Shown piece after piece: positions 1 through 53,356 of a stretch of DNA of 53,356 nucleotides. This stretch comes from Acidobacteriota bacterium (GTDB lineage Bacteria > Acidobacteriota > Thermoanaerobaculia > UBA5066 > Gp7-AA6), in NCBI GenBank assembly GCA_046726795.1, contig JBKPBH010000099.1, forward strand, positions 1 to 53,356. Direction: 5' to 3'. The notes beneath the pieces are model-generated. The model was given only the letters and a program-made list of their open reading frames with translations, was not told the DNA's origin and searched no databases. Position numbers and translations under genes: made by a program. The stretch's first letter is position 1. Each line of letters starts with the position of its first letter.

Positions 1-365
1 GCCAAGTTCAGCAACAGTGGGACCTTGCTTGCCGCAACGTTCGGAAGTTTCAACTCGAACCCGGAATCCTGCCTCATCGTTGGGGGACGGTCTTGTACGT
101 AAGCGAGGTCCTCGGGCCGGGCGATATCCTGAAACTGGACCTCTCCGGCACGAAGCTCGCGAACTGCAACGTTTCGCGCTCCGACTGGATCGACCTCGCC
201 GCGGACCAGTGCACGACGTTCTATTCCGACAAGGGGCCCGCGATCCATCGGTTCAACGTCTGCACGAACATGCCCCTGGCGGACTTCACCAGCGTCGGAC
301 CGAACTTCTACGCTCTGAGGATATTGCCTAACGGAGACGTCCTGGCCGCCGCCGGTCCCTCGGTC
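1..365 (+). pseudogene. Frameshifted, truncated fragment of a beta-propeller-like repeat protein
   Basis: Frame 1 reads AKFSNSGTLLAATFGSFNSNPESCLIVG. Frame 3 continues GTVLYVSEVLGPGDILKLDLSG...SDWIDLAADQCTTFYS...YALRILPNGDVLAA. The frame switch falls in the G5 run at 82-86. Protein-like sequence stops where a repeat element starts (~374). Confidence 0.55.
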
Positions 366-373
366 AGAGCTGG

Positions 374-447
374 GCGGGATCAGGCGAGCGATCGAGGCCG
401 CACCCGGCCGAGTCGCTCGCCGGTACGCCGTAAGGCGCTGATCCCGC
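374..447 (+). repeat. Structured repeat element B, copy 1
   Basis: Outer inverted repeat GCGGGATCAG/CTGATCCCGC, inner stem GGCGAGCGA/TCGCTCGCC, and hairpin CGCC-GTAA-GGCG. A close homolog lies at 38713-38779. Confidence 0.85.
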
Positions 448-3283
448 GTTGGTGCGGAGCGACGGTGAGGGCGCGGCGCAGGAATTGCCCGGTATAGGAA
501 GCGCGCACAGCGGCCACGTCCTCGGGAGTCCCCTCGGCCACGATCTGACCGCCGGCATCGCCCCCTTCGGGGCCAAGGTCGATCAGCCAGTCGGCCGTGC
601 GAATGACGTCGAGGTTGTGCTCGATGACGACGACCGTATTCCCCTTGTCGGTCAGCGACCGCAGCACGCCCAGGAGCTTCTTGATGTCGTCGAAGTGGAG
701 GCCCGTCGTGGGCTCGTCTAAGAGATAGAGGGTCCGCCCCGTCGAGCGTCGCGCGAGCTCCCGCGCGAGCTTGACCCGCTGCGCCTCGCCGCCGGACAGG
801 GTCGTCGAGGACTGGCCGAGCTGAATGTAGCCGAGCCCGACGTCCACCAGTGTCCGGCAGATGTTGGCAATCGAGGGGATGTTCGCGAAGAGCTCGAGCG
901 CCTGCTCGGCCGTCAGCGCCAGGATGTCGGCGATCGACTTCCCCTTGTAGTGGACCTGCAGCGTCTCCCGGTTGTAGCGCTTCCCGGCGCAGACGTCGCA
1001 GGTCACGTAGATATCGGGGAGGAAGTGCATCTCGATCTTGATCTGCCCGTCCCCCGCGCACGCCTCGCAGCGGCCCCCTTTGACGTTGAAGGAGAAACGG
1101 CCCGGCTCGTAGCCGCGGGCGCGCGCCTCGGGGGTCCGCGACATCAGCTCCCGGATCGGGTTGAAGACGTTCGTGTAGGTCGCCGGGTTCGACCTCGGCG
1201 TGCGGCCGATCGGCGACTGATCGATGTTGATGACCTTATCCACCTCGAAGAGCCCTTCGATCCGGTCGTGGCGGCCCGGCCTCTCTGAGGCGCCATGCAG
1301 CGCCCGGGCGAGCGCGCGGTACAGGATGTCGTTGACGAGGGTGGATTTGCCGGAGCCCGAGACGCCGGTCACGGCCGTCACGACGCCCAGGGGGAAGCGC
1401 ACGTCGATGGCCTTCAGGTTGTGCTCGCGCGCGCCGATGACCGTCAGGGTCTTGCCGGAGCCCGCGCGGCGGGACTGGGGCGTCGGGATCTCCTCCTCGC
1501 CAGCCAGGTAGCGCGCGGTCAGCGACTCCGGGAAGTCGGAGAGCTCCTCGGGCTTTCCCTGCGCCACGATCCGACCGCCGTGGACGCCGGCGCCAGGCCC
1601 CAGGTCCAGGACCCAGTCGGCCGAGCGGATCGTCTCCTCGTCGTGCTCGACCACGATCACCGTATTGCCCAGGTCCCGCATCGAGAGGAGCGTGTCGATG
1701 AGCTTGCGGTTGTCGCACTGGTGGAGGCCGATGGACGGCTCGTCCAGGACGTAGAGGACTCCCATCAACTTGGAGCCGATCTGCGTCGCCAGGCGGATAC
1801 GCTGTGATTCCCCGCCGGACAGCGACGCCGCACCGCGCGAGAGGTTCAGATACCCGATTCCGACGTTGGCGAGGAAGCCCAGCCGGTCGCGGATCTCCTT
1901 CAAAATCTTCCCCGCGATCTCCCGCTCCCTCGGGGTCAGCGAGAGGTCCTCGAAGAAGGCGATCGAGTCCGAGATCGTCTCGGAGGCGACTTCGTCGATC
2001 GCACGGCTCCCGACCTTGACGGCGAGGGCCTCGGGCTTCAGTCTCCGCCCGCCGCAGGCCGGGCACGGCTCGGCGGACATGTACGCCTCGAGCTCCGCCC
2101 GGTGCTCGGGATTCTCCATCTCCCGGTAGCGCCGCTCGAGCATCGGGATCAAGCCTTCGAAGGAGGAGCGCCAGTGGTATTCCCCGCGCTCGGCGACGTA
2201 GGAGAACTTGATCTCGTCTCCGCCCGAGCCGTAGAGGATCACCTGCCGCGCCGGCTTGGGCAGCTTCCCGAAAGGCTGATCCAGGCGGAACTTGTAGTGC
2301 TTGGCGAGAGTCGCCATCTGCCGGGTGCGCCAGTTCGTCGAGCCGGGTTTCAGGATCGCAATCGCGCCATCCGCGATGGACTTCTCCGGCGCGACGACGA
2401 CCCGCTCCGGGTCCGCCTTCAGGATCGTCCCGAGGCCGGAGCACTGTGCGCAGGCCCCGTAGGGGGAGTTGAACGAGAAGAGACGGGGCGTGATCTCGGT
2501 CAGGGACGTGCCGCAGTCCGGGCAGGCGTAGTTGGCGGAGAGGACCTCCTCGGGCCCGTCCGCGACCGAGATCGTGACGAGGCCCCCCGAGACCCGCGTC
2601 GCGGTCTCGATCGAGTCGGCCAGGCGCTTCTTATATTCCTCGTCGGAGGCCGGGCGAGCCACGAGGCGGTCCACCACCAGCTCGATCGTGTGCTTCTTCT
2701 GCTTGTCCAGCTCAGGAGGATCCTCGAGATCGTAGAGCTTCCCGTCGATGCGCGCCCGGAGGAAGCCCTCCTTGAGCATCTCGGCCATCTGCTTCTTGTA
2801 CTCCCCCTTCTTGCCAGAGACGTACGGGGCGAGAACCGCGAAGCGGCTCCCTTCCGGAAGGCGCAGGGCTTTGTCCACCATTTCCTGGATCGTCTGGGCC
2901 TGGATCGGCCGGCCGCAACTGGGGCAGTGGGGCTGGCCGATGGAGGCGTAGAGCAGGCGCAGATAGTCGTAGATCTCCGTGACCGTGCCGACGGTCGAAC
3001 GCGGGTTCTTGGAGGTCGTGCGCTGCTCGATCGAGATGGCCGGGGAGAGCCCTTCGATCGAGTCCACGTCCGGCTTCTCCATCTGCTCGAGGAACTGCCG
3101 GGCGTAGGCCGAGAGAGACTCGACGTAGCGCCGCTGTCCCTCGGCGAAGATCGTGTCGAAGGCGAGCGACGACTTGCCCGAGCCGGAGACGCCCGTGATG
3201 ACCACGAGCCGGTTGCGCGGGATGTCGCAGGAGAGGTTTCGCAGGTTGTGCTGCCGCGCTCCCCGAATCCGAAGAGAGTCCAT
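380..3283 (-). CDS. uvrA: Excinuclease ABC subunit A
   Basis: N-terminus [14 protein letters not shown]; two Walker A motifs GVSGSGKS; two LSGGE signatures; CxxC zinc fingers. ATG at 3283 preferred over the longer ORF start. Confidence 0.98.
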
Positions 3284-3330
3284 GGGGAGACGCATTCTAG
3301 CCTTCTGCAACGATTGAAGTCATCGCGCTG

Positions 3331-3472
3331 GAAAGCCGCCCCGGAGCCGTCGGCATTTAGCGCCGGCGAACCCGGCGCTGCCTACTGTCAGGGTCTCCTT
3401 CGGCCTGGTTCTGGCACAGAAAGGAGTCGCTTGCCGGCGCACTTGCAATTCGAGTGTTACAGGCCGCCCCTG
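3331..3472 (-). ncRNA. Candidate 6S-like RNA (long imperfect hairpin)
   Basis: Non-coding stretch with nested complementary segments on the - strand: GGGGCGGCCU/GGGCGGCUUU (G-U rich), GCGCCGGC/GCCGGCGC, CUCCUU/AAGGAG. Identity and strand not verified by a covariance search. Confidence 0.45.
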
Positions 3473-3526
3473 AGCCCGAAGGTCGATTCCGAACGCCTGC
3501 GGCCAATAGCCGATAATCGACGGCCG

Positions 3527-4156
3527 ATGCTCACGCCCGCGGAAAAGCAGTTCGCGCTGCTCGCCTTCTCGTCGCTCTTCTCAGTCATCAACCCGATCTC
3601 GGCCGCGCCGATCTTCGTGGCGATGACGGCGGAATTCCCGGACGGTCGGCGCCGCGCGGCCCTGCGTGCCTGCCTGGCGGCGGCGACGGTCATGGCCGTG
3701 TTCGCGGCCGCGGGTGGAGCGATCTTCACGTTCTTCGGGATCACTGTGCCCGCCTTCCAGATCGCTGGAGGCGTGATCTTCGCGATTCTTTCTGTTCGGA
3801 CACTCCAAGGCGGCGAGAAGGAGACTCCCGAAGGGGAAAAGGCGGATCCCTCCGTCGTGCCGCTCGGCATCCCGGTCATCGCCGGACCCGGCACGATCAC
3901 GACGGTCATGGTCCTCGTCGGGCAGGCGCAGGACGGTGCTCGGCGTCTGGCGCTCGGGGGAGCGATCGCCGTCAACGTCGTCCTGACGTTCCTGATCCTG
4001 CTGGCCGCGCCGGCGATCGTGGCGTGGATCGGGACGACCGGACAGCGGATCGTCTCGACGATCATGGGGCTGATCACGGCCGTGATCGGCATCCAGTTCG
4101 TGATCAACGGGGTGACGACGGTCTTCATCAACATTCTCAGATCAGCCAGGAGTTAG
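3527..4156 (+). CDS. marC: MarC family membrane protein
   Basis: 3' part of the 2102..4156 ORF from ATG 3527. Motifs LFSVINPI, FQIAGG, VPLGIPVIAGPGTIT and IMGLI; several hydrophobic helices. Confidence 0.92.
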   Translation: MLTPAEKQFALLAFSSLFSVINPISAAPIFVAMTAEFPDGRRRAALRACLAAATVMAVFAAAGGAIFTFFGITVPAFQIAGGVIFAILSVRTLQGGEKETPEGEKADPSVVPLGIPVIAGPGTITTVMVLVGQAQDGARRLALGGAIAVNVVLTFLILLAAPAIVAWIGTTGQRIVSTIMGLITAVIGIQFVINGVTTVFINILRSARS

Positions 4157-4241
4157 GTGCTAGGGGGATAGGGAGAACGAAGCTTCGTCCCCAACCACCG
4201 ACCACCCGCCCACGTCAACAGGCGCCCTGCTAGACTTGAGC

Positions 4242-7091
4242 ATGTCCACGGCCGTCCGAGTGCTCATCCTCCACGACTCTCCCGAGATTGCGGGACTGCT
4301 CGTGCGGGAGCTCGAGCAGGGCGGGTTCGCGCCGGACTTCGAGCGTGCGAGCTCCCAGGAAGCCCTGCTGAAAGCCCTCTCGGCGAACCGTTGGGACGTC
4401 ATCCTTTCGGACTGCCGGCTCGCGAACTTCGAGGCTCTGGATGCGCTGGCGACGCTCAAGAAACGCGGTGAGGACATACCCCTCATCATCGTTTCCGATT
4501 CGATCGGCGAGGAGACGGCCGTCCGAGCGCTCCAGGCCGGGGCGCGGGACTGCATTCCCAGGGAATCCCTGCGCCGCCTCGCTCTGATCGTCGAACGGGA
4601 GCTGAACGAGGCGCGGATCCGGAGCGAGAGGCGCCAGGCGCGGCGGGCCCTGCGGGAAAGCGAAGGTCGTTTCCGAACTCTGGTCGAAACGGCTTCCGAC
4701 GCGATCCTGACGGTGGACAGCGAGGGCCGAATCGTCTTCGCCAACCGGGCGGCGGAGAGGATCTTTGGACATCCCGTCCCGGCGATGATCGGAGAGCCGT
4801 TCACGATGCTGGTCCCGGACTGCCCCTCGCTTTCTCAATTCGAGCGGTGCCCGGCGCTGGAGGGTGGGGGCGAGTCGTCCTCGCGGCCGGCAACCGCCGA
4901 ACTCGTCGGGCGGCGCGCCGACGGACGTGAGGTGCTGCTCGATGTTTCCGTCGGCCTCTTTCCGGGGGGGGATCGCCCGATGCGCACGGTCATCGCCCGC
5001 GACGCGACCGAGCGAAGGAAGGCGGAGGGGGCGCTTCGCGAGTCCGAGGAGCGCCTTCGCGCGCTCGTCGACAAGGCCCCGATTGTCCTCTTCGCCCTCG
5101 ACCCGGACGGCATCGTCACGCACCTGGAGGGAAGCGGGCTCGAGGCGGTTGGTCTGAGCGCGCGGGAGGCTTTGGGCCGGAGCGCCCTCGAGCTCTACGG
5201 CCGATATCCGAAGGCCCTGGCGTTCCTACGCCGCGCCCTGTCCGGCGAAGGGTTCCAGGAGACCATCGAAGTCGGGGCCCTGACGTTCGAGGTCGAGTTC
5301 TTCCCTCGCCGCGATTCCCAGGGAGCCGTGACGGGCATCATCGGCGTCGCCACGAACGTCACCGAGCAGCGTCGGACCAAACGGGCGGCGGACCAGTCCG
5401 AGATGCGCTACCGGATGCTCTTCGAGGGGAACCTGGCCGGCGTCTACCGGACCACGCTCGACGGAAAGATCCTCGACTGCAACGAGTCCTTCGCCCAGAT
5501 CTTGGGATACGGCTCGCGCGAAGAGGTCCTGAGCCTCCCCGCCTGGGACTTCTATCTGACGCCGGAGGATCGAAAGAGCTCGCTCGCGCGCCTGAAGGAG
5601 CGCAAGGCACTGACCAACTACGAGCAATGCCTGCGCCGCAAGGATGGAAGCCATGTCTGGGTCCTCGAGAACGGGAACCTGATCGAGGGCCTCGATGGGA
5701 AGCCGGCGGTGATCGAGGGGACGGTCATCGACATCACCGAGAGGAAGCGGGCCGAGGAGCAGGTCAAGCACCTCGCCTTCCACGACTCTCTGACGGGACT
5801 GCCCAATCGCCTTCTCTTCAACGACCGCCTCCGGGTCGCCATGGTCCATGCGCACCGTTACCGCGAGAAGCTCTCGGTCCTCTTCCTCGACATCGACCGG
5901 TTCAAGGTCATCAACGACTCTCTGGGCCACTCGATCGGAGACGAGCTGCTCCGGCGCATCGCGGAGCGGGTCGGGGGATGCATCCGCCAGGAAGACACGA
6001 TCGCGCGCCTCGGGGGGGATGAGTTCACCGTCCTGCTCCCCGGGATCGCGCGGGAAGAGGACGCGGCCACGATCGCCAACAAGATCCTGGAGGCCGTGCG
6101 TCTCCCCTTCTTCATCGAGCACCGCGAGCTCTTCATCACGACCTCCATCGGCGCCACGGTCTACCCCACCGACGGCTCCGACGCCGAGGCCCTCGTGCGC
6201 AACGCCGACACCGCGATGTACCGGGCCAAGGAGCAGGGGCGCGACAACTATCAGCTCTACGCGCCCGCGATGAACTCCCGCGCGCTCGAGCGGTTGTCCT
6301 TCGAGAGCCGGCTGCGGCAGGCCCTGCAGAACCAGGAGCTCGTCGTGTACTACCAGCCGTTGATCGACCTCTCCAACGGGCAGATCCGGGGTGCCGAGGC
6401 GCTCCTGCGCTGGCAGCACCCCGAGCAGGGGTTGGTCTCGCCCGCTGATTTCATCTCGATCGCGGAGGTCTCCGGCCTGATCGTCCCGATCGGCCAATGG
6501 GTCCTTCGGACGGCCTGCGCGCAGGCGCGCGCGTGGCACCGGAGCGGATATCCGCACATGTCGGTGGCCGTGAATCTTTCCTCCCGCCAGTTCCAGCAGG
6601 CCGACCTCGTTTTCCAGGTGACCGAGGCCCTCGAGCTGGCGAAGCTGCCGCCGGAGGCACTCGACCTCGAGATCACGGAGTCCAACGCCATGCAGAACGC
6701 CGAGCTCTCCATCTCCGCTCTCTGGGACTTGAAGAACCTCGGCGTGCGTCTCTCGATGGACGACTTCGGCACCGGGTACTCCTCCCTCAACTACCTGAAG
6801 CGCTTCCCGATCGACCGGATCAAGATCGATCAGTCCTTCGTCCGCGACGTCACCTCCAACCCAGACGATGCAGCGATCACGGCGGCTATCATCGCGATGG
6901 CGCACAGCCTGAAGCTGACAGCGGTGGCCGAAGGGGTCGAAACCGAGGCGCAGCTGGAATTCCTGCGAGAGCAGCACTGCGACGAGATGCAGGGCTATCT
7001 CTTCAGCCGGCCGGTTCCCTCCGAAAGATTCGAGGAGTTCCTGGAATCGGGCAAGACGCTCGCCGTCGAGCGGCGACGGGCGACGCGGTAA
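4242..7091 (+). CDS. REC-PAS-PAS-PAS-GGDEF-EAL diguanylate cyclase/phosphodiesterase
   Basis: N-terminal receiver (DVILSD), three PAS/PAC units, RLGGDEF with RxxD I-site (RQED), AEALLR and DDFGTGYSSL. Confidence 0.95.
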   Translation: MSTAVRVLILHDSPEIAGLLVRELEQGGFAPDFERASSQEALLKALSANRWDVILSDCRLANFEALDALATLKKRGEDIPLIIVSDSIGEETAVRALQAGARDCIPRESLRRLALIVERELNEARIRSERRQARRALRESEGRFRTLVETASDAILTVDSEGRIVFANRAAERIFGHPVPAMIGEPFTMLVPDCPSLSQFERCPALEGGGESSSRPATAELVGRRADGREVLLDVSVGLFPGGDRPMRTVIARDATERRKAEGALRESEERLRALVDKAPIVLFALDPDGIVTHLEGSGLEAVGLSAREALGRSALELYGRYPKALAFLRRALSGEGFQETIEVGALTFEVEFFPRRDSQGAVTGIIGVATNVTEQRRTKRAADQSEMRYRMLFEGNLAGVYRTTLDGKILDCNESFAQILGYGSREEVLSLPAWDFYLTPEDRKSSLARLKERKALTNYEQCLRRKDGSHVWVLENGNLIEGLDGKPAVIEGTVIDITERKRAEEQVKHLAFHDSLTGLPNRLLFNDRLRVAMVHAHRYREKLSVLFLDIDRFKVINDSLGHSIGDELLRRIAERVGGCIRQEDTIARLGGDEFTVLLPGIAREEDAATIANKILEAVRLPFFIEHRELFITTSIGATVYPTDGSDAEALVRNADTAMYRAKEQGRDNYQLYAPAMNSRALERLSFESRLRQALQNQELVVYYQPLIDLSNGQIRGAEALLRWQHPEQGLVSPADFISIAEVSGLIVPIGQWVLRTACAQARAWHRSGYPHMSVAVNLSSRQFQQADLVFQVTEALELAKLPPEALDLEITESNAMQNAELSISALWDLKNLGVRLSMDDFGTGYSSLNYLKRFPIDRIKIDQSFVRDVTSNPDDAAITAAIIAMAHSLKLTAVAEGVETEAQLEFLREQHCDEMQGYLFSRPVPSERFEEFLESGKTLAVERRRATR

Positions 7092-7579
7092 CCGAGCTTC
7101 TTACCCATTTCATAGGCGTGGAGGCCGGGGCCGTAATAGTGGCGTAGCTCGCGACGGCGGCGTCGGAACCCCAGCGCTTCATAGAACGCAACCGCCGCTG
7201 CATTCTCGACCGAGACCTCGAGGCGCGCCTCGCGGGCTCCGGCTCTCGCAAAACGGGCGAGCAGCTCTTGGAGGAGCTCCCGCCCAAGCCCCCTCCGGCG
7301 CTGCTCCGGATGCACGTCGAGGGTCACGACGTGCGCGACTCGCCGCCCCGCCAGGTATCCGATCGCGAAGCCGGCAATCGTTCGGGCCTGCTCGGCGACG
7401 ACGCCCTGCGCCGTCGGGATGTCGAGGAATCGCGCGAGCTCCTTCCGCGAGTACGCGATTCCGGGCTCGAAGCACACCTGATCGAGTCGGTAAAGCTCTT
7501 CGAAGTCTGATGGAAGGATGTCCCGGAGAACAACGGAACCGGTGTGCGGTGCTCGGTCTTCGGTGCTCGGGGGAGCCAT
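6995..7579 (-). CDS. RimI-like GNAT N-acetyltransferase
   Basis: Acetyl-CoA motif TLDVHPEQRRRGLG, plus LEVSVEN, FYEALGF and YY. Confidence 0.85.
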   Translation of the reverse strand: MAPPSTEDRAPHTGSVVLRDILPSDFEELYRLDQVCFEPGIAYSRKELARFLDIPTAQGVVAEQARTIAGFAIGYLAGRRVAHVVTLDVHPEQRRRGLGRELLQELLARFARAGAREARLEVSVENAAAVAFYEALGFRRRRRELRHYYGPGLHAYEMGKKLGYRVARRRSTASVLPDSRNSSNLSEGTGRLKR

Positions 7580-7624
7580 TTCTCAGAGCCTACCCGAACA
7601 CCCAGCTCCGAACACCAAACACCG
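7540..7624. repeat. Inverted heptamer array (CGGTGYT / AACACCG)
   Basis: cggtgtg cggtgct cggtctt cggtgct ... aacaccc agctccg aacacca aacaccg. Confidence 0.8.
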
Positions 7625-7627
7625 GCT

Positions 7628-8110
7628 TCACCGACTCCGCATTGCGCGGTCGGCTTCCCGCCTCAAGTCCCGGTCGCGGATGGCATCGCGCTTGTCGTGC
7701 AGCTTCTTCCCCTTGACCAGAGCGATCTCCGCCTTGGCCTTCGAGCCCTTGAAGTAAAGGGAGAGCGGGACACACGAGACGCCCCGCGTCGCAACGGCGC
7801 CGGCCCAACGGTCGAGCTCCCGGCGATGGAGAAGGAGTTTGCGATCTCGCTCCGGAAGGTGGTTGGTCCAGGAGCCGGCCCCGTATGGCGAGATGTGCGC
7901 GCCCACGAGGAACGCCTCGCCTCCGCGGAAGCTCACGTAGGAGTCCTTCAGCTGAGCGCGTCCCTCCCGCAGCGATTTGACTTCGGTGCCCGTCAACACG
8001 AGGCCCGCTTCCGCGCGGTCCTCGACGAAGAACTCGTGAAACGCCTTCCGGTTCGTCGCGACCGTTTTGACCGCCGCCGCTCCGGCCGGCTGAGGATTCT
8101 TCCTGGACAT
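7628..8110 (-). CDS. smpB: SsrA-binding protein
   Basis: NRKAFHEF, EAGLVLTGTEVKSLR, RKLLLHRRE, KGKKLHDKR. Confidence 0.98.
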   Translation of the reverse strand: MSRKNPQPAGAAAVKTVATNRKAFHEFFVEDRAEAGLVLTGTEVKSLREGRAQLKDSYVSFRGGEAFLVGAHISPYGAGSWTNHLPERDRKLLLHRRELDRWAGAVATRGVSCVPLSLYFKGSKAKAEIALVKGKKLHDKRDAIRDRDLRREADRAMRSR

Positions 8111-8278
8111 GACGGAGGCAGTCTACCGAGGCGGGCGCGGAGAGCCCGCGGGCGTGGCTCGGAAACCACGCCATTGTTGCGTTCGCGCCACAAGGCAGGA
8201 TGATCCGACTGGTGGAAAGACCATCCCAACCCTCTGAAACCAAAGGGCCTGATCGGATCAGCGGCCGGCGCGCGCGGC

Positions 8279-8293
8279 TGGCACCGAAGCTGC
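8279..8293 (+). promoter_or_regulatory. Putative sigma-54 (-24/-12) promoter for lpxC
   Basis: TGGCAC-CGAAG-CTGC has exact GG-N10-GC spacing and ends 16 nt before the lpxC start. Confidence 0.55.
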
Positions 8294-8309
8294 GGAAGAA
8301 GGCTCCGGC

Positions 8310-9194
8310 TTGAGAGCGCAAACAACCCTCCGGACCAGCGTCTCGATCGAGGGTGTCGGACTTCATTCCGGCCATCCCGCGCGCGCGCATTTCCGACCGG
8401 CACCGCAGGAACACGGCCTCGTGTTCGTCCGTCGCGATCATCCCGGTTCCTCGATCCCCGCCCTTCTCACATCCGCCGCGACCTTCGACTACGCCACGAC
8501 CTTGACGTCGGGAGGCGTTTCGATCGGGACGGTGGAGCATGTGCTCTCGGCGGCGGCCGGCGAGGGCCTGGACAACTGCCTGATCGAGATCGACGGGCCG
8601 GAGGTTCCGATCCTGGATGGCTCCGCCCTCCCATACGTGCGTCTCTTCCACGCGGCCGGATTCGAGAGGCAGGCCGCGCGTGTCCGACCGCTCCGTCTCG
8701 AGCGCCCGGTGGAAGTCTTCCGCGGCGACCGGAGCATCCTTTACGAGCCAGACGGCCCCGGTTTGACGATCACGTACGAGATCGATTTTCCGCATCCCGT
8801 CGTCGGCCGGCAGAGCCTGACGCTGACGGTCCGGCCAGAGGAGTACTCCGCTCGCATCGCGCCCGCGCGCACCTTCGGCTTCGCCCGGGACGTCGAGGCC
8901 CTGCGCTCCCGCGGGCTGGCGCGCGGCGGAAGCCTGCACAACGCCGTCGTACTCGACGACACGGGCGTCGTTTCCGGCCCGCTACGGTTCCGCGACGAGT
9001 TCGTCCGGCACAAGATCCTGGACCTGGTCGGGGACCTGGCTCTCCTCGGTCAACCCCTCGCGGGGCACATCCGCGCGCGCAAGGCCGGGCACGCGCTCCA
9101 TATCGAGTTCGCCCGGGCGCTGGACGCGGCGCGGCGCGCGCCCGGCGAGAACCTGGACCTTCCGCGGGCCGAGAGCCTCGGCGGCATCAGCTAA
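8310..9194 (+). CDS. lpxC: UDP-3-O-acyl-N-acetylglucosamine deacetylase
   Basis: GVGLHSG, TVEHVLSA, EVPILDGSA, ARTFGF, RHKILDLVGDL, GHALH; TTG start. Confidence 0.97.
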   Translation: MRAQTTLRTSVSIEGVGLHSGHPARAHFRPAPQEHGLVFVRRDHPGSSIPALLTSAATFDYATTLTSGGVSIGTVEHVLSAAAGEGLDNCLIEIDGPEVPILDGSALPYVRLFHAAGFERQAARVRPLRLERPVEVFRGDRSILYEPDGPGLTITYEIDFPHPVVGRQSLTLTVRPEEYSARIAPARTFGFARDVEALRSRGLARGGSLHNAVVLDDTGVVSGPLRFRDEFVRHKILDLVGDLALLGQPLAGHIRARKAGHALHIEFARALDAARRAPGENLDLPRAESLGGIS

Positions 9195-9210
9195 CTCCGC
9201 GGGACTGCTG

Positions 9211-9317
9211 AGACCCTGGGTCGCACCTCCCTGCCGTAGGAAGAGGCCTGGGCCGCCCGCCCTTCCCTCTCGCCCACCGCAAACCCCCTCCCCTACGGCT
9301 CGAGGCGCCACGGGTCT
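9211..9317. repeat. Long imperfect hairpin (REP-like) between lpxC and DUF4390
   Basis: Nested inverted repeats AGACCC/GGGTCT, CCTC/GAGG and GCCGTAGG/CCTACGGC. Confidence 0.55.
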
Positions 9318-9353
9318 GAGGACGTGCGGTTCACAGGCGGCTAGAATGAACGC

Positions 9354-9929
9354 GTGTCCTTTTTCCGCATGGTGCCCCGCTTTTTTGCCGCAGCGGCTGT
9401 GGCCGGCCTCCTGCCCCCCGGAATCGCGGCCGAGCAGGAGAAACCCAGGATCGAGGCTCTCCGGGCCGAAGCGCGCGGGCCCGACGTCTTCGTCGGATTC
9501 CGGGTGGCGGGGGCCTTGAACCCCGAGCTGGCCACGAAAATCGAGTCGGGCCTCGAGACGGTCGTGCGGTACGAGATCCGTCTCTACCGCCACAACGCGC
9601 ACTGGCTCTGGGACGACCACATGGACAGTCGAAAATACAGGGTCGCCGTGACCTACGATCCGATTACGCGCGAGTACGTCGTCGTCGAGACCCTGGACGG
9701 CCGGCCGCTCCTGCGCTCGACGACCCACAATTTCACCGAGGTCGCCCGCCGGCTTCTGTCGCGCGAGAACCTTCTCGTCTTCCGGGTCCGCCCCGACGAC
9801 TGGAGGACGAATCTGTACGTCCGGATGCGCGTGGCCTTCGACTCCGGCTACCTCTTTACGATCATTCCCTTAGACGACCGGACGGCGTGGAAGGACTCGA
9901 ACCGTTTCGAGGTCAAGACCTCGTCATGA
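9354..9929 (+). CDS. DUF4390-like exported protein
   Basis: Signal peptide, IESG and YDPITREY motifs. ATGA overlap with the ntrY-like kinase, which is the usual context for this family. Confidence 0.8.
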   Translation: MSFFRMVPRFFAAAAVAGLLPPGIAAEQEKPRIEALRAEARGPDVFVGFRVAGALNPELATKIESGLETVVRYEIRLYRHNAHWLWDDHMDSRKYRVAVTYDPITREYVVVETLDGRPLLRSTTHNFTEVARRLLSRENLLVFRVRPDDWRTNLYVRMRVAFDSGYLFTIIPLDDRTAWKDSNRFEVKTSS

Positions 9930-12067
9930 AGCTCCGAGCCGACTTCGCGAGACTCCGGCGCGACAACCGCTTGATCGTCGGCCTCCTTCTGGCGGTCCTG
10001 GTCGTCTGGTCCGCCGTCTCGGCGCTCGAGCAGAGGGCCAACGCAATCGACCCGGCCACGATCACGGGCGGGCTGCTCCTCTTCGTCCTGTCCTACGTGA
10101 ACATCACGCTCATCGCCGCGGTGCTCTTCGTGCTCTGCCGGATCCTGTTGAAGACGTGGCTCGAACGCCGGAGACGGATTCTGGGCTCGCGGTTCCAGAC
10201 GAAGCTGCTCGTCACCTACCTCGGGTTGACCGCTATCCCGATCGGACTCCTCTTCTTCACGGCGACAGGGCTGCTTCAGCGGTCGATCGACCGCTGGTTC
10301 TCGACTCCGGTGCGGGAGGTCGTGGGCCGCGCGCGTGCCGTGCAGGACATGGCGGAGAAGCGCGTCGTGGACGAGACAATGGAGAAGGCCCGCAGCCTGG
10401 GCCAATCGGCACCGGACCCGGCGGCGTCGGGACGCCTCGAGGAGCTGCGCCGGCAGGAACGGCTCGACTCGATCGAGGCCTACCGAGGCATGCAGCGCAT
10501 CGCGCTCGCCGCCGAGACGCCGGCGTCCGTAGACCCCCTGCCCGCGGAGGTCCTCCGGAAGGCGGCGGCCAGCGGCCAGGAAGTCAAGATCGAGGTTCTG
10601 CCGGATCAGTCGCACCGCTACCGCGCGCTGGTCAAGGCCGGAGGCCTGGTCTGGGCCGCCGCGACCCGCGTCGGGCCGTCGGAGGCCCGGGCCCTGGACG
10701 CGATCGCCGCGGCCTGGAGCGACTACAAGAAGCTCGAGGCGCAGAAACCCGCCATCAAGGCCGCCAACATCTCGACGTTCTTGCTCATCACGCTGGCGAT
10801 TCTTTTCGCCGCGATCTGGGTCGGCTCGACGCTCGCGCGGCGCATCACGGGCCCGATCGCGGCCCTGGCCGAGTCCACGCGCCGGCTCCATTCCGGCGAC
10901 CTGACCGCGCGCGTGGACGTGCCGGCTGCCGACGAGATCGGCGCTCTTGTCTCCTCGTTCAACCGAATGGCGGACGGGCTCCAGGAGGCGCGTGATGCGC
11001 AGCTCTCCTCGAACGAGGAGCTGCAGGCCTCCAACCGGCGCCTGGACCTGGAGCGCCGGCTGCTGTCCACGGTCCTCGAGTCGGTGACGACCGGCGTCCT
11101 GGCCTTCGACTCGGAAGGGAGGGTCACCGTCTGCAACCCGGCCGCCCGGTCGCTCCTCTCGCTCGAGGGGGACGTGACGGTCGAGTCTCTCCGCCGGCGT
11201 CCGGAGCTCGCTCCGCTCGTCACGCTCGTCGAGCAGGCGCGGACACCGGCCTCGGCGCCCCTCTCCCGGGAGATCACTCTCCACTCGCAGGAGGGGGAGC
11301 GGAGGCTCGAGATCGCGATGCGCCCCTTGTCCCCGGCCTCGGCGGGCGAACGCGGCGGATGGGTGCTCGCCATCGAGGACACGACGCACGTGGCGCGCGA
11401 GCAGAAGCTCGCCGCCTGGAGTGACGTGGCGCGGCGCGTCGCGCATGAGATCAAGAACCCGCTGACCCCGATCCGTCTCTCCGCGGAACGGATCGCGAAG
11501 CGGCTCCGGGCCGGAGGACCCGACCTGCCGGAGGCGATCGCCCGCGGCACGAAAGTCATCGTCGAGGAGGTGGACTTCCTGAAGTCCCTGGTGGACGAGT
11601 TCTCCCGGTTCGCGCGGTTGCCGGAGATGAGGCCCGAGCCGACGGACCTGCCCGCTCTGGCACGGGGGGCCGTGCGCCTCTTCGAGGGGGCCCGCGAAGG
11701 GATCGCGCTCCGCGTCGAGAACCGGTTGTTCCGGCAGACCGTCCTGGTCGATCCCGAGCAGATCAAGCGGGCCCTGATCAACCTCCTCGACAATGCGCTC
11801 GAAGCCTGCGGCGCCTCCGGGGAGATCACGGTGCGCCTCTCGGAGGACGTGCGCGGCATCGCAATCGAGGTCGCGGACACGGGGCGCGGAGTCCCTCCGC
11901 GCGACCGCGACAAGCTCTTCCTGCCCGACTTCACGACGAAGGGGCGCGGCACCGGGCTCGGGCTCGCGATCGTGTCGCGCATCGTGGCCGACCACAACGG
12001 GACGATCCGCGTCGAGGACAACCGTCCCCGCGGTGCGCGGTTCATCATCGAGCTGCCGGCGGCATGA
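9926..12067 (+). CDS. ntrY: NtrY-like sensor histidine kinase (TM-HAMP-PAS-HisKA-HATPase)
   Basis: SIDRWFS, AWSDVARRVAHEIKNPLTPIRLSAERI, LINLLDNA, DTGRG, GTGLGL. Confidence 0.9.
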   Translation: MKLRADFARLRRDNRLIVGLLLAVLVVWSAVSALEQRANAIDPATITGGLLLFVLSYVNITLIAAVLFVLCRILLKTWLERRRRILGSRFQTKLLVTYLGLTAIPIGLLFFTATGLLQRSIDRWFSTPVREVVGRARAVQDMAEKRVVDETMEKARSLGQSAPDPAASGRLEELRRQERLDSIEAYRGMQRIALAAETPASVDPLPAEVLRKAAASGQEVKIEVLPDQSHRYRALVKAGGLVWAAATRVGPSEARALDAIAAAWSDYKKLEAQKPAIKAANISTFLLITLAILFAAIWVGSTLARRITGPIAALAESTRRLHSGDLTARVDVPAADEIGALVSSFNRMADGLQEARDAQLSSNEELQASNRRLDLERRLLSTVLESVTTGVLAFDSEGRVTVCNPAARSLLSLEGDVTVESLRRRPELAPLVTLVEQARTPASAPLSREITLHSQEGERRLEIAMRPLSPASAGERGGWVLAIEDTTHVAREQKLAAWSDVARRVAHEIKNPLTPIRLSAERIAKRLRAGGPDLPEAIARGTKVIVEEVDFLKSLVDEFSRFARLPEMRPEPTDLPALARGAVRLFEGAREGIALRVENRLFRQTVLVDPEQIKRALINLLDNALEACGASGEITVRLSEDVRGIAIEVADTGRGVPPRDRDKLFLPDFTTKGRGTGLGLAIVSRIVADHNGTIRVEDNRPRGARFIIELPAA

Positions 12068-13422
12068 AGAAGCGGCGAATCCTCGTCATCGACGACGAGA
12101 AGGCCATCCGGGAGACCCTCGCCGAGGTGCTCGCCGACGAAGGGTACGCTGTCACCGCGACCGAGTCGGGAGAGGAGGGCTTGAAGCGTCTGCGGGAGGA
12201 GGCCTTCGATCTGGCGTTCCTCGACGTCTGGCTGCGCGACCGCGACGGTCTGTCGGTCCTGGAGGCGGCGGACGGACGGCTCTCCGAGATCCCCGTCGTC
12301 ATGATCTCGGGGCACGCCAACGTCGAGACGGCGGTCAAGGCAGTCCGACTGGGCGCCTATGACTTCCTGGAGAAGCCCCTTTCGCTCGAGCGCGTGGTCC
12401 TGACGGCACAGAAGGCGATCGAGCGGCGAGACTTGCTCGCGGAGGTCGCCTCCTTCCGGGGTCGGAGCGAATCCGAGGCGACCCTGCTCGGTGAGTCGCC
12501 GGCCATGGAGCAGCTGCGCCGCGAGATCGCGCGCGTCGCGCCGACGGACGCCCGGGTCCTGATCACCGGCGAGAACGGCACGGGTAAGGAGCTCGTCGCG
12601 CGCTCCATCCACCGACACTCGGAGCGGTCTGACTCGCTCCTGGTCGAGGTCAACTGCGCCGCGATCCCCGAGGAGCTGATCGAGTCGGAGCTCTTCGGCC
12701 ACGTCCGCGGCTCCTTCACCGGAGCGACCGAGGACCGCCGGGGCAAGTTCGAGGAGGCCGACGGCGCGACGCTTTTCCTGGACGAAGTGGGCGACATGTC
12801 CGCCCGAACGCAGTCGAAGGTCCTCCGCGCGCTCCAGGAAGGGCGCTTCACGCGAGTCGGAGGGAGCAAAGCCATCTCCTCGGACGCTCGGGTCCTATCG
12901 GCCACCAACAAGAACCTGGCTGAGGAGATCCGCCGGGGGACGTTCCGCGAAGACCTCTTCTTCCGGCTGGCGGTCGTGCCAGTCTCCGTCCCGCCGCTGC
13001 GCGAGAGGCGCGAGGACATCGCGCTCCTAGCTCGCCACTTCCTGCGGCAGGCCTCCCTCCGGTTCGGGCGCAAGCCCAAGTCCCTTTCCGCAGCCGCCGT
13101 CGAGGCCCTGGTCGGCTACCGCTGGCCGGGCAACGTGCGGGAGCTGAAGAACCTGGTCGAGCGTCTGATGATCCTGTGCCCCTCCGAGGAGATCCGTCGG
13201 GAAGATCTGCCTGCCGAGATCGCCGAGGGCGAGCCCTCCGCGGTGTTGCCCGCCGACGCGCCTCTGCGGGACGCCCGGGACGACTTCGAGCGCCGTTACA
13301 TCCTCGCTTCGCTCCGCCGCCACCGCGGCAATGTCAGCCGCACCGCCGACGCGCTCCAGATCGAGCGATCGAACCTGTACCGAAAGCTTCGCAGCTACGG
13401 CATCGAGGTGGAAAGGGAGTAA
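12064..13422 (+). CDS. ntrX: NtrX-like sigma-54-dependent response regulator
   Basis: REC domain, ITGENGTGKE, ESELFGH-GSFTGA, FLDEVG, WPGNVREL and a Fis-type HTH. Confidence 0.9.
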   Translation: MKKRRILVIDDEKAIRETLAEVLADEGYAVTATESGEEGLKRLREEAFDLAFLDVWLRDRDGLSVLEAADGRLSEIPVVMISGHANVETAVKAVRLGAYDFLEKPLSLERVVLTAQKAIERRDLLAEVASFRGRSESEATLLGESPAMEQLRREIARVAPTDARVLITGENGTGKELVARSIHRHSERSDSLLVEVNCAAIPEELIESELFGHVRGSFTGATEDRRGKFEEADGATLFLDEVGDMSARTQSKVLRALQEGRFTRVGGSKAISSDARVLSATNKNLAEEIRRGTFREDLFFRLAVVPVSVPPLRERREDIALLARHFLRQASLRFGRKPKSLSAAAVEALVGYRWPGNVRELKNLVERLMILCPSEEIRREDLPAEIAEGEPSAVLPADAPLRDARDDFERRYILASLRRHRGNVSRTADALQIERSNLYRKLRSYGIEVERE

Positions 13423-13434
13423 ATAGCAATTCAC

Positions 13435-14340
13435 TCAGTCGCCCTCCTCAAGGAGACGCATCTCGAGAACTTGATCGGGTGAGAAGTTCTCGAGCCGCAG
13501 GAAGTGTTCTGCGGTGAGGAACATGGCCTCGGCGGGAGTCAGCCCGACGATCTCCGATCCCACGACGTTGACTCCGTAGCGCCGCGCTTCGGAGCAGACG
13601 CATTCGAAAACGCGGTGCAGCGGGGTCTTCCTGTAGTTGGTCATGTTGATCGAGACCTGGACTTGAGCGCGCTCGGCGAGCTCGACCCCCATCGCCTTGA
13701 CGTAACGGAAACCGCCGCCGATGTGGCGGATCGAGCGGGCGATCGAATCGGCGACGCGCAGATCGCGGGTCCCCAGGTTGATGTTGTAGGCGATCAGCGG
13801 TGGCCTCGCGCCGACGGCGACAGCGCCGGCCGTCGGATGCGGCCTCGTGGGGCCGAAGTCGGGGCTCCATTTCGGGTCCTTCATCTTTTCCGCGAAGCCT
13901 TCGAACTCCCCCTTCCGAACCTCGGCCAGGTTGCGCCGCGCCTCCGACACCGCGGAGTCCTCGTAGAGATAGACCGGGATTCCGTAGCGCGTCGCGATCT
14001 CGGCCCCCACGTCGCGGGAGAGCGCGATACAGTCCTCGACGCTGGCGCCGCGGATCGGGATGAACGGAACGACGTCCACCGCTCCCATGCGCGGGTGCTC
14101 CCCCTCGTGCCGGGTCAGGTCGATCCGCGGCACGGCCGCGTCGAACAGCGCGAGGACGCCCGCCCGGACCGCGGCGGCGTCGCCCACGAAGGTCAACACG
14201 CTGCGGTTGTGCGCGGAGTCCGACGAGACGTCCAGGAGCCGGACACCGGGCACCGCTCGGACGGCATCGGCGATCTCCCGCACGCGCTCTCGATCGCGCC
14301 CCTCGGACACGTTGGGAACGCACTCGATGACCGTCCGCAT
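13435..14340 (-). CDS. ftcD: Glutamate formiminotransferase (stand-alone)
   Basis: MRTVIECVPNVSEGR, HNRSV, GEHPRMGAVDVVPF, QVSINM, SEIVGL. Confidence 0.93.
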   Translation of the reverse strand: MRTVIECVPNVSEGRDRERVREIADAVRAVPGVRLLDVSSDSAHNRSVLTFVGDAAAVRAGVLALFDAAVPRIDLTRHEGEHPRMGAVDVVPFIPIRGASVEDCIALSRDVGAEIATRYGIPVYLYEDSAVSEARRNLAEVRKGEFEGFAEKMKDPKWSPDFGPTRPHPTAGAVAVGARPPLIAYNINLGTRDLRVADSIARSIRHIGGGFRYVKAMGVELAERAQVQVSINMTNYRKTPLHRVFECVCSEARRYGVNVVGSEIVGLTPAEAMFLTAEHFLRLENFSPDQVLEMRLLEEGD

Positions 14341-14389
14341 CGGGCAACAGTTTATAATCGTGCGGATAGTGCACATCCCGACGGAGCCC

Positions 14390-14461
14390 AGACGGAAGAC
14401 GGAAGACGAGGAGTACGCGGCCGGGCCTCTTCGTCTGCCCCCTCCCCTTTCGTGTCTCACG
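14390..14461. repeat. Degenerate inverted heptamer array (AGACGGA)
   Basis: agacgga agacgga agacgag ... cttcgtct ...; the right arm is weak. Confidence 0.45.
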
Positions 14462-14478
14462 GCCCAGGGATTCCTCCG

Positions 14479-16722
14479 ATGAGCTCCCCGGGCGCGGCCG
14501 GCTCCTACCCCGGCAACCCGTCTCTACCGGTGGAGGTCCGCGAGAAAATCCTCATGACCTTTCGCCATGCCCTAGGCCTCTTTTCTTCGGGCCACGTCGA
14601 CGATTGCCTGATCGGCTGCGAGTTCATCCTCAAGATGGATCCCCGCTTCACGCCGGCCAAGCGTCTGCAGGAAAAAGTGCGAAACCGGGACTCCGACGTG
14701 GACATCAGCGAGCTGCAGGCGATGGTCGATCCGGGAACCGCCGGGGTCGGTCCGGCGCCGGCCCCGCCCGCGCGGCCCGCCCCCACCGAGGCGCGCCCGA
14801 CGCCTGCGCGGGAAGACAAACCGGACGTGGAGAGCCTCCTGGCCGAAGCCGGACAGAAGTTCGATGCGCGCGATTTCGACGGCGCCATCGCCCTCGCCAG
14901 CCGCGCGCTCACTCTCGACCACGGCAACCGAGAGGCGCTCGCGATCGTGGAGAAGGCCGCCGGAAAGAAAGCCACGCAGCCACTCGTCGAGACGAGCAGA
15001 GCGCGCGCCGAGCAGGGGATCGCGGCGGGCCGGCTCGCCGAGGCGCGGCAGGAGCTCGAGCGCATCCGCTCTCTGGACCCGTACAATCCCGCGACCGGCG
15101 AGCTCGAGCGCCGGATCGCCTCGGCCACCTCCGCGACGGCGGGACTCCCCCCGGCGCCGGCGGATTTCAGTCTCGAGCCCGGGGAGACCCCGGCCCGGCC
15201 CACCGGCGGATTGCGGGGCGAATCCGGTCCCGACCTGGCCGGACTCCCGAGCGAGCCGTTCGGCCTCGATCCTCTCTCACATCCCGCTTCCTTCGCCGAG
15301 ATCGAGCCTCCGGAAGCAGACGACGCGGAGGCCTCTTCCCTCGACTCCCTGTCGCCGGGAGAAGAAGCCCTGGTGCCTCCCCCGCCGCCGAGCGCGGACC
15401 TCTTCCTCCCTGCGGACGAGGCCGGAAATGCGTCCTCCATCTCCGATGCTTCGCTCGACGAAGAGGAGACGGGTGCCGCCCTGCAAGAAATCGCCTCGCT
15501 CCTGAAGCAAGGGGACGACATCTCCCGCAAGGGGGACCGCCAGCAGGCGATCGAGATCTGGTCCCGCGTCTTCCTGATCGACATCAACAACGCCGAGGCG
15601 GTGACGCGGATCGAGAAGGCCCGGCAGGAGATGGCTGAGGGGGCCAAGCTGGTTGCGGAGCTCCTGCGGAATGGCCGCGAGAGCTTCGAGGCGGGAGACC
15701 GCGACTCGGCGCAGAAGTTCTTCCTCCAGGTTCAGACGCTCGATCCGGACGAGGCGACCGCGCGGGTCTATCTCGAGCGCCTGGAACGGGGGCAGGTCGA
15801 GCCGGCACGGGCCGCCGGCGGCGCGCCCACCGCGTCGAGAGCGGCCGGACCGCCCTCGAAGGAAGCGCTGGACCTCGTGCCCGCGCCCGCCCCGGAGGCG
15901 CCGACCGGACGAAGGGTGGCGCTCCCGATCCAGCGGCGCGTGTTCGCGGTGGTCGGGACGTTCGTAGTGCTCATCCTCGTCGGCGTTTTCCTGGTGCTCA
16001 AAGGGGGCCGTTCGCAGGAACCCCCGACCCAGGTGGTTTCGAAGGCGTCGCTCGCGCACGCTCGCGACCTGCTCGGAAAAGGAGAGATCGAGGAAGCGCG
16101 GGCGGAGTTGAAGCGAATCCCGCCGGGGGACACCGACGCGTCAGAAGCGCGGAAAATGCTGGTCGAGCTGGGCCGTCGCGGTGTCTCCGAGGTCTCCGGC
16201 GCGTCTCCGGCCAGACCAGCGGGCGCCGGCGAGCGCGAGGGGCGCGGCGAAGGCGACCCCGCGCGCCTTCGGGTCAACGCCGAGAAGGCGCTCGGTGAGA
16301 AGCGGTACATCGAGGCCCTGAAGAATTTCAACCTCGCCGCCCCCGCCTTCCGCAACGATCCGGACTTCGCCCAGAAGCAGGGGCTCGCAGCCGAGAAAGT
16401 CACGGCCCTGACTCCGGCGGTCAAGTTCTACAACGAGGGGGAATACGAAACGGCGATCCCCATCCTCTGGCGCATCGTTCAGGAGGACCGCGACAACCAG
16501 GACGCGCGCTCCTACCTGCTGCGCTCCTACTACAACGAGGGAATCACGCAGCTCCAGAACGGCCTCTACCAGAAGGCGATGCAGGCTTTCCAGGAAGCGC
16601 TCGCGCTCGATCCCAACGACGCCGAGGCGGTGCGGCACCGGAAGTTCGCCGAGCGCTATCAGAAGGCGGACCTGGACCTGATGGGCCGCATCTACGTCCG
16701 CCACCTGAACCACCGGCCTTAG
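14479..16722 (+). CDS. Single-pass membrane protein with TPRs on both sides
   Basis: ATG 14479. TPR-like helical repeats, acidic/Pro-rich linker, one TM (VFAVVGTFVVLILVGVFLVL), C-terminal TPRs (AFQEALALDPNDAEA). Confidence 0.85.
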   Translation: MSSPGAAGSYPGNPSLPVEVREKILMTFRHALGLFSSGHVDDCLIGCEFILKMDPRFTPAKRLQEKVRNRDSDVDISELQAMVDPGTAGVGPAPAPPARPAPTEARPTPAREDKPDVESLLAEAGQKFDARDFDGAIALASRALTLDHGNREALAIVEKAAGKKATQPLVETSRARAEQGIAAGRLAEARQELERIRSLDPYNPATGELERRIASATSATAGLPPAPADFSLEPGETPARPTGGLRGESGPDLAGLPSEPFGLDPLSHPASFAEIEPPEADDAEASSLDSLSPGEEALVPPPPPSADLFLPADEAGNASSISDASLDEEETGAALQEIASLLKQGDDISRKGDRQQAIEIWSRVFLIDINNAEAVTRIEKARQEMAEGAKLVAELLRNGRESFEAGDRDSAQKFFLQVQTLDPDEATARVYLERLERGQVEPARAAGGAPTASRAAGPPSKEALDLVPAPAPEAPTGRRVALPIQRRVFAVVGTFVVLILVGVFLVLKGGRSQEPPTQVVSKASLAHARDLLGKGEIEEARAELKRIPPGDTDASEARKMLVELGRRGVSEVSGASPARPAGAGEREGRGEGDPARLRVNAEKALGEKRYIEALKNFNLAAPAFRNDPDFAQKQGLAAEKVTALTPAVKFYNEGEYETAIPILWRIVQEDRDNQDARSYLLRSYYNEGITQLQNGLYQKAMQAFQEALALDPNDAEAVRHRKFAERYQKADLDLMGRIYVRHLNHRP

Positions 16723-16723
16723 A

Positions 16724-16758
16724 GAATCGTGATCGGTGACTCGTGATCGGTGATCGGA
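16724..16758. repeat. Single-arm heptamer array (GATCGGT)
   Basis: gaatcgt gatcggt gactcgt gatcggt gatcgga. Confidence 0.75.
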
Positions 16759-16765
16759 AGGCGGC

Positions 16766-17398
16766 ATGAGCCGGCTCGACGAGCTCGATCTGGCGCCGAG
16801 CTCGGCCACGGCGGCGTCCGAGTCCTCCGGAGCGGATCTTCTCTTCGACGGGACACGCGAAGCCGCTCCGGCCGAGGTCGCCGTCTCCGACGGCAGTCCG
16901 CTCTTTGACCTGCCGCTGTCCGACGGCGCCGGGAAGTCTCCGACCGCCGCGCCCGGGCAGGGCACCAGGGCGGGTCGCGAAGGAGTGGCACCGCTTTCTG
17001 CTCGGGGCGCGGCTCTCGCAGCCGACGCGGCGCTCGTGCTCCTGCTCACCGCAGCTCCGCTGCTCGGGGCGACGGCCGGGCCCGGGCACGTCCTGGCGTC
17101 CCGCGGTCTCTGGTGGAGCGCCGTGTTCACCCTCTATCTCTTCTTCTTCGCCACGGTCGTCCCCCTCATGCTCTTCGGCAAGACTGTGGGGATGGCCCTG
17201 ACGGGATTGACCGCGCGCGGCGGGCCGGGGCGGACGCCTCTGACCGCGGCCGAGGCCTCACGGCGATGGATCGGCACCGCACTCACGCTCGCCGGGCTCG
17301 GCATTCCGTTGCTCGCGACCCGCCGCAACGCCGACGCTCCGAGCCTGGCCGACCGATTCTCGAGGCGGTCGCTCATGTTGGAAGAAGTCGATCGTTGA
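16766..17398 (+). CDS. RDD family membrane protein
   Basis: ARGAALAADAA, FGKTVGMALTGL, SLADRFS; three hydrophobic segments. Confidence 0.8.
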   Translation: MSRLDELDLAPSSATAASESSGADLLFDGTREAAPAEVAVSDGSPLFDLPLSDGAGKSPTAAPGQGTRAGREGVAPLSARGAALAADAALVLLLTAAPLLGATAGPGHVLASRGLWWSAVFTLYLFFFATVVPLMLFGKTVGMALTGLTARGGPGRTPLTAAEASRRWIGTALTLAGLGIPLLATRRNADAPSLADRFSRRSLMLEEVDR

Positions 17399-17460
17399 TC
17401 GTCGATAGTTAAGATGACACCGGGCGCCACAGAACTATCGACTATTGACTATCGACTATG
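17387..17460. repeat. Inverted heptamer array (GTCGATA / TATCGAC)
   Basis: gtcgatc gttgatc gtcgata gtt ... aac tatcgac tattgac tatcgac tATG. Confidence 0.9.
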
Positions 17461-19107
17461 AAGTCTCCTCTCAAGATCGCCGTCGCGCAGATCGACACAA
17501 CCGTCGGGGATTTCTCCGGAAACGCGGAGAAGATCCTGGAGCTCGGGCGGCGCGCGGAGCGGGAGGGGTCCGACCTCGTGCTCTTTCCGGAGCTGGCCGT
17601 GTGCGGTTATCCTCCCCGGGACCTCGTCGAGCGTCGGGCCTTCATCACCGAGTCCGAGCGCACTGCGGCGCGGATCGCGAAGGCGAGCACCCGCGCCCTC
17701 TGGCTCTACGGCTCTCTCGAGCGTAACCGGGCGAGGCGTGGCCGCCGCGTCTTCAACGCCGCGGTCGCAGCCCGCGGCGGGAGGGTCGTCGCGCGGTACC
17801 ACAAGAGGCTCCTGCCGACCTACGACGTCTTCGACGAAGGGCGCTACATCGAGCCGGGGAACCGCCCGCTCGTCCTGCGCCTGGCGGGCGGGCGGATCGG
17901 CGTGACGATCTGCGAGGACATCTGGAACGACAAGACCTTCTGGAGACACCCGCTTTATCCAACCGATCCGGTCCGGGACATGAAGCCGCTCCGCCTCGAC
18001 CTGCACGTCAACATCTCGGCGTCCCCCTGGACACGCGGCAAGGCGCGTCTGCGCGAGCGCATGATGCGCCAGATCGCGCGGCATACGGGAGTGCCCCTCG
18101 TCTCCTGCAACCTCGTCGGAGGCAACGACAGCCTGGTGTTCGATGGCGAGTCCTCGGCCTTCGACACCCGGGGACGGGTCGTCGCGCGGGGCGAATCCTT
18201 CCGCGAGGACTTCTGGATGATCGAATTGCCGGGCGGCTCGGGGCCCGTCCGCAAGCGGGAGCCGGATGTCGCGAGACTCGCGCGGGCGCTCCGGCTGGCC
18301 CTGGCGGACTACGCGGGCAAGTGCGGGTTCTCGAGCGCCGTCCTGGGCCTCTCGGGGGGAATCGACTCCGCCGTAACCGCGACCCTCGCCGCGGAGGCTC
18401 TCGGGCCGGACCGGGTCCTGGGGGTTGCGATGCCCGGCCCTTACTCGTCGGAGGGGAGCCTGCGCGACGCACGGGAGCTCGCGAGTCGGCTTGGCCTCCG
18501 GCTGCTGGAGATTCCGATCGTTCCGGTCTTCGAGGCCTACCGCGCGGTCCTCGCCCCGGCGTTCGGGGTGGGCGACTGCGTGGCCGCCGAAGAGAACCTG
18601 CAGGCACGCATCCGCGGAGCGATCCTGATGGCCCTGTCCAATCGGTTCGGGCACCTCGTGCTCTCCACCGGAAACAAGTCGGAGCTCGCGGCCGGCTACT
18701 GCACCCTCTACGGAGATATGGCGGGGGGTTACGCGCTCCTCTCCGACGTCCCCAAGACGCTCGTGTATGAGCTGGCCCGGGAACTCAACCGGGAGGGGGA
18801 AAGGATCCCCGCCTCTTCGATCTCCAAGGAGCCCTCGGCGGAGCTGCGCCCCAACCAGAAGGACAGCGACACGATCCCCCCGTACGTCGTCCTCGATTCT
18901 CTGATCGAGGCGCTCGTCGACCGTTCCCTCCCGGCGGCCTCGGCCGCGGCCAGCGCGCGTGTCCCTGTCGATCTCGCGCGGGACATCGCGCGGCGCATCG
19001 ACCGCAACGAGTACAAGCGCCGGCAGATGCCGCCCGGACCGAAGGTCACCGCGCGGGCGTTCGGCGATGGCCGCCGCTATCCGATCGCGCAGAAGTTCCG
19101 CGTGTGA
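17458..19107 (+). CDS. nadE: Glutamine-dependent NAD+ synthetase
   Basis: Nitrilase domain with E-K-C triad (FPEL, YHK, ICEDIW), plus GLSGGIDSA, ENLQARIRG, GNKSE and PSAELRPNQKD. Confidence 0.97.
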   Translation: MKSPLKIAVAQIDTTVGDFSGNAEKILELGRRAEREGSDLVLFPELAVCGYPPRDLVERRAFITESERTAARIAKASTRALWLYGSLERNRARRGRRVFNAAVAARGGRVVARYHKRLLPTYDVFDEGRYIEPGNRPLVLRLAGGRIGVTICEDIWNDKTFWRHPLYPTDPVRDMKPLRLDLHVNISASPWTRGKARLRERMMRQIARHTGVPLVSCNLVGGNDSLVFDGESSAFDTRGRVVARGESFREDFWMIELPGGSGPVRKREPDVARLARALRLALADYAGKCGFSSAVLGLSGGIDSAVTATLAAEALGPDRVLGVAMPGPYSSEGSLRDARELASRLGLRLLEIPIVPVFEAYRAVLAPAFGVGDCVAAEENLQARIRGAILMALSNRFGHLVLSTGNKSELAAGYCTLYGDMAGGYALLSDVPKTLVYELARELNREGERIPASSISKEPSAELRPNQKDSDTIPPYVVLDSLIEALVDRSLPAASAAASARVPVDLARDIARRIDRNEYKRRQMPPGPKVTARAFGDGRRYPIAQKFRV

Positions 19108-19120
19108 CCGGACTCTCCCC

Positions 19121-19798
19121 ATGAGCGAGAAATACGTCTGGAAGGAGATCCCGGGCTCGTCGCACGACGTGCTGCGCCGGCGCATCCGCGCGTTGCCGCC
19201 CGGCCTCCGGTTGCTCGACCTCGGAGCCGCCGGCGGCCACCTGGGCCGCGCCGTAAGGGATCGATGCGCCTTCATCGCGGGGGTCGAGCCCCACCCGCCG
19301 TCCGGCTCGGCGAAGGCGGGCTACGACGACTGGCGCGAGGTGGACGCCCTGCACGCTGGAGAGTGGAGCGAGTATTTCGACGTCGTCGTCTGTGCGGATG
19401 TGCTCGAGCACGTGCTGAACCCCCTTCGACTGCTGGAGTCGATCCGCGTGTGGCTGAAGCCGAGCGGTGTGCTGCTGATCTCGATCCCGAACGTGGCGAA
19501 CATCTCCGTGCGCCTCGCGCTCCTCTTCGGTCAGTTCCGCTATGCCGAGCGCGGAATCCTCGACGACAGCCACGTCGCCTTCTACACGCGAGCGAGCGCG
19601 ATGGCCCTCCTGGAAGAAGGAGGGTTGCGGATCCGAGCGATCGAGCCGACGACGATGCCCTATGAACTCGCGTCGCCGATTCTCGCGCGCGCCCCCTGGA
19701 CCCTGCCGGCGAGGGCCTTCGCGAGGGTCAGCGCGAAGGCGTGGCCGACGCTGTTCGGGTACCAGTTCGTCTTCGAAGCGGTCAAGAAAGAATTCTAG
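19121..19798 (+). CDS. Class I SAM-dependent methyltransferase
   Basis: LLDLGAAGG, FDVVVCADVLEH, SIPNVAN, GILDDSH. Confidence 0.88.
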   Translation: MSEKYVWKEIPGSSHDVLRRRIRALPPGLRLLDLGAAGGHLGRAVRDRCAFIAGVEPHPPSGSAKAGYDDWREVDALHAGEWSEYFDVVVCADVLEHVLNPLRLLESIRVWLKPSGVLLISIPNVANISVRLALLFGQFRYAERGILDDSHVAFYTRASAMALLEEGGLRIRAIEPTTMPYELASPILARAPWTLPARAFARVSAKAWPTLFGYQFVFEAVKKEF

Positions 19799-19876
19799 AT
19801 TTCGATTTTGGATTCTCGATTGACGACGAACCGAGAGCTCCCGGAATCCGGAATCCAGAATCCAGAATCCAAGATG
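19791..19876. repeat. Inverted heptamer array (GATTCTG / AGAATCC)
   Basis: aattcTAGatttc gattttg gattctc gatt ... ggaatcc ggaatcc agaatcc agaatcc aagATG. Confidence 0.9.
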
Positions 19877-20593
19877 GAAGGCGCGAGCCTCGTGATCCCC
19901 GCGTACGACGAGCGCAAGCGCATCGAGGCCTGCCTGCGATCGGTTGCCAATTGGATCCGGACTCGCCCCGGCGGCTGGGACTGGGAGGTCATCCTCGTAG
20001 ACGACGGCTCCTCCGACGGGACCAGGGGGGCGGCGCGCCAGATCGCGGGCGAGATCGGCCTCCCGCTCGAGATCCTTCGCCACGAGAAGAACCGCGGTAA
20101 GGGCGCGGCACTCCGCACGGGTGTTCTGGCTTCCCTCGGGGACCCCGTGCTGCTCGCTGACACGGACCTCTCGACACCGCTGACGGAATGGGTCAAGCTC
20201 GCCGAGCGCCTCCCCACGCACCCGGTGGCGATCGGATCCCGCGCGATCGAGGCAGGGCTCGTGCGCCGCAAGCAGCCCCTCTACCGCCGCCTGGTCGGCA
20301 AGACCGGCAACGTGCTCGTGCGTCTGCTCGTCGTCCCCGGCATCCGCGACACGCAGTGCGGCTTCAAGCTCTTCCGGGGCGACGTGGCCCGCGAGCTCTT
20401 CGGGAAGGCCCGGGTCGACGGCTTCGCGTACGACATGGAGATCCTCTACCTGGCGCGCCGCCGGGGCTACGCGATCGCTGAGGTGCCCGTCCTCTGGTTC
20501 AACTCTCCCGAATCGAAGGTCTCGCTCCTGCGCGACGCGATCCCCACGCTCTGGGATCTCCTGCGCCTGCGCTGGCTCCACCGAAAGGAATAG
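19874..20593 (+). CDS. GT2 polyprenyl-phosphate glycosyltransferase (ALG5/DPM-like)
   Basis: LVIPAYDE, VDDGSSDGT, NRGKGAA, DTDLS, DTQCGFKLF. Confidence 0.92.
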   Translation: MEGASLVIPAYDERKRIEACLRSVANWIRTRPGGWDWEVILVDDGSSDGTRGAARQIAGEIGLPLEILRHEKNRGKGAALRTGVLASLGDPVLLADTDLSTPLTEWVKLAERLPTHPVAIGSRAIEAGLVRRKQPLYRRLVGKTGNVLVRLLVVPGIRDTQCGFKLFRGDVARELFGKARVDGFAYDMEILYLARRRGYAIAEVPVLWFNSPESKVSLLRDAIPTLWDLLRLRWLHRKE

Positions 20594-20596
20594 CCG

Positions 20597-21985
20597 TCAG
20601 CCGCCCTCTGTCTGCTCTGGATCCCTGCCTTTCGCTCCCGCTTTCAGAGATCGGAGTCGGAGGGCGATTCCGGCGGCAGCCAGTGGCGCGAGAGCCGAAA
20701 CCGTGCGGGCGAACGAGGCGCGGATCAACCAGTCGGGGCCGAGCACCGCGATCGCCGGAGCGAGGAGATAGGCCAGGGCACAGAGAAGCGCCAGCAACAG
20801 GAGCCGATCTCCGGCCGGCGTCGGCCGGCCGGCGGCCAGGAGCACCATCACGCAGAGCAGACCGGGCCAGGACGGGAGAATCACCTCGCGAAAGGCGACG
20901 TGGATCGCCTCCGCGACGCGCGGGAGGAGCTCCAGGACGAGTGTGGGGCCGAGAAGGCCGAAATCGAAGTCGCGCAGCGGCAGGTTCCCCTTCCAGAGGC
21001 GCCCCACCAGCAGAAGCAAGACGGCCGGCGCCGCAACGGCCGCGGCCGCTCTCCGGGAGGCCGCGCGGGCCCAGCCGCGGGGCACGAGACAGAGAAGGAA
21101 CCCCGCCGCCGCGAGCAGGGCCCCGTCGTTCTTGGTCGAGACGGCGAGGGCCGCAGCCAGGGCAAGACGTCGAACCGCGAAGGCGTCCAACTCGTCCAGC
21201 GCGTCGACGAGAGCCGTCCCGAAGAGGAGCGTCACGAAGGCCTGCGGAATGTCCGCCATGCCGGTGAGGAAGGCGGAGTAGAGCGGGCCGAAATTCGCGA
21301 GAAGCGCCGCGGCGGAGAGCGCGACCGTCCGCGCCACTCCACGCCGGCGAAGCCAGCCGAACAGCGCGAAGAGCGTGGCCACCTGAAGAAAGGGAAAGAG
21401 CAGCGCCATGGCGTGATCGTCCCAGCGGCCGAGGAGGAAGGAGAGCGCGGCGAAGAGAAATGGGAGGCCGAGAGGGTACTCGGGGTGTGAGAAACCGATG
21501 GCGGGGTCGGTGAAGAGTCGGCGCGGAACGCCGCCGGCGCCGAAGAGGGTCTTGCCTTTGAAGCCCCATATGGCGAGGTAGTCGTTCGACCACATCGGCT
21601 CGGTCAGGGCGCGCAGCGCGAAGACGGCCGCACCGAAGGCGATGAGAAGCAGGAGAAGGGTGCCGGAGCGGGTCAACAGTGCCTTGATTCCTCCCCTGTC
21701 TCGGCCCCGCATCGAGTCCTTTCCGCGATGGCGGTGAAGGAACCAGGCGGCGGCGACCGCCAGCGCGGAGAGGAGAACAACAACCCCACGCGGCGGCAGA
21801 TCGACGGCGAAAGCCAGCGGCACGGAGGCGGCCAGGAGGGCGAGCCCGATCGCGAAGCCCCAGCCGGCGCGTTCGGTGCGGCCGGCGGCTGCGCTGAAGA
21901 AGGCGCCGGCAAGCCCGTACCCGATGGCGCCGACCGCGAGCAGGATCGCGGCGACGATGGCTAGAGGAAGCCACAGGCCGCTCAC
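20597..21985 (-). CDS. Polytopic membrane protein, probable GT-C fold glycosyltransferase
   Basis: More than 10 hydrophobic helices, with NDYLAIWGFKGK, HPEYPLGLP, GMADIP and TKNDG loop motifs. The GTG start overlaps the upstream stop. Confidence 0.7.
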   Translation of the reverse strand: MSGLWLPLAIVAAILLAVGAIGYGLAGAFFSAAAGRTERAGWGFAIGLALLAASVPLAFAVDLPPRGVVVLLSALAVAAAWFLHRHRGKDSMRGRDRGGIKALLTRSGTLLLLLIAFGAAVFALRALTEPMWSNDYLAIWGFKGKTLFGAGGVPRRLFTDPAIGFSHPEYPLGLPFLFAALSFLLGRWDDHAMALLFPFLQVATLFALFGWLRRRGVARTVALSAAALLANFGPLYSAFLTGMADIPQAFVTLLFGTALVDALDELDAFAVRRLALAAALAVSTKNDGALLAAAGFLLCLVPRGWARAASRRAAAAVAAPAVLLLLVGRLWKGNLPLRDFDFGLLGPTLVLELLPRVAEAIHVAFREVILPSWPGLLCVMVLLAAGRPTPAGDRLLLLALLCALAYLLAPAIAVLGPDWLIRASFARTVSALAPLAAAGIALRLRSLKAGAKGRDPEQTEGG

Positions 21986-22404
21986 GAGGCCGGCTCCATC
22001 AACGCGCCTTTCCAGACCCGGGCGATCACTTTCCAACCGGGCGGGCGACCCGGACCATAGACCGCAAGAACCCATCCGGGAGGAACCCGCGCCGGAGCGA
22101 CGAGAACCGGGATCGGAGCGAGGTGGTACGTCGCCAGATAGACGACGGGGTTGGAAGCCGGCGCGCCGACCAGCGCCACGCCGGCGGTTCCCGGCGGCAG
22201 CTTGTGGCGCGCGGATTCGAGAAAGACGTAGAACTGCCTGTCGAAAGCCGCTGCGGCGCCGTTCAGGCGCCGCACGTTCAAATCGAGCGGAGCCAGGTGG
22301 ACGATGAACTCGGCCCGGCGGCGCAGCCCGGCCGGGCTGGCAGCGCGGAGAAGGAGCAGTAGAAGAACGCCGGCGACCCCGAAAACTGCTCGGCGACGAC
22401 TCAC
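21982..22404 (-). CDS. Hypothetical membrane-anchored protein
   Basis: GTGA overlaps with glyA upstream and with the downstream gene; N-terminal hydrophobic helix. Confidence 0.65.
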
Positions 22405-23678
22405 GCGATGAGCGGAAAGCCGGCGCAGAGCTCGCCGACCGTCCGCCGCACGGACTCCTCCACGCCCGCGTCGCCGATCGCCTGGAGCGCGCGGGCGATG
22501 CAATCGGCGATCGTGTCCATCTCGGCCGGGCCCATGCCCCGCGTCGTGACCGCCGGCGTTCCGATACGGACCCCCGAGGCGACCAGCGGCGGCCGCGTGT
22601 CGAACGGGATCGTGTTCTTGTTGACCGTGATCCGCACGCGGTCGAGGGCCTTCTCGGCGTCCTTTCCGGAGATGCCCCGGGCGCCGACGTCGATGAGCAT
22701 CATGTGGTTGTCGGTGCCGCCCGAGACCAGGCGGAAGCCGCGGCCGGACAAACCCGCGGCCAGCGCCTTCGCGTTGGCGACGATGCGATGCTGGTAGTCG
22801 GCGAACTCCGGCGTGGCCGCTTCCGCGAAGGCGACCGCCTTGGCGGCGATGACGTGCTCGAGGGGTCCTCCCTGCACGCCCGGGAAGACGTTGCGATCCA
22901 GGTCCTTGGCGCGGTCGGCGCGGCAGAGGACCAGCCCGCCGCGCGGCCCGCGCAGCGTCTTGTGGGTCGTCGAAGTCACGAAGGGAGCGTGCGGGACCGG
23001 CGAGCCGTGCAGCCCGGCGATGACGAGACCCGCGATGTGCGCGATGTCGGCCACCAGCGCCGCCCCGACCTCTTCGGCGACCTCCCCGAAGCGGCGGAAG
23101 TCGATCTCGCGCACGTAGGCCGAGGCTCCGGCGATGATGATCCTGGGCCGGTGCTCCCGCGCCAGTCGGGCGAGCTCCTCGTAGTCGATGCGCTCGTCCT
23201 CCCGGCGCACGCCGTACGCCACCACCTGGTAGTCCTTTCCGGAAAAGGAGAGCGGATGGCCATGAGTCAGGTGCCCGCCGTGGGAGAGGTTCATTCCGAG
23301 GATCGTCTCGCCCGGCTTCGCGGCCGTCAGGTAGGCCGCCATGTTGGCCTGCGAGCCGGAGTGCGGCTGCACGTTGGCGTGCTCGGCGGAGAAGAGGGAC
23401 TTCGCACGCTCGATCGCCAGCGTCTCGACCTTGTCGATGAACTCGCAGCCGCCGTAGTAGCGCCTTCCCGGATACCCCTCGGCGTACTTGTTGGTCAGGA
23501 CGGAGCCCTGGGCCTCCCGTACGGCGCGCGACACCCAGTTCTCCGAGGCGATCAGCTCGAGGTTTCCGTCCTGCCGCTTCTCTTCCTCCCGGATCCAGCG
23601 CGCGATGTCGGGATCCGCCGCCGCGAGGTCGCGGTCGAGGAAGGCCAGAATGGATTGGAGCGCCTCTGCTTTGCTCAT
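22401..23678 (-). CDS. glyA: Serine hydroxymethyltransferase
   Basis: [45 protein letters not shown]. Confidence 0.98.
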
Positions 23679-23693
23679 GAGTACCCCCAGTGC

Positions 23694-23760
23694 GTCGAGG
23701 GTCGAGAGTTCAGGGGCGAGAGTAGCAAAGCCACTCTCGATTTACCGTCAACTCTCGACT
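23694..23760. repeat. Inverted heptamer array (GTCGAGA / TCTCGAC)
   Basis: gtcgagg gtcgaga gttcagg ggcgaga gt ... ac tctcgat ... tcaac tctcgac. Confidence 0.75.
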
Positions 23761-23765
23761 TCATT

Positions 23766-25037
23766 TCATCCGGCGAGGTCTTTGAATTCGGCGTTGCAGT
23801 AACTGTCGGTCATGCCGGCGATATGGTCGGCGATGGCCCGGTAGTACGCGGCGCGCGGCCTGTAGTTCTCCGCGACCTCGCGGTCCACGTCCTTCAGCGG
23901 CACCTCGCGCAGGAAGCGCACGCCGATCTCCTCGCGCAAGCCCAGCAGAACGTAGTCCGGAAGGAGGCGCGGGTTCTCGGCGTAGGCGTGGTAGATCGCC
24001 GCGAGCGCGCGGCGCGCATGGCCGTCGTTGCGGGAAACGGGGAAGGAGTGGATGATGTGGCGGTAGACAAAGTCCTTCAGCTCCCGGTAGAAGCCCCTCC
24101 CCCGCTCGGAGAAGGCGACCAGATCTCCCGGAAGCCGGTCCCGCCGCCGGTGAAACTCCTCGGGCGTCGCGACGCCGTTGGTTTCGAGCCAGGCTTCGAT
24201 GCGGGCGCGCGAACTCTCGACGAGGTCGCTCGTCAGGACGCCGATCATTCCGCGGATCAGCGAAGCGCGACGGGCGGCCCGGTCGCGGCTGCCGGGACGC
24301 GCCTGCCGGACCAGCCGGGAGATCTCGAGGGCCTCGATCGCGTCCTCCTCGGCCAGGGGAAGCCCGTCCTCGAGGTCATGGGTCTGCTGCGCGATCTCGT
24401 CGGACCAGTTGACGATCTGCGCTTCGAGCGTCCCTCCCGAGTCGAAGCGAAGCCCCTCCGGGAAGTCGAGCGGGAAAGGAAAGGCGGCCTTCCAGGCAGT
24501 GTGCTTCAGGATTCCCTCGCGGACGTCGTGCGTCAGATTCAAACCCGGTTCGTCGTAGCGCTTCTCCAGGCGGTCCACCACGCGGACCGACTGGTAGTTG
24601 TGCTTGAAACCGCCGGCGTCGGGGTGGCTCTCGCGCAGCAGCCGGTCGAGCACCCGTTCGCCGGAATGCCCGAACGGCGTATGGCCGAGGTCGTGGCCGA
24701 GCGCGATGGCCTCGGCCAGGTCCTCGTTCAACCCGAGGGCGCGGGCGGAGCTGCGGGCGATCTGCGAGACCTCGATCGTGTGTGTCAGGCGCGTCCGGAA
24801 GTGGTCGCCTTCGTAGGGGATGAAGACCTGCGTCTTGTGCTTCAACCGCCGGAAAGCGCGCGAGTGAATGATGCGGTCGCGGTCACGCGCGTATTCGGTC
24901 CGGACGTCCCCGTCCATCGGCTTCGCCGGGCCGCGGGGCCGCGTCGCGCGGGCGCTCTTGGAGGCGAAGATCGCGAGGCGCTCTTCCTCGAGCCGCTCGA
25001 AACGTTCCCTGGTGAACTGCGCGGTCGCGGTCGTCAT
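23766..25037 (-). CDS. dgt: Deoxyguanosinetriphosphate triphosphohydrolase (HD domain)
   Basis: [46 protein letters not shown]. Confidence 0.95.
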
Positions 25038-25044
25038 GGGTGTC

Positions 25045-26373
25045 CTACTCCCGCCGTTTTTCGGCGCCCGCCAGCAGCCAGGCGCGCGCCTCGCCGACGA
25101 GATAAAGAGAACCGGCCACGATTATAGGGGCGCTCTCCTCCTGCGCGAGGAGATCCTGGAGGGCTTCCGCGACGGTTCTCCGCGAGCCGAACGCCCCCGG
25201 CGCGGGCGCAGTGCGCCGGGCCAGATCCTCGACCGTCGCTGCTCGCGACGTCGGCGCCTGGACGAGCGTCACCCCGGCGGCCAGCGGGAACAGGAGCCGG
25301 GAGATGCCCTCGACGTCCTTGTCCGACATCGCGCCGAAGACGAGGAGACAGCGCCCTTCCAGCCCCGCGTCCGCGAGGAAGCGGGCGAGGGCCGCGGCGC
25401 CCTCCAGGTTGTGGCAGCCGTCGAGGAGCACCGGCCGGCCGGCGACGTCGAATCGCTCCAACCGCCCCGGCCAGCGGACCCCGCGGACGGCTGCGACGAT
25501 CGAGCCGGGAGTCAGGACGAGCGGCGGGTCGGGCAGCAATTCCGCGGCGCGCAGAGCGAGCGCGACGTTCCAGGCCTGGTGGGCGCCGGGCAGCGGAGTT
25601 TCGAGGTCGATCCGGCGCTCCGGCGTCGTCACGGTGAAACGGGTCCCCCCGAGCCCGACTTCGCCGATCCGGACGTCGATCTCCTCGGCTCCGTCGTGCC
25701 AGAGGGCTCCGGCCTCGCGGGCGGCGAGGAGCAGGGATTCGAGGGCCTCCGGCGCCAGCGCCCGGACGAGAGCCGGACGGCCGCGGCGGAAGATGCCCGC
25801 CTTTTCGCGGGCAATTCGGGACAGGGTGTCTCCGAGCTCGCGGGTGTGATCGAGCCCGATCGACGTGATGGCGGAGAGGACCGCCGGGGCGACGTTGGTC
25901 GCGTCGAACCGCCCCCCCAGGCCGACTTCCAGGATCGCCAGATCGAGCCGGCGGTCGGCGAAGAGGAGCAGCGCCGCCGCGGTGGCGGCCTCGAAGTAGG
26001 TCGCCGCGATCTCGGGTGCGCGATTGGCGGCGGCGAACACCCGCCCAAGCGCCGCCTCGAGTTCTTCTTCCGGGACGTCCTTCTCCTGGATCCGGATCCG
26101 CTCCGTGACCTCGATGAGATGGGGAGAAGTGTAAAGCCCCGTCCGGACCCCATGGGCGGCGGCGATGGCCGAGAGCGTCACGGCCGTGGAGCCCTTCCCG
26201 TTGGTTCCTCCGACGAGCACCGAGGAGAACCTCGTCTCCGGCCGGCCGAGTCTCTCGCACAGGGCGTCGATCGCCGCGAGGCCGAGCTTCATCCCCCGGG
26301 GCTCGAGGGACTCCAGGCGCCGAAGAGACGGGAGGCGGGAGGCGCGAGGCGGGAGGCGGAGAGCGCCAGCCAA
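25045..26373 (-). CDS. folC: Folylpolyglutamate synthase/dihydrofolate synthase
   Basis: [53 protein letters not shown]. Start uncertain (TTG 26373 chosen). Confidence 0.95.
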
Positions 26374-26410
26374 GACCGGTCCGCCTACCCCCTGCCGCCT
26401 GCCGCCTGCC
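26326..26410. repeat. Inverted heptamer array (AGGCGGG / CCGCCTG) overlapping the accD end and folC start
   Basis: agacggg aggcggg aggcgcg aggcggg aggcgg ... ccgccta ccccctg ccgcctg ccgcctg. Confidence 0.85.
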
Positions 26411-27260
26411 GGCCCTGGTCGTCCCACAGGAGCTTCAAACAGCGCACGAGCGTCTCCTTCATCTCCTGGCGCTCGACGACGAAGTCGAGCATCCCGTGAT
26501 CGAGAAGGAACTCGGAGCGCTGAAAGCCCTCGGGAAGCGTCTGCCGGATCGTCTGCTCGATCACCCGCGGGCCGGCAAATCCGATCAGGGCTCCGGGCTC
26601 GGCGATGTTGAGATTACCCAGCATGGCATAGGACGCGGTCACGCCCCCGGTCGTCGGATCCGCCATGACCGACAGGTAGGGAACCGCCCCGTCCGAAAGG
26701 CGTGCAAGCGTCGCGCAGATCTTCCCCATCTGCATGAGCGACAGGATCCCTTCCTGCATCCGCGCGCCGCCCGAGGTGGAGACGATGATCAGGGGACGTC
26801 TCTCACGGAGGGCTCTCTCGGCGGCCCGCGCGACTTTCTCGCCGACGACAGAGCCCATCGAGCCCCCGAGGAAGAAGAACTCCATTGCCCCGATCAGCAC
26901 GGGGATCCCGCCCATGGTCCCCGAGCCGATGACGATCGCGTCGGAGAGCCCGACCGAATCCTGGTTCTGCTTCAAGCGGTCCCGGTAGCGCTTGGTGTCG
27001 CGGAACTTCAGGGGGTCTGCCGACCGCAGATCGGTGTCCAGCTCCGAGTATGTCTCGTCGTCGAAGAGCATCCGCAGGCGCTCAGGGGCCGAGAGGCGGA
27101 AGTGGTAGTTGCACTTGGGGCAGATCTTGAAGTTGCGCGCCAGCTCCTTGTTGTAGAGGATCTGCCGGCAATTCTCACACTTGACCCAGATCCCTTCCGG
27201 GACCTTGCTCTGCCGCCGCTCCCGAGGCTCTTTGGGAGCCCGATCCTTCTTGAACCACAT
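26385..27260 (-). CDS. accD: Acetyl-CoA carboxylase carboxyltransferase beta subunit
   Basis: WVKCENC...CPKC zinc finger, GGSMGSVVGEK, SGGARMQEG, GFAGPRVIEQT. Confidence 0.98.
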   Translation of the reverse strand: MWFKKDRAPKEPRERRQSKVPEGIWVKCENCRQILYNKELARNFKICPKCNYHFRLSAPERLRMLFDDETYSELDTDLRSADPLKFRDTKRYRDRLKQNQDSVGLSDAIVIGSGTMGGIPVLIGAMEFFFLGGSMGSVVGEKVARAAERALRERRPLIIVSTSGGARMQEGILSLMQMGKICATLARLSDGAVPYLSVMADPTTGGVTASYAMLGNLNIAEPGALIGFAGPRVIEQTIRQTLPEGFQRSEFLLDHGMLDFVVERQEMKETLVRCLKLLWDDQGRQAAGGRG

Positions 27261-27361
27261 GGGAAACTGCGGATTCTAACAGGCCGGCGTTCCCGATGCG
27301 GGGCGGGCCCGGACCTTCCACGCGAGGAGCCCGCTCCCCACGGGACGAACCTGCGCTTTCC

Positions 27362-27586
27362 CTATCTCTGGGGCTCGGTGTCTTCCAGGTCGTTGGGAAT
27401 GCCCAAGCGCATGCAGGCCGCGTCGTACATCTGGCGCGCCGCCTTCTGCGCGTTCTGCAGCTCCGCCAGGCGGTCCTTGACCTTCGCGAGCTCCTCTTGG
27501 ATCTGTTCCTCGAGTTCCGAGATCTCGTGCTTGGTGACGGAGAGGGTGTTCTCGTAGAACTTTTTCTGATCCGCAGAAAGACTCAT
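27362..27586 (-). CDS. Small coiled-coil hypothetical protein (74 aa)
   Basis: Strong SD (GAGGAGG) upstream, typical codon bias, heptad pattern. Confidence 0.8.
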   Translation of the reverse strand: MSLSADQKKFYENTLSVTKHEISELEEQIQEELAKVKDRLAELQNAQKAARQMYDAACMRLGIPNDLEDTEPQR

Positions 27587-27612
27587 CGAACCTCCTCAAA
27601 GAAGCCGTGACC

Positions 27613-27696
27613 TGTGCGTTGCGGGTTGTGAGTTGACTTGGACAACTCGGAACCCCGAACCCTCAACTCATAACTCATGACTCATGATTCACAACT
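27613..27696. repeat. Inverted heptamer array (TGTGAGT / AACTCAT)
   Basis: tgtgcgt tgcgggt tgtgagt ... aactcgg aaccccg aaccctc aactcat aactcat gactcat gattcac aact. Confidence 0.85.
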
Positions 27697-27700
27697 GTTT

Positions 27701-30382
27701 TCACGGTCGGACGTCCACCACGATGGTTCGCCACATCTTGACCGGGATACCGTTTTTGGTGGCCGGCCGGAATTTCGCGGCTCGAACGGCCTCGACGACC
27801 GCGTCGTTGACCAGCTTCGAGACCACGCCCTGTTGCAGCTTCGCGCTTGTGATGGCGCCGTCCTCATCCACGAGGACGAGGACGACCACCTTCCCCGCTA
27901 TGGCTTGCTGCCGCACCGCCGGCGGATACGAAACCCTGGGGGCCGACACGAGCGCGGGCTCGACCACTCCCAGTCCCGGCCCGACGAGGTCCCCGCGCGA
28001 GACTTCCGTGGCCTCGGCCCGCGGCGATTGTGCCGGCGGAGCTGTCGGAGGCGGCGGCTCAGCCGCCGGCACGGCTGTGGGCTCGGGTGTGGCCGGTCGG
28101 ACCTCGGCGACCTTCACTTCCGGTGAGGGCGCCGGCGGCGGCGCGGTGGACACGACCGGCGCGGGCGAAGGCACTCCGGCGGCCTGCCCGCGAGCGGAGG
28201 TCGCCCCCGCCCCCGGCGTCTTCTGCATCTCCTTGCGGCGCGCGGCCAGTTGTCGCTGCGCCTCTTCCTGGATCGCCTTCGGATCCAGGACCGGGGCCGC
28301 GGCCGCGGTGGGAACCGGCGTGATCAGGCTCGCGACCGCCGCGGGGGGGGACGGCGCCGGCGCCACCGGGGCGGCTACCTGTTTCGGGGCGGGTTTTCGG
28401 ACGACCAGGAAGACGGCGGCGGCCAGGAGAACGCCGGCCACGGCGATCATGCCGTAGAGCCGGGCGCGTCTTTTTCCTTCGGCTTCGGCCGCCCCTTCGG
28501 GGAACGAAGCGGCAAAGATCCCGGCGCCGGCGCCGGCCGAGGCGGCATCGGGCGCCGCGGGCTCACCCGGGAGAGGCGGAGGCAGGGCGGAAGGAGTCGG
28601 TCTCGGCTTCGAAGGCTCCTGCGGAAGCGGGATTCGCACTTCCTTCGCCGGGGCCGGAGGCGGCGGCGGAGGTGGCGCGGCCGCCTCTCGGGCTCGCGCC
28701 TCGCGCCGCGCGGCGTCTTCCGCCTCAAGATGACGGACATATACCGCGAGGTCGGCGCTCGAGGGGGGGGGCTCGTAGGTTCGCAGGACGGCCTCGAGGT
28801 CCCGCAGCAGGTCCGAGGCGGTCGCGTAGCGCCTGTCGGGCTCCCGGGCCAGGGACTTCAGGACCGCCGCATCCAGCGCCGGCGGCACCTCGGGATTCAG
28901 GCCCGAGGGCGCGACGACGTCGCCGGCGCGCACCTTCTCGAGGACGTTCAGGTCCGAGTCTCCGGTGAAGAGCTTGCGCCCTGTGAGCATCTCGAAGAGA
29001 ACGGAGCCCAGGGAGTAGATGTCGCTCCTCTGGTCCACGGATTTGCCCCAGGCCTGCTCCGGGGACATGTACGGGACCTTCCCCTTGAGTGCCCCCGATT
29101 CGGTGCGCGAGACTTTCGAGGCGGCCTTGGCGATCCCGAAGTCGCAGAGCTTGACGTCGCCGTTGGTCGAAACCAGGATGTTCGGCGGCGAGACGTCGCG
29201 GTGGACGATGTGGAGGTGCCTTTCGTCGTCGCCGCGCCGGCGGTGCGCGTAGTCGAGCGCCGCGGCGACCTTCGAGCCGATCGAGACCGCGAGGGGGATC
29301 GGCATGGCGAGCCCGGTCTCCCGCGCCAGATGGAGGATCGCGCGCAGGTCCCGCCCCTCGACGTGCTCCATCGCGATGAAGTAGCCGCCCGTCTCGATCT
29401 TGCCGAGATCGAAGATATGGACGATGTTGGGATGGGACAGCTGGGCCGCCAGCTTCGCCTCGTCGGCGAACATCGTCAGAAACTCCTCGTCGCCCGCGAT
29501 GTTGGGCAGGATCTTCTTGATCGCGACGATCTTCTGGAAGCCCTCGACTCCGGACAGGCGCGCACGAAAGAGCTCCGCCATGCCGCCGCTCGCGATCCGA
29601 TCCAGGATCTCGTACTGCCCGAAACGGTCGGCCGTCCGGGATGCCGTTGGGGAAGCCGGCGGCGGCGCCTCGAGGGGCGCTGGACCGGCCGGGGAGACCG
29701 GACGCGGGCGAGGCCGTGTGCGGATTCCCGACAGGGTCTGGGAGATGAGTCTGTCGACGTCGTCGCTCGTCGAGGGACGCGGCCGGGCGGACGTCACGGG
29801 GCCCTTGGGGAGAACGCCGGAGAGCGTGTCGCGCAGCCGTCGCTCGACCACCTCCTCCGTGTCGGCCGCGGCATGGACCGGCGCGGGCATCGCGGCCGAA
29901 GCCTCTCTGGCCTCCTTCGCCACCTCTTCGAGGATGTCGGAGAAGATGTCCGAGGAAGTCAGCGAGGCCGCGCCGCGAACCGCCGGCGCCGCGGCTCTCG
30001 CGGTGGCCTCGGTCGCCGCGAGGGCTCCGGTGGCCGCCTGCCTCAGAGATTCGTCCGAGAAGGGGCGGGGCAGGAGATCGAACGCCCCGACCCGTTGCGC
30101 GTCCGCTTTCAGATTGGAGCCCTTGTAGCCCGACACCATCAACAGGATCGGCGGGGCCGTGGGGCCGCCGCGCCGTCGGATCTCCCGGATGACCTCGGCG
30201 CTCGGCAGGCGCGGGAGCATCCCCGAAAGAAGCACCAGGTCGAATCGCGACGAGGAGAAGGTGTTCAGAGCCTCTTCGCCGTCGTGCGCCGCGACGACTT
30301 CGTAGTCGGGCTCGCGCAGGACCCCCCGCACACGCTCGACGGAGTGTGACTCGTAATCGATCAGGAGGACTCTCTTTGCCAT
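27701..30382 (-). CDS. Pseudo-receiver / Ser-Thr kinase / TM / TonB C-terminal fusion protein
   Basis: REC fold starting MAKRVLLIDY; kinase motifs GGMA, VAIKK, HRDVSPPN, DFG, YMSPE; one TM; Pro-rich linker; TonB-C motifs YPPAVRQQAIAGKVVVLVLVDEDG and KFRPATKNG. Confidence 0.9.
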   Translation of the reverse strand: MAKRVLLIDYESHSVERVRGVLREPDYEVVAAHDGEEALNTFSSSRFDLVLLSGMLPRLPSAEVIREIRRRGGPTAPPILLMVSGYKGSNLKADAQRVGAFDLLPRPFSDESLRQAATGALAATEATARAAAPAVRGAASLTSSDIFSDILEEVAKEAREASAAMPAPVHAAADTEEVVERRLRDTLSGVLPKGPVTSARPRPSTSDDVDRLISQTLSGIRTRPRPRPVSPAGPAPLEAPPPASPTASRTADRFGQYEILDRIASGGMAELFRARLSGVEGFQKIVAIKKILPNIAGDEEFLTMFADEAKLAAQLSHPNIVHIFDLGKIETGGYFIAMEHVEGRDLRAILHLARETGLAMPIPLAVSIGSKVAAALDYAHRRRGDDERHLHIVHRDVSPPNILVSTNGDVKLCDFGIAKAASKVSRTESGALKGKVPYMSPEQAWGKSVDQRSDIYSLGSVLFEMLTGRKLFTGDSDLNVLEKVRAGDVVAPSGLNPEVPPALDAAVLKSLAREPDRRYATASDLLRDLEAVLRTYEPPPSSADLAVYVRHLEAEDAARREARAREAAAPPPPPPPAPAKEVRIPLPQEPSKPRPTPSALPPPLPGEPAAPDAASAGAGAGIFAASFPEGAAEAEGKRRARLYGMIAVAGVLLAAAVFLVVRKPAPKQVAAPVAPAPSPPAAVASLITPVPTAAAAPVLDPKAIQEEAQRQLAARRKEMQKTPGAGATSARGQAAGVPSPAPVVSTAPPPAPSPEVKVAEVRPATPEPTAVPAAEPPPPTAPPAQSPRAEATEVSRGDLVGPGLGVVEPALVSAPRVSYPPAVRQQAIAGKVVVLVLVDEDGAITSAKLQQGVVSKLVNDAVVEAVRAAKFRPATKNGIPVKMWRTIVVDVRP

Positions 30383-30479
30383 AACAGGAACCGCCGTCTC
30401 GGCACGGGACTCGGGACTTGGAATGTCCTGGAAATGATAAGGCATCCGGGCATCCGGCCCCACATATAATCGGGCCGAG

Positions 30480-31211
30480 ATGTCCGGACACAGCAAATGG
30501 GCAACGATCAAGCACAAGAAGGGCGCGGCCGACGCCAAGCGCGGACGTCTCTTCACGAAGTTGATCAAGGAGATCACGATGTCCGCCCGGTTGGGCGGCG
30601 GCGCGCCCGAGGGAAATCCGCGCCTGCGCAAGGCCATCGACGAAGCCAAGGCCGTCAACATGCCCGCCGACAACATCAAGAGGGCGATCCAGCGCGGCAC
30701 CGGGGAATTGCCCGGAGTGTCCTACGAGGAAGTCGCCTACGAAGGATACGGGCCCGGAGGGGTGGCGGTCTACGTCGAGGCCATGACCGACAACCGCAAC
30801 CGCACGCTTCCCGAGATCCGCACGATCTTCTCCAAGCACGGAGGAAATCTCGGCGAAGCCGGATCGGTCCGATTTCTCTTTCAGAAGAAGGGGTACATCG
30901 CGATCGAGAAGGACAAGGCGAGCGAAGACGCCGTGGTGGAAGCGGCCATCGAGTCGGGCGCCGAGGACGTGCGCTCGACGGACCAGTACCACGAGGTCGT
31001 CACCGAGCCGGAGGCCTTCGGCTCGGTTCGCACGAGCCTCGAGGAGAAGAAGCTCCCGATCGCCGTAGCCGAGATCTCGATGCTCCCCACGACCGAGGTC
31101 GTCCTCGATCAGCGCAGAGCCGATCAGATGATGAAGCTCATGGAAGCCCTGGAGGACCACGACGACGTCCAGCACGTCTGGGCCAATTTCGACTTCGAAG
31201 AAACCGCCTGA
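30480..31211 (+). CDS. yebC: YebC/PmpR family protein
   Basis: [39 protein letters not shown]. Confidence 0.97.
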
Positions 31212-31296
31212 GCCGTGAAACGTAAAAGGTAAAAGGGTAAAACGAGGCACGGATGCCGCCTTTCCGTTTCACGTTTTACGTTTAACGTTTTACGGC
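31212..31296. repeat. Inverted heptamer array (CGTAAAA / TTTTACG) filling the yebC-ruvC gap
   Basis: gc cgtgaaa cgtaaaa ggtaaaa ... cgtttca cgtttta cgtttaa cgtttta cggc. Confidence 0.9.
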
Positions 31297-31297
31297 C

Positions 31298-31771
31298 TTG
31301 AGGGTCGTCGGCTTCGATCCAGGCACAGCGGCCACGGGGTACGGTGTGGTCTTTTTCGAGGAGGGACGCCTTCGCCTGGACGGATGCGGCGTCTGGCGTC
31401 CCCCCGCGGCCCTTTCGTTCGCCGAGAAACTGGAATTCCTTTTCGCCGGCGCGCTCGGCCTGCTCGAGGAGTGCCGGCCCGCGGCGGTGTCCGTCGAAAC
31501 GGTCTTCGCGGCCAGGAACTTCTCCTCCGCCATCAAGCTCTCGCACGCCCGCGGCGCCCTGCTGGCGGCCTCGGCGCGCAACGGCGTTCCGGTCTTCGAG
31601 TATGAGCCACGGCTGGTCAAGAAGGCGCTGGTGGGTTACGGGAATGCCGAGAAACCCCAGGTCCGGGCTATGGTCCTCTCGTTGCTCGCCCGCCAGCGCG
31701 CCCGGGTCCCGCTCGACGCCGCCGACGCCCTGGCCGTGGCTATCTGCCACATCCATGCCGGGGGGCGTTGA
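31298..31771 (+). CDS. ruvC: Holliday junction resolvase
   Basis: GFDPG-TGYG, VETVF, ARG, VKKALVGYGNAEKPQV, DAADALA. Confidence 0.95.
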   Translation: MRVVGFDPGTAATGYGVVFFEEGRLRLDGCGVWRPPAALSFAEKLEFLFAGALGLLEECRPAAVSVETVFAARNFSSAIKLSHARGALLAASARNGVPVFEYEPRLVKKALVGYGNAEKPQVRAMVLSLLARQRARVPLDAADALAVAICHIHAGGR

Positions 31772-31851
31772 GCGGTAGGCGGCAGGCGAAAAAGAGCGCA
31801 AGACGACAAATCTGACCGGCGGACGGGTGGCCTATCGCCCTGCCGCCTTCC
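31772..31851. repeat. Degenerate inverted heptamer array (GCGGCAG / CTGCCGC)
   Basis: gcggtag gcggcag gcg ... gcctatc gccctgcc gccttcc. Confidence 0.55.
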
Positions 31852-31952
31852 CTTTGGCGCGTGCCGCGGAGCTAAGTTGTTTGGCAAACGCGCTTTTTTG
31901 GCTTATTCTATTCGGCATCCTTGGTTCCCGGACCCTTCTGAAAGGAGATTGC

Positions 31953-33326
31953 ATGAAGGCTAAGCGTGCCGCGCTCCTGGGCTTGCTCGTCTGCCTGATT
32001 GGAGCGACCGCTTCCGCCCAGATAGCCCCGAACAACCAGGGCGATATCGGGCTCTTCACGATGCCTACCGCGGACACCCCCCGGGCGGGGTACTGGACCT
32101 TCGCAGTCTACGGCTGGAAGGAGCAGCTCATCGCCGGCAATCTGGCGTTCGAGAACACCGAGGCGCGCAGCCGGCTCTTTAGCCACTGGGCCGCAGAGGG
32201 GTCGCTCGGGATCGGCCTGACCGATCACTGGTCCCTCTTCGCGAGCGCGGGGGAGGAGCGGTTCGAGAGCCGCGGCGGCTGGCGGGGCGGCTCGATCAAC
32301 AGCATCCAGATCCGCGACCATTTCGTGGCAGACGAGGCGCGGAAGATCCGGATCGGAAGCAAGTACAACTTCTTCTCCGAGTCGGATCCCGACTTCCGGG
32401 TGGCGCTCTGGGGCGCAGGGCATATTCCCATCTCTCAGTCCTCCCTGAACAGGGACGACGTCGACGCGGATCTCGACCACATCAAGTCCCGGCGGACGGA
32501 CTGGGAGTGGGGGTTCGCGGCAACCAAGGGGATCCTGACCGGAATCGTCTCCTATCAGCTCTCCGGCCGCCACGACAACGACGTGCGCGTGGCCAACCGC
32601 CTGCGGTTCGGAGCCGGCGTGGACGTCCCGGTCGCGCCGTTCCTCCACGTCATCGGCGAGCTGGACCGAACGATCTTCGACGGCGGCGACTTCCCCGATG
32701 AAAACTATTCGATGCTCCTCGCCGGGGCGCGTTTCTACATCGGCCGCTCGGGATGGGCCGTGTCGGCCGGCTTGAACGCGAACGTGGACCTGCTCATCAA
32801 GCACGGGTTCTCCCCCTCCCCCGTCGGCGGGATCGTCGGCGTGTCGTACGCAGCCTGGCCGCCGCCTCCGCCGCCGCCCGTGGTTGTGCCGGCGCCGCCT
32901 CCGGCACCGGTCGTCGAACAGAAGACCGAGGTCGTCGTCCAGACGCCGCCCCCCGCGCCGCCGGCGCCGACGCCCAGGTCCACGCGAGACGAGATCTTTT
33001 TCGACGCCGGGAGCGCCCGGCTGACCAACATCGCCAAGGCGATCCTGGACGGCGTTGCCCTGCGGATGAAGAATGACCTGAACGCGACGGCGGTCATCAC
33101 GGGCTATTCCGACAACGCCGGTTCCGCGGAGTCCAACCTGGCGATCTCGGCCAAGCGCGCCGCGGCGGCCAAGGAGTATCTCGTCACACGCCACGGGATC
33201 GACCCCGCCCGGATCTCGACCGCGGCGAAGGGTTCCGCCGAGCCGGCCTACGACAACGCCACCGCGGAAGGGCGCGCCAAGAATCGGCGAGCGCTCATCG
33301 TCGTCACCCTCGTCCCGGGGTCGTGA
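31953..33326 (+). CDS. OmpA family outer-membrane protein (barrel, Pro linker, OmpA C-terminal domain)
   Basis: SD AAAGGAG, signal peptide, beta-strand-rich body, poly-Pro linker, GYSD, NLAISAKRA, GRAKNRR. Confidence 0.9.
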   Translation: MKAKRAALLGLLVCLIGATASAQIAPNNQGDIGLFTMPTADTPRAGYWTFAVYGWKEQLIAGNLAFENTEARSRLFSHWAAEGSLGIGLTDHWSLFASAGEERFESRGGWRGGSINSIQIRDHFVADEARKIRIGSKYNFFSESDPDFRVALWGAGHIPISQSSLNRDDVDADLDHIKSRRTDWEWGFAATKGILTGIVSYQLSGRHDNDVRVANRLRFGAGVDVPVAPFLHVIGELDRTIFDGGDFPDENYSMLLAGARFYIGRSGWAVSAGLNANVDLLIKHGFSPSPVGGIVGVSYAAWPPPPPPPVVVPAPPPAPVVEQKTEVVVQTPPPAPPAPTPRSTRDEIFFDAGSARLTNIAKAILDGVALRMKNDLNATAVITGYSDNAGSAESNLAISAKRAAAAKEYLVTRHGIDPARISTAAKGSAEPAYDNATAEGRAKNRRALIVVTLVPGS

Positions 33327-34480
33327 GCTCCGATCCGTCCGGGACCGAGACCGAGCCCCCTCCTGCCGAGGGGGCTTTTTTCGCGCCCCCGGGCAGGCCA
33401 GCCGCCGCCGTCGCGGCCCCGGCCGGCTCACCGCGCGCCGTCGGCTTCACGATCGTTTCGCTCGCTTCGGCCGTTGCCCTCCTCTACTACGGGCGGCTCT
33501 TCTTCATCACGGTCATCTTCGCCCTTTTCCTCGCGTTCGCGATGCGCCCGTTCGTCTCGCTCCTCGAGCGCGCCCGCGTGCCGCGGGTGCTCGCCATCCT
33601 GCTCCTCCTCTTCGTCCTGATCGGGGCTCTCGTCCTCCTGTTCATCAACGTCACGGCGCAGTTGAACGAGTTCTACGGCGATCTGCCCCGCTACCAGACG
33701 CGCATCAAGGAGCTGCTCTCTCAGCTGACGGAATTCGTCAACACACTCCGGCAGAGGATGGGGAACATCCTGCCGGAGGAGTCCCGAGGAGTGCGCGAGG
33801 TCAAGATCGCGGAGTCGCCGATCGAGATGACGCGCATGCTCGTGTCGCAGCTCGGAGGCGTTCTCCACCTCGTTCTCTACGCAGCGGCCGTGCCGTTTCT
33901 GACCTTCTTCATGCTCAAAGACCGGGAGAAGTTCGGGCGGGTCATCTCCGGCATCCTGGCGCGCAACCCGCGGATGGCGGGGACCGAGGTCACCGGCGCG
34001 ATCTCGCACACGATGACCTCCTACGCGCTCGGGCTGGTGTTCGTCATGCTCATCATGGCGGGCGCGACCACGATCACCCTGATGTTTCTGGGCATCCGGT
34101 ATTACTACGTGCTCGGTCCAGTGGCGGGGCTTGCGATCATGCTCCCCTACGTCGGCGTCATCCTCTCGACCCTCCCGGCGGTCGCCGTAGCCTACTTCCA
34201 GTACGACGGACGCAAGGCGCTGATCGTCCTCGCCGTCTATTCCGTCCTCCAGTTCCTGGAAGGCAACGTCCTGACGCCCTTCATCGTCGGCGGAAGGGTC
34301 CGGCTCTTTCCGCTGACGGTGATGGTCGCCTTCATCTCCTGGGGACTCCTCTGGGGAGTGCCCGGCGCGGTCCTCGCGGTGCCCCTGACCTCGGCGATCA
34401 AGGTCGTCTGCGAGCACATCAAGGGCTGGGAGGGCCTTGCCCGCCTTTTGGGAGACCCGGATCCGCCACCCGTATCCTGA
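33323..34480 (+). CDS. AI-2E (PerM) family transporter
   Basis: LTFFML, LPYVG, LEGNVLTPFIVG, WGLLWGVPGAVLAVPL. Confidence 0.9.
   Translation: MSSDPSGTETEPPPAEGAFFAPPGRPAAAVAAPAGSPRAVGFTIVSLASAVALLYYGRLFFITVIFALFLAFAMRPFVSLLERARVPRVLAILLLLFVLIGALVLLFINVTAQLNEFYGDLPRYQTRIKELLSQLTEFVNTLRQRMGNILPEESRGVREVKIAESPIEMTRMLVSQLGGVLHLVLYAAAVPFLTFFMLKDREKFGRVISGILARNPRMAGTEVTGAISHTMTSYALGLVFVMLIMAGATTITLMFLGIRYYYVLGPVAGLAIMLPYVGVILSTLPAVAVAYFQYDGRKALIVLAVYSVLQFLEGNVLTPFIVGGRVRLFPLTVMVAFISWGLLWGVPGAVLAVPLTSAIKVVCEHIKGWEGLARLLGDPDPPPVS
33354..33381 (+). terminator. Intrinsic terminator after the ompA-like gene
   Basis: AGCCCCCTC-ctgcc-GAGGGGGCT followed by a T run. Confidence 0.7.
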
Positions 34481-34481
34481 G

Positions 34482-34567
34482 AGTCCTTAGTCCTTAGTCC
34501 TTAGTCCTTAGTCCGGGGTCCGGAGTCTGCCGTCCCAACCAAGGACTAAGACCAGGGACCAAGGACT
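34482..34567. repeat. Inverted heptamer array (AGTCCTT / AAGGACT)
   Basis: (agtcctt)x4 agtcc ... aaggact aagacc agggacc aaggact, between convergent genes. Confidence 0.9.
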
Positions 34568-34571
34568 TTTT

Positions 34572-35453
34572 CTACACTCGCGCCTTCTTGCCGAGGGACA
34601 GAACGCTGCCCAAGAACCCGGCCAGCGTTCCAGCTACCGGGAGAGCCAGCGCGGTCGGCCAGTCCAGGAAGCTCGTCCAGAAAATCGACAGGACCGGATG
34701 CGGATGGCGGGCGAGCAGCCGCGTCGCCGCCAGGAAAGTCGCCGCCAGCAGACCGAGCGCAGCCGCGCCCCCCGCTAACCCTTCGAAGGCGCCGTAGAGC
34801 CAGAAGGGCGCCCGGACCGCGCCCTCGGTCGCCCCCATCAGGCGCATGATCTCGATCTCGTCGCGGTGCAGGTCCAGGGCCAGCCGGATCGCGGAGGCCA
34901 CCGAAAGGACCGCCGCGACGGTCAGCAGGCCTCCCAGGAAGAGACCCGCGCCGCGCAGGAGGCGGATCGCTTCCCGGAAGCGCCGGTCGAAGTCCTCTTC
35001 CGACTCCGCCGTCTCGACCCCCGGGAGACGCCCCGCAGCTTGTGCGATCGAGCCCGCGCTCGCCGCGAACCCCGGCTTGACGAAGATCTCGAGTGTCGGG
35101 GGAACGGGCGCCTCTTTCAACTCCGCGAGCGCCGCCCCGAGGTCCGGGTATGCCCTGCGAAACCGATTGAGGGCCTCCGTGCTCGAAACGACGCGGACCC
35201 TGGCCACGCGGGCATCCGCGGCGATGCGTCCGGCCAGCTCGCGGCCGTCCGCCGAGGCCTCGAGCGTCACGACAGCGGCCGGCGTTTCCCCCCCGGCGGC
35301 GGCGAGGCGGCCGAGGTTCTTCGAAAGCAGGACGAGCAGGCCCGGCACGTACAGCCCGAGGGTGATCAGCGCGCCCGCCATCACCGTCTGCCGGAAGCCG
35401 CTCCTCGCGATGGACCAGGCCTCGCCGAAGACGTAGCGGGAGCTAATCCCCAT
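34572..35453 (-). CDS. ftsX: Cell division permease FtsX
   Basis: VSSTEAL, EIEIMRLMGATEGAVRAPF; four TMs; downstream of ftsE. Confidence 0.88.
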   Translation of the reverse strand: MGISSRYVFGEAWSIARSGFRQTVMAGALITLGLYVPGLLVLLSKNLGRLAAAGGETPAAVVTLEASADGRELAGRIAADARVARVRVVSSTEALNRFRRAYPDLGAALAELKEAPVPPTLEIFVKPGFAASAGSIAQAAGRLPGVETAESEEDFDRRFREAIRLLRGAGLFLGGLLTVAAVLSVASAIRLALDLHRDEIEIMRLMGATEGAVRAPFWLYGAFEGLAGGAAALGLLAATFLAATRLLARHPHPVLSIFWTSFLDWPTALALPVAGTLAGFLGSVLSLGKKARV

Positions 35454-35464
35454 AGCTGACCCGG

Positions 35465-35548
35465 AGCCGTGAAACGTAAGACGTCAAACGTAAAACGAAG
35501 TCGAGCAATGCCTTGCCACGTTTTACGTTTTCCGTTTTACCGTTTACG
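35465..35548. repeat. Inverted heptamer array (CGTAAAA / TTTTACG) in the ftsE-ftsX gap
   Basis: cgtgaaa cgtaaga cgtcaaa cgtaaaa ... cgtttta cgttttc cgtttta ccgttta cg. Confidence 0.9.
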
Positions 35549-35555
35549 ATTCTCG

Positions 35556-36260
35556 CTACCCACGAGGGAGGAAAGGCGCTTCGCGGATCAAGGGAGCCGG
35601 CGGAGCGCCTTCGCGCAGGCGTCCTCGCTCGAGCGTCAGCACGCGTTTTCCCATCCGGCGGATCAGGTCCAGGTCGTGCGTCGCGACGAGGACGGTCGTC
35701 CCACGGATATTGATGTCGGCGAAGAGACGCATGATCTCCTCCGACAGAACGGGATCGAGGTTACCCGTCGGCTCGTCGGCGAGAAGCAGCGCGGGCTCGT
35801 TGACGATCGCGCGGGCGATCGCGACGCGCTGCTGCTCGCCCCCGGAGAGGTCGTGCGGGTAGGAGTTCATCTGATGGTGGAGGCCGACGCGCTTCAAGAC
35901 CTGGTAGGCCCGGCGGCGCTGTTCGGCCCGCGGCAGGCCCAGCACGCTCTGGACGAAAGCGATGTTCTCGAAGACCGTCTTGCGCGTGATCAGGCGGAAG
36001 TCCTGGAACACCACGCCGATCGTGCGACGGAAATAGGGGACCTGCGAAGACGGGAGCACCCAGATGTTGCGCCCGTTGACGACAATCTGCCCGGACGTCG
36101 GCTCTTCCTCCCGGAAGAGCAGCTTCAGGAAGGTCGTCTTGCCCGCTCCCGAGGGGCCGGTCAGGAAAACGAACTCGCCGCGCTCGATGCGGCAGGTCAC
36201 TTCCGTCAGGGCGTGCCGGAACCGCCCGTATTCCTTCGAGACGTTGTAGAGCTGGATCAC
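35556..36260 (-). CDS. ftsE: Cell division ATP-binding protein FtsE
   Basis: [37 protein letters not shown]. The GTG start overlaps the gatB stop. Confidence 0.95.
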
Positions 36261-37765
36261 GGCTGCTCTCGTCGCTTCTTTTCGCGGAGCAACTCCTTCT
36301 GAAGGGCCGCGCGTACAGCCGCCGGATCGGCGCCGCCACCGATTGACTTGATGACCTGGCCCATAAACCAACCAAACGTTTGTGTCCTGCCGGCGAGGTA
36401 CTGATTGACCTGTTCGGCATTGTTCCCAAGCGTTTCCGCGACTGCCTTGTAAATGGCATCACTGTCGTCGAGAACACCCAGACCCATTCGCTTCACGATC
36501 GTTGCGGCATTCTCCGTCGACGTGAGCATCTCGGGCAGAACTCGATCCTTGGCTCGGGCCACATCAATCTGCTTCTTCTCGACGAGCCGGAGGAGGCCTG
36601 CCAGGCGCTCGGGCGAGACGGGAAACGAGAGCGCGTCTTCCGAAGAGATCTTTCGTTCCTTCATCCGGCGCAGCACCTCACCCGTCACCCAGTTGGTGGC
36701 CTGCTTCGCCGGCGCGCCGGCGCCGACGACCTGCTCGAAGTAGTCCGCGAGCTCCCTGGCCGAGGTGAGCGTTTCCGCGTCGGCGCGGGAGAGACCGTAC
36801 TGTGAGACGAAGCGCTTCTCCCGCGCCCGCGGCAGCTCGGGGAGATCGGAGGCGGCGCGCGCCGCCCAGGCTTCCTCCACGATGAGGGCCCCAAGATCCG
36901 GCTCGGGGAAGTAGCGGTAGTCGTGCGCTTCCTCCTTGCCGCGCATCGACACCGTGCGGCCGGCGGCGGCGTCCCAGAGGCGGGTCTCGAGGACGACCTT
37001 CTCCCCGCGCTCGAGAGCCTCGGCCTGCCGCCCGATTTCGTGCTCGATCGCCTTCGCGACGAATCGGATCGAGTTCAAGTTCTTGATCTCGACGCGCGTC
37101 CCGAAATCCGCGCCTTCCTCGGCCCGGATCGAGACGTTGGCGTCGCAGCGCAGGTTCCCCTTCTCCATGTCGGCGTCGGAGACCCCGGTGTAACGCAGCA
37201 GTCGCCGCAGCTCCGTCAGGTAGGCCGCCGCTTCCCCCGGCGAGCGAAGGTCTGGCTCCGAGACGATCTCGACCAGGGCGACGCCGCATCGGTTCCAGTC
37301 CACGAGCGAGACGCTGGCCGGCACGTCGTCGTAGGGCGTGTCGTGCAGGAGCTTGCCGGCGTCCTCCTCGAGATGGATGCGCACGAGCCGGATCGTCTTC
37401 GGTCCCGCCGAGGTTTCGATCTCGATGGATCCGCCGGTCGCGATGGGCCGGTCGAACTGACTGATCTGGTAGCCCTTCGGCAGGTCCGGATAGAAGTAGT
37501 TCTTTCGCGCGAACCGCGAGTCGTGGTGGACCCGCGCGCCCACGGCGGCCGCGAGCTTCAAGGCGAGTGTCACGGCGCGACGGTTCGTGACCGGAAGCGT
37601 TCCCGGGAACCCCAGGCAGACGGGGCACGTGGCGGAGTTGGCCGGCGCTCCCACCGTGACCGGGCAAGAGCAGAAGAGCTTGGAGCGGGTCTGGAGCTGG
37701 GCGTGGACCTCCAGGCCGATGACGGGGAAAACCCGCGTCTTTACAGGCATTTCCAGCGAGGACAC
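36257..37765 (-). CDS. gatB: Asp/Glu-tRNA amidotransferase subunit B
   Basis: IGLEVHAQL, RKNYFYPDLPKGYQISQ, HLEEDAGK, RCDANVS, EIKNLNS, DYRYFPEPDL. Confidence 0.97.
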   Translation of the reverse strand: MSSLEMPVKTRVFPVIGLEVHAQLQTRSKLFCSCPVTVGAPANSATCPVCLGFPGTLPVTNRRAVTLALKLAAAVGARVHHDSRFARKNYFYPDLPKGYQISQFDRPIATGGSIEIETSAGPKTIRLVRIHLEEDAGKLLHDTPYDDVPASVSLVDWNRCGVALVEIVSEPDLRSPGEAAAYLTELRRLLRYTGVSDADMEKGNLRCDANVSIRAEEGADFGTRVEIKNLNSIRFVAKAIEHEIGRQAEALERGEKVVLETRLWDAAAGRTVSMRGKEEAHDYRYFPEPDLGALIVEEAWAARAASDLPELPRAREKRFVSQYGLSRADAETLTSARELADYFEQVVGAGAPAKQATNWVTGEVLRRMKERKISSEDALSFPVSPERLAGLLRLVEKKQIDVARAKDRVLPEMLTSTENAATIVKRMGLGVLDDSDAIYKAVAETLGNNAEQVNQYLAGRTQTFGWFMGQVIKSIGGGADPAAVRAALQKELLREKKRREQP

Positions 37766-37865
37766 CGCAAAATTCTAACACCGAAGCGAGGCGGCGGGAG
37801 GGCCGGGGTATCACGGTCGCGGCGGTTCCACGCAGAGCGGCGAAGCCGCCTCCTACAATGCCCGG

Positions 37866-38603
37866 GTGAGCGGTGATTGGGTCGAAGAGCAAAACGCCGG
37901 CGGATGGGTCTTCCGCCCAACGGATCCGCCGCCCGGCCTCCTCGTCGCCTTCTCCGGCCGCGGCGAGGGCCCGAAAGACGAGCCTTCTCCGACGGCGTTC
38001 CTCGCGAGGCGCTTCGCGCGCTCCCTCGGGACCGGCGAGCTCCCGATCGTACGCTCCACACAGGTGCACGGCAGCCGCGCCGTGATCGTCCGCGAGCCTC
38101 CCGGCCGGGGCGAGGTGCTCGACGCCGGAGAGTGCGACATCCTGGCGACGGGCCTTCCTGGCGTCGCTGTCGTGGTCCAGACAGCCGACTGCGTTGCGAT
38201 CGTTCTGGCCGGAAATCGTTCGGCCGCCGTCGTGCACGCCGGCTGGCGCGGCTCGGCCAGGAACGCCGCCGGGGCCGGAGTCGCCGCGCTCGCGGAGCTC
38301 GGCGAGAGCCCCTTCTCGGCGCGCGCCTTCCTGGGACCCTCGATCGGAGCCTGCTGCTACGAAGTGGGAGGCGAGGTCGCCGCGCAGTTCGCCGGAGAGT
38401 TCACGAAACGCTCCCGCGAGGGCCGCTTCCGCCTCGACCTGGCAGCCGTCAACCGCGCCCAGCTCGCCGCCGCCGGCATCCCTCCGGAGAGCATCTCCGC
38501 GCATCCCGCCTGCACGAAATGCGGCGGCGCCCGTTTCGCGTCCTATCGCCGGGACGGCGCCGCCGCGGGCCGGATGATCGCCCTCGCCGCGCGACTCTCC
38601 TGA
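37866..38603 (+). CDS. pgeF: PgeF/YfiH family protein (peptidoglycan editing factor, laccase-like domain)
   Basis: QVHG, TADC, HAGWRG, GPSIGACCYEVG, FASYRR. Confidence 0.92.
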   Translation: MSGDWVEEQNAGGWVFRPTDPPPGLLVAFSGRGEGPKDEPSPTAFLARRFARSLGTGELPIVRSTQVHGSRAVIVREPPGRGEVLDAGECDILATGLPGVAVVVQTADCVAIVLAGNRSAAVVHAGWRGSARNAAGAGVAALAELGESPFSARAFLGPSIGACCYEVGGEVAAQFAGEFTKRSREGRFRLDLAAVNRAQLAAAGIPPESISAHPACTKCGGARFASYRRDGAAAGRMIALAARLS

Positions 38604-38604
38604 T

Positions 38605-38620
38605 ATGTCAGATCTGACAT
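38605..38620. repeat. Perfect 16-bp palindrome ATGTCAGATCTGACAT
   Basis: Self-complementary; begins just after the pgeF stop. Confidence 0.8.
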
Positions 38621-38637
38621 GCACAGCGAGAGCCCTC

Positions 38638-38848
38638 GCCCCGGTCGCGGCGCGCGAAGTCTCCTGAGGTAATCGAAGGAGGAGGCGCGCGCCGCGGGAG
38701 CGGAGCGCTTGCGCGGAATCAGGCGAGCGGTCGAGGCCGCATCCGGCTGAGCCGCTCGCCGGTGCGCCGAAAGGCGCTGCCCCGGTCGCAGCGCGCGTAG
38801 TCTCCTGAGGTAATCGAAGGAGGAGGCGCGCGCCGCGGGAGCGGAGCG
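38638..38848. repeat. A-B-A mosaic repeat: 70-bp direct repeats around structured element B
   Basis: 38638-38707 and 38779-38848 differ at 2 of 70 positions, and each is a hairpin. The middle (38713-38779) is homologous to 374-440. Confidence 0.92.
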
Positions 38849-38852
38849 ACGG

Positions 38853-40985
38853 CTACGCCGGCGTCAGATCGGCATAGCGGGCGACGAATTTCTTCTTGCC
38901 GGCCCGGTCGAAGTAGACGGTCAGGCGGGTCTCGTCGCCGGAGCCTTCCTGAGCGAGGATCACACCGTACCCGTATCGGGGATGGCGCACCCGCCGCCCG
39001 CGCGTCAGGGAATGCGATGGGGCCTCTTCGGGCTCGGGCTCGAAGATCGTCGGACGGGCGGCGCGCGGCGCCGCGAGTTCCTCGAGGACGTCGGCTGGAA
39101 TCTCTTCCACGAACCGGGAGGGCGTGCGGTACTGAACCTTCCCGTAGACGAGCCGCCGCCCGGCGAGGGTCAGGGTCAGCTCGTCTCGGGCGCGGGTCAT
39201 CCCGACGTAGAGGAGGCGGCGCTCCTCCTCGAGCTCCTCCGGGTCCTCCCGCGACTCGCCGTGCGGCAGGTATCCCTCTTCGAGCCCGACGACGAAGACG
39301 GCCGGGAACTCCAATCCCTTGGCCGCGTGGAGCGTCGAGAGCGTCACGGCACCCTCCCCCGAAGCCACGACGTCGGTGTCGGTGGCGAGCGAGACCGTGT
39401 CGAGGTAGTCGGCGACGGTCGCGCCCTCCGCGCTGCGGCGCTCGAATTCCCGCGCCGAGTTGACGAGCTCCTGGAGGTTCTCGCGCCGCGCGATGTCCTC
39501 CCGGTCCTCGCTGTTCTCGTAGAGCGCCGCGTAACCCGTGGCCTCGAAGAGATGCTCGACGAGCGCCGACGGGGAATACGTTCGCGCCTTCTCCCGCAGG
39601 TCGTCGACGAGCGCGCGGAACCGCGCGAGCCCGACACGCGCCCGGTCGGGCAGCCCGACCGGGGGATTTCCCGAGACGTCCCACCAGGACCGCCCCGTCT
39701 CGCGCGCCGCCGCGGCCAGGCGGTCGAGCGTGGCCGAGCCGATGCCTCGCGCGGGGACGTTGACGACGCGGCGGAAGGCCAGATCATCCTCGGGGCGCAC
39801 CGCGAGGCGCAGATAGGCGACCGCGTCCTTGACTTCCGCCCTCTCGTAGAACTTCATTCCGCCCACAACGACGTAGGGGATGCGACGCCGGACGAGCTCT
39901 TCTTCGAACGGGCGGGACTGGGCGTTCGTGCGGTAGAGCACAGCGACATCGCCCGGCCGCCGGCCTCCTTCGGCGATTGCCCGGGCGACTGCTTCCGTCT
40001 CCTGCCGGTCCTCCTCGAAATGGGCCAGGCGCACCCGAGACCCGTGCCCGCGGTCGGCGCGCAGGACCTTGGCCCGGCGCCGCCGGTTGTTCGCGACGAC
40101 GCCGGAGGCCGCGCGCAGGATCCCGTCGGTCGAGCGGTAGTTCGTCTCGAGGGTGACGATGCGTGCCCCCGGAAAGTCCTGGTCGAAGCGGAGGATGTGC
40201 TCGACCTCGGCGCCCCTCCAGCGGTAGATGGCCTGGTCCTCGTCGCCGACGGCGCAGAGCGAGTCCGCCCCTTCCCCCAGGAGCTTCACCAGGGCGTCCT
40301 GCGCGGCGTTGGTGTCCTGGTATTCGTCGATCAGGAGGTGCCGGATGCGCCGCCGCTCGGAGGCCTGGACGTCGAGACGCTCCCGCAGGAGGCGCACGGA
40401 GCGCGCGATCAGGTCATCGAAGTCGAGCGCCCCCGCCGCCGCGAGCTTCTTCTCGTACAGGCGGTACACCGCGGCGACCTTCTCTCCCGCGAAATCCGCG
40501 TGCGTCTCTTCGAACCGCTCGGCGGTGACGAGCGCGTTCTTGGCGTGCGAGATGCGTGCGCGCACGGCGCCTGGCGGCAGGATCTGCTCGGAGATCTGCA
40601 AATCCGACATGGCCTCCTTGACGAGCGCGAGCTGGTCGGCGGAATCGGCGATCGAGAACCGGGGAGGCAGTCCCGCGTCGGCCGCTCGGCGGCGGAGCAA
40701 CCGGAGAGCCCAGGCGTGGAACGTCCCCACGAAGGAGAGCACGGCGGCTCCGCCGAGCAAGCGCCGGGCGCGCTCTCGCATCTCGTCCGCCGCCTTGTTG
40801 GTGAAAGTCACGGCGGTGATCGAACGCGGGTCCGCTCCCGCCTCGACCAACCTCGCCAAGCGGTGCGTGATCACGCGAGTCTTCCCCGATCCCGCCCCCG
40901 CCAGCACGAGGAGGGGGCCCTTTTGATGCAGCACGGCCTCCCGTTGCTCGGGATTCAGGCCGGCGAGGGATGGAGAGTCAGACAT
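38853..40985 (-). CDS. pcrA: ATP-dependent DNA helicase PcrA/UvrD
   Basis: LAGAGSGKT, TFTNKAA, DEYQDTN, VGDEDQAIY, NYRS, HAAKGLEF, EERRLLYVGMTRA; C-terminal Tudor-like domain. Confidence 0.96.
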   Translation of the reverse strand: MSDSPSLAGLNPEQREAVLHQKGPLLVLAGAGSGKTRVITHRLARLVEAGADPRSITAVTFTNKAADEMRERARRLLGGAAVLSFVGTFHAWALRLLRRRAADAGLPPRFSIADSADQLALVKEAMSDLQISEQILPPGAVRARISHAKNALVTAERFEETHADFAGEKVAAVYRLYEKKLAAAGALDFDDLIARSVRLLRERLDVQASERRRIRHLLIDEYQDTNAAQDALVKLLGEGADSLCAVGDEDQAIYRWRGAEVEHILRFDQDFPGARIVTLETNYRSTDGILRAASGVVANNRRRRAKVLRADRGHGSRVRLAHFEEDRQETEAVARAIAEGGRRPGDVAVLYRTNAQSRPFEEELVRRRIPYVVVGGMKFYERAEVKDAVAYLRLAVRPEDDLAFRRVVNVPARGIGSATLDRLAAAARETGRSWWDVSGNPPVGLPDRARVGLARFRALVDDLREKARTYSPSALVEHLFEATGYAALYENSEDREDIARRENLQELVNSAREFERRSAEGATVADYLDTVSLATDTDVVASGEGAVTLSTLHAAKGLEFPAVFVVGLEEGYLPHGESREDPEELEEERRLLYVGMTRARDELTLTLAGRRLVYGKVQYRTPSRFVEEIPADVLEELAAPRAARPTIFEPEPEEAPSHSLTRGRRVRHPRYGYGVILAQEGSGDETRLTVYFDRAGKKKFVARYADLTPA

Positions 40986-40998
40986 GGAGGAGAAGTTA

Positions 40999-41084
40999 TC
41001 AGGTGTCAGTCTTCGGGTTTCGGTTCCATATGAGAACGGGATTCCGCAAAAAACTGAGACCCGAAGACTGAGAACTGAGAACTA
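40999..41084. repeat. Inverted heptamer array (TCAGTTC / GAACTGA)
   Basis: tcaggtg tcagtct tcgggtt tcggttc ... aaactga gacccga agactga gaactga gaacta; contains the glmS stop. Confidence 0.88.
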
Positions 41085-42908
41085 TTCCACCGTCACGCTC
41101 TTGGCGAGGTTCCTCGGCTGGTCCACGTCGCAGCCCCTCCGCACGGCGACGTGGTAGGCGAAGAGCTGGAGCGGAATGACCGAGAGAATCGGTTGCAGCT
41201 CCGGCGCCGTCTCCGGGATCACCAGGACTTCGTCGGCGGCCGCTGCGATCTCCTCGTCGGCGCGCGTCGTGACCACGATCGCGATCCCGTCGCGGGACTT
41301 GACCTCCCGGAGGTTGGACAGGGTCTTCTCGCGCCAGTCGTCGTGGGGCGCCAGCACCACGACCGGCAGGTTCTCGTCCACCAGGGCGATCGGACCGTGC
41401 TTCATCTCCCCCGCCGGATACCCCTCGGCGTGAATGTAGGAGATCTCCTTCAGTTTCAGCGCCCCCTCGAGCGCCACAGGGTAATGGAGGCCCCGGCCGA
41501 GGAACAGGAAGTCCCGAGCGCCGTGGTATTGCCGGGCGAGCTCCTCGATCCGCCCCTCGAGCGCGAGAGTCTGGGAGGCCGCCTTGGGCAGATGCGCCAA
41601 GGCGGTCCTCTCTTCCGGCGAAAGGCCCCGGGCCAGGCCGCGGGACTCGCGCAGCTTCGCGGCCGCCAGATACAGGACGGCGAGCTGGGTCGTGAACGCC
41701 TTGGTCGACGCGACGCCGATCTCCGGCCCGGCGTGCGTCGGGAGAACGGCCTCCGCCATCCGGGCGATCTGGCTCCCCGCGACATTCACGATGGCGGCGA
41801 GCGGAGATCCCGCGCGCCGGGCCTCTCCGAGAGCGGCGACCGTGTCGGCCGTCTCTCCGGATTGCGAGATCCCGATCGTGAGTGTGCGGCCGTCCACGAC
41901 GGGCCGGCGGTAGCGGAACTCGCTGCCGTAGTCGACCTCGACCGACAGCCGGGCCATTCTCTCGATGAGAAACTTGCCGATCAGCGCGGCGTGCCACGAG
42001 GTGCCGCAGGCGAGCAGCAGGACGCGCTCGTAGCGGGCGACGCGCCCGGGCTCGAAGAGCTCCGAGCCGAGAGAGAGCTCGCCGGACTCGAGCGACACTT
42101 TTCCTCCCATCGTCTCGGCGAGCGCGGTCGGCTGCTCATGGATCTCCTTCAACATGAAATGGCGGTAGCCCCCCTTCTCGGCGGCCACCGCGTCCCAAAG
42201 GATCCGGTGCGGCACACGGCGGACCGCCCGGCCCTCCGGATCGCAGATGCGGACCGCCGAGGCGTCCACGCGTGCCAGGTCTCCCTCCTCGAGGAAGACG
42301 ACGTCCCGCGTCCACGGCGCGAGCGCCACGGGGTCGGAGGCGACGAAGTTCTCGCCCGAGCCGAGCCCGAGGACGATGGGAGGGCCCGACCGGGCCGCGA
42401 CCAGGACGCCGGGCTCGCCGCTCGAGGCGACGACGACCGCGTAGGCGCCGGAGAGTCGGCCGCACGCACGCCGGACGGCGGTGAGCAGGTCCCCTTCGAG
42501 CGCCTCCTCGACTTCGTGGGCGAAGACCTCCGTATCGGTCTCGCTCGAGAACCTGTGGCCCACCGCGGCGAGGGCGGCCTTGCGTTCGGCGAAGTTCTCC
42601 AGGATCCCGTTGTGGACCACGACGACCCTCCCCGTGCAGTCGGTCTGCGGGTGCGCGTTGGCCTCGGTGGGCCTCCCGTGGGTCGCCCACCGCGTGTGCC
42701 CGACGCCGGTCGTGCCGGGAGACGTCGAACCCGCCAGCCGCGCAAGCAGGTTGGAGAGTTTGCCGGGGCTACGATGGATCGCGAAGGCGCCGTCGGAAAG
42801 GGTCGCGATGCCGGCGGAATCGTAGCCGCGGTACTCGAGCCGCTTGAGCCCCTCCAGGAGCAGTGGCGCCGCTTCCTTTGGCCCGACGTAGCCGACGATG
42901 CCGCACAT
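41082..42908 (-). CDS. glmS: Glutamine--fructose-6-phosphate aminotransferase
   Basis: MCGIVG, LEYRGYDSAG, GHTRWATHG, SQSGETAD, PRNLAKSVTVE. Confidence 0.98.
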   Translation of the reverse strand: MCGIVGYVGPKEAAPLLLEGLKRLEYRGYDSAGIATLSDGAFAIHRSPGKLSNLLARLAGSTSPGTTGVGHTRWATHGRPTEANAHPQTDCTGRVVVVHNGILENFAERKAALAAVGHRFSSETDTEVFAHEVEEALEGDLLTAVRRACGRLSGAYAVVVASSGEPGVLVAARSGPPIVLGLGSGENFVASDPVALAPWTRDVVFLEEGDLARVDASAVRICDPEGRAVRRVPHRILWDAVAAEKGGYRHFMLKEIHEQPTALAETMGGKVSLESGELSLGSELFEPGRVARYERVLLLACGTSWHAALIGKFLIERMARLSVEVDYGSEFRYRRPVVDGRTLTIGISQSGETADTVAALGEARRAGSPLAAIVNVAGSQIARMAEAVLPTHAGPEIGVASTKAFTTQLAVLYLAAAKLRESRGLARGLSPEERTALAHLPKAASQTLALEGRIEELARQYHGARDFLFLGRGLHYPVALEGALKLKEISYIHAEGYPAGEMKHGPIALVDENLPVVVLAPHDDWREKTLSNLREVKSRDGIAIVVTTRADEEIAAAADEVLVIPETAPELQPILSVIPLQLFAYHVAVRRGCDVDQPRNLAKSVTVE

Positions 42909-42921
42909 ATAACGGATTATG

Positions 42922-43066
42922 CAGGTCTCAGGGACGAGGTGTCAGGGAAAAACAGGTGTCAGGTGCCAGGTGTTAGGTGCCAGGGACGAGGGCCGCTACG
43001 CGTTGGCTCAACCCGACACCTAACACCTGAAACCTGCGTTTCACCTGACACTTTCAACCTGGCACC
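42922..43066. repeat. Inverted heptamer array (CAGGTGT / ACACCTG)
   Basis: caggtgt caggtgc caggtgt taggtgc cagg ... cccgac acctaac acctgaa acctg ... cctgacac ... cctggcacct. Confidence 0.88.
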
Positions 43067-44493
43067 TTTTTCTTCTTCTCACGGCGGCGGGCCACCCAGC
43101 CCTCGTCGATCGTCTGGGGGGCGCGGGTCAGGGCGAGCGCACCAGAGGGGACATCTCGCGTGATCGTAGAGCCCGCGCCGATCCAGGCGCCGTCGCCGAC
43201 CGTCACGGGCGCGACGAGTTGCGTGTCGCTGCCGATGAAGGCGTCGCGCCCGATCGTCGTGCGATTCTTCTTCTCGCCGTCGTAATTGCAGGTGATGACG
43301 CCGGCGCCGATGTTGGTCTCTTCGCCGATCTCCGTGTCTCCGAGGTAGGAGAGGTGAGACGCCTTGACGCCGCGGCGCAGCACCGCTTGCTTCGTCTCGA
43401 CGAAGTTTCCGACCCGCACGTCCTCCTCGAGAACCGTGCCCGGACGCACTCGCGCGAAGGGGCCCACGCGAGAGCGCGCCCCGATTCTCGCCCCCTCGAC
43501 GTCGCAATGTGGTCCGACCACCGCTCCCGAGGCCAGCTCCGAGTCGGCCACCCGGGTGAAGGGAAGAACCTCGCAGCCCTCTCTCAGCACGCAATGCCCC
43601 TCGAGCGAGACGAAGGGGTGGATGACGACGTCCGGCTCGAGCTCGACCCTCGGACCGATGCGAGTGGTGTTGGGATCCACGACCGAGGCGCCTGCGTCCA
43701 GCGCCCGCTCGACAGCCAGACGTCTCGCCATTTCCTCCGCGGCCGCCAGGTCTCGGCGGGTGCGGATGCCCCAGGCCTCACGCCAATCCTCCGCCTCGAC
43801 GGCCTCCACCCTTCCGGAGTCCGAGGCGAGCACGGCGACGAGGTCGGAGAGGTCCGCCCCTCCCCGGCGCCCTCGGGCGGCTCCGCCGAGGGCGGCGAGC
43901 GCGGCCCTGAGGGGGCGCCCCGCGAAGCAGTACACGCCGGCCAGGGCCTCGGCGCCCGCGGCGGCATCTCCCGCCGCGGCGATCCTGCGCACGCGGCCCG
44001 ACGCGTCCCGCACGACACGCCCGAAGTCCGCCGTGTCGGGCGGACGGAACGAGAGAATCGCGAGATCGAGGGAGCGTCGCCTCTGCCGGTCGAGCAGGGC
44101 CCGCAGCGTCTCGGCCCGCAAGAGCGGAACGCCCCCCGACAACACGACGACGGGGCTAGCGGAGCCCGGCAGACTCGCCAGCGCTTGCCGAGTCGCGTCG
44201 GCGGTTCCGCCCGGCGGGTCCTGCACGACAACGGTCACGGGACGTTCGGCCAGCTCCTGTCCGATCTCCCGGCGCGCGCGGCCGATCACGACGACCGTCC
44301 GGGCCGGCGAGAGCGTCTCCGCCGTCGCGAGGGCCGCCTCGAGAAGAGTGCGGCCGCCGACACGGTGGAGGACGCCCGGCCGCGAGGAACGCAGCCGGGA
44401 TCCGACACCGGCCGTGAGGAGGATCACGCAGGGCCGCCCTGCCCGCCCGCGCGCGGAGGGTGTTTTCTTCTTGCTCCCGCGACCCGGCTTCAC
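43054..44493 (-). CDS. glmU: GlmU-like protein: intact acetyltransferase, degenerate uridyltransferase domain
   Basis: GPFARVRPG, GNFVETK, HLSYLGD, NIGAG, NYDG; directly upstream of glmS. N-terminal motifs are altered. Confidence 0.9.
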   Translation of the reverse strand: MKPGRGSKKKTPSARGRAGRPCVILLTAGVGSRLRSSRPGVLHRVGGRTLLEAALATAETLSPARTVVVIGRARREIGQELAERPVTVVVQDPPGGTADATRQALASLPGSASPVVVLSGGVPLLRAETLRALLDRQRRRSLDLAILSFRPPDTADFGRVVRDASGRVRRIAAAGDAAAGAEALAGVYCFAGRPLRAALAALGGAARGRRGGADLSDLVAVLASDSGRVEAVEAEDWREAWGIRTRRDLAAAEEMARRLAVERALDAGASVVDPNTTRIGPRVELEPDVVIHPFVSLEGHCVLREGCEVLPFTRVADSELASGAVVGPHCDVEGARIGARSRVGPFARVRPGTVLEEDVRVGNFVETKQAVLRRGVKASHLSYLGDTEIGEETNIGAGVITCNYDGEKKNRTTIGRDAFIGSDTQLVAPVTVGDGAWIGAGSTITRDVPSGALALTRAPQTIDEGWVARRREKKKKVPG

Positions 44494-44521
44494 CGGCCGA
44501 GTATAGAACCCGCGTCGGTCT

Positions 44522-45190
44522 CTAGGAGGCCAGGAGATCCTGGAACTCGGGCGAGTCCCGGACTGGGTCGAAGTCGCGATCGTGCCGGGCCAGGATCCGG
44601 TGGCGCTGGTCCTCCTCGATCGCCCGGCGCAGATGCTCCAGGGCCGTGCCGGCCTCGCCGTTCTGCGCGTAGCAGCAGGCGAGCAGGAAGTCCACCCGGC
44701 CGGCGCCGTTCTTCCGAGCGGCGTGCTTCAAGTGCTCGATGGCCTCGGAGACGTTCCCCCGGTTCTTCTCGAGGAGCGCGGCGTAATAGAAGTCTTCCGG
44801 CTCGACGAGCGCCGGGCCCGCCGTCTTCTTCTGTCGCTCGCAGATCGCCAGGTAGATGCGGGCACGGTCGACGAGCTCTTTTTCGCCGGCGTATTTCTGA
44901 ATCAGGTCGAGGAAGTTTCGCTCAGCCTCTTCGAACTTCCGCCTCTGGAGGGCGGCCATTCCGCGGTCGAAGTCCTTCTTGGCGTTCTCGGTGTGGCGCG
45001 ACAGCTCCTTCAAAGTGAGCGGCGCCTTTGCCACGGGAGCCGCGGACGCGCCCGTCAGGCCCAGCTTCTCCATCTTCTTCTCGAGCTCGTCGATCCGAAC
45101 CGAGATGGCGTCGGCAAGCCCCTGCACGCTCATCTTTCCGGCGTTGTCCTTGAGGAACCGAACCTCCGAGTCCGTCCAGCGTTTTGTCAT
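44522..45190 (-). CDS. Myb/HTH-like N-terminal domain plus TPR protein
   Basis: ATG 45190 with SD GGAGG. N-terminus RWTDSEVRFLKDN...LGL; C-terminal TPR end LACCYA...ARHDRDFDPVR. Confidence 0.8.
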   Translation of the reverse strand: MTKRWTDSEVRFLKDNAGKMSVQGLADAISVRIDELEKKMEKLGLTGASAAPVAKAPLTLKELSRHTENAKKDFDRGMAALQRRKFEEAERNFLDLIQKYAGEKELVDRARIYLAICERQKKTAGPALVEPEDFYYAALLEKNRGNVSEAIEHLKHAARKNGAGRVDFLLACCYAQNGEAGTALEHLRRAIEEDQRHRILARHDRDFDPVRDSPEFQDLLAS

Positions 45191-45325
45191 GTTGGAGCCT
45201 CCGGAGAGCCCAATTGAAAAACGGCGTATTCTAGGGAGGCTTCCCCGTCCTGTCAAATCGGTCCCTCCGGCGGAGACCCGAAATTCGCGGCGCGGCTTCC
45301 TTGTTGTGCCGCGGGGAGGGAAGCC

Positions 45326-45619
45326 ATGCCCAAGACGATCCGCGTTTCCGCGTTGATTTTGACCCTGGCGCTCTCGCTGGCCCCGCTGGCCGGCGCCGGG
45401 AACGACAAGACGTCCACGGCGGCCGGGAATGTGACCAAGTTGAACGCCGCCGATCGCTCGGTCAACGTCGCCGTCCCCGACGGGTCGGAGATGCGCTTCG
45501 TCTGGACCGCCGAAACGAAGATCAACGGCACACTCGCTCCCGGCGCCAAGGTGACGGTCCGTTACACGACTCTTCCCGACGGCCAGAACCTGGCTCATCA
45601 GATCAGCGTCGGCAAGTAG
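45326..45619 (+). CDS. Small exported protein, probable OB-fold
   Basis: SD GGAGG, signal peptide, GNVTKLN...TKING-LAPGAKVTVRY pattern. Confidence 0.75.
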   Translation: MPKTIRVSALILTLALSLAPLAGAGNDKTSTAAGNVTKLNAADRSVNVAVPDGSEMRFVWTAETKINGTLAPGAKVTVRYTTLPDGQNLAHQISVGK

Positions 45620-45758
45620 CCCCCGGCGGAGGGAAGTAGGTCCCGGCGGAGGAGCCGGGGGGCCTTTGAACTCTCTCTTCGAGCGCGCGCGGCCGATCCG
45701 CCAGGCGAACCGGACTCTCTTCGCGCGCGCTCGCTTCAAATGTTAAGATCGGCGGCCT

Positions 45759-46031
45759 ATGGGAATGTACATCATTGCCGAGCCGTGCATCGGCACGAAG
45801 GACACCGCGTGCGTCGACGTGTGTCCTGTTGACTGCATCCATCCTCGCAAGGACGAAGCGGATTTCTCGTCGGCCGAGATGCTCTACATCGACCCGGACG
45901 TCTGTATCCAGTGCGGCAACTGCGAGCCGGCCTGTCCTGTGACCGCGATCTTCACAGAGGAGACGGTCCCCGACAAGTGGAAGCACTTCTTGCAGGTCAA
46001 CGCCGACTGGTACAAGAACCGCCAGACCTGA
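45759..46031 (+). CDS. 7Fe-type ferredoxin
   Basis: CIGTKDTACVDVCPVDCI and CIQCGNCEPACP. Confidence 0.93.
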   Translation: MGMYIIAEPCIGTKDTACVDVCPVDCIHPRKDEADFSSAEMLYIDPDVCIQCGNCEPACPVTAIFTEETVPDKWKHFLQVNADWYKNRQT

Positions 46032-46052
46032 GCCGGAAACCCGCCTCCCGTC

Positions 46053-46811
46053 TCAGGACTTCGGGTTCAGAACCTTCGCGAGAAACCCGTTCGCGCGTGC
46101 GTCGGCGTCCTTCGCGTCGGCCGGCCGGAAGGTTTTGGGATCCTTCGAGGACGCGAACCCGTGGCCGGCCTCCGGGTAGACCTTGAAGTCCACGTTCTTG
46201 CCGAGCGCCTTCGCCTTGCGCTCGAACTCTTGGACACTCGCCGGCGGGATCCCTTCGTCCTTGCCGCCGAAGTTGCCGAGCAGCGGCACCTGCAGGCTCG
46301 CGATCTTCGCGTCGTCGGTGACGAGGCGGCCGTAGTCGATCACCGCGCCTGCCAGCGCGGGCTCGGCGAGCGCCAGAGCGAGCGAGTAGCCTCCCCCCAT
46401 GCACCAGCCAATCGAGGCGATCCGCTTGGCGTCCACGTCCGGCCGGGATCTCAGATAGGCCACGGCCGCCTGGAGGTCCCGCATCGCGCGGTCCTCGGGC
46501 ATCCCGCGCATGAGCTGGTGCGCCACGTCCGGGTCGGAGGTGACCTTGCCGCGGTAGAGGTCTGGAGCCAGGGCCACATATCCCTGATTCGCGAAGCCCT
46601 CCGCCTTCGATTTGATGAAGTCGTTCAAGCCCCACCATTCCTGGATCACGACGACAGCGGGCTTCCTGCCCGTCCCTCTGGGTGCCGCGAAGTAGCCCGA
46701 GACCGTTTCCGGGCCGCTCGCGTAGGAAACCATGTTGCCCGCTTCGGCGGCGGCCGCTGCGGTGAGCCCGAGAAGGGCGATCGAGAGTCCGACAAACTTG
46801 CGGATCATCAT
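46053..46811 (-). CDS. Dienelactone hydrolase family protein with signal peptide
   Basis: QEWWGLN, APDLY, GWCMGG, AGHGF. Confidence 0.92.
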   Translation of the reverse strand: MMIRKFVGLSIALLGLTAAAAAEAGNMVSYASGPETVSGYFAAPRGTGRKPAVVVIQEWWGLNDFIKSKAEGFANQGYVALAPDLYRGKVTSDPDVAHQLMRGMPEDRAMRDLQAAVAYLRSRPDVDAKRIASIGWCMGGGYSLALALAEPALAGAVIDYGRLVTDDAKIASLQVPLLGNFGGKDEGIPPASVQEFERKAKALGKNVDFKVYPEAGHGFASSKDPKTFRPADAKDADARANGFLAKVLNPKS

Positions 46812-46840
46812 TCCTCCTCTCTTTCGCTAATCTTATTGCG

Positions 46841-47338
46841 ATGAATCGCGAGTCAGTCCTCTTTCCGGTCGAAGAGCCGGACGGCGAGGCGAGCCTGCAG
46901 AGGCTGTACGACCGCCTCGCCGTTCGATTCGGCCTGGATCCCGCGCGTGTCCGTCTCTCGAGCCGCAAGCTGACCGGAGGCGAGATCGTATACGGCCCGC
47001 CGCACCGGATCACCATATCCGGGCACCTTTCGCTCGCGGAACGAGAGGAGACACTCCGGCACGAGGCGGCGCACGCGTGGGCGTTCCGCCGGAAGGGCCC
47101 CCGCGTCGGACACGGTCCGCTCTTCAAGAGACTGGCACAGCAGATCGGAGCGAAGAAGGGCGCGGCGCCGGAGACCCCCGCCCTGGCCGCTTTCCGCGAG
47201 CGACGCACGATCGCGTACCGATGCGCCGGATGCGGCGTGCTCTTCCGGAGGATCCGCCCGTTCCGCGGCGCTCGGGACTGCCTGGCGTGCTATCGCGCCG
47301 GAAGGCCCTCTCGCTTGAAGAGGGTCCGTAGTCCGTAG
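46841..47338 (+). CDS. SprT-like zinc metalloprotease
   Basis: TLRHEAAH, GHGPLF, C-terminal CxxC...CxxC ribbon. Confidence 0.85.
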   Translation: MNRESVLFPVEEPDGEASLQRLYDRLAVRFGLDPARVRLSSRKLTGGEIVYGPPHRITISGHLSLAEREETLRHEAAHAWAFRRKGPRVGHGPLFKRLAQQIGAKKGAAPETPALAAFRERRTIAYRCAGCGVLFRRIRPFRGARDCLACYRAGRPSRLKRVRSP

Positions 47339-47401
47339 TCATTCAGTCCATATTGCGTAGTCACGATCCGACAAAGGACCAAGGACTGAGGACCAAGGAC
47401 T
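47323..47401. repeat. Inverted heptamer array (AGTCCGT / AAGGACY)
   Basis: ggtccgt agtccgt agtc ... aaggacc aaggact gaggacc aaggact; contains the SprT stop. Confidence 0.85.
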
Positions 47402-47426
47402 CGTCACCCGAAATACGATAGCGCGC

Positions 47427-48344
47427 GTGACGAGCTTCCCTGCCGGTTATCACATCGGCCATTGGACCGACTCGACGCGCCGCACCGGCTGCACAGTCAT
47501 CCTCCCTCCGGCCGGGACGACCGCGGCCGTGGACGTCCGCGGAGGCGCGCCGGGGACCCGCGAGACCGGGGTGTTTACGCCCGGCAACCTCGTTTCCGAG
47601 ATCCACGCGCTCGTCTTCGCGGGCGGGAGCGCCTTCGGTCTGGCCTCGGCGAGCGGCGTGACGTCCTGGCTCCGGCGCCGCGGCGTCGGATTCGCCATGG
47701 GACCGGCCCGGGTCCCGATCGTCGCCGCGGCGATTCTGTTCGACCTCGGCGTCGGAGAGGCCGGCGCCTACCCCGACGAGGCGGCGGGCGAGGCGGCGTG
47801 CGAGGACGCGCGCGGCGGCGAGATCGAAACGGGCGCGGTCGGGGCCGGCAGCGGAGCGACCGTCGGTAAGGTGCTCGGGGTCGCGCGGGCGTCCCGCGGG
47901 GGCGTGGGGGCGGCCTCGGTGGCAATCCGCGGCGGGCACGGCGTCTCGGCCCTGGTGGCCGTCAACGCCTTCGGCGACGTGGTGGATCCCGAGAGCGGGA
48001 GGCGCCTGGCGGGAGCCCGCGGTGAGGGAGAGCTCTTCTCGACGGCCCGCGCCCTGTGCGAGGCGGATCTGAGGGAGAGCCCGCTCGCTGGAGCGCACAC
48101 GACGCTCGTTTGCGTCGCGACGGACGTTCCCTTCGAGGCGGGGTCTCTGAAGCGCGTGGCGATCGAGGCGCACGACGGGCTCTCGCGCGCCGTCCGCCCC
48201 GCGCACACGGTCGTAGACGGCGATATCGCCTTCGCTCTCGCCCCCGCCGGCCAGCCTCCTCCTCTGCTGACGAGACTGCGCGTTGGGACTGCGGCGGCGG
48301 AGGCCGTGGCGCGGGCGATCGTGAATGCGGTCACAGCGCCGTGA
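47427..48344 (+). CDS. P1/S58 (DmpA-like) peptidase
   Basis: TGCTVIL, DVRGGAPGTRET, GGSAFGL, GAGSGATVGK, VNAFGDV, PAHTVVDGD. Confidence 0.92.
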   Translation: MTSFPAGYHIGHWTDSTRRTGCTVILPPAGTTAAVDVRGGAPGTRETGVFTPGNLVSEIHALVFAGGSAFGLASASGVTSWLRRRGVGFAMGPARVPIVAAAILFDLGVGEAGAYPDEAAGEAACEDARGGEIETGAVGAGSGATVGKVLGVARASRGGVGAASVAIRGGHGVSALVAVNAFGDVVDPESGRRLAGARGEGELFSTARALCEADLRESPLAGAHTTLVCVATDVPFEAGSLKRVAIEAHDGLSRAVRPAHTVVDGDIAFALAPAGQPPPLLTRLRVGTAAAEAVARAIVNAVTAP

Positions 48345-49219
48345 CCCAGTCGCCGCCTGGTCCCGAGGAGAGGGCAGGGGGAAGGCGGGGCGTCCTGCTC
48401 GTGCTGGGGGCGGCGCTGCTGTGGTCCACCGGCGGTGTCGGCATCAAGGCGCTCGAGGACCCGCCGCTCAAGGTCGCTTTCTACCGCTCCGCCTTCGCGG
48501 CGGCCGCGCTGTTTCTGATTCTGCGCCCCCGAGTCCGGCGATGGAGCCCGGCCTTCCTGGCGGCTCTCGCGACCTACGCGGCCTGCCTGATCTCATTCGT
48601 GGTCGCGACGAAGTGGACGACGGCCGCCAACGCGATCTTCCTCCAGTACGCCGGTGTGGTCTGGGTGCTCCTGCTGTCGCCGGCGGTCGTGGGCGAGCCC
48701 CTGCGCGCGGGCGACGCTGCGGCCGTGGCGGTCGCGGTCGCCGGCATGGCCCTTTTCTTCGTGGGTCGGTTCGGCCCGGGCGGGCTCGGAGATCTGATGG
48801 CTCATCCTTCGAGCTTCTTCTTCGCGGGCCTCGTCCTTTCGCTCAAGCGGGAGGGTGAGGGGGGCGCACAGGCCGCCGTGAGCTGGGGAAATGTCCTCGC
48901 CGTCGTGGCGCTTCTCCCTTTCGTCTCCCGCGACCTGTCACTCTCGCCGAGGTCCGCCGCCATCCTTGTTTTTCTCGGCGTTGTCCAGCTCGCCTGCGCT
49001 TACGTCCTCTTCGTGCGCGGCCTGAGACACGTCACCGCGACGCAGGCTTCCCTGATCGGCATGGTCGAGCCCGTCGCCAACCCCGTCTGGGTCTTCCTGT
49101 TCATCGGGGAGCGTCCGAGCGCCTTCGCCCTCGCCGGAGGAGCGATCGTGTTGGCCGCAGTCGCGTGGAGATCCCTGGCCGCCGCGCCGATCGGAGAACC
49201 ACTCCCTCCTCCGGATTGA
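48341..49219 (+). CDS. EamA/DMT family transporter
   Basis: The GTG start overlaps the upstream stop. AALLWSTGG, TTAANAIFLQY, EPVANPVWV; about 10 TMs. Confidence 0.9.
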   Translation: MTQSPPGPEERAGGRRGVLLVLGAALLWSTGGVGIKALEDPPLKVAFYRSAFAAAALFLILRPRVRRWSPAFLAALATYAACLISFVVATKWTTAANAIFLQYAGVVWVLLLSPAVVGEPLRAGDAAAVAVAVAGMALFFVGRFGPGGLGDLMAHPSSFFFAGLVLSLKREGEGGAQAAVSWGNVLAVVALLPFVSRDLSLSPRSAAILVFLGVVQLACAYVLFVRGLRHVTATQASLIGMVEPVANPVWVFLFIGERPSAFALAGGAIVLAAVAWRSLAAAPIGEPLPPPD

Positions 49220-49226
49220 GGTGGCG

Positions 49227-49276
49227 AGTGCTGGTCCTGAGTCTGTCCAAGGACTACGGACCAGGGACCAAGGACT
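49227..49276. repeat. Inverted heptamer array (GTCCT / AAGGACY)
   Basis: agtgctg gtcctga gtc ... aaggact acggacc agggacc aaggact. Confidence 0.75.
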
Positions 49277-49281
49277 CCCTG

Positions 49282-49854
49282 TCAGTCTTGGACTCGAGAC
49301 CTTTCCTCGAAGAGCGGCTGCTGCACCGGCCCGAGTAACGGCAGGATCGCCTCGAGCGAATCCGCCGCCCACGCGGAGCGGCGTTCGCGATCGAGCCGGT
49401 AGACCCCGATCCCCCACTCGTCCAGCACCCGGTCGATCGTCGCGTCGATCGTCTGCTGAAACGCGATGTCCACGTCCCTCAGGCCGTCGAACTGGAGCGA
49501 TCCCACGATCGGCACCTTGATGAGAAGCCCGTAGCTCGCCGTCCACCACCTGACCATCGGTTCAAGCATCGGATGCTTGCCCGATTGGAGGAGGTAGCAG
49601 TAGTTGTCCAGCACACTCCGGTCGCAGATGACGATCTCGGACTTGTTCTCGGCGACGAGCTCCTCGGCGATCTCCGTGTGGAGGATCCAGGATTGCGCGG
49701 CGACCGTGGTGTCCCGGTTGATGGGGAGCGGGCAGAACCGGGCGACCTCCCGGACCATCTCGACGACCTTGTCCCTCTTCTTCAAGAGCGCGGCGAGCTC
49801 GAAACACAGGGTCGTCTTACCGACGCCGTGCGTCCCGATGAAGGCGACTTTCAT
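49282..49854 (-). CDS. P-loop NTPase/kinase (AAA_28, NadR-like)
   Basis: KVAFIGTHGVGKTT, EVAR, ICDRSVLDNY, DGLRD. Confidence 0.8.
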   Translation of the reverse strand: MKVAFIGTHGVGKTTLCFELAALLKKRDKVVEMVREVARFCPLPINRDTTVAAQSWILHTEIAEELVAENKSEIVICDRSVLDNYCYLLQSGKHPMLEPMVRWWTASYGLLIKVPIVGSLQFDGLRDVDIAFQQTIDATIDRVLDEWGIGVYRLDRERRSAWAADSLEAILPLLGPVQQPLFEERSRVQD

Positions 49855-49923
49855 GGGCGTTCTTCGAGCCTACCAGAGGCGCCCTGGAAACTCAGCCGGA
49901 CTGGCGGACTTCCCGGGCGGCCA

Positions 49924-51060
49924 TCAGGGCAACTCGAATTCCCGCCGCAGCCTTTCGCCGTCGGCATCGAGATCGGGGGGAAACGCCAGCGGCGGAGCAT
50001 GTCCCTCGATGCGGATCGGCGAAGCGACGAACGAGACTCCGCGGGACGAAACGACAGAGCCCAGCGCCTCGGCAGTCGCCGAGCGCAGAGCCTCGAGCGG
50101 GCCGCGGACCGGGCCTGCCGGGACTCCCGCCTCGCGAAGGCGCGAGAGCCAGACCTCGCGCGGCTCACGGCGGAAGATCTCTCCGAGAGCCTCTTCCAGC
50201 TCGTCGCGAAGAGCCAGGCGAGCCTCGTTGGTCCGGTACCGGGCATCTTCGGCCCACGCGGGCCGGCCGAGCGCGCGGGCGAGCCGCGCAAATTGCCGGT
50301 CCGTCCCTGCGGCCACGACGAAATCGCCGTCGGCGGCGGAGAAGGTCCTGTAAGGAACGATCTGGGGATGAGCGTTGCCGTGGCGCCCGGCTTCCTGACC
50401 GGTGACGAGAGCTGATTGCGCCACGTTGATGAGTGCGGAGAGCGTCGAGGAGAAGAGATCGGTCTCGACGTGCGCTCCGAGGCCTGTCCGGGCGCGTCCC
50501 GCCAGCGCCGCCGCGATCCCCACAGCCAGGAAGGCCCCCGCGAAGAGGTCCGAGACTGCGACGCCGATCTTCGTGGGACTCCCTTCCGGCTCTCCCGTGA
50601 CGGCCATCAACCCGGCGCCCGCCTGCGCCAGAAGGTCAAAACCGGGAGCGGAGGCGTCCGGGCCGCGGCGCCCGAAGCCGGTGATGGAGGCGGTGATCAA
50701 TCGGGGACTGGCGCGCCGCAGGTCCTCGAGCGAAAGGCCAAACTTCTCGAGGCCTCCCGGAGGAAAGTTCTCGACGAGGACATCGGCCCTCTTCGCCAGG
50801 AGCCGCACCGAGCGGACGCCCTTCTCCGAGGCGAGATCGAGCGCCAGCGACTCCTTGTTTCGATTGATCGAGAGGTAATAGGCGGAGAGGCCGCTCGCCG
50901 GATCGTGGGGAGGCGCCCATCCGCGGGTCACGTCGCCTTCCTGGGGATGCTCCACTTTGAGGACGCGCGCCCCGAGGTCCCCGAGCAGCATCGTGCAGAA
51001 GGGCCCGGCGAGAACGCGCGAAAGGTCCACGACGAGGATGCCTTCGAGGGGAGCGGGCAT
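49924..51060 (-). CDS. Family III CoA-transferase (CaiB/BaiF)
   Basis: DLSRVLAGPFCTMLLGDLGA, NRNKES, ADVLVENF, SITGFG, VSDL. Confidence 0.93.
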   Translation of the reverse strand: MPAPLEGILVVDLSRVLAGPFCTMLLGDLGARVLKVEHPQEGDVTRGWAPPHDPASGLSAYYLSINRNKESLALDLASEKGVRSVRLLAKRADVLVENFPPGGLEKFGLSLEDLRRASPRLITASITGFGRRGPDASAPGFDLLAQAGAGLMAVTGEPEGSPTKIGVAVSDLFAGAFLAVGIAAALAGRARTGLGAHVETDLFSSTLSALINVAQSALVTGQEAGRHGNAHPQIVPYRTFSAADGDFVVAAGTDRQFARLARALGRPAWAEDARYRTNEARLALRDELEEALGEIFRREPREVWLSRLREAGVPAGPVRGPLEALRSATAEALGSVVSSRGVSFVASPIRIEGHAPPLAFPPDLDADGERLRREFELP

Positions 51061-51072
51061 GACGCTCCGAGC

Positions 51073-52656
51073 CTACTTCGCAGCGGCCGGGCGCCAGGCG
51101 AGCGGGCCGGGGAGGAAGTGGAAGAGCCCGATGGGCGACGTCTCGACCCCCTCGAGCCGTTTGGAGATCCCCCAATACTGGTCGGCGCCCCAGAGGAAGT
51201 CCGCCGGGGGGTCCGCCGCCAGGAGGCGATGGACTTGGCGATAGAGCTCGAGCCGCTTGCCGGCGTCCATCTCGCTCCTGGCCGCCTCCATGACGCGGTC
51301 GGCCTCGCGGTTGCGGTAGAAGCCGGTGTTCTGGCCGTTGGGCGGGATCTGGCTCGAGTGATAGGTTGGATAGGGATCCACGGTGGGGGGCACCGGGGTG
51401 TTGCCCACGGGCGCCGCGTCGTACTCGCCCGAAGCGACGCGCTGGGACATGGCCGCCCAGTCGAGTGAGCGCAGCGTCAGCTCCACGCCGACCTTCCCAT
51501 AGGCCTCGCGCAGGATCTCGGCCAGGTTGCGGTAGATCGGGAAGGCAGTCGTGTAGAGGAGCTCGAACGAGACCCGCTTGCCGCCGCGCCGCCGGAACCC
51601 GTCCGGCCCCGTCCGGAGGCCCGCTTCGTCCAGGAGCCGTCCAGCGGCCACCGTGTCGTAAGGAGGCGGCGCGAGCTCGGGGGCGTTCTCGGGAATGCCC
51701 GGTGGATAAGGCCCGGAGATGAGTGTCGCTCCGTCGGGCGGATAGAGCCGCTTCGCGGTTTCCGCGCGAGGCCACGCCATGGCGAGCGCCCGGCGCACGC
51801 GAACATCGGTCAGGTACGGATTGCGGCAGTTCCACACGATCATCGCCGAGACGAAGAGGGGCACCTTGAGCAGACGGTTCTTCGCCTGGAACTCCGCCGA
51901 GGCCCGGGCCGGCGCGACCTGGTCCCGCGCAATGTAGAACTCGTCCAGGTCCCCGCGCAGCCCTGCCTGAAAGCTGACCGCGTTGGTCGGAATGATCCTG
52001 AAGACGATCTTCTCGAAGGCCGATTCGTTCGCCGGCGCGTCGGCGCGGCGCTTGAGCGTCACCGACTGGTTCGGCACCCAGCTCTCCAACCGGTACGGCC
52101 CCGTCCCCACGGGCTTGCGGTCCGCTTCCGAGGGACGGGCATAGGCCGCCGCGGACACGATCGGGATGGTGAAGAAGAGAAGCCTCTCGGAGTGGGCGCG
52201 CCGGAAGCGGACGATCACGGTCGCCGCGTCCGGCGTTTCGACCGCGACCACGTCTTCGAAGCCGGGACGCCAGTTGACCGAGGGGACTTTCGGATCCCGC
52301 ACGCGGTCGATGGTGTAGGCAACGTCGGCCGAGGTCACCGGAGAGCCGTCCTCCCATTTCGCCTTCGGATCGAGGCGGATGTCGTAGACCAGACCATCGG
52401 AGGAAGCGGCCCAGGAGAGCGCCAGCGAGGGAACGGAATGGCGCTGGCGGTCGAGCCCGATGAGCGGGCGGAAGATCAGGTCCTCGATCCGCAGGCCAAG
52501 CTCCTCGGCGGTTGTGATCGGATCGAGCGTCGGGGGATCGCCCGTCAGGTGGCGGTACAGAGTTGTCCCGGCGGACGCCTTTCCCGATTCGGATCGCGCG
52601 CACGACAGCGCCAGACACGCCGCGAGCGTCGAAAGGGCGAAGCCGAGCCGCTTCAT
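51073..52656 (-). CDS. Peptide/nickel-type ABC substrate-binding lipoprotein (family 5)
   Basis: ATG 52656, lipobox LALSC, TLDP, WEDGSPVTSADV, PVGTGPY, VRRALAMA. Confidence 0.9.
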   Translation of the reverse strand: MKRLGFALSTLAACLALSCARSESGKASAGTTLYRHLTGDPPTLDPITTAEELGLRIEDLIFRPLIGLDRQRHSVPSLALSWAASSDGLVYDIRLDPKAKWEDGSPVTSADVAYTIDRVRDPKVPSVNWRPGFEDVVAVETPDAATVIVRFRRAHSERLLFFTIPIVSAAAYARPSEADRKPVGTGPYRLESWVPNQSVTLKRRADAPANESAFEKIVFRIIPTNAVSFQAGLRGDLDEFYIARDQVAPARASAEFQAKNRLLKVPLFVSAMIVWNCRNPYLTDVRVRRALAMAWPRAETAKRLYPPDGATLISGPYPPGIPENAPELAPPPYDTVAAGRLLDEAGLRTGPDGFRRRGGKRVSFELLYTTAFPIYRNLAEILREAYGKVGVELTLRSLDWAAMSQRVASGEYDAAPVGNTPVPPTVDPYPTYHSSQIPPNGQNTGFYRNREADRVMEAARSEMDAGKRLELYRQVHRLLAADPPADFLWGADQYWGISKRLEGVETSPIGLFHFLPGPLAWRPAAAK

Positions 52657-52689
52657 GCTGTGAAGCGAAGAGGATAGCATCAGCCGCCG

Positions 52690-53356
52690 ATGGCCAGTGT
52701 GGTGTTCGACATCGAGACCGTCGGGATCGAGTGGGACTCGCTCGACGACGCGCAGCGAACGTACTTGCAGAAGAACGCACGCACGGAGGAGGAGAAGCAG
52801 AAGCTCCCGGAGTTCCTCTCGCTGTGGCCTCTGACCGGACGGATCGTCGTGCTCGCGATGGTCAATCCCGAGACCAACCGCGGCCGCGTCTGGTACGAGA
52901 AGACCGACGGGCGCTTGGAAGAGACCTCCTCGGATGGCCTCTTCCAGTTCATCGGCGACATCGAGCCGGTCTTTCTGGCCGAGTTCTGGAAGGCGATCGC
53001 GCGTTTCCACCGCTTTGTCACGTTCAACGGCCGCTGCTTCGACGGCCCCTTCGTCATGCTCCGAAGCGCGGTGCTCGGGATTCCGGCGACCAAGAACCTG
53101 GTGGGTTACCGCTACGCCTTGAAGCCGCACACGGATCTGCTGGACGTCCTTTCCTTCTTCGGAGCCACCCGCAAGTGGAACCTCGATTTCGCATGCAAAG
53201 CCTTCGGGGTCGAGAGCCCCAAAGAGCACGGCATGGACGGCTTCTCGGTGGGGCCGTTCTACAAGGCCGGGCGGCTGCGGGAGATCGCGCTCTATTGCCG
53301 GAGAGACGTCGAGGCCACGGCCCGGCTCTTCGTGAAGCTCGAGAAGACGCTCCTCC
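52690..53356 (+). CDS. Stand-alone DEDDy 3'-5' exonuclease (PolB exo-like); runs off the window end
   Basis: Not in the ORF track because there is no stop in the window. Reads MASVVFDIETVG, VTFNGRCFDGP, HTDLLD, YCRRDV. Confidence 0.88.
   Translation, partial: MASVVFDIETVGIEWDSLDDAQRTYLQKNARTEEEKQKLPEFLSLWPLTGRIVVLAMVNPETNRGRVWYEKTDGRLEETSSDGLFQFIGDIEPVFLAEFWKAIARFHRFVTFNGRCFDGPFVMLRSAVLGIPATKNLVGYRYALKPHTDLLDVLSFFGATRKWNLDFACKAFGVESPKEHGMDGFSVGPFYKAGRLREIALYCRRDVEATARLFVKLEKTLL

Follow-up and report, generated by a model that had tools for sequence, protein, structure and literature searches.

Intergenic heptamer hairpins in an Acidobacteriota genome: probable gene-less members of a cassette family carrying a PF05635 gene

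Introduction

Short intergenic repeats that form hairpins and occur in hundreds of copies are known from bacteria as REP/BIME elements with RAYT transposases and as MITEs, and STRR heptamers occur in cyanobacteria. Intervening sequences of rRNA genes are cut by RNase III, and in the 23S rRNA genes of Leptospira such intervening sequences (IVS) bear open reading frames. ORF-bearing IVS are likewise found in the 23S rRNA genes of Coxiella burnetii (PMC4990558). Rehm et al. (2015; PMC4692102), who name REP/BIME elements and MITEs as repeat classes, described intergenic tandem heptamers, GGGAATC in Xanthomonas and GGGGA(C/T)T in Nostoc, mostly of about four units. About 70 of their 186 sites are convergent inverted pairs and potential stem-loops; two related species lacked repeats of similar length at corresponding genes, and the function is given as unknown. 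That heptanucleotides are over-represented among long bacterial simple-sequence repeats (Mrazek et al., 2007) is summarised in PMC4692102 and PMC4679880. The latter paper (MacGregor, 2015) deals with direct TAACTGA repeats in Beggiatoaceae, Cyanobacteria and Bacteroidetes, which lie between genes in 2-6 copies near start codons, and proposes a protein that binds one heptamer per subunit. PF05635 proteins resemble Avd, the reverse-transcriptase cofactor of diversity-generating retroelements (PMC10053308). Here we describe heptamer arrays at 16 gene junctions of a 53,356-nt contig (JBKPBH010000099.1, assembly GCA_046726795.1; the window) from an Acidobacteriota bacterium and relate them to a PF05635 gene cassette.

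Materials and Methods

The genome studied, G000, belongs to a soil bacterium (assembly 3.14 Mb, 85.5% complete). Genomes of relatives are numbered from G001, gene-carrying cassette loci have L-numbers and contigs of G000 have C-numbers. A hairpin lacking a gene is called solo, and one with a PF05635 gene in its loop is called a cassette, or filled. IVP denotes the PF05635 four-helix-bundle protein, the Avd-like 23S-rRNA intervening-sequence protein. Each window site was folded and compared with 100 dinucleotide shuffles (z). A strict catalogue comprised 182 hairpin loci in the 3.14 Mb, and unit families were counted per species as three-unit matches to four patterns. Statements on papers cited by PMC number refer to the available extracts of their text.

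Results

The initial annotation had listed 16 junctions with inverted 7-mer arrays, and folding bore this out (Table 1). Clear hairpins of inverted heptamer arrays were found at 12 of them (7540, 17387, 23694, 26326, 27613, 31212, 34482, 35465, 40999, 42922, 47323 and 49227; all z <= -2.2, dG -28 to -80 kcal/mol). Two sites are weak (19791 and 31772), their arms visible yet short or degenerate, and two are practically one-armed: 16724, as annotated, but also 14390, so that the former is not the only such case. Tandem Repeats Finder placed period-7 arrays at or near 15 of the 16 coordinates; 23694 and 31772 lay under its score and were recognised by eye and folding. Allowing up to one mismatch, the 15 distinct best units group into 11 clusters, close to the roughly 12 types estimated before, and 11 of the 16 sites are within one mismatch of a cassette unit. 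Many hairpins sit precisely between housekeeping genes. No Rfam family matched the window, and none of the ten hairpins in 16500-36400 fits a simple terminator pattern.

Table 1. Heptamer elements of the window (no strand assigned), with their surroundings and kin
Coordinates	Element and unit	Folding or array	Surroundings	Kin units; same junction in relatives
7536..7625	solo hairpin, ~CGGTGYT / AACACCG	dG -43.3, z -3.9	doubtful 81-aa ORF; smpB	1 mismatch from arm unit of G000 cassette C229
14385..14465	degenerate, left array GACGGAA x2.7	TRF array 14390-14408, z -0.2	formiminotransferase gene; TPR gene; right arm hardly discernible	arm unit of G004 cassette L055
16720..16765	single-arm array GTGATCG x4	z -0.3	fills whole 43-nt spacer upstream of RDD-family gene	array absent in G002, G001; different array in G005
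17383..17462	solo hairpin, GTCGATN / ACTATCG	z -3.7	overlaps RDD gene end and NAD synthase gene start	1 mismatch from C17/C38 cassette arms; different units or hairpin absent
19788..19876	solo hairpin, GATTTYG / GAATCCA	TRF arrays, z -1.6	methyltransferase stop codon to glycosyltransferase gene start	1 mismatch from G003 cassette L060
23690..23770	solo hairpin, GTCGAGR / ACTCTCG	z -4.5	glyA (SHMT); HD phosphohydrolase gene	four further unit types; none in G005, G009, G010, G016
26320..26415	solo hairpin, CGGGAGG / CCGCCTG	dG -57.3, z -3.0	Mur-ligase-like gene; accD	1 mismatch from G006 cassette L041
27608..27700	solo hairpin, GAGTTGN / AACTCAT	z -3.9	74-aa ORF; kinase gene	absent in G009, G010, G012, G014, G016; different units in G005, G007, G001, G003
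31208..31298	solo hairpin, CGTNAAA family	z -5.3	yebC; ruvC; yebC stop codon part of stem base	one of 49 loci with common stem base and loop-entry bases; 3-nt spacer only in G012
31768..31850	weak solo hairpin, CGGNAGG	z -0.9	immediately 3' of ruvC	CGTNAGG hairpins in G007, G001
34478..34570	solo hairpin, AGTCCTT x4.7 / AAGGACY	dG -46.9, z -6.4	convergent AI-2E transporter and ftsX genes	plain GC-rich hairpin instead in G006, G002, G005
35462..35552	solo hairpin, CGTNAAA family	z -4.8	ftsX; ftsE	stem base kept: CGTNAAA (G006), CGTNAGG (G002, G001), CGGGAGG (G007)
40995..41092	solo hairpin, ~CAGTYTT / AACTGAG	dG -42.4, z -5.8	uvrD/pcrA; glmS	1 mismatch from cassettes L053, L054
42918..43070	compound 153-nt solo hairpin, CAGGTGY family	dG -79.8, z -7.1	glmS; glmU	composite arms and loop-edge bases common to gene-carrying cassettes L038, L039, L040
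47318..47405	solo hairpin, AGTCCGT / GACCAAG	z -2.9	overlaps SprT-like gene end	1 mismatch from G011 cassette L058
49222..49300	solo hairpin, GGTCCTG / CCAAGGA	z -2.2; TRF array 49247-49275	convergent EamA transporter and AAA_28 genes	

The excess of period 7 expected by the initial annotation is seen in the whole genome. In intergenic DNA, 9.0% of the sequence, 349 period-7 arrays were counted where shuffles gave 1.4 on average (maximum 4), whereas periods 5, 6 and 8 give 0, 2 and 64 (1.9 for shuffled period 8). Over the complete genome 561 such arrays stand against 19 in a Markov-1 shuffle, with 67 and 69 for periods 6 and 8. Most arrays are intergenic (547 of 796), and the preference for inverted pairing also held: 277 of the 547 have an inverted partner within 150 nt, compared with 15 in a complement-only control and 12 direct repeats. 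Inverted pairs lie close together, 130 at less than 50 nt and only 5 at 50-300 nt. The match between opposite arms repeats every 7 nt as well: complementarity is 0.65 in register, falls to 0.57-0.58 with a shift of +-7 and to 0.49-0.51 with +-14, and is about 0.24 at other offsets. Since the strict catalogue catches just 7 of the 16 window sites, the true number of hairpins is probably about twice 182. Catalogued hairpins have a median length of 85 nt (IQR 80-93 nt), and the commonest arm length is five units (166 of 332 arms). The 182 loci use 58 canonical units, in line with the earlier view of one family whose plan is fixed while the unit varies, for which a single MITE sequence is insufficient. 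In the CGTNAAA family, 49 loci have a common stem base and common loop-entry bases beyond the repeat, with the A-rich arm always 5'. One hypervariable position of this unit holds A in 49-59% of cases and otherwise any base, with about equal variability in the two arms.

Placement relative to genes is exact. At 132 co-directional junctions the stem begins, in the median, at -1 nt relative to where the preceding stop codon finishes (IQR -10 to +3), and it ends at a median of 8 nt upstream of the next start codon. This layout fits the earlier proposal that mRNA hairpins may loop out inserted DNA and leave the operon intact.

Four PF05635 matches were found in G000, those on C229, C145 and C112 intact and that on C17 broken, and each lies between inverted heptamer arrays; C17 and C38 are two halves of one cassette. 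On C16, at the edge of the contig, a fifth locus retains only a truncated N-terminal piece of the gene next to a CGTNAAA arm. The suggested association of four-helix-bundle genes with such arms thus holds for all five PF05635 loci; no GxxExxY gene (PF13366) was found in the 85.5% complete assembly. Among relatives, 21 of 29 PF05635 loci are flanked on either side by inverted period-7 arrays. Across many phyla this is true of 47 of 73 loci, and in 22 others at least one flank has an array; in the same 73, periods 5, 6, 8 and 9 yield 1, 0, 1 and 0. The two solved homologues of IVP, 2GSC (XCC0516, a Xanthomonas campestris protein) and 2RLD, contain five chains in each entry, the same number as the units of the commonest arm.

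Solos and cassettes share their units. An exact cassette unit is carried by 41% of the 182 solo loci (3.6% in letter-shuffled controls), and 76% are within one mismatch (30% in controls). Unit families run parallel to the branching of the IVP protein tree; protein identity correlates with unit distance at a Spearman rho of -0.28 (permutation p 0.0005; 19 cassettes, the relatives not being independent). The absent, solo and gene-filled states that had been anticipated at the same junctions do occur in congeners. Where G000 has solos at C191:30827-30904 and C229:2303-2394, gene-filled cassettes are present in G002, G005 and G008 and in G005 and G007, respectively. These filled/solo pairs belong to other contigs; at the window junctions no filled state was found among the relatives compared. 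There, some relatives have empty or very short junctions, with spacers of 0-3 nt in G009, G012 and others, and other relatives carry different units. Compensated pairs across the unit change amount to 12 of 31 at junction 35454 (ftsX-ftsE) and 7 of 29 at junction 31091.

Each species has a dominant family: CGTNAAA in G000 (171 matches), CGTNAGG in G002 (166), CGGNAGG in G006 (153) and CGGNAGA in G004 (77, the other three patterns being zero). In these four of five species the peak unit is also the arm unit of the species' own cassette at one orthologous locus. The exception is G001, where CGTNAGG dominates (211 matches) and the orthologous cassette, with a broken gene, has a unit outside the four patterns. 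Of a CGTNAAA cassette G000 itself has just the truncated remnant, and its 104 CGGNAGG matches have no corresponding cassette in the assembled 85.5%. No PF05635 match was found in G009 (96% complete), yet its density of strict pairs is similar to that of G000 (3.5 vs 4.2 per 100 kb); the gene is thus unneeded for keeping solos. Conversely, G010 has a cassette and no solos in 140 kb, hence the gene is insufficient for spread. Two sister genera of similar G+C show no inverted pairs in 140 kb each.

Discussion

We consider the 16 sites to be gene-less members of a hairpin-cassette family whose full form contains a PF05635 gene, with a probability of roughly 65%. The full form is a small insert of two inverted arrays of 4-5 heptamers with the gene in the loop, and the solo form retains the arms and a few bases of either cargo edge. 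Because the elements fit exactly from a stop codon to the next start codon, mostly in co-directional strings, they are probably transcribed with the operon. On this RNA a stem of about 33 bp would form and loop the insert out, and RNase III may cut it, as in rRNA intervening sequences. IVP might recognise the arrays, perhaps with one unit per subunit, and could be the factor, specific to these elements, by which the arms are maintained or spread. Solos may derive from cassettes by gene loss or be self-spreading non-autonomous copies; their tight lengths and few intermediates do not fit slow random decay of cassettes. This reading would tie together two old unexplained features of bacterial genomes, heptamer repeats and the gene of the rRNA intervening-sequence protein; we found no paper that links heptamer hairpins with a PF05635 gene.

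Exact stop-to-start placement, continued occupancy in congeners despite changed units, compensated pairs and the lower occupancy of divergent (14/362) than of tandem (132/1877) or convergent junctions (29/345) would also suit elements kept mainly for the host, as a processing site, stabiliser, insulator or stop-start joining device of operon mRNA, with cassette kinship reflecting origin only. We find this doubtful: spacers of 0-3 nt suffice at these junctions elsewhere, 140 kb from each of the two sister genera contained no solos, none of the ten hairpins in 16500-36400 shows a simple terminator pattern, and the window has no Rfam match. Folds of the sense strand are better in 65 loci and of the antisense strand in 67, which gives no sign of selection on one transcript strand. 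It is unlikely that the arrays are ordinary long simple-sequence repeats, born in place by slippage with a favoured 7-nt unit, inverted through template switching or selection for pairing and tied to no gene. Such an origin would agree with the diversity of units, with the low cost in pairing of a whole-unit shift, with one-armed arrays, with the persistence of solos in G009 and with the slippage proposal for heptamers quoted in PMC4679880. It leaves aside, however, the bases that 49 loci share outside the repeat together with their fixed arm orientation, the exact matches to cassette units, the species-specific families that match the own cassette, the absence of pairs from 140 kb of each of the two sister genera, and the period of the arrays around PF05635 genes, which across phyla was 7 at 47 of 73 loci and different at only two.

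Mobilisation of REP- or MITE-like elements by a conventional host transposase, for instance a Y1 enzyme of the RAYT/IS200 type that works on hairpins of single-stranded DNA, would explain hundreds of intergenic hairpin repeats, and Y1_Tnp genes are present in G000 (two matches) and in 8 of 9 other genomes of the genus. We nevertheless judge it very unlikely, as Y1_Tnp also occurs in the solo-free outgroups G010 (three matches) and G016 (one), is not found in G003 (72% complete), and dozens of unit types are ill-suited to one sequence-specific enzyme. The resemblance of PF05635 to Avd (PMC10053308) and the hypervariable position of the CGTNAAA unit invite the thought that an Avd-like protein recruits a reverse transcriptase for repeated copying of a short template, in a telomerase-like or DGR-like manner. 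A reverse transcriptase is unlikely as the writer of the arms, given that no RVT_1 match was obtained for 7 of the 10 genomes in the genus, among them G007 (97% complete) and G008 (95%) with their hundreds of arrays; with the variable position about equally variable in both arms, the scheme as a whole appears extremely improbable.

Compared with described systems, the hairpin cassettes share features with several repeat classes. Like REP/BIME elements and MITEs they are hairpin repeats in hundreds of copies, with lineage-specific families that seem to bloom and fade. They differ in the 7-nt periodicity within the arms, in the many unit families under one plan and in the associated gene, whose product is a four-helix-bundle protein rather than a transposase. 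Neither a target-site duplication nor a clean insertion boundary was readable, the nearest genomes being just 77-81% identical in genes. The period-7 excess is limited to intergenic DNA and scattered across phyla, as are the heptanucleotide excess of Mrazek et al. (2007) and the cyanobacterial STRR, but the accounts of the former available to us invoke polymerase slippage, without the inverted layout or gene link seen in G000. TAACTGA repeats are also intergenic heptamers close to start codons; there a single unit is repeated in direct orientation (169 direct sets and one indirect; PMC4679880), whereas G000 has inverted pairs of many units. The intergenic tandem arrays of Xanthomonas and Nostoc, partly inverted pairs as well, consist of a single G-rich unit interpreted as forming quadruplexes, while most of the 58 unit types in G000 lack G-tracts, and the extracts of PMC4692102 report no tie to a gene family such as that to PF05635. 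Finally, 23S rRNA genes of three congeners and one outgroup contain no period-7 array, their inserts being group I introns, and the elements of G000 depart from 23S IVS in their position between protein genes, their heptamer-array arms, their hundreds of copies and the gene-less state of those in the window. Both are nonetheless small inserts whose ends pair into a long stem and whose filled loop carries a PF05635 (S23p/IVP) gene, and the ORF-bearing IVS, in the available accounts, is likewise regarded as a selfish element that is looped out and thus tolerated by the host transcript.

Inverted heptamer hairpins occupy gene junctions

The initial annotation had described inverted arrays of 7-nt units (heptamers) at 16 junctions of the window, and this observation was confirmed. 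The window genes are ordinary housekeeping genes (uvrA, smpB, lpxC, NAD synthase, glyA, accD, yebC, ruvC, ftsE, ftsX, gatB, uvrD, glmS, glmU and others), and all 16 sites are situated between protein genes. At these junctions three to seven heptamers and their reverse-complement counterparts, separated by a short unique stretch, almost fill the intergenic spacer. Compared with dinucleotide shuffles, 12 of the 16 sites fold with z-scores of -2.2 to -7.1; folds at 19791 and 31772 are weak, and sites 14390 and 16724 are one-armed or degenerate. No match was obtained across the window in Rfam at the gathering score. One window gene encodes a 999-aa protein of unusual architecture, in which a response-regulator receiver and a Ser/Thr kinase domain are followed by a C-terminal TonB_C domain.

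The assembly of the genome under study, G000, comprises 3.14 Mb in 229 contigs (67% G+C, 85.5% complete). When only its intergenic DNA was searched, 349 period-7 arrays were counted versus 1.4 after shuffling; period 5 gave none and period 6 gave two. Period-8 arrays are likewise in intergenic excess (64 versus 1.9 shuffled), with 14 strict inverted pairs among them; the plan is thus not confined to heptamers. Intergenic DNA, 9% of the genome, holds 547 of all 796 arrays, and for 277 of these 547 an inverted partner lies no more than 150 nt away, compared with 15 in a complement-only control and 12 with a direct partner. A strict catalogue lists 182 hairpins with a median length of 85 nt (interquartile range 80-93). 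Since it recovers only seven of the 16 window sites, the actual number is probably about twice as high. The units are diverse, with 15 units in 11 clusters across the 16 sites and 58 units across the 182 loci.

Arms most often consist of five units (166 of 332 arms in the G000 catalogue), and median sizes are 33 base pairs for the stem and 7 nt for the apical region. Pairing between the arms is itself 7-periodic, and slippage of one arm by a unit should therefore cost little. At 132 co-directional junctions, the median distances place the start of the stem 1 nt within the stop codon of the upstream gene and its end 8 nt ahead of the predicted start codon, gene starts being estimates from a home-made codon model. 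Hairpins that overlap stop and start codons in this way can mislead gene callers. The share of junctions with gene-less hairpins (solos) is 7.0% for tandem, 8.4% for convergent and 3.9% for divergent gene pairs. A signature of the RNA strand was rejected, as sense and antisense folds are equally stable (65 vs 67). None of the ten hairpins between 16500 and 36400 was among the 11 terminator-like matches in that interval, where 10.5 are expected by chance.

The 49 G000 loci with the unit CGTNAAA, two of them in the window, have stem base and loop-entry bases in common beyond the repeat, and the A-rich arm lies 5' in all of them. Base 4 of this unit is hypervariable, with A in 49-59% of units, so that many stems contain a single mismatch every 7 bp. 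The idea of one uniform and one variable arm proved wrong for this family. One hypervariable position per unit was also rejected as a general rule (share of deviations at the most variable phase 0.42, null 0.37); such a position is restricted to the CGTNAAA family.

Location of the features discussed (window coordinates unless a contig or locus is named)
Feature	Contig or locus	Position	Strand
Empty junction, 13-nt spacer	window	19108	
Gene of receiver-kinase-TonB_C protein	window	27701-30700	-
CGTNAAA hairpin	window	31208-31298	
Interval with weak hairpin after ruvC	window	31772-31952	
CGTNAAA hairpin	window	35462-35552	
Solo of 153 nt with composite arms	window	42918-43070	
Tandem duplication at contig end	C16	1-366	
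Arrays around DUF503-like ORF	C131	11374-11768	
Arrays around Smr-domain-like ORF	C160	6848-7174	
Solo, gene-filled in relatives	C191	30827-30904	
Solo, gene-filled in relatives	C229	2303-2394	
Group I intron region of 23S gene (RF00028)	L184	3505-4016	
Group I intron region of 23S gene (RF00028)	L185	3506-3720	
Group I intron region of 23S gene (RF00028)	L186	2786-3046	

Heptamer arms flank genes of PF05635 proteins

A wider arm search in G000 revealed two arm pairs about 380 nt apart, each around a small ORF. A search for PF05635, the family of Avd-like four-helix-bundle proteins (here IVPs), found four loci. Every one of them is enclosed by inverted heptamer arrays, and each locus has a unit of its own. 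We refer to such filled hairpins as cassettes. Contigs C17 and C38 carry two halves of one cassette. With a short linker between them, the two arms of the C229 cassette fold with -62 kcal/mol and those of the C145 cassette with -47 kcal/mol. The fifth locus lies where C16 begins; it retains a truncated N-terminal part of the gene and adjoins a CGTNAAA arm. This contig end shows a tandem duplication of a 184-nt unit with 93% identity between the copies, both of which contain a truncated N-terminal four-helix-bundle gene fragment beside a CGTNAAA arm; this duplication may be real or an assembly artefact.

The association extends beyond this genome. Among 20 relatives, with one unpublished genome left out, 21 of 29 PF05635 loci have inverted period-7 arrays on both sides. 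For an independent, wider sample we searched with a 5-protein alignment and took the best 80 of 596 confirmed relatives, one genome per species. The nearest named loci are from Acidobacteriota MAGs; over a dozen phyla are represented in the sample, which also contains two archaeal MAGs. At the 73 loci with at least 200 nt on both sides, inverted period-7 arms were found 47 times (periods 5, 6, 8 and 9: 1, 0, 1 and 0), a further 22 loci have an array on at least one side, and four have none.

Arms that enclose ORFs at distances of 150-5000 nt are equally often inverted and direct in G000, and most such pairs turned out to be complete hairpins of the same family standing next to each other. Apart from the PF05635 loci, the only ORFs enclosed by arms are a small one with an Smr domain on C160 and perhaps a DUF503-like one on C131. 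The latter two bear candidate names read from the translation; they may represent further cargo, or simply genes that lie between two separate junction elements.

Solos are related to cassettes

None of the 16 window hairpins contains an ORF; the PF05635 gene is found only in filled members on other contigs. Solos and cassettes have much sequence in common. The exact unit of a cassette occurs in 41% of the 182 solos versus 3.6% in letter-shuffled controls (maximum 8.8%); with one mismatch allowed, 76% of the solos match (controls 30%), as do 11 of the 16 window sites. Furthermore, the 153-nt window solo shares its composite arms and loop-bordering bases with gene-carrying cassettes of three other genomes of the genus (G005, G003 and G007). 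In a comparison of 19 cassettes, units are more alike where the proteins are more alike (rho -0.28, permutation p 0.0005), a correlation that is suggestive only, because the relatives are not independent. We conclude, with a probability of roughly 0.8, that the 16 sites are solo members of an IVP hairpin-cassette family. The initial annotation had considered empty cassette sites for four-helix-bundle or GxxExxY genes; the empty-site idea was right, while a GxxExxY gene (PF13366) had no match in G000 (85.5% complete).

Junction hairpins turn over and differ in unit between species

Ten genomes of the genus are syntenic across the window at 77-81% identity. At orthologous junctions the hairpin is absent, present with a different unit or, on other contigs, gene-filled. 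This presence/absence polymorphism, the period-7 excess and the inverted pairing were the points on which the initial annotation had staked its hairpin family, and none of the three checks, all of which were run, refuted it. Spacers at the glyA and yebC-ruvC junctions measure 0-3 nt in G009 or the outgroup G012, and the glyA junction shows five unit types among the compared genomes. The window itself offers an empty state at a junction that is occupied in G002, G009 and G001. No window junction is gene-filled in the relatives compared. Elsewhere, the C191 solo corresponds to a gene-filled cassette in G002, G005 and G008, and the C229 solo to one in G005 and G007. The C191 solo carries unit and prefix of the C112 cassette of G000, unlike the units of the relatives' cassettes at that junction. 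Between ftsX and ftsE the species have the stem base in common, and the unit is CGTNAAA, CGTNAGG or CGGGAGG depending on species; 12 of 31 consensus pairs are changed on both sides, through either compensation or wholesale replacement.

The interval following ruvC varies in other ways. Where the window has a weak hairpin, G006 (within locus L013) has a 757-nt insert with terminal inverted repeats of about 20 nt and no clear ORF. In the outgroups G010 and G012, ruvC and the OmpA-family gene are separated by an additional conserved gene of about 290-320 aa that the genus of the window lacks.

Orthologues of one cassette locus are present in G002, G006, G004, G001 and, as the C16 remnant, in G000, and the arms of this locus differ by species. 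We counted four unit families as three-unit patterns on both strands. In G000, G002, G006 and G004 the most frequent pattern is the unit of the species' own cassette. For G001, whose cassette gene is broken, the cassette unit is none of the four patterns, which leaves a match between dominant unit and cassette in four of five species. The named outgroups gave counts of 0 or 1.

Three-unit pattern counts of four unit families in genomes of the genus
Genome	CGTNAAA	CGTNAGG	CGGNAGG	CGGNAGA
G000	171	1	104	6
G002	11	166	33	6
G006	29	0	153	3
G004	0	0	0	77
G001	3	211	8	14
G007	2	108	49	100
G008	167	54	32	11
G009	0	3	6	3

Possible routes of spread

Hairpin sizes are bimodal with almost no intermediates between solo and filled forms, which argues against slow random decay of cassettes and favours a defined solo-making route or independent spread of solos. 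Of the marks of a MITE, inverted ends are present, and a target-site duplication was not readable among relatives of 77-81% identity, which offer no near-identical empty site. The number of IVP genes was rejected as the driver: there are two to six per genome in the genus, none in G009 and one to three in the outgroups, and solo density does not track them. Indeed, G009 (96% complete) has no PF05635 match, yet 3.5 strict pairs per 100 kb compared with 4.2 in G000. The outgroup G010 has a cassette with arms but no solos in 140 kb, and none were found in 140 kb of the outgroup G016. Reverse transcriptase and Y1 transposase were likewise discarded as genus-specific factors, since the solos follow neither of them in distribution: seven of ten genus genomes gave no RVT_1 match, and Y1_Tnp is present in most of the genus and also in the solo-free G010 and G016. 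In a REP/BIME system with a RAYT, the Y1 gene would be expected to co-occur with the repeats and to lie between them. The dedicated mechanism for writing arms that the initial annotation proposed is unproven.

The hairpins are probably transcribed within operons, and the fold would loop the insert out exactly at the stop/start boundary. By analogy with rRNA intervening sequences (IVS), the hairpin RNA might be cut by RNase III, a tentative idea to which we give somewhat less than even odds. The IVP is a putative reader of heptamer arrays; its probable recognition of them is suggested by the co-variation of unit and protein, the modal five-unit arms and the fact that both solved homologues, 2GSC and 2RLD, contain five chains, which may form a pentamer like Avd. 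A bolder proposal is that IVPs bind the arrays sequence-specifically and each drive their own hairpin family, the resident variant causing junction hairpins genome-wide to be replaced by or converted to the cognate unit without reverse transcriptase or classical transposase. We consider this unlikely as it stands. If true, it would define a selfish protein-plus-repeat system of a novel type and would explain both the long-noted heptanucleotide excess in bacteria and why rRNA intervening sequences carry the IVP gene.

Comparison with known systems

Two puzzles have stood for decades, namely the over-representation of heptanucleotides in intergenic DNA of many bacteria and the role of the protein encoded in rRNA intervening sequences. 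The window and its genus unite both in unusually rich form, with hundreds of solos, a handful of cassettes and unit families that follow the branches of the protein tree. Hairpins may shape operon expression in this widespread soil lineage. Solos and cassettes also break assemblies, two G000 cassettes lying at contig ends. A literature search, with most subscription journals outside its scope, found no paper linking heptamer repeats to PF05635 or IVS proteins.

The window hairpins are akin to two known kinds of element, IVS elements and heptamer simple sequence repeats (SSRs). ORF-bearing 23S IVS are sited in a helix loop of 23S (or 16S) rRNA, whereas the window hairpins lie between protein genes. 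In both, the ends pair as a long stem around the insert, here at 12 of 16 window sites and in the C229 and C145 cassettes. The PF05635 gene in the loop is shared only by the filled members and by none of the 16 window sites. PF05635 has been likened to Avd (PMC10053308), and the Coxiella IVS with its S23p ORF has been described as a selfish element (PMC4990558). A heptamer-type IVS in the 23S rRNA of the genus was rejected, because the long 23S genes carry group I introns. The G000 assembly yielded no 23S gene; those of G002, G005, G006 and G010 contain no period-7 arrays, and their inserts match Intron_gpI. Compared with the 23S gene of G010, those of three congeners are longer by 560-900 nt and contain one or two group I introns at a single site.

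For heptamer SSRs, Rehm et al. (2015, PMC4692102) give 186 and 183 GGGAATC arrays in two Xanthomonas genomes, mostly of four units, 70 and 75 of them in convergent pairs; the authors state that array function is unknown and that detailed literature on heptameric repeats is nonexistent. MacGregor (2015, PMC4679880) treats TAACTGA as direct repeats and cites work from 2007 in which heptanucleotides were the most frequent class of long SSRs. Intergenic tandem 7-nt units, as in the Xanthomonas, Nostoc and STRR repeats, are shared by G000 (349 versus 1.4 shuffled), and so are convergent inverted pairs (277/547 versus 15). Those systems have one dominant, G-rich and quadruplex-capable unit, whereas G000 has 58 units, the commonest of which, CGTNAAA, has no G-tract.
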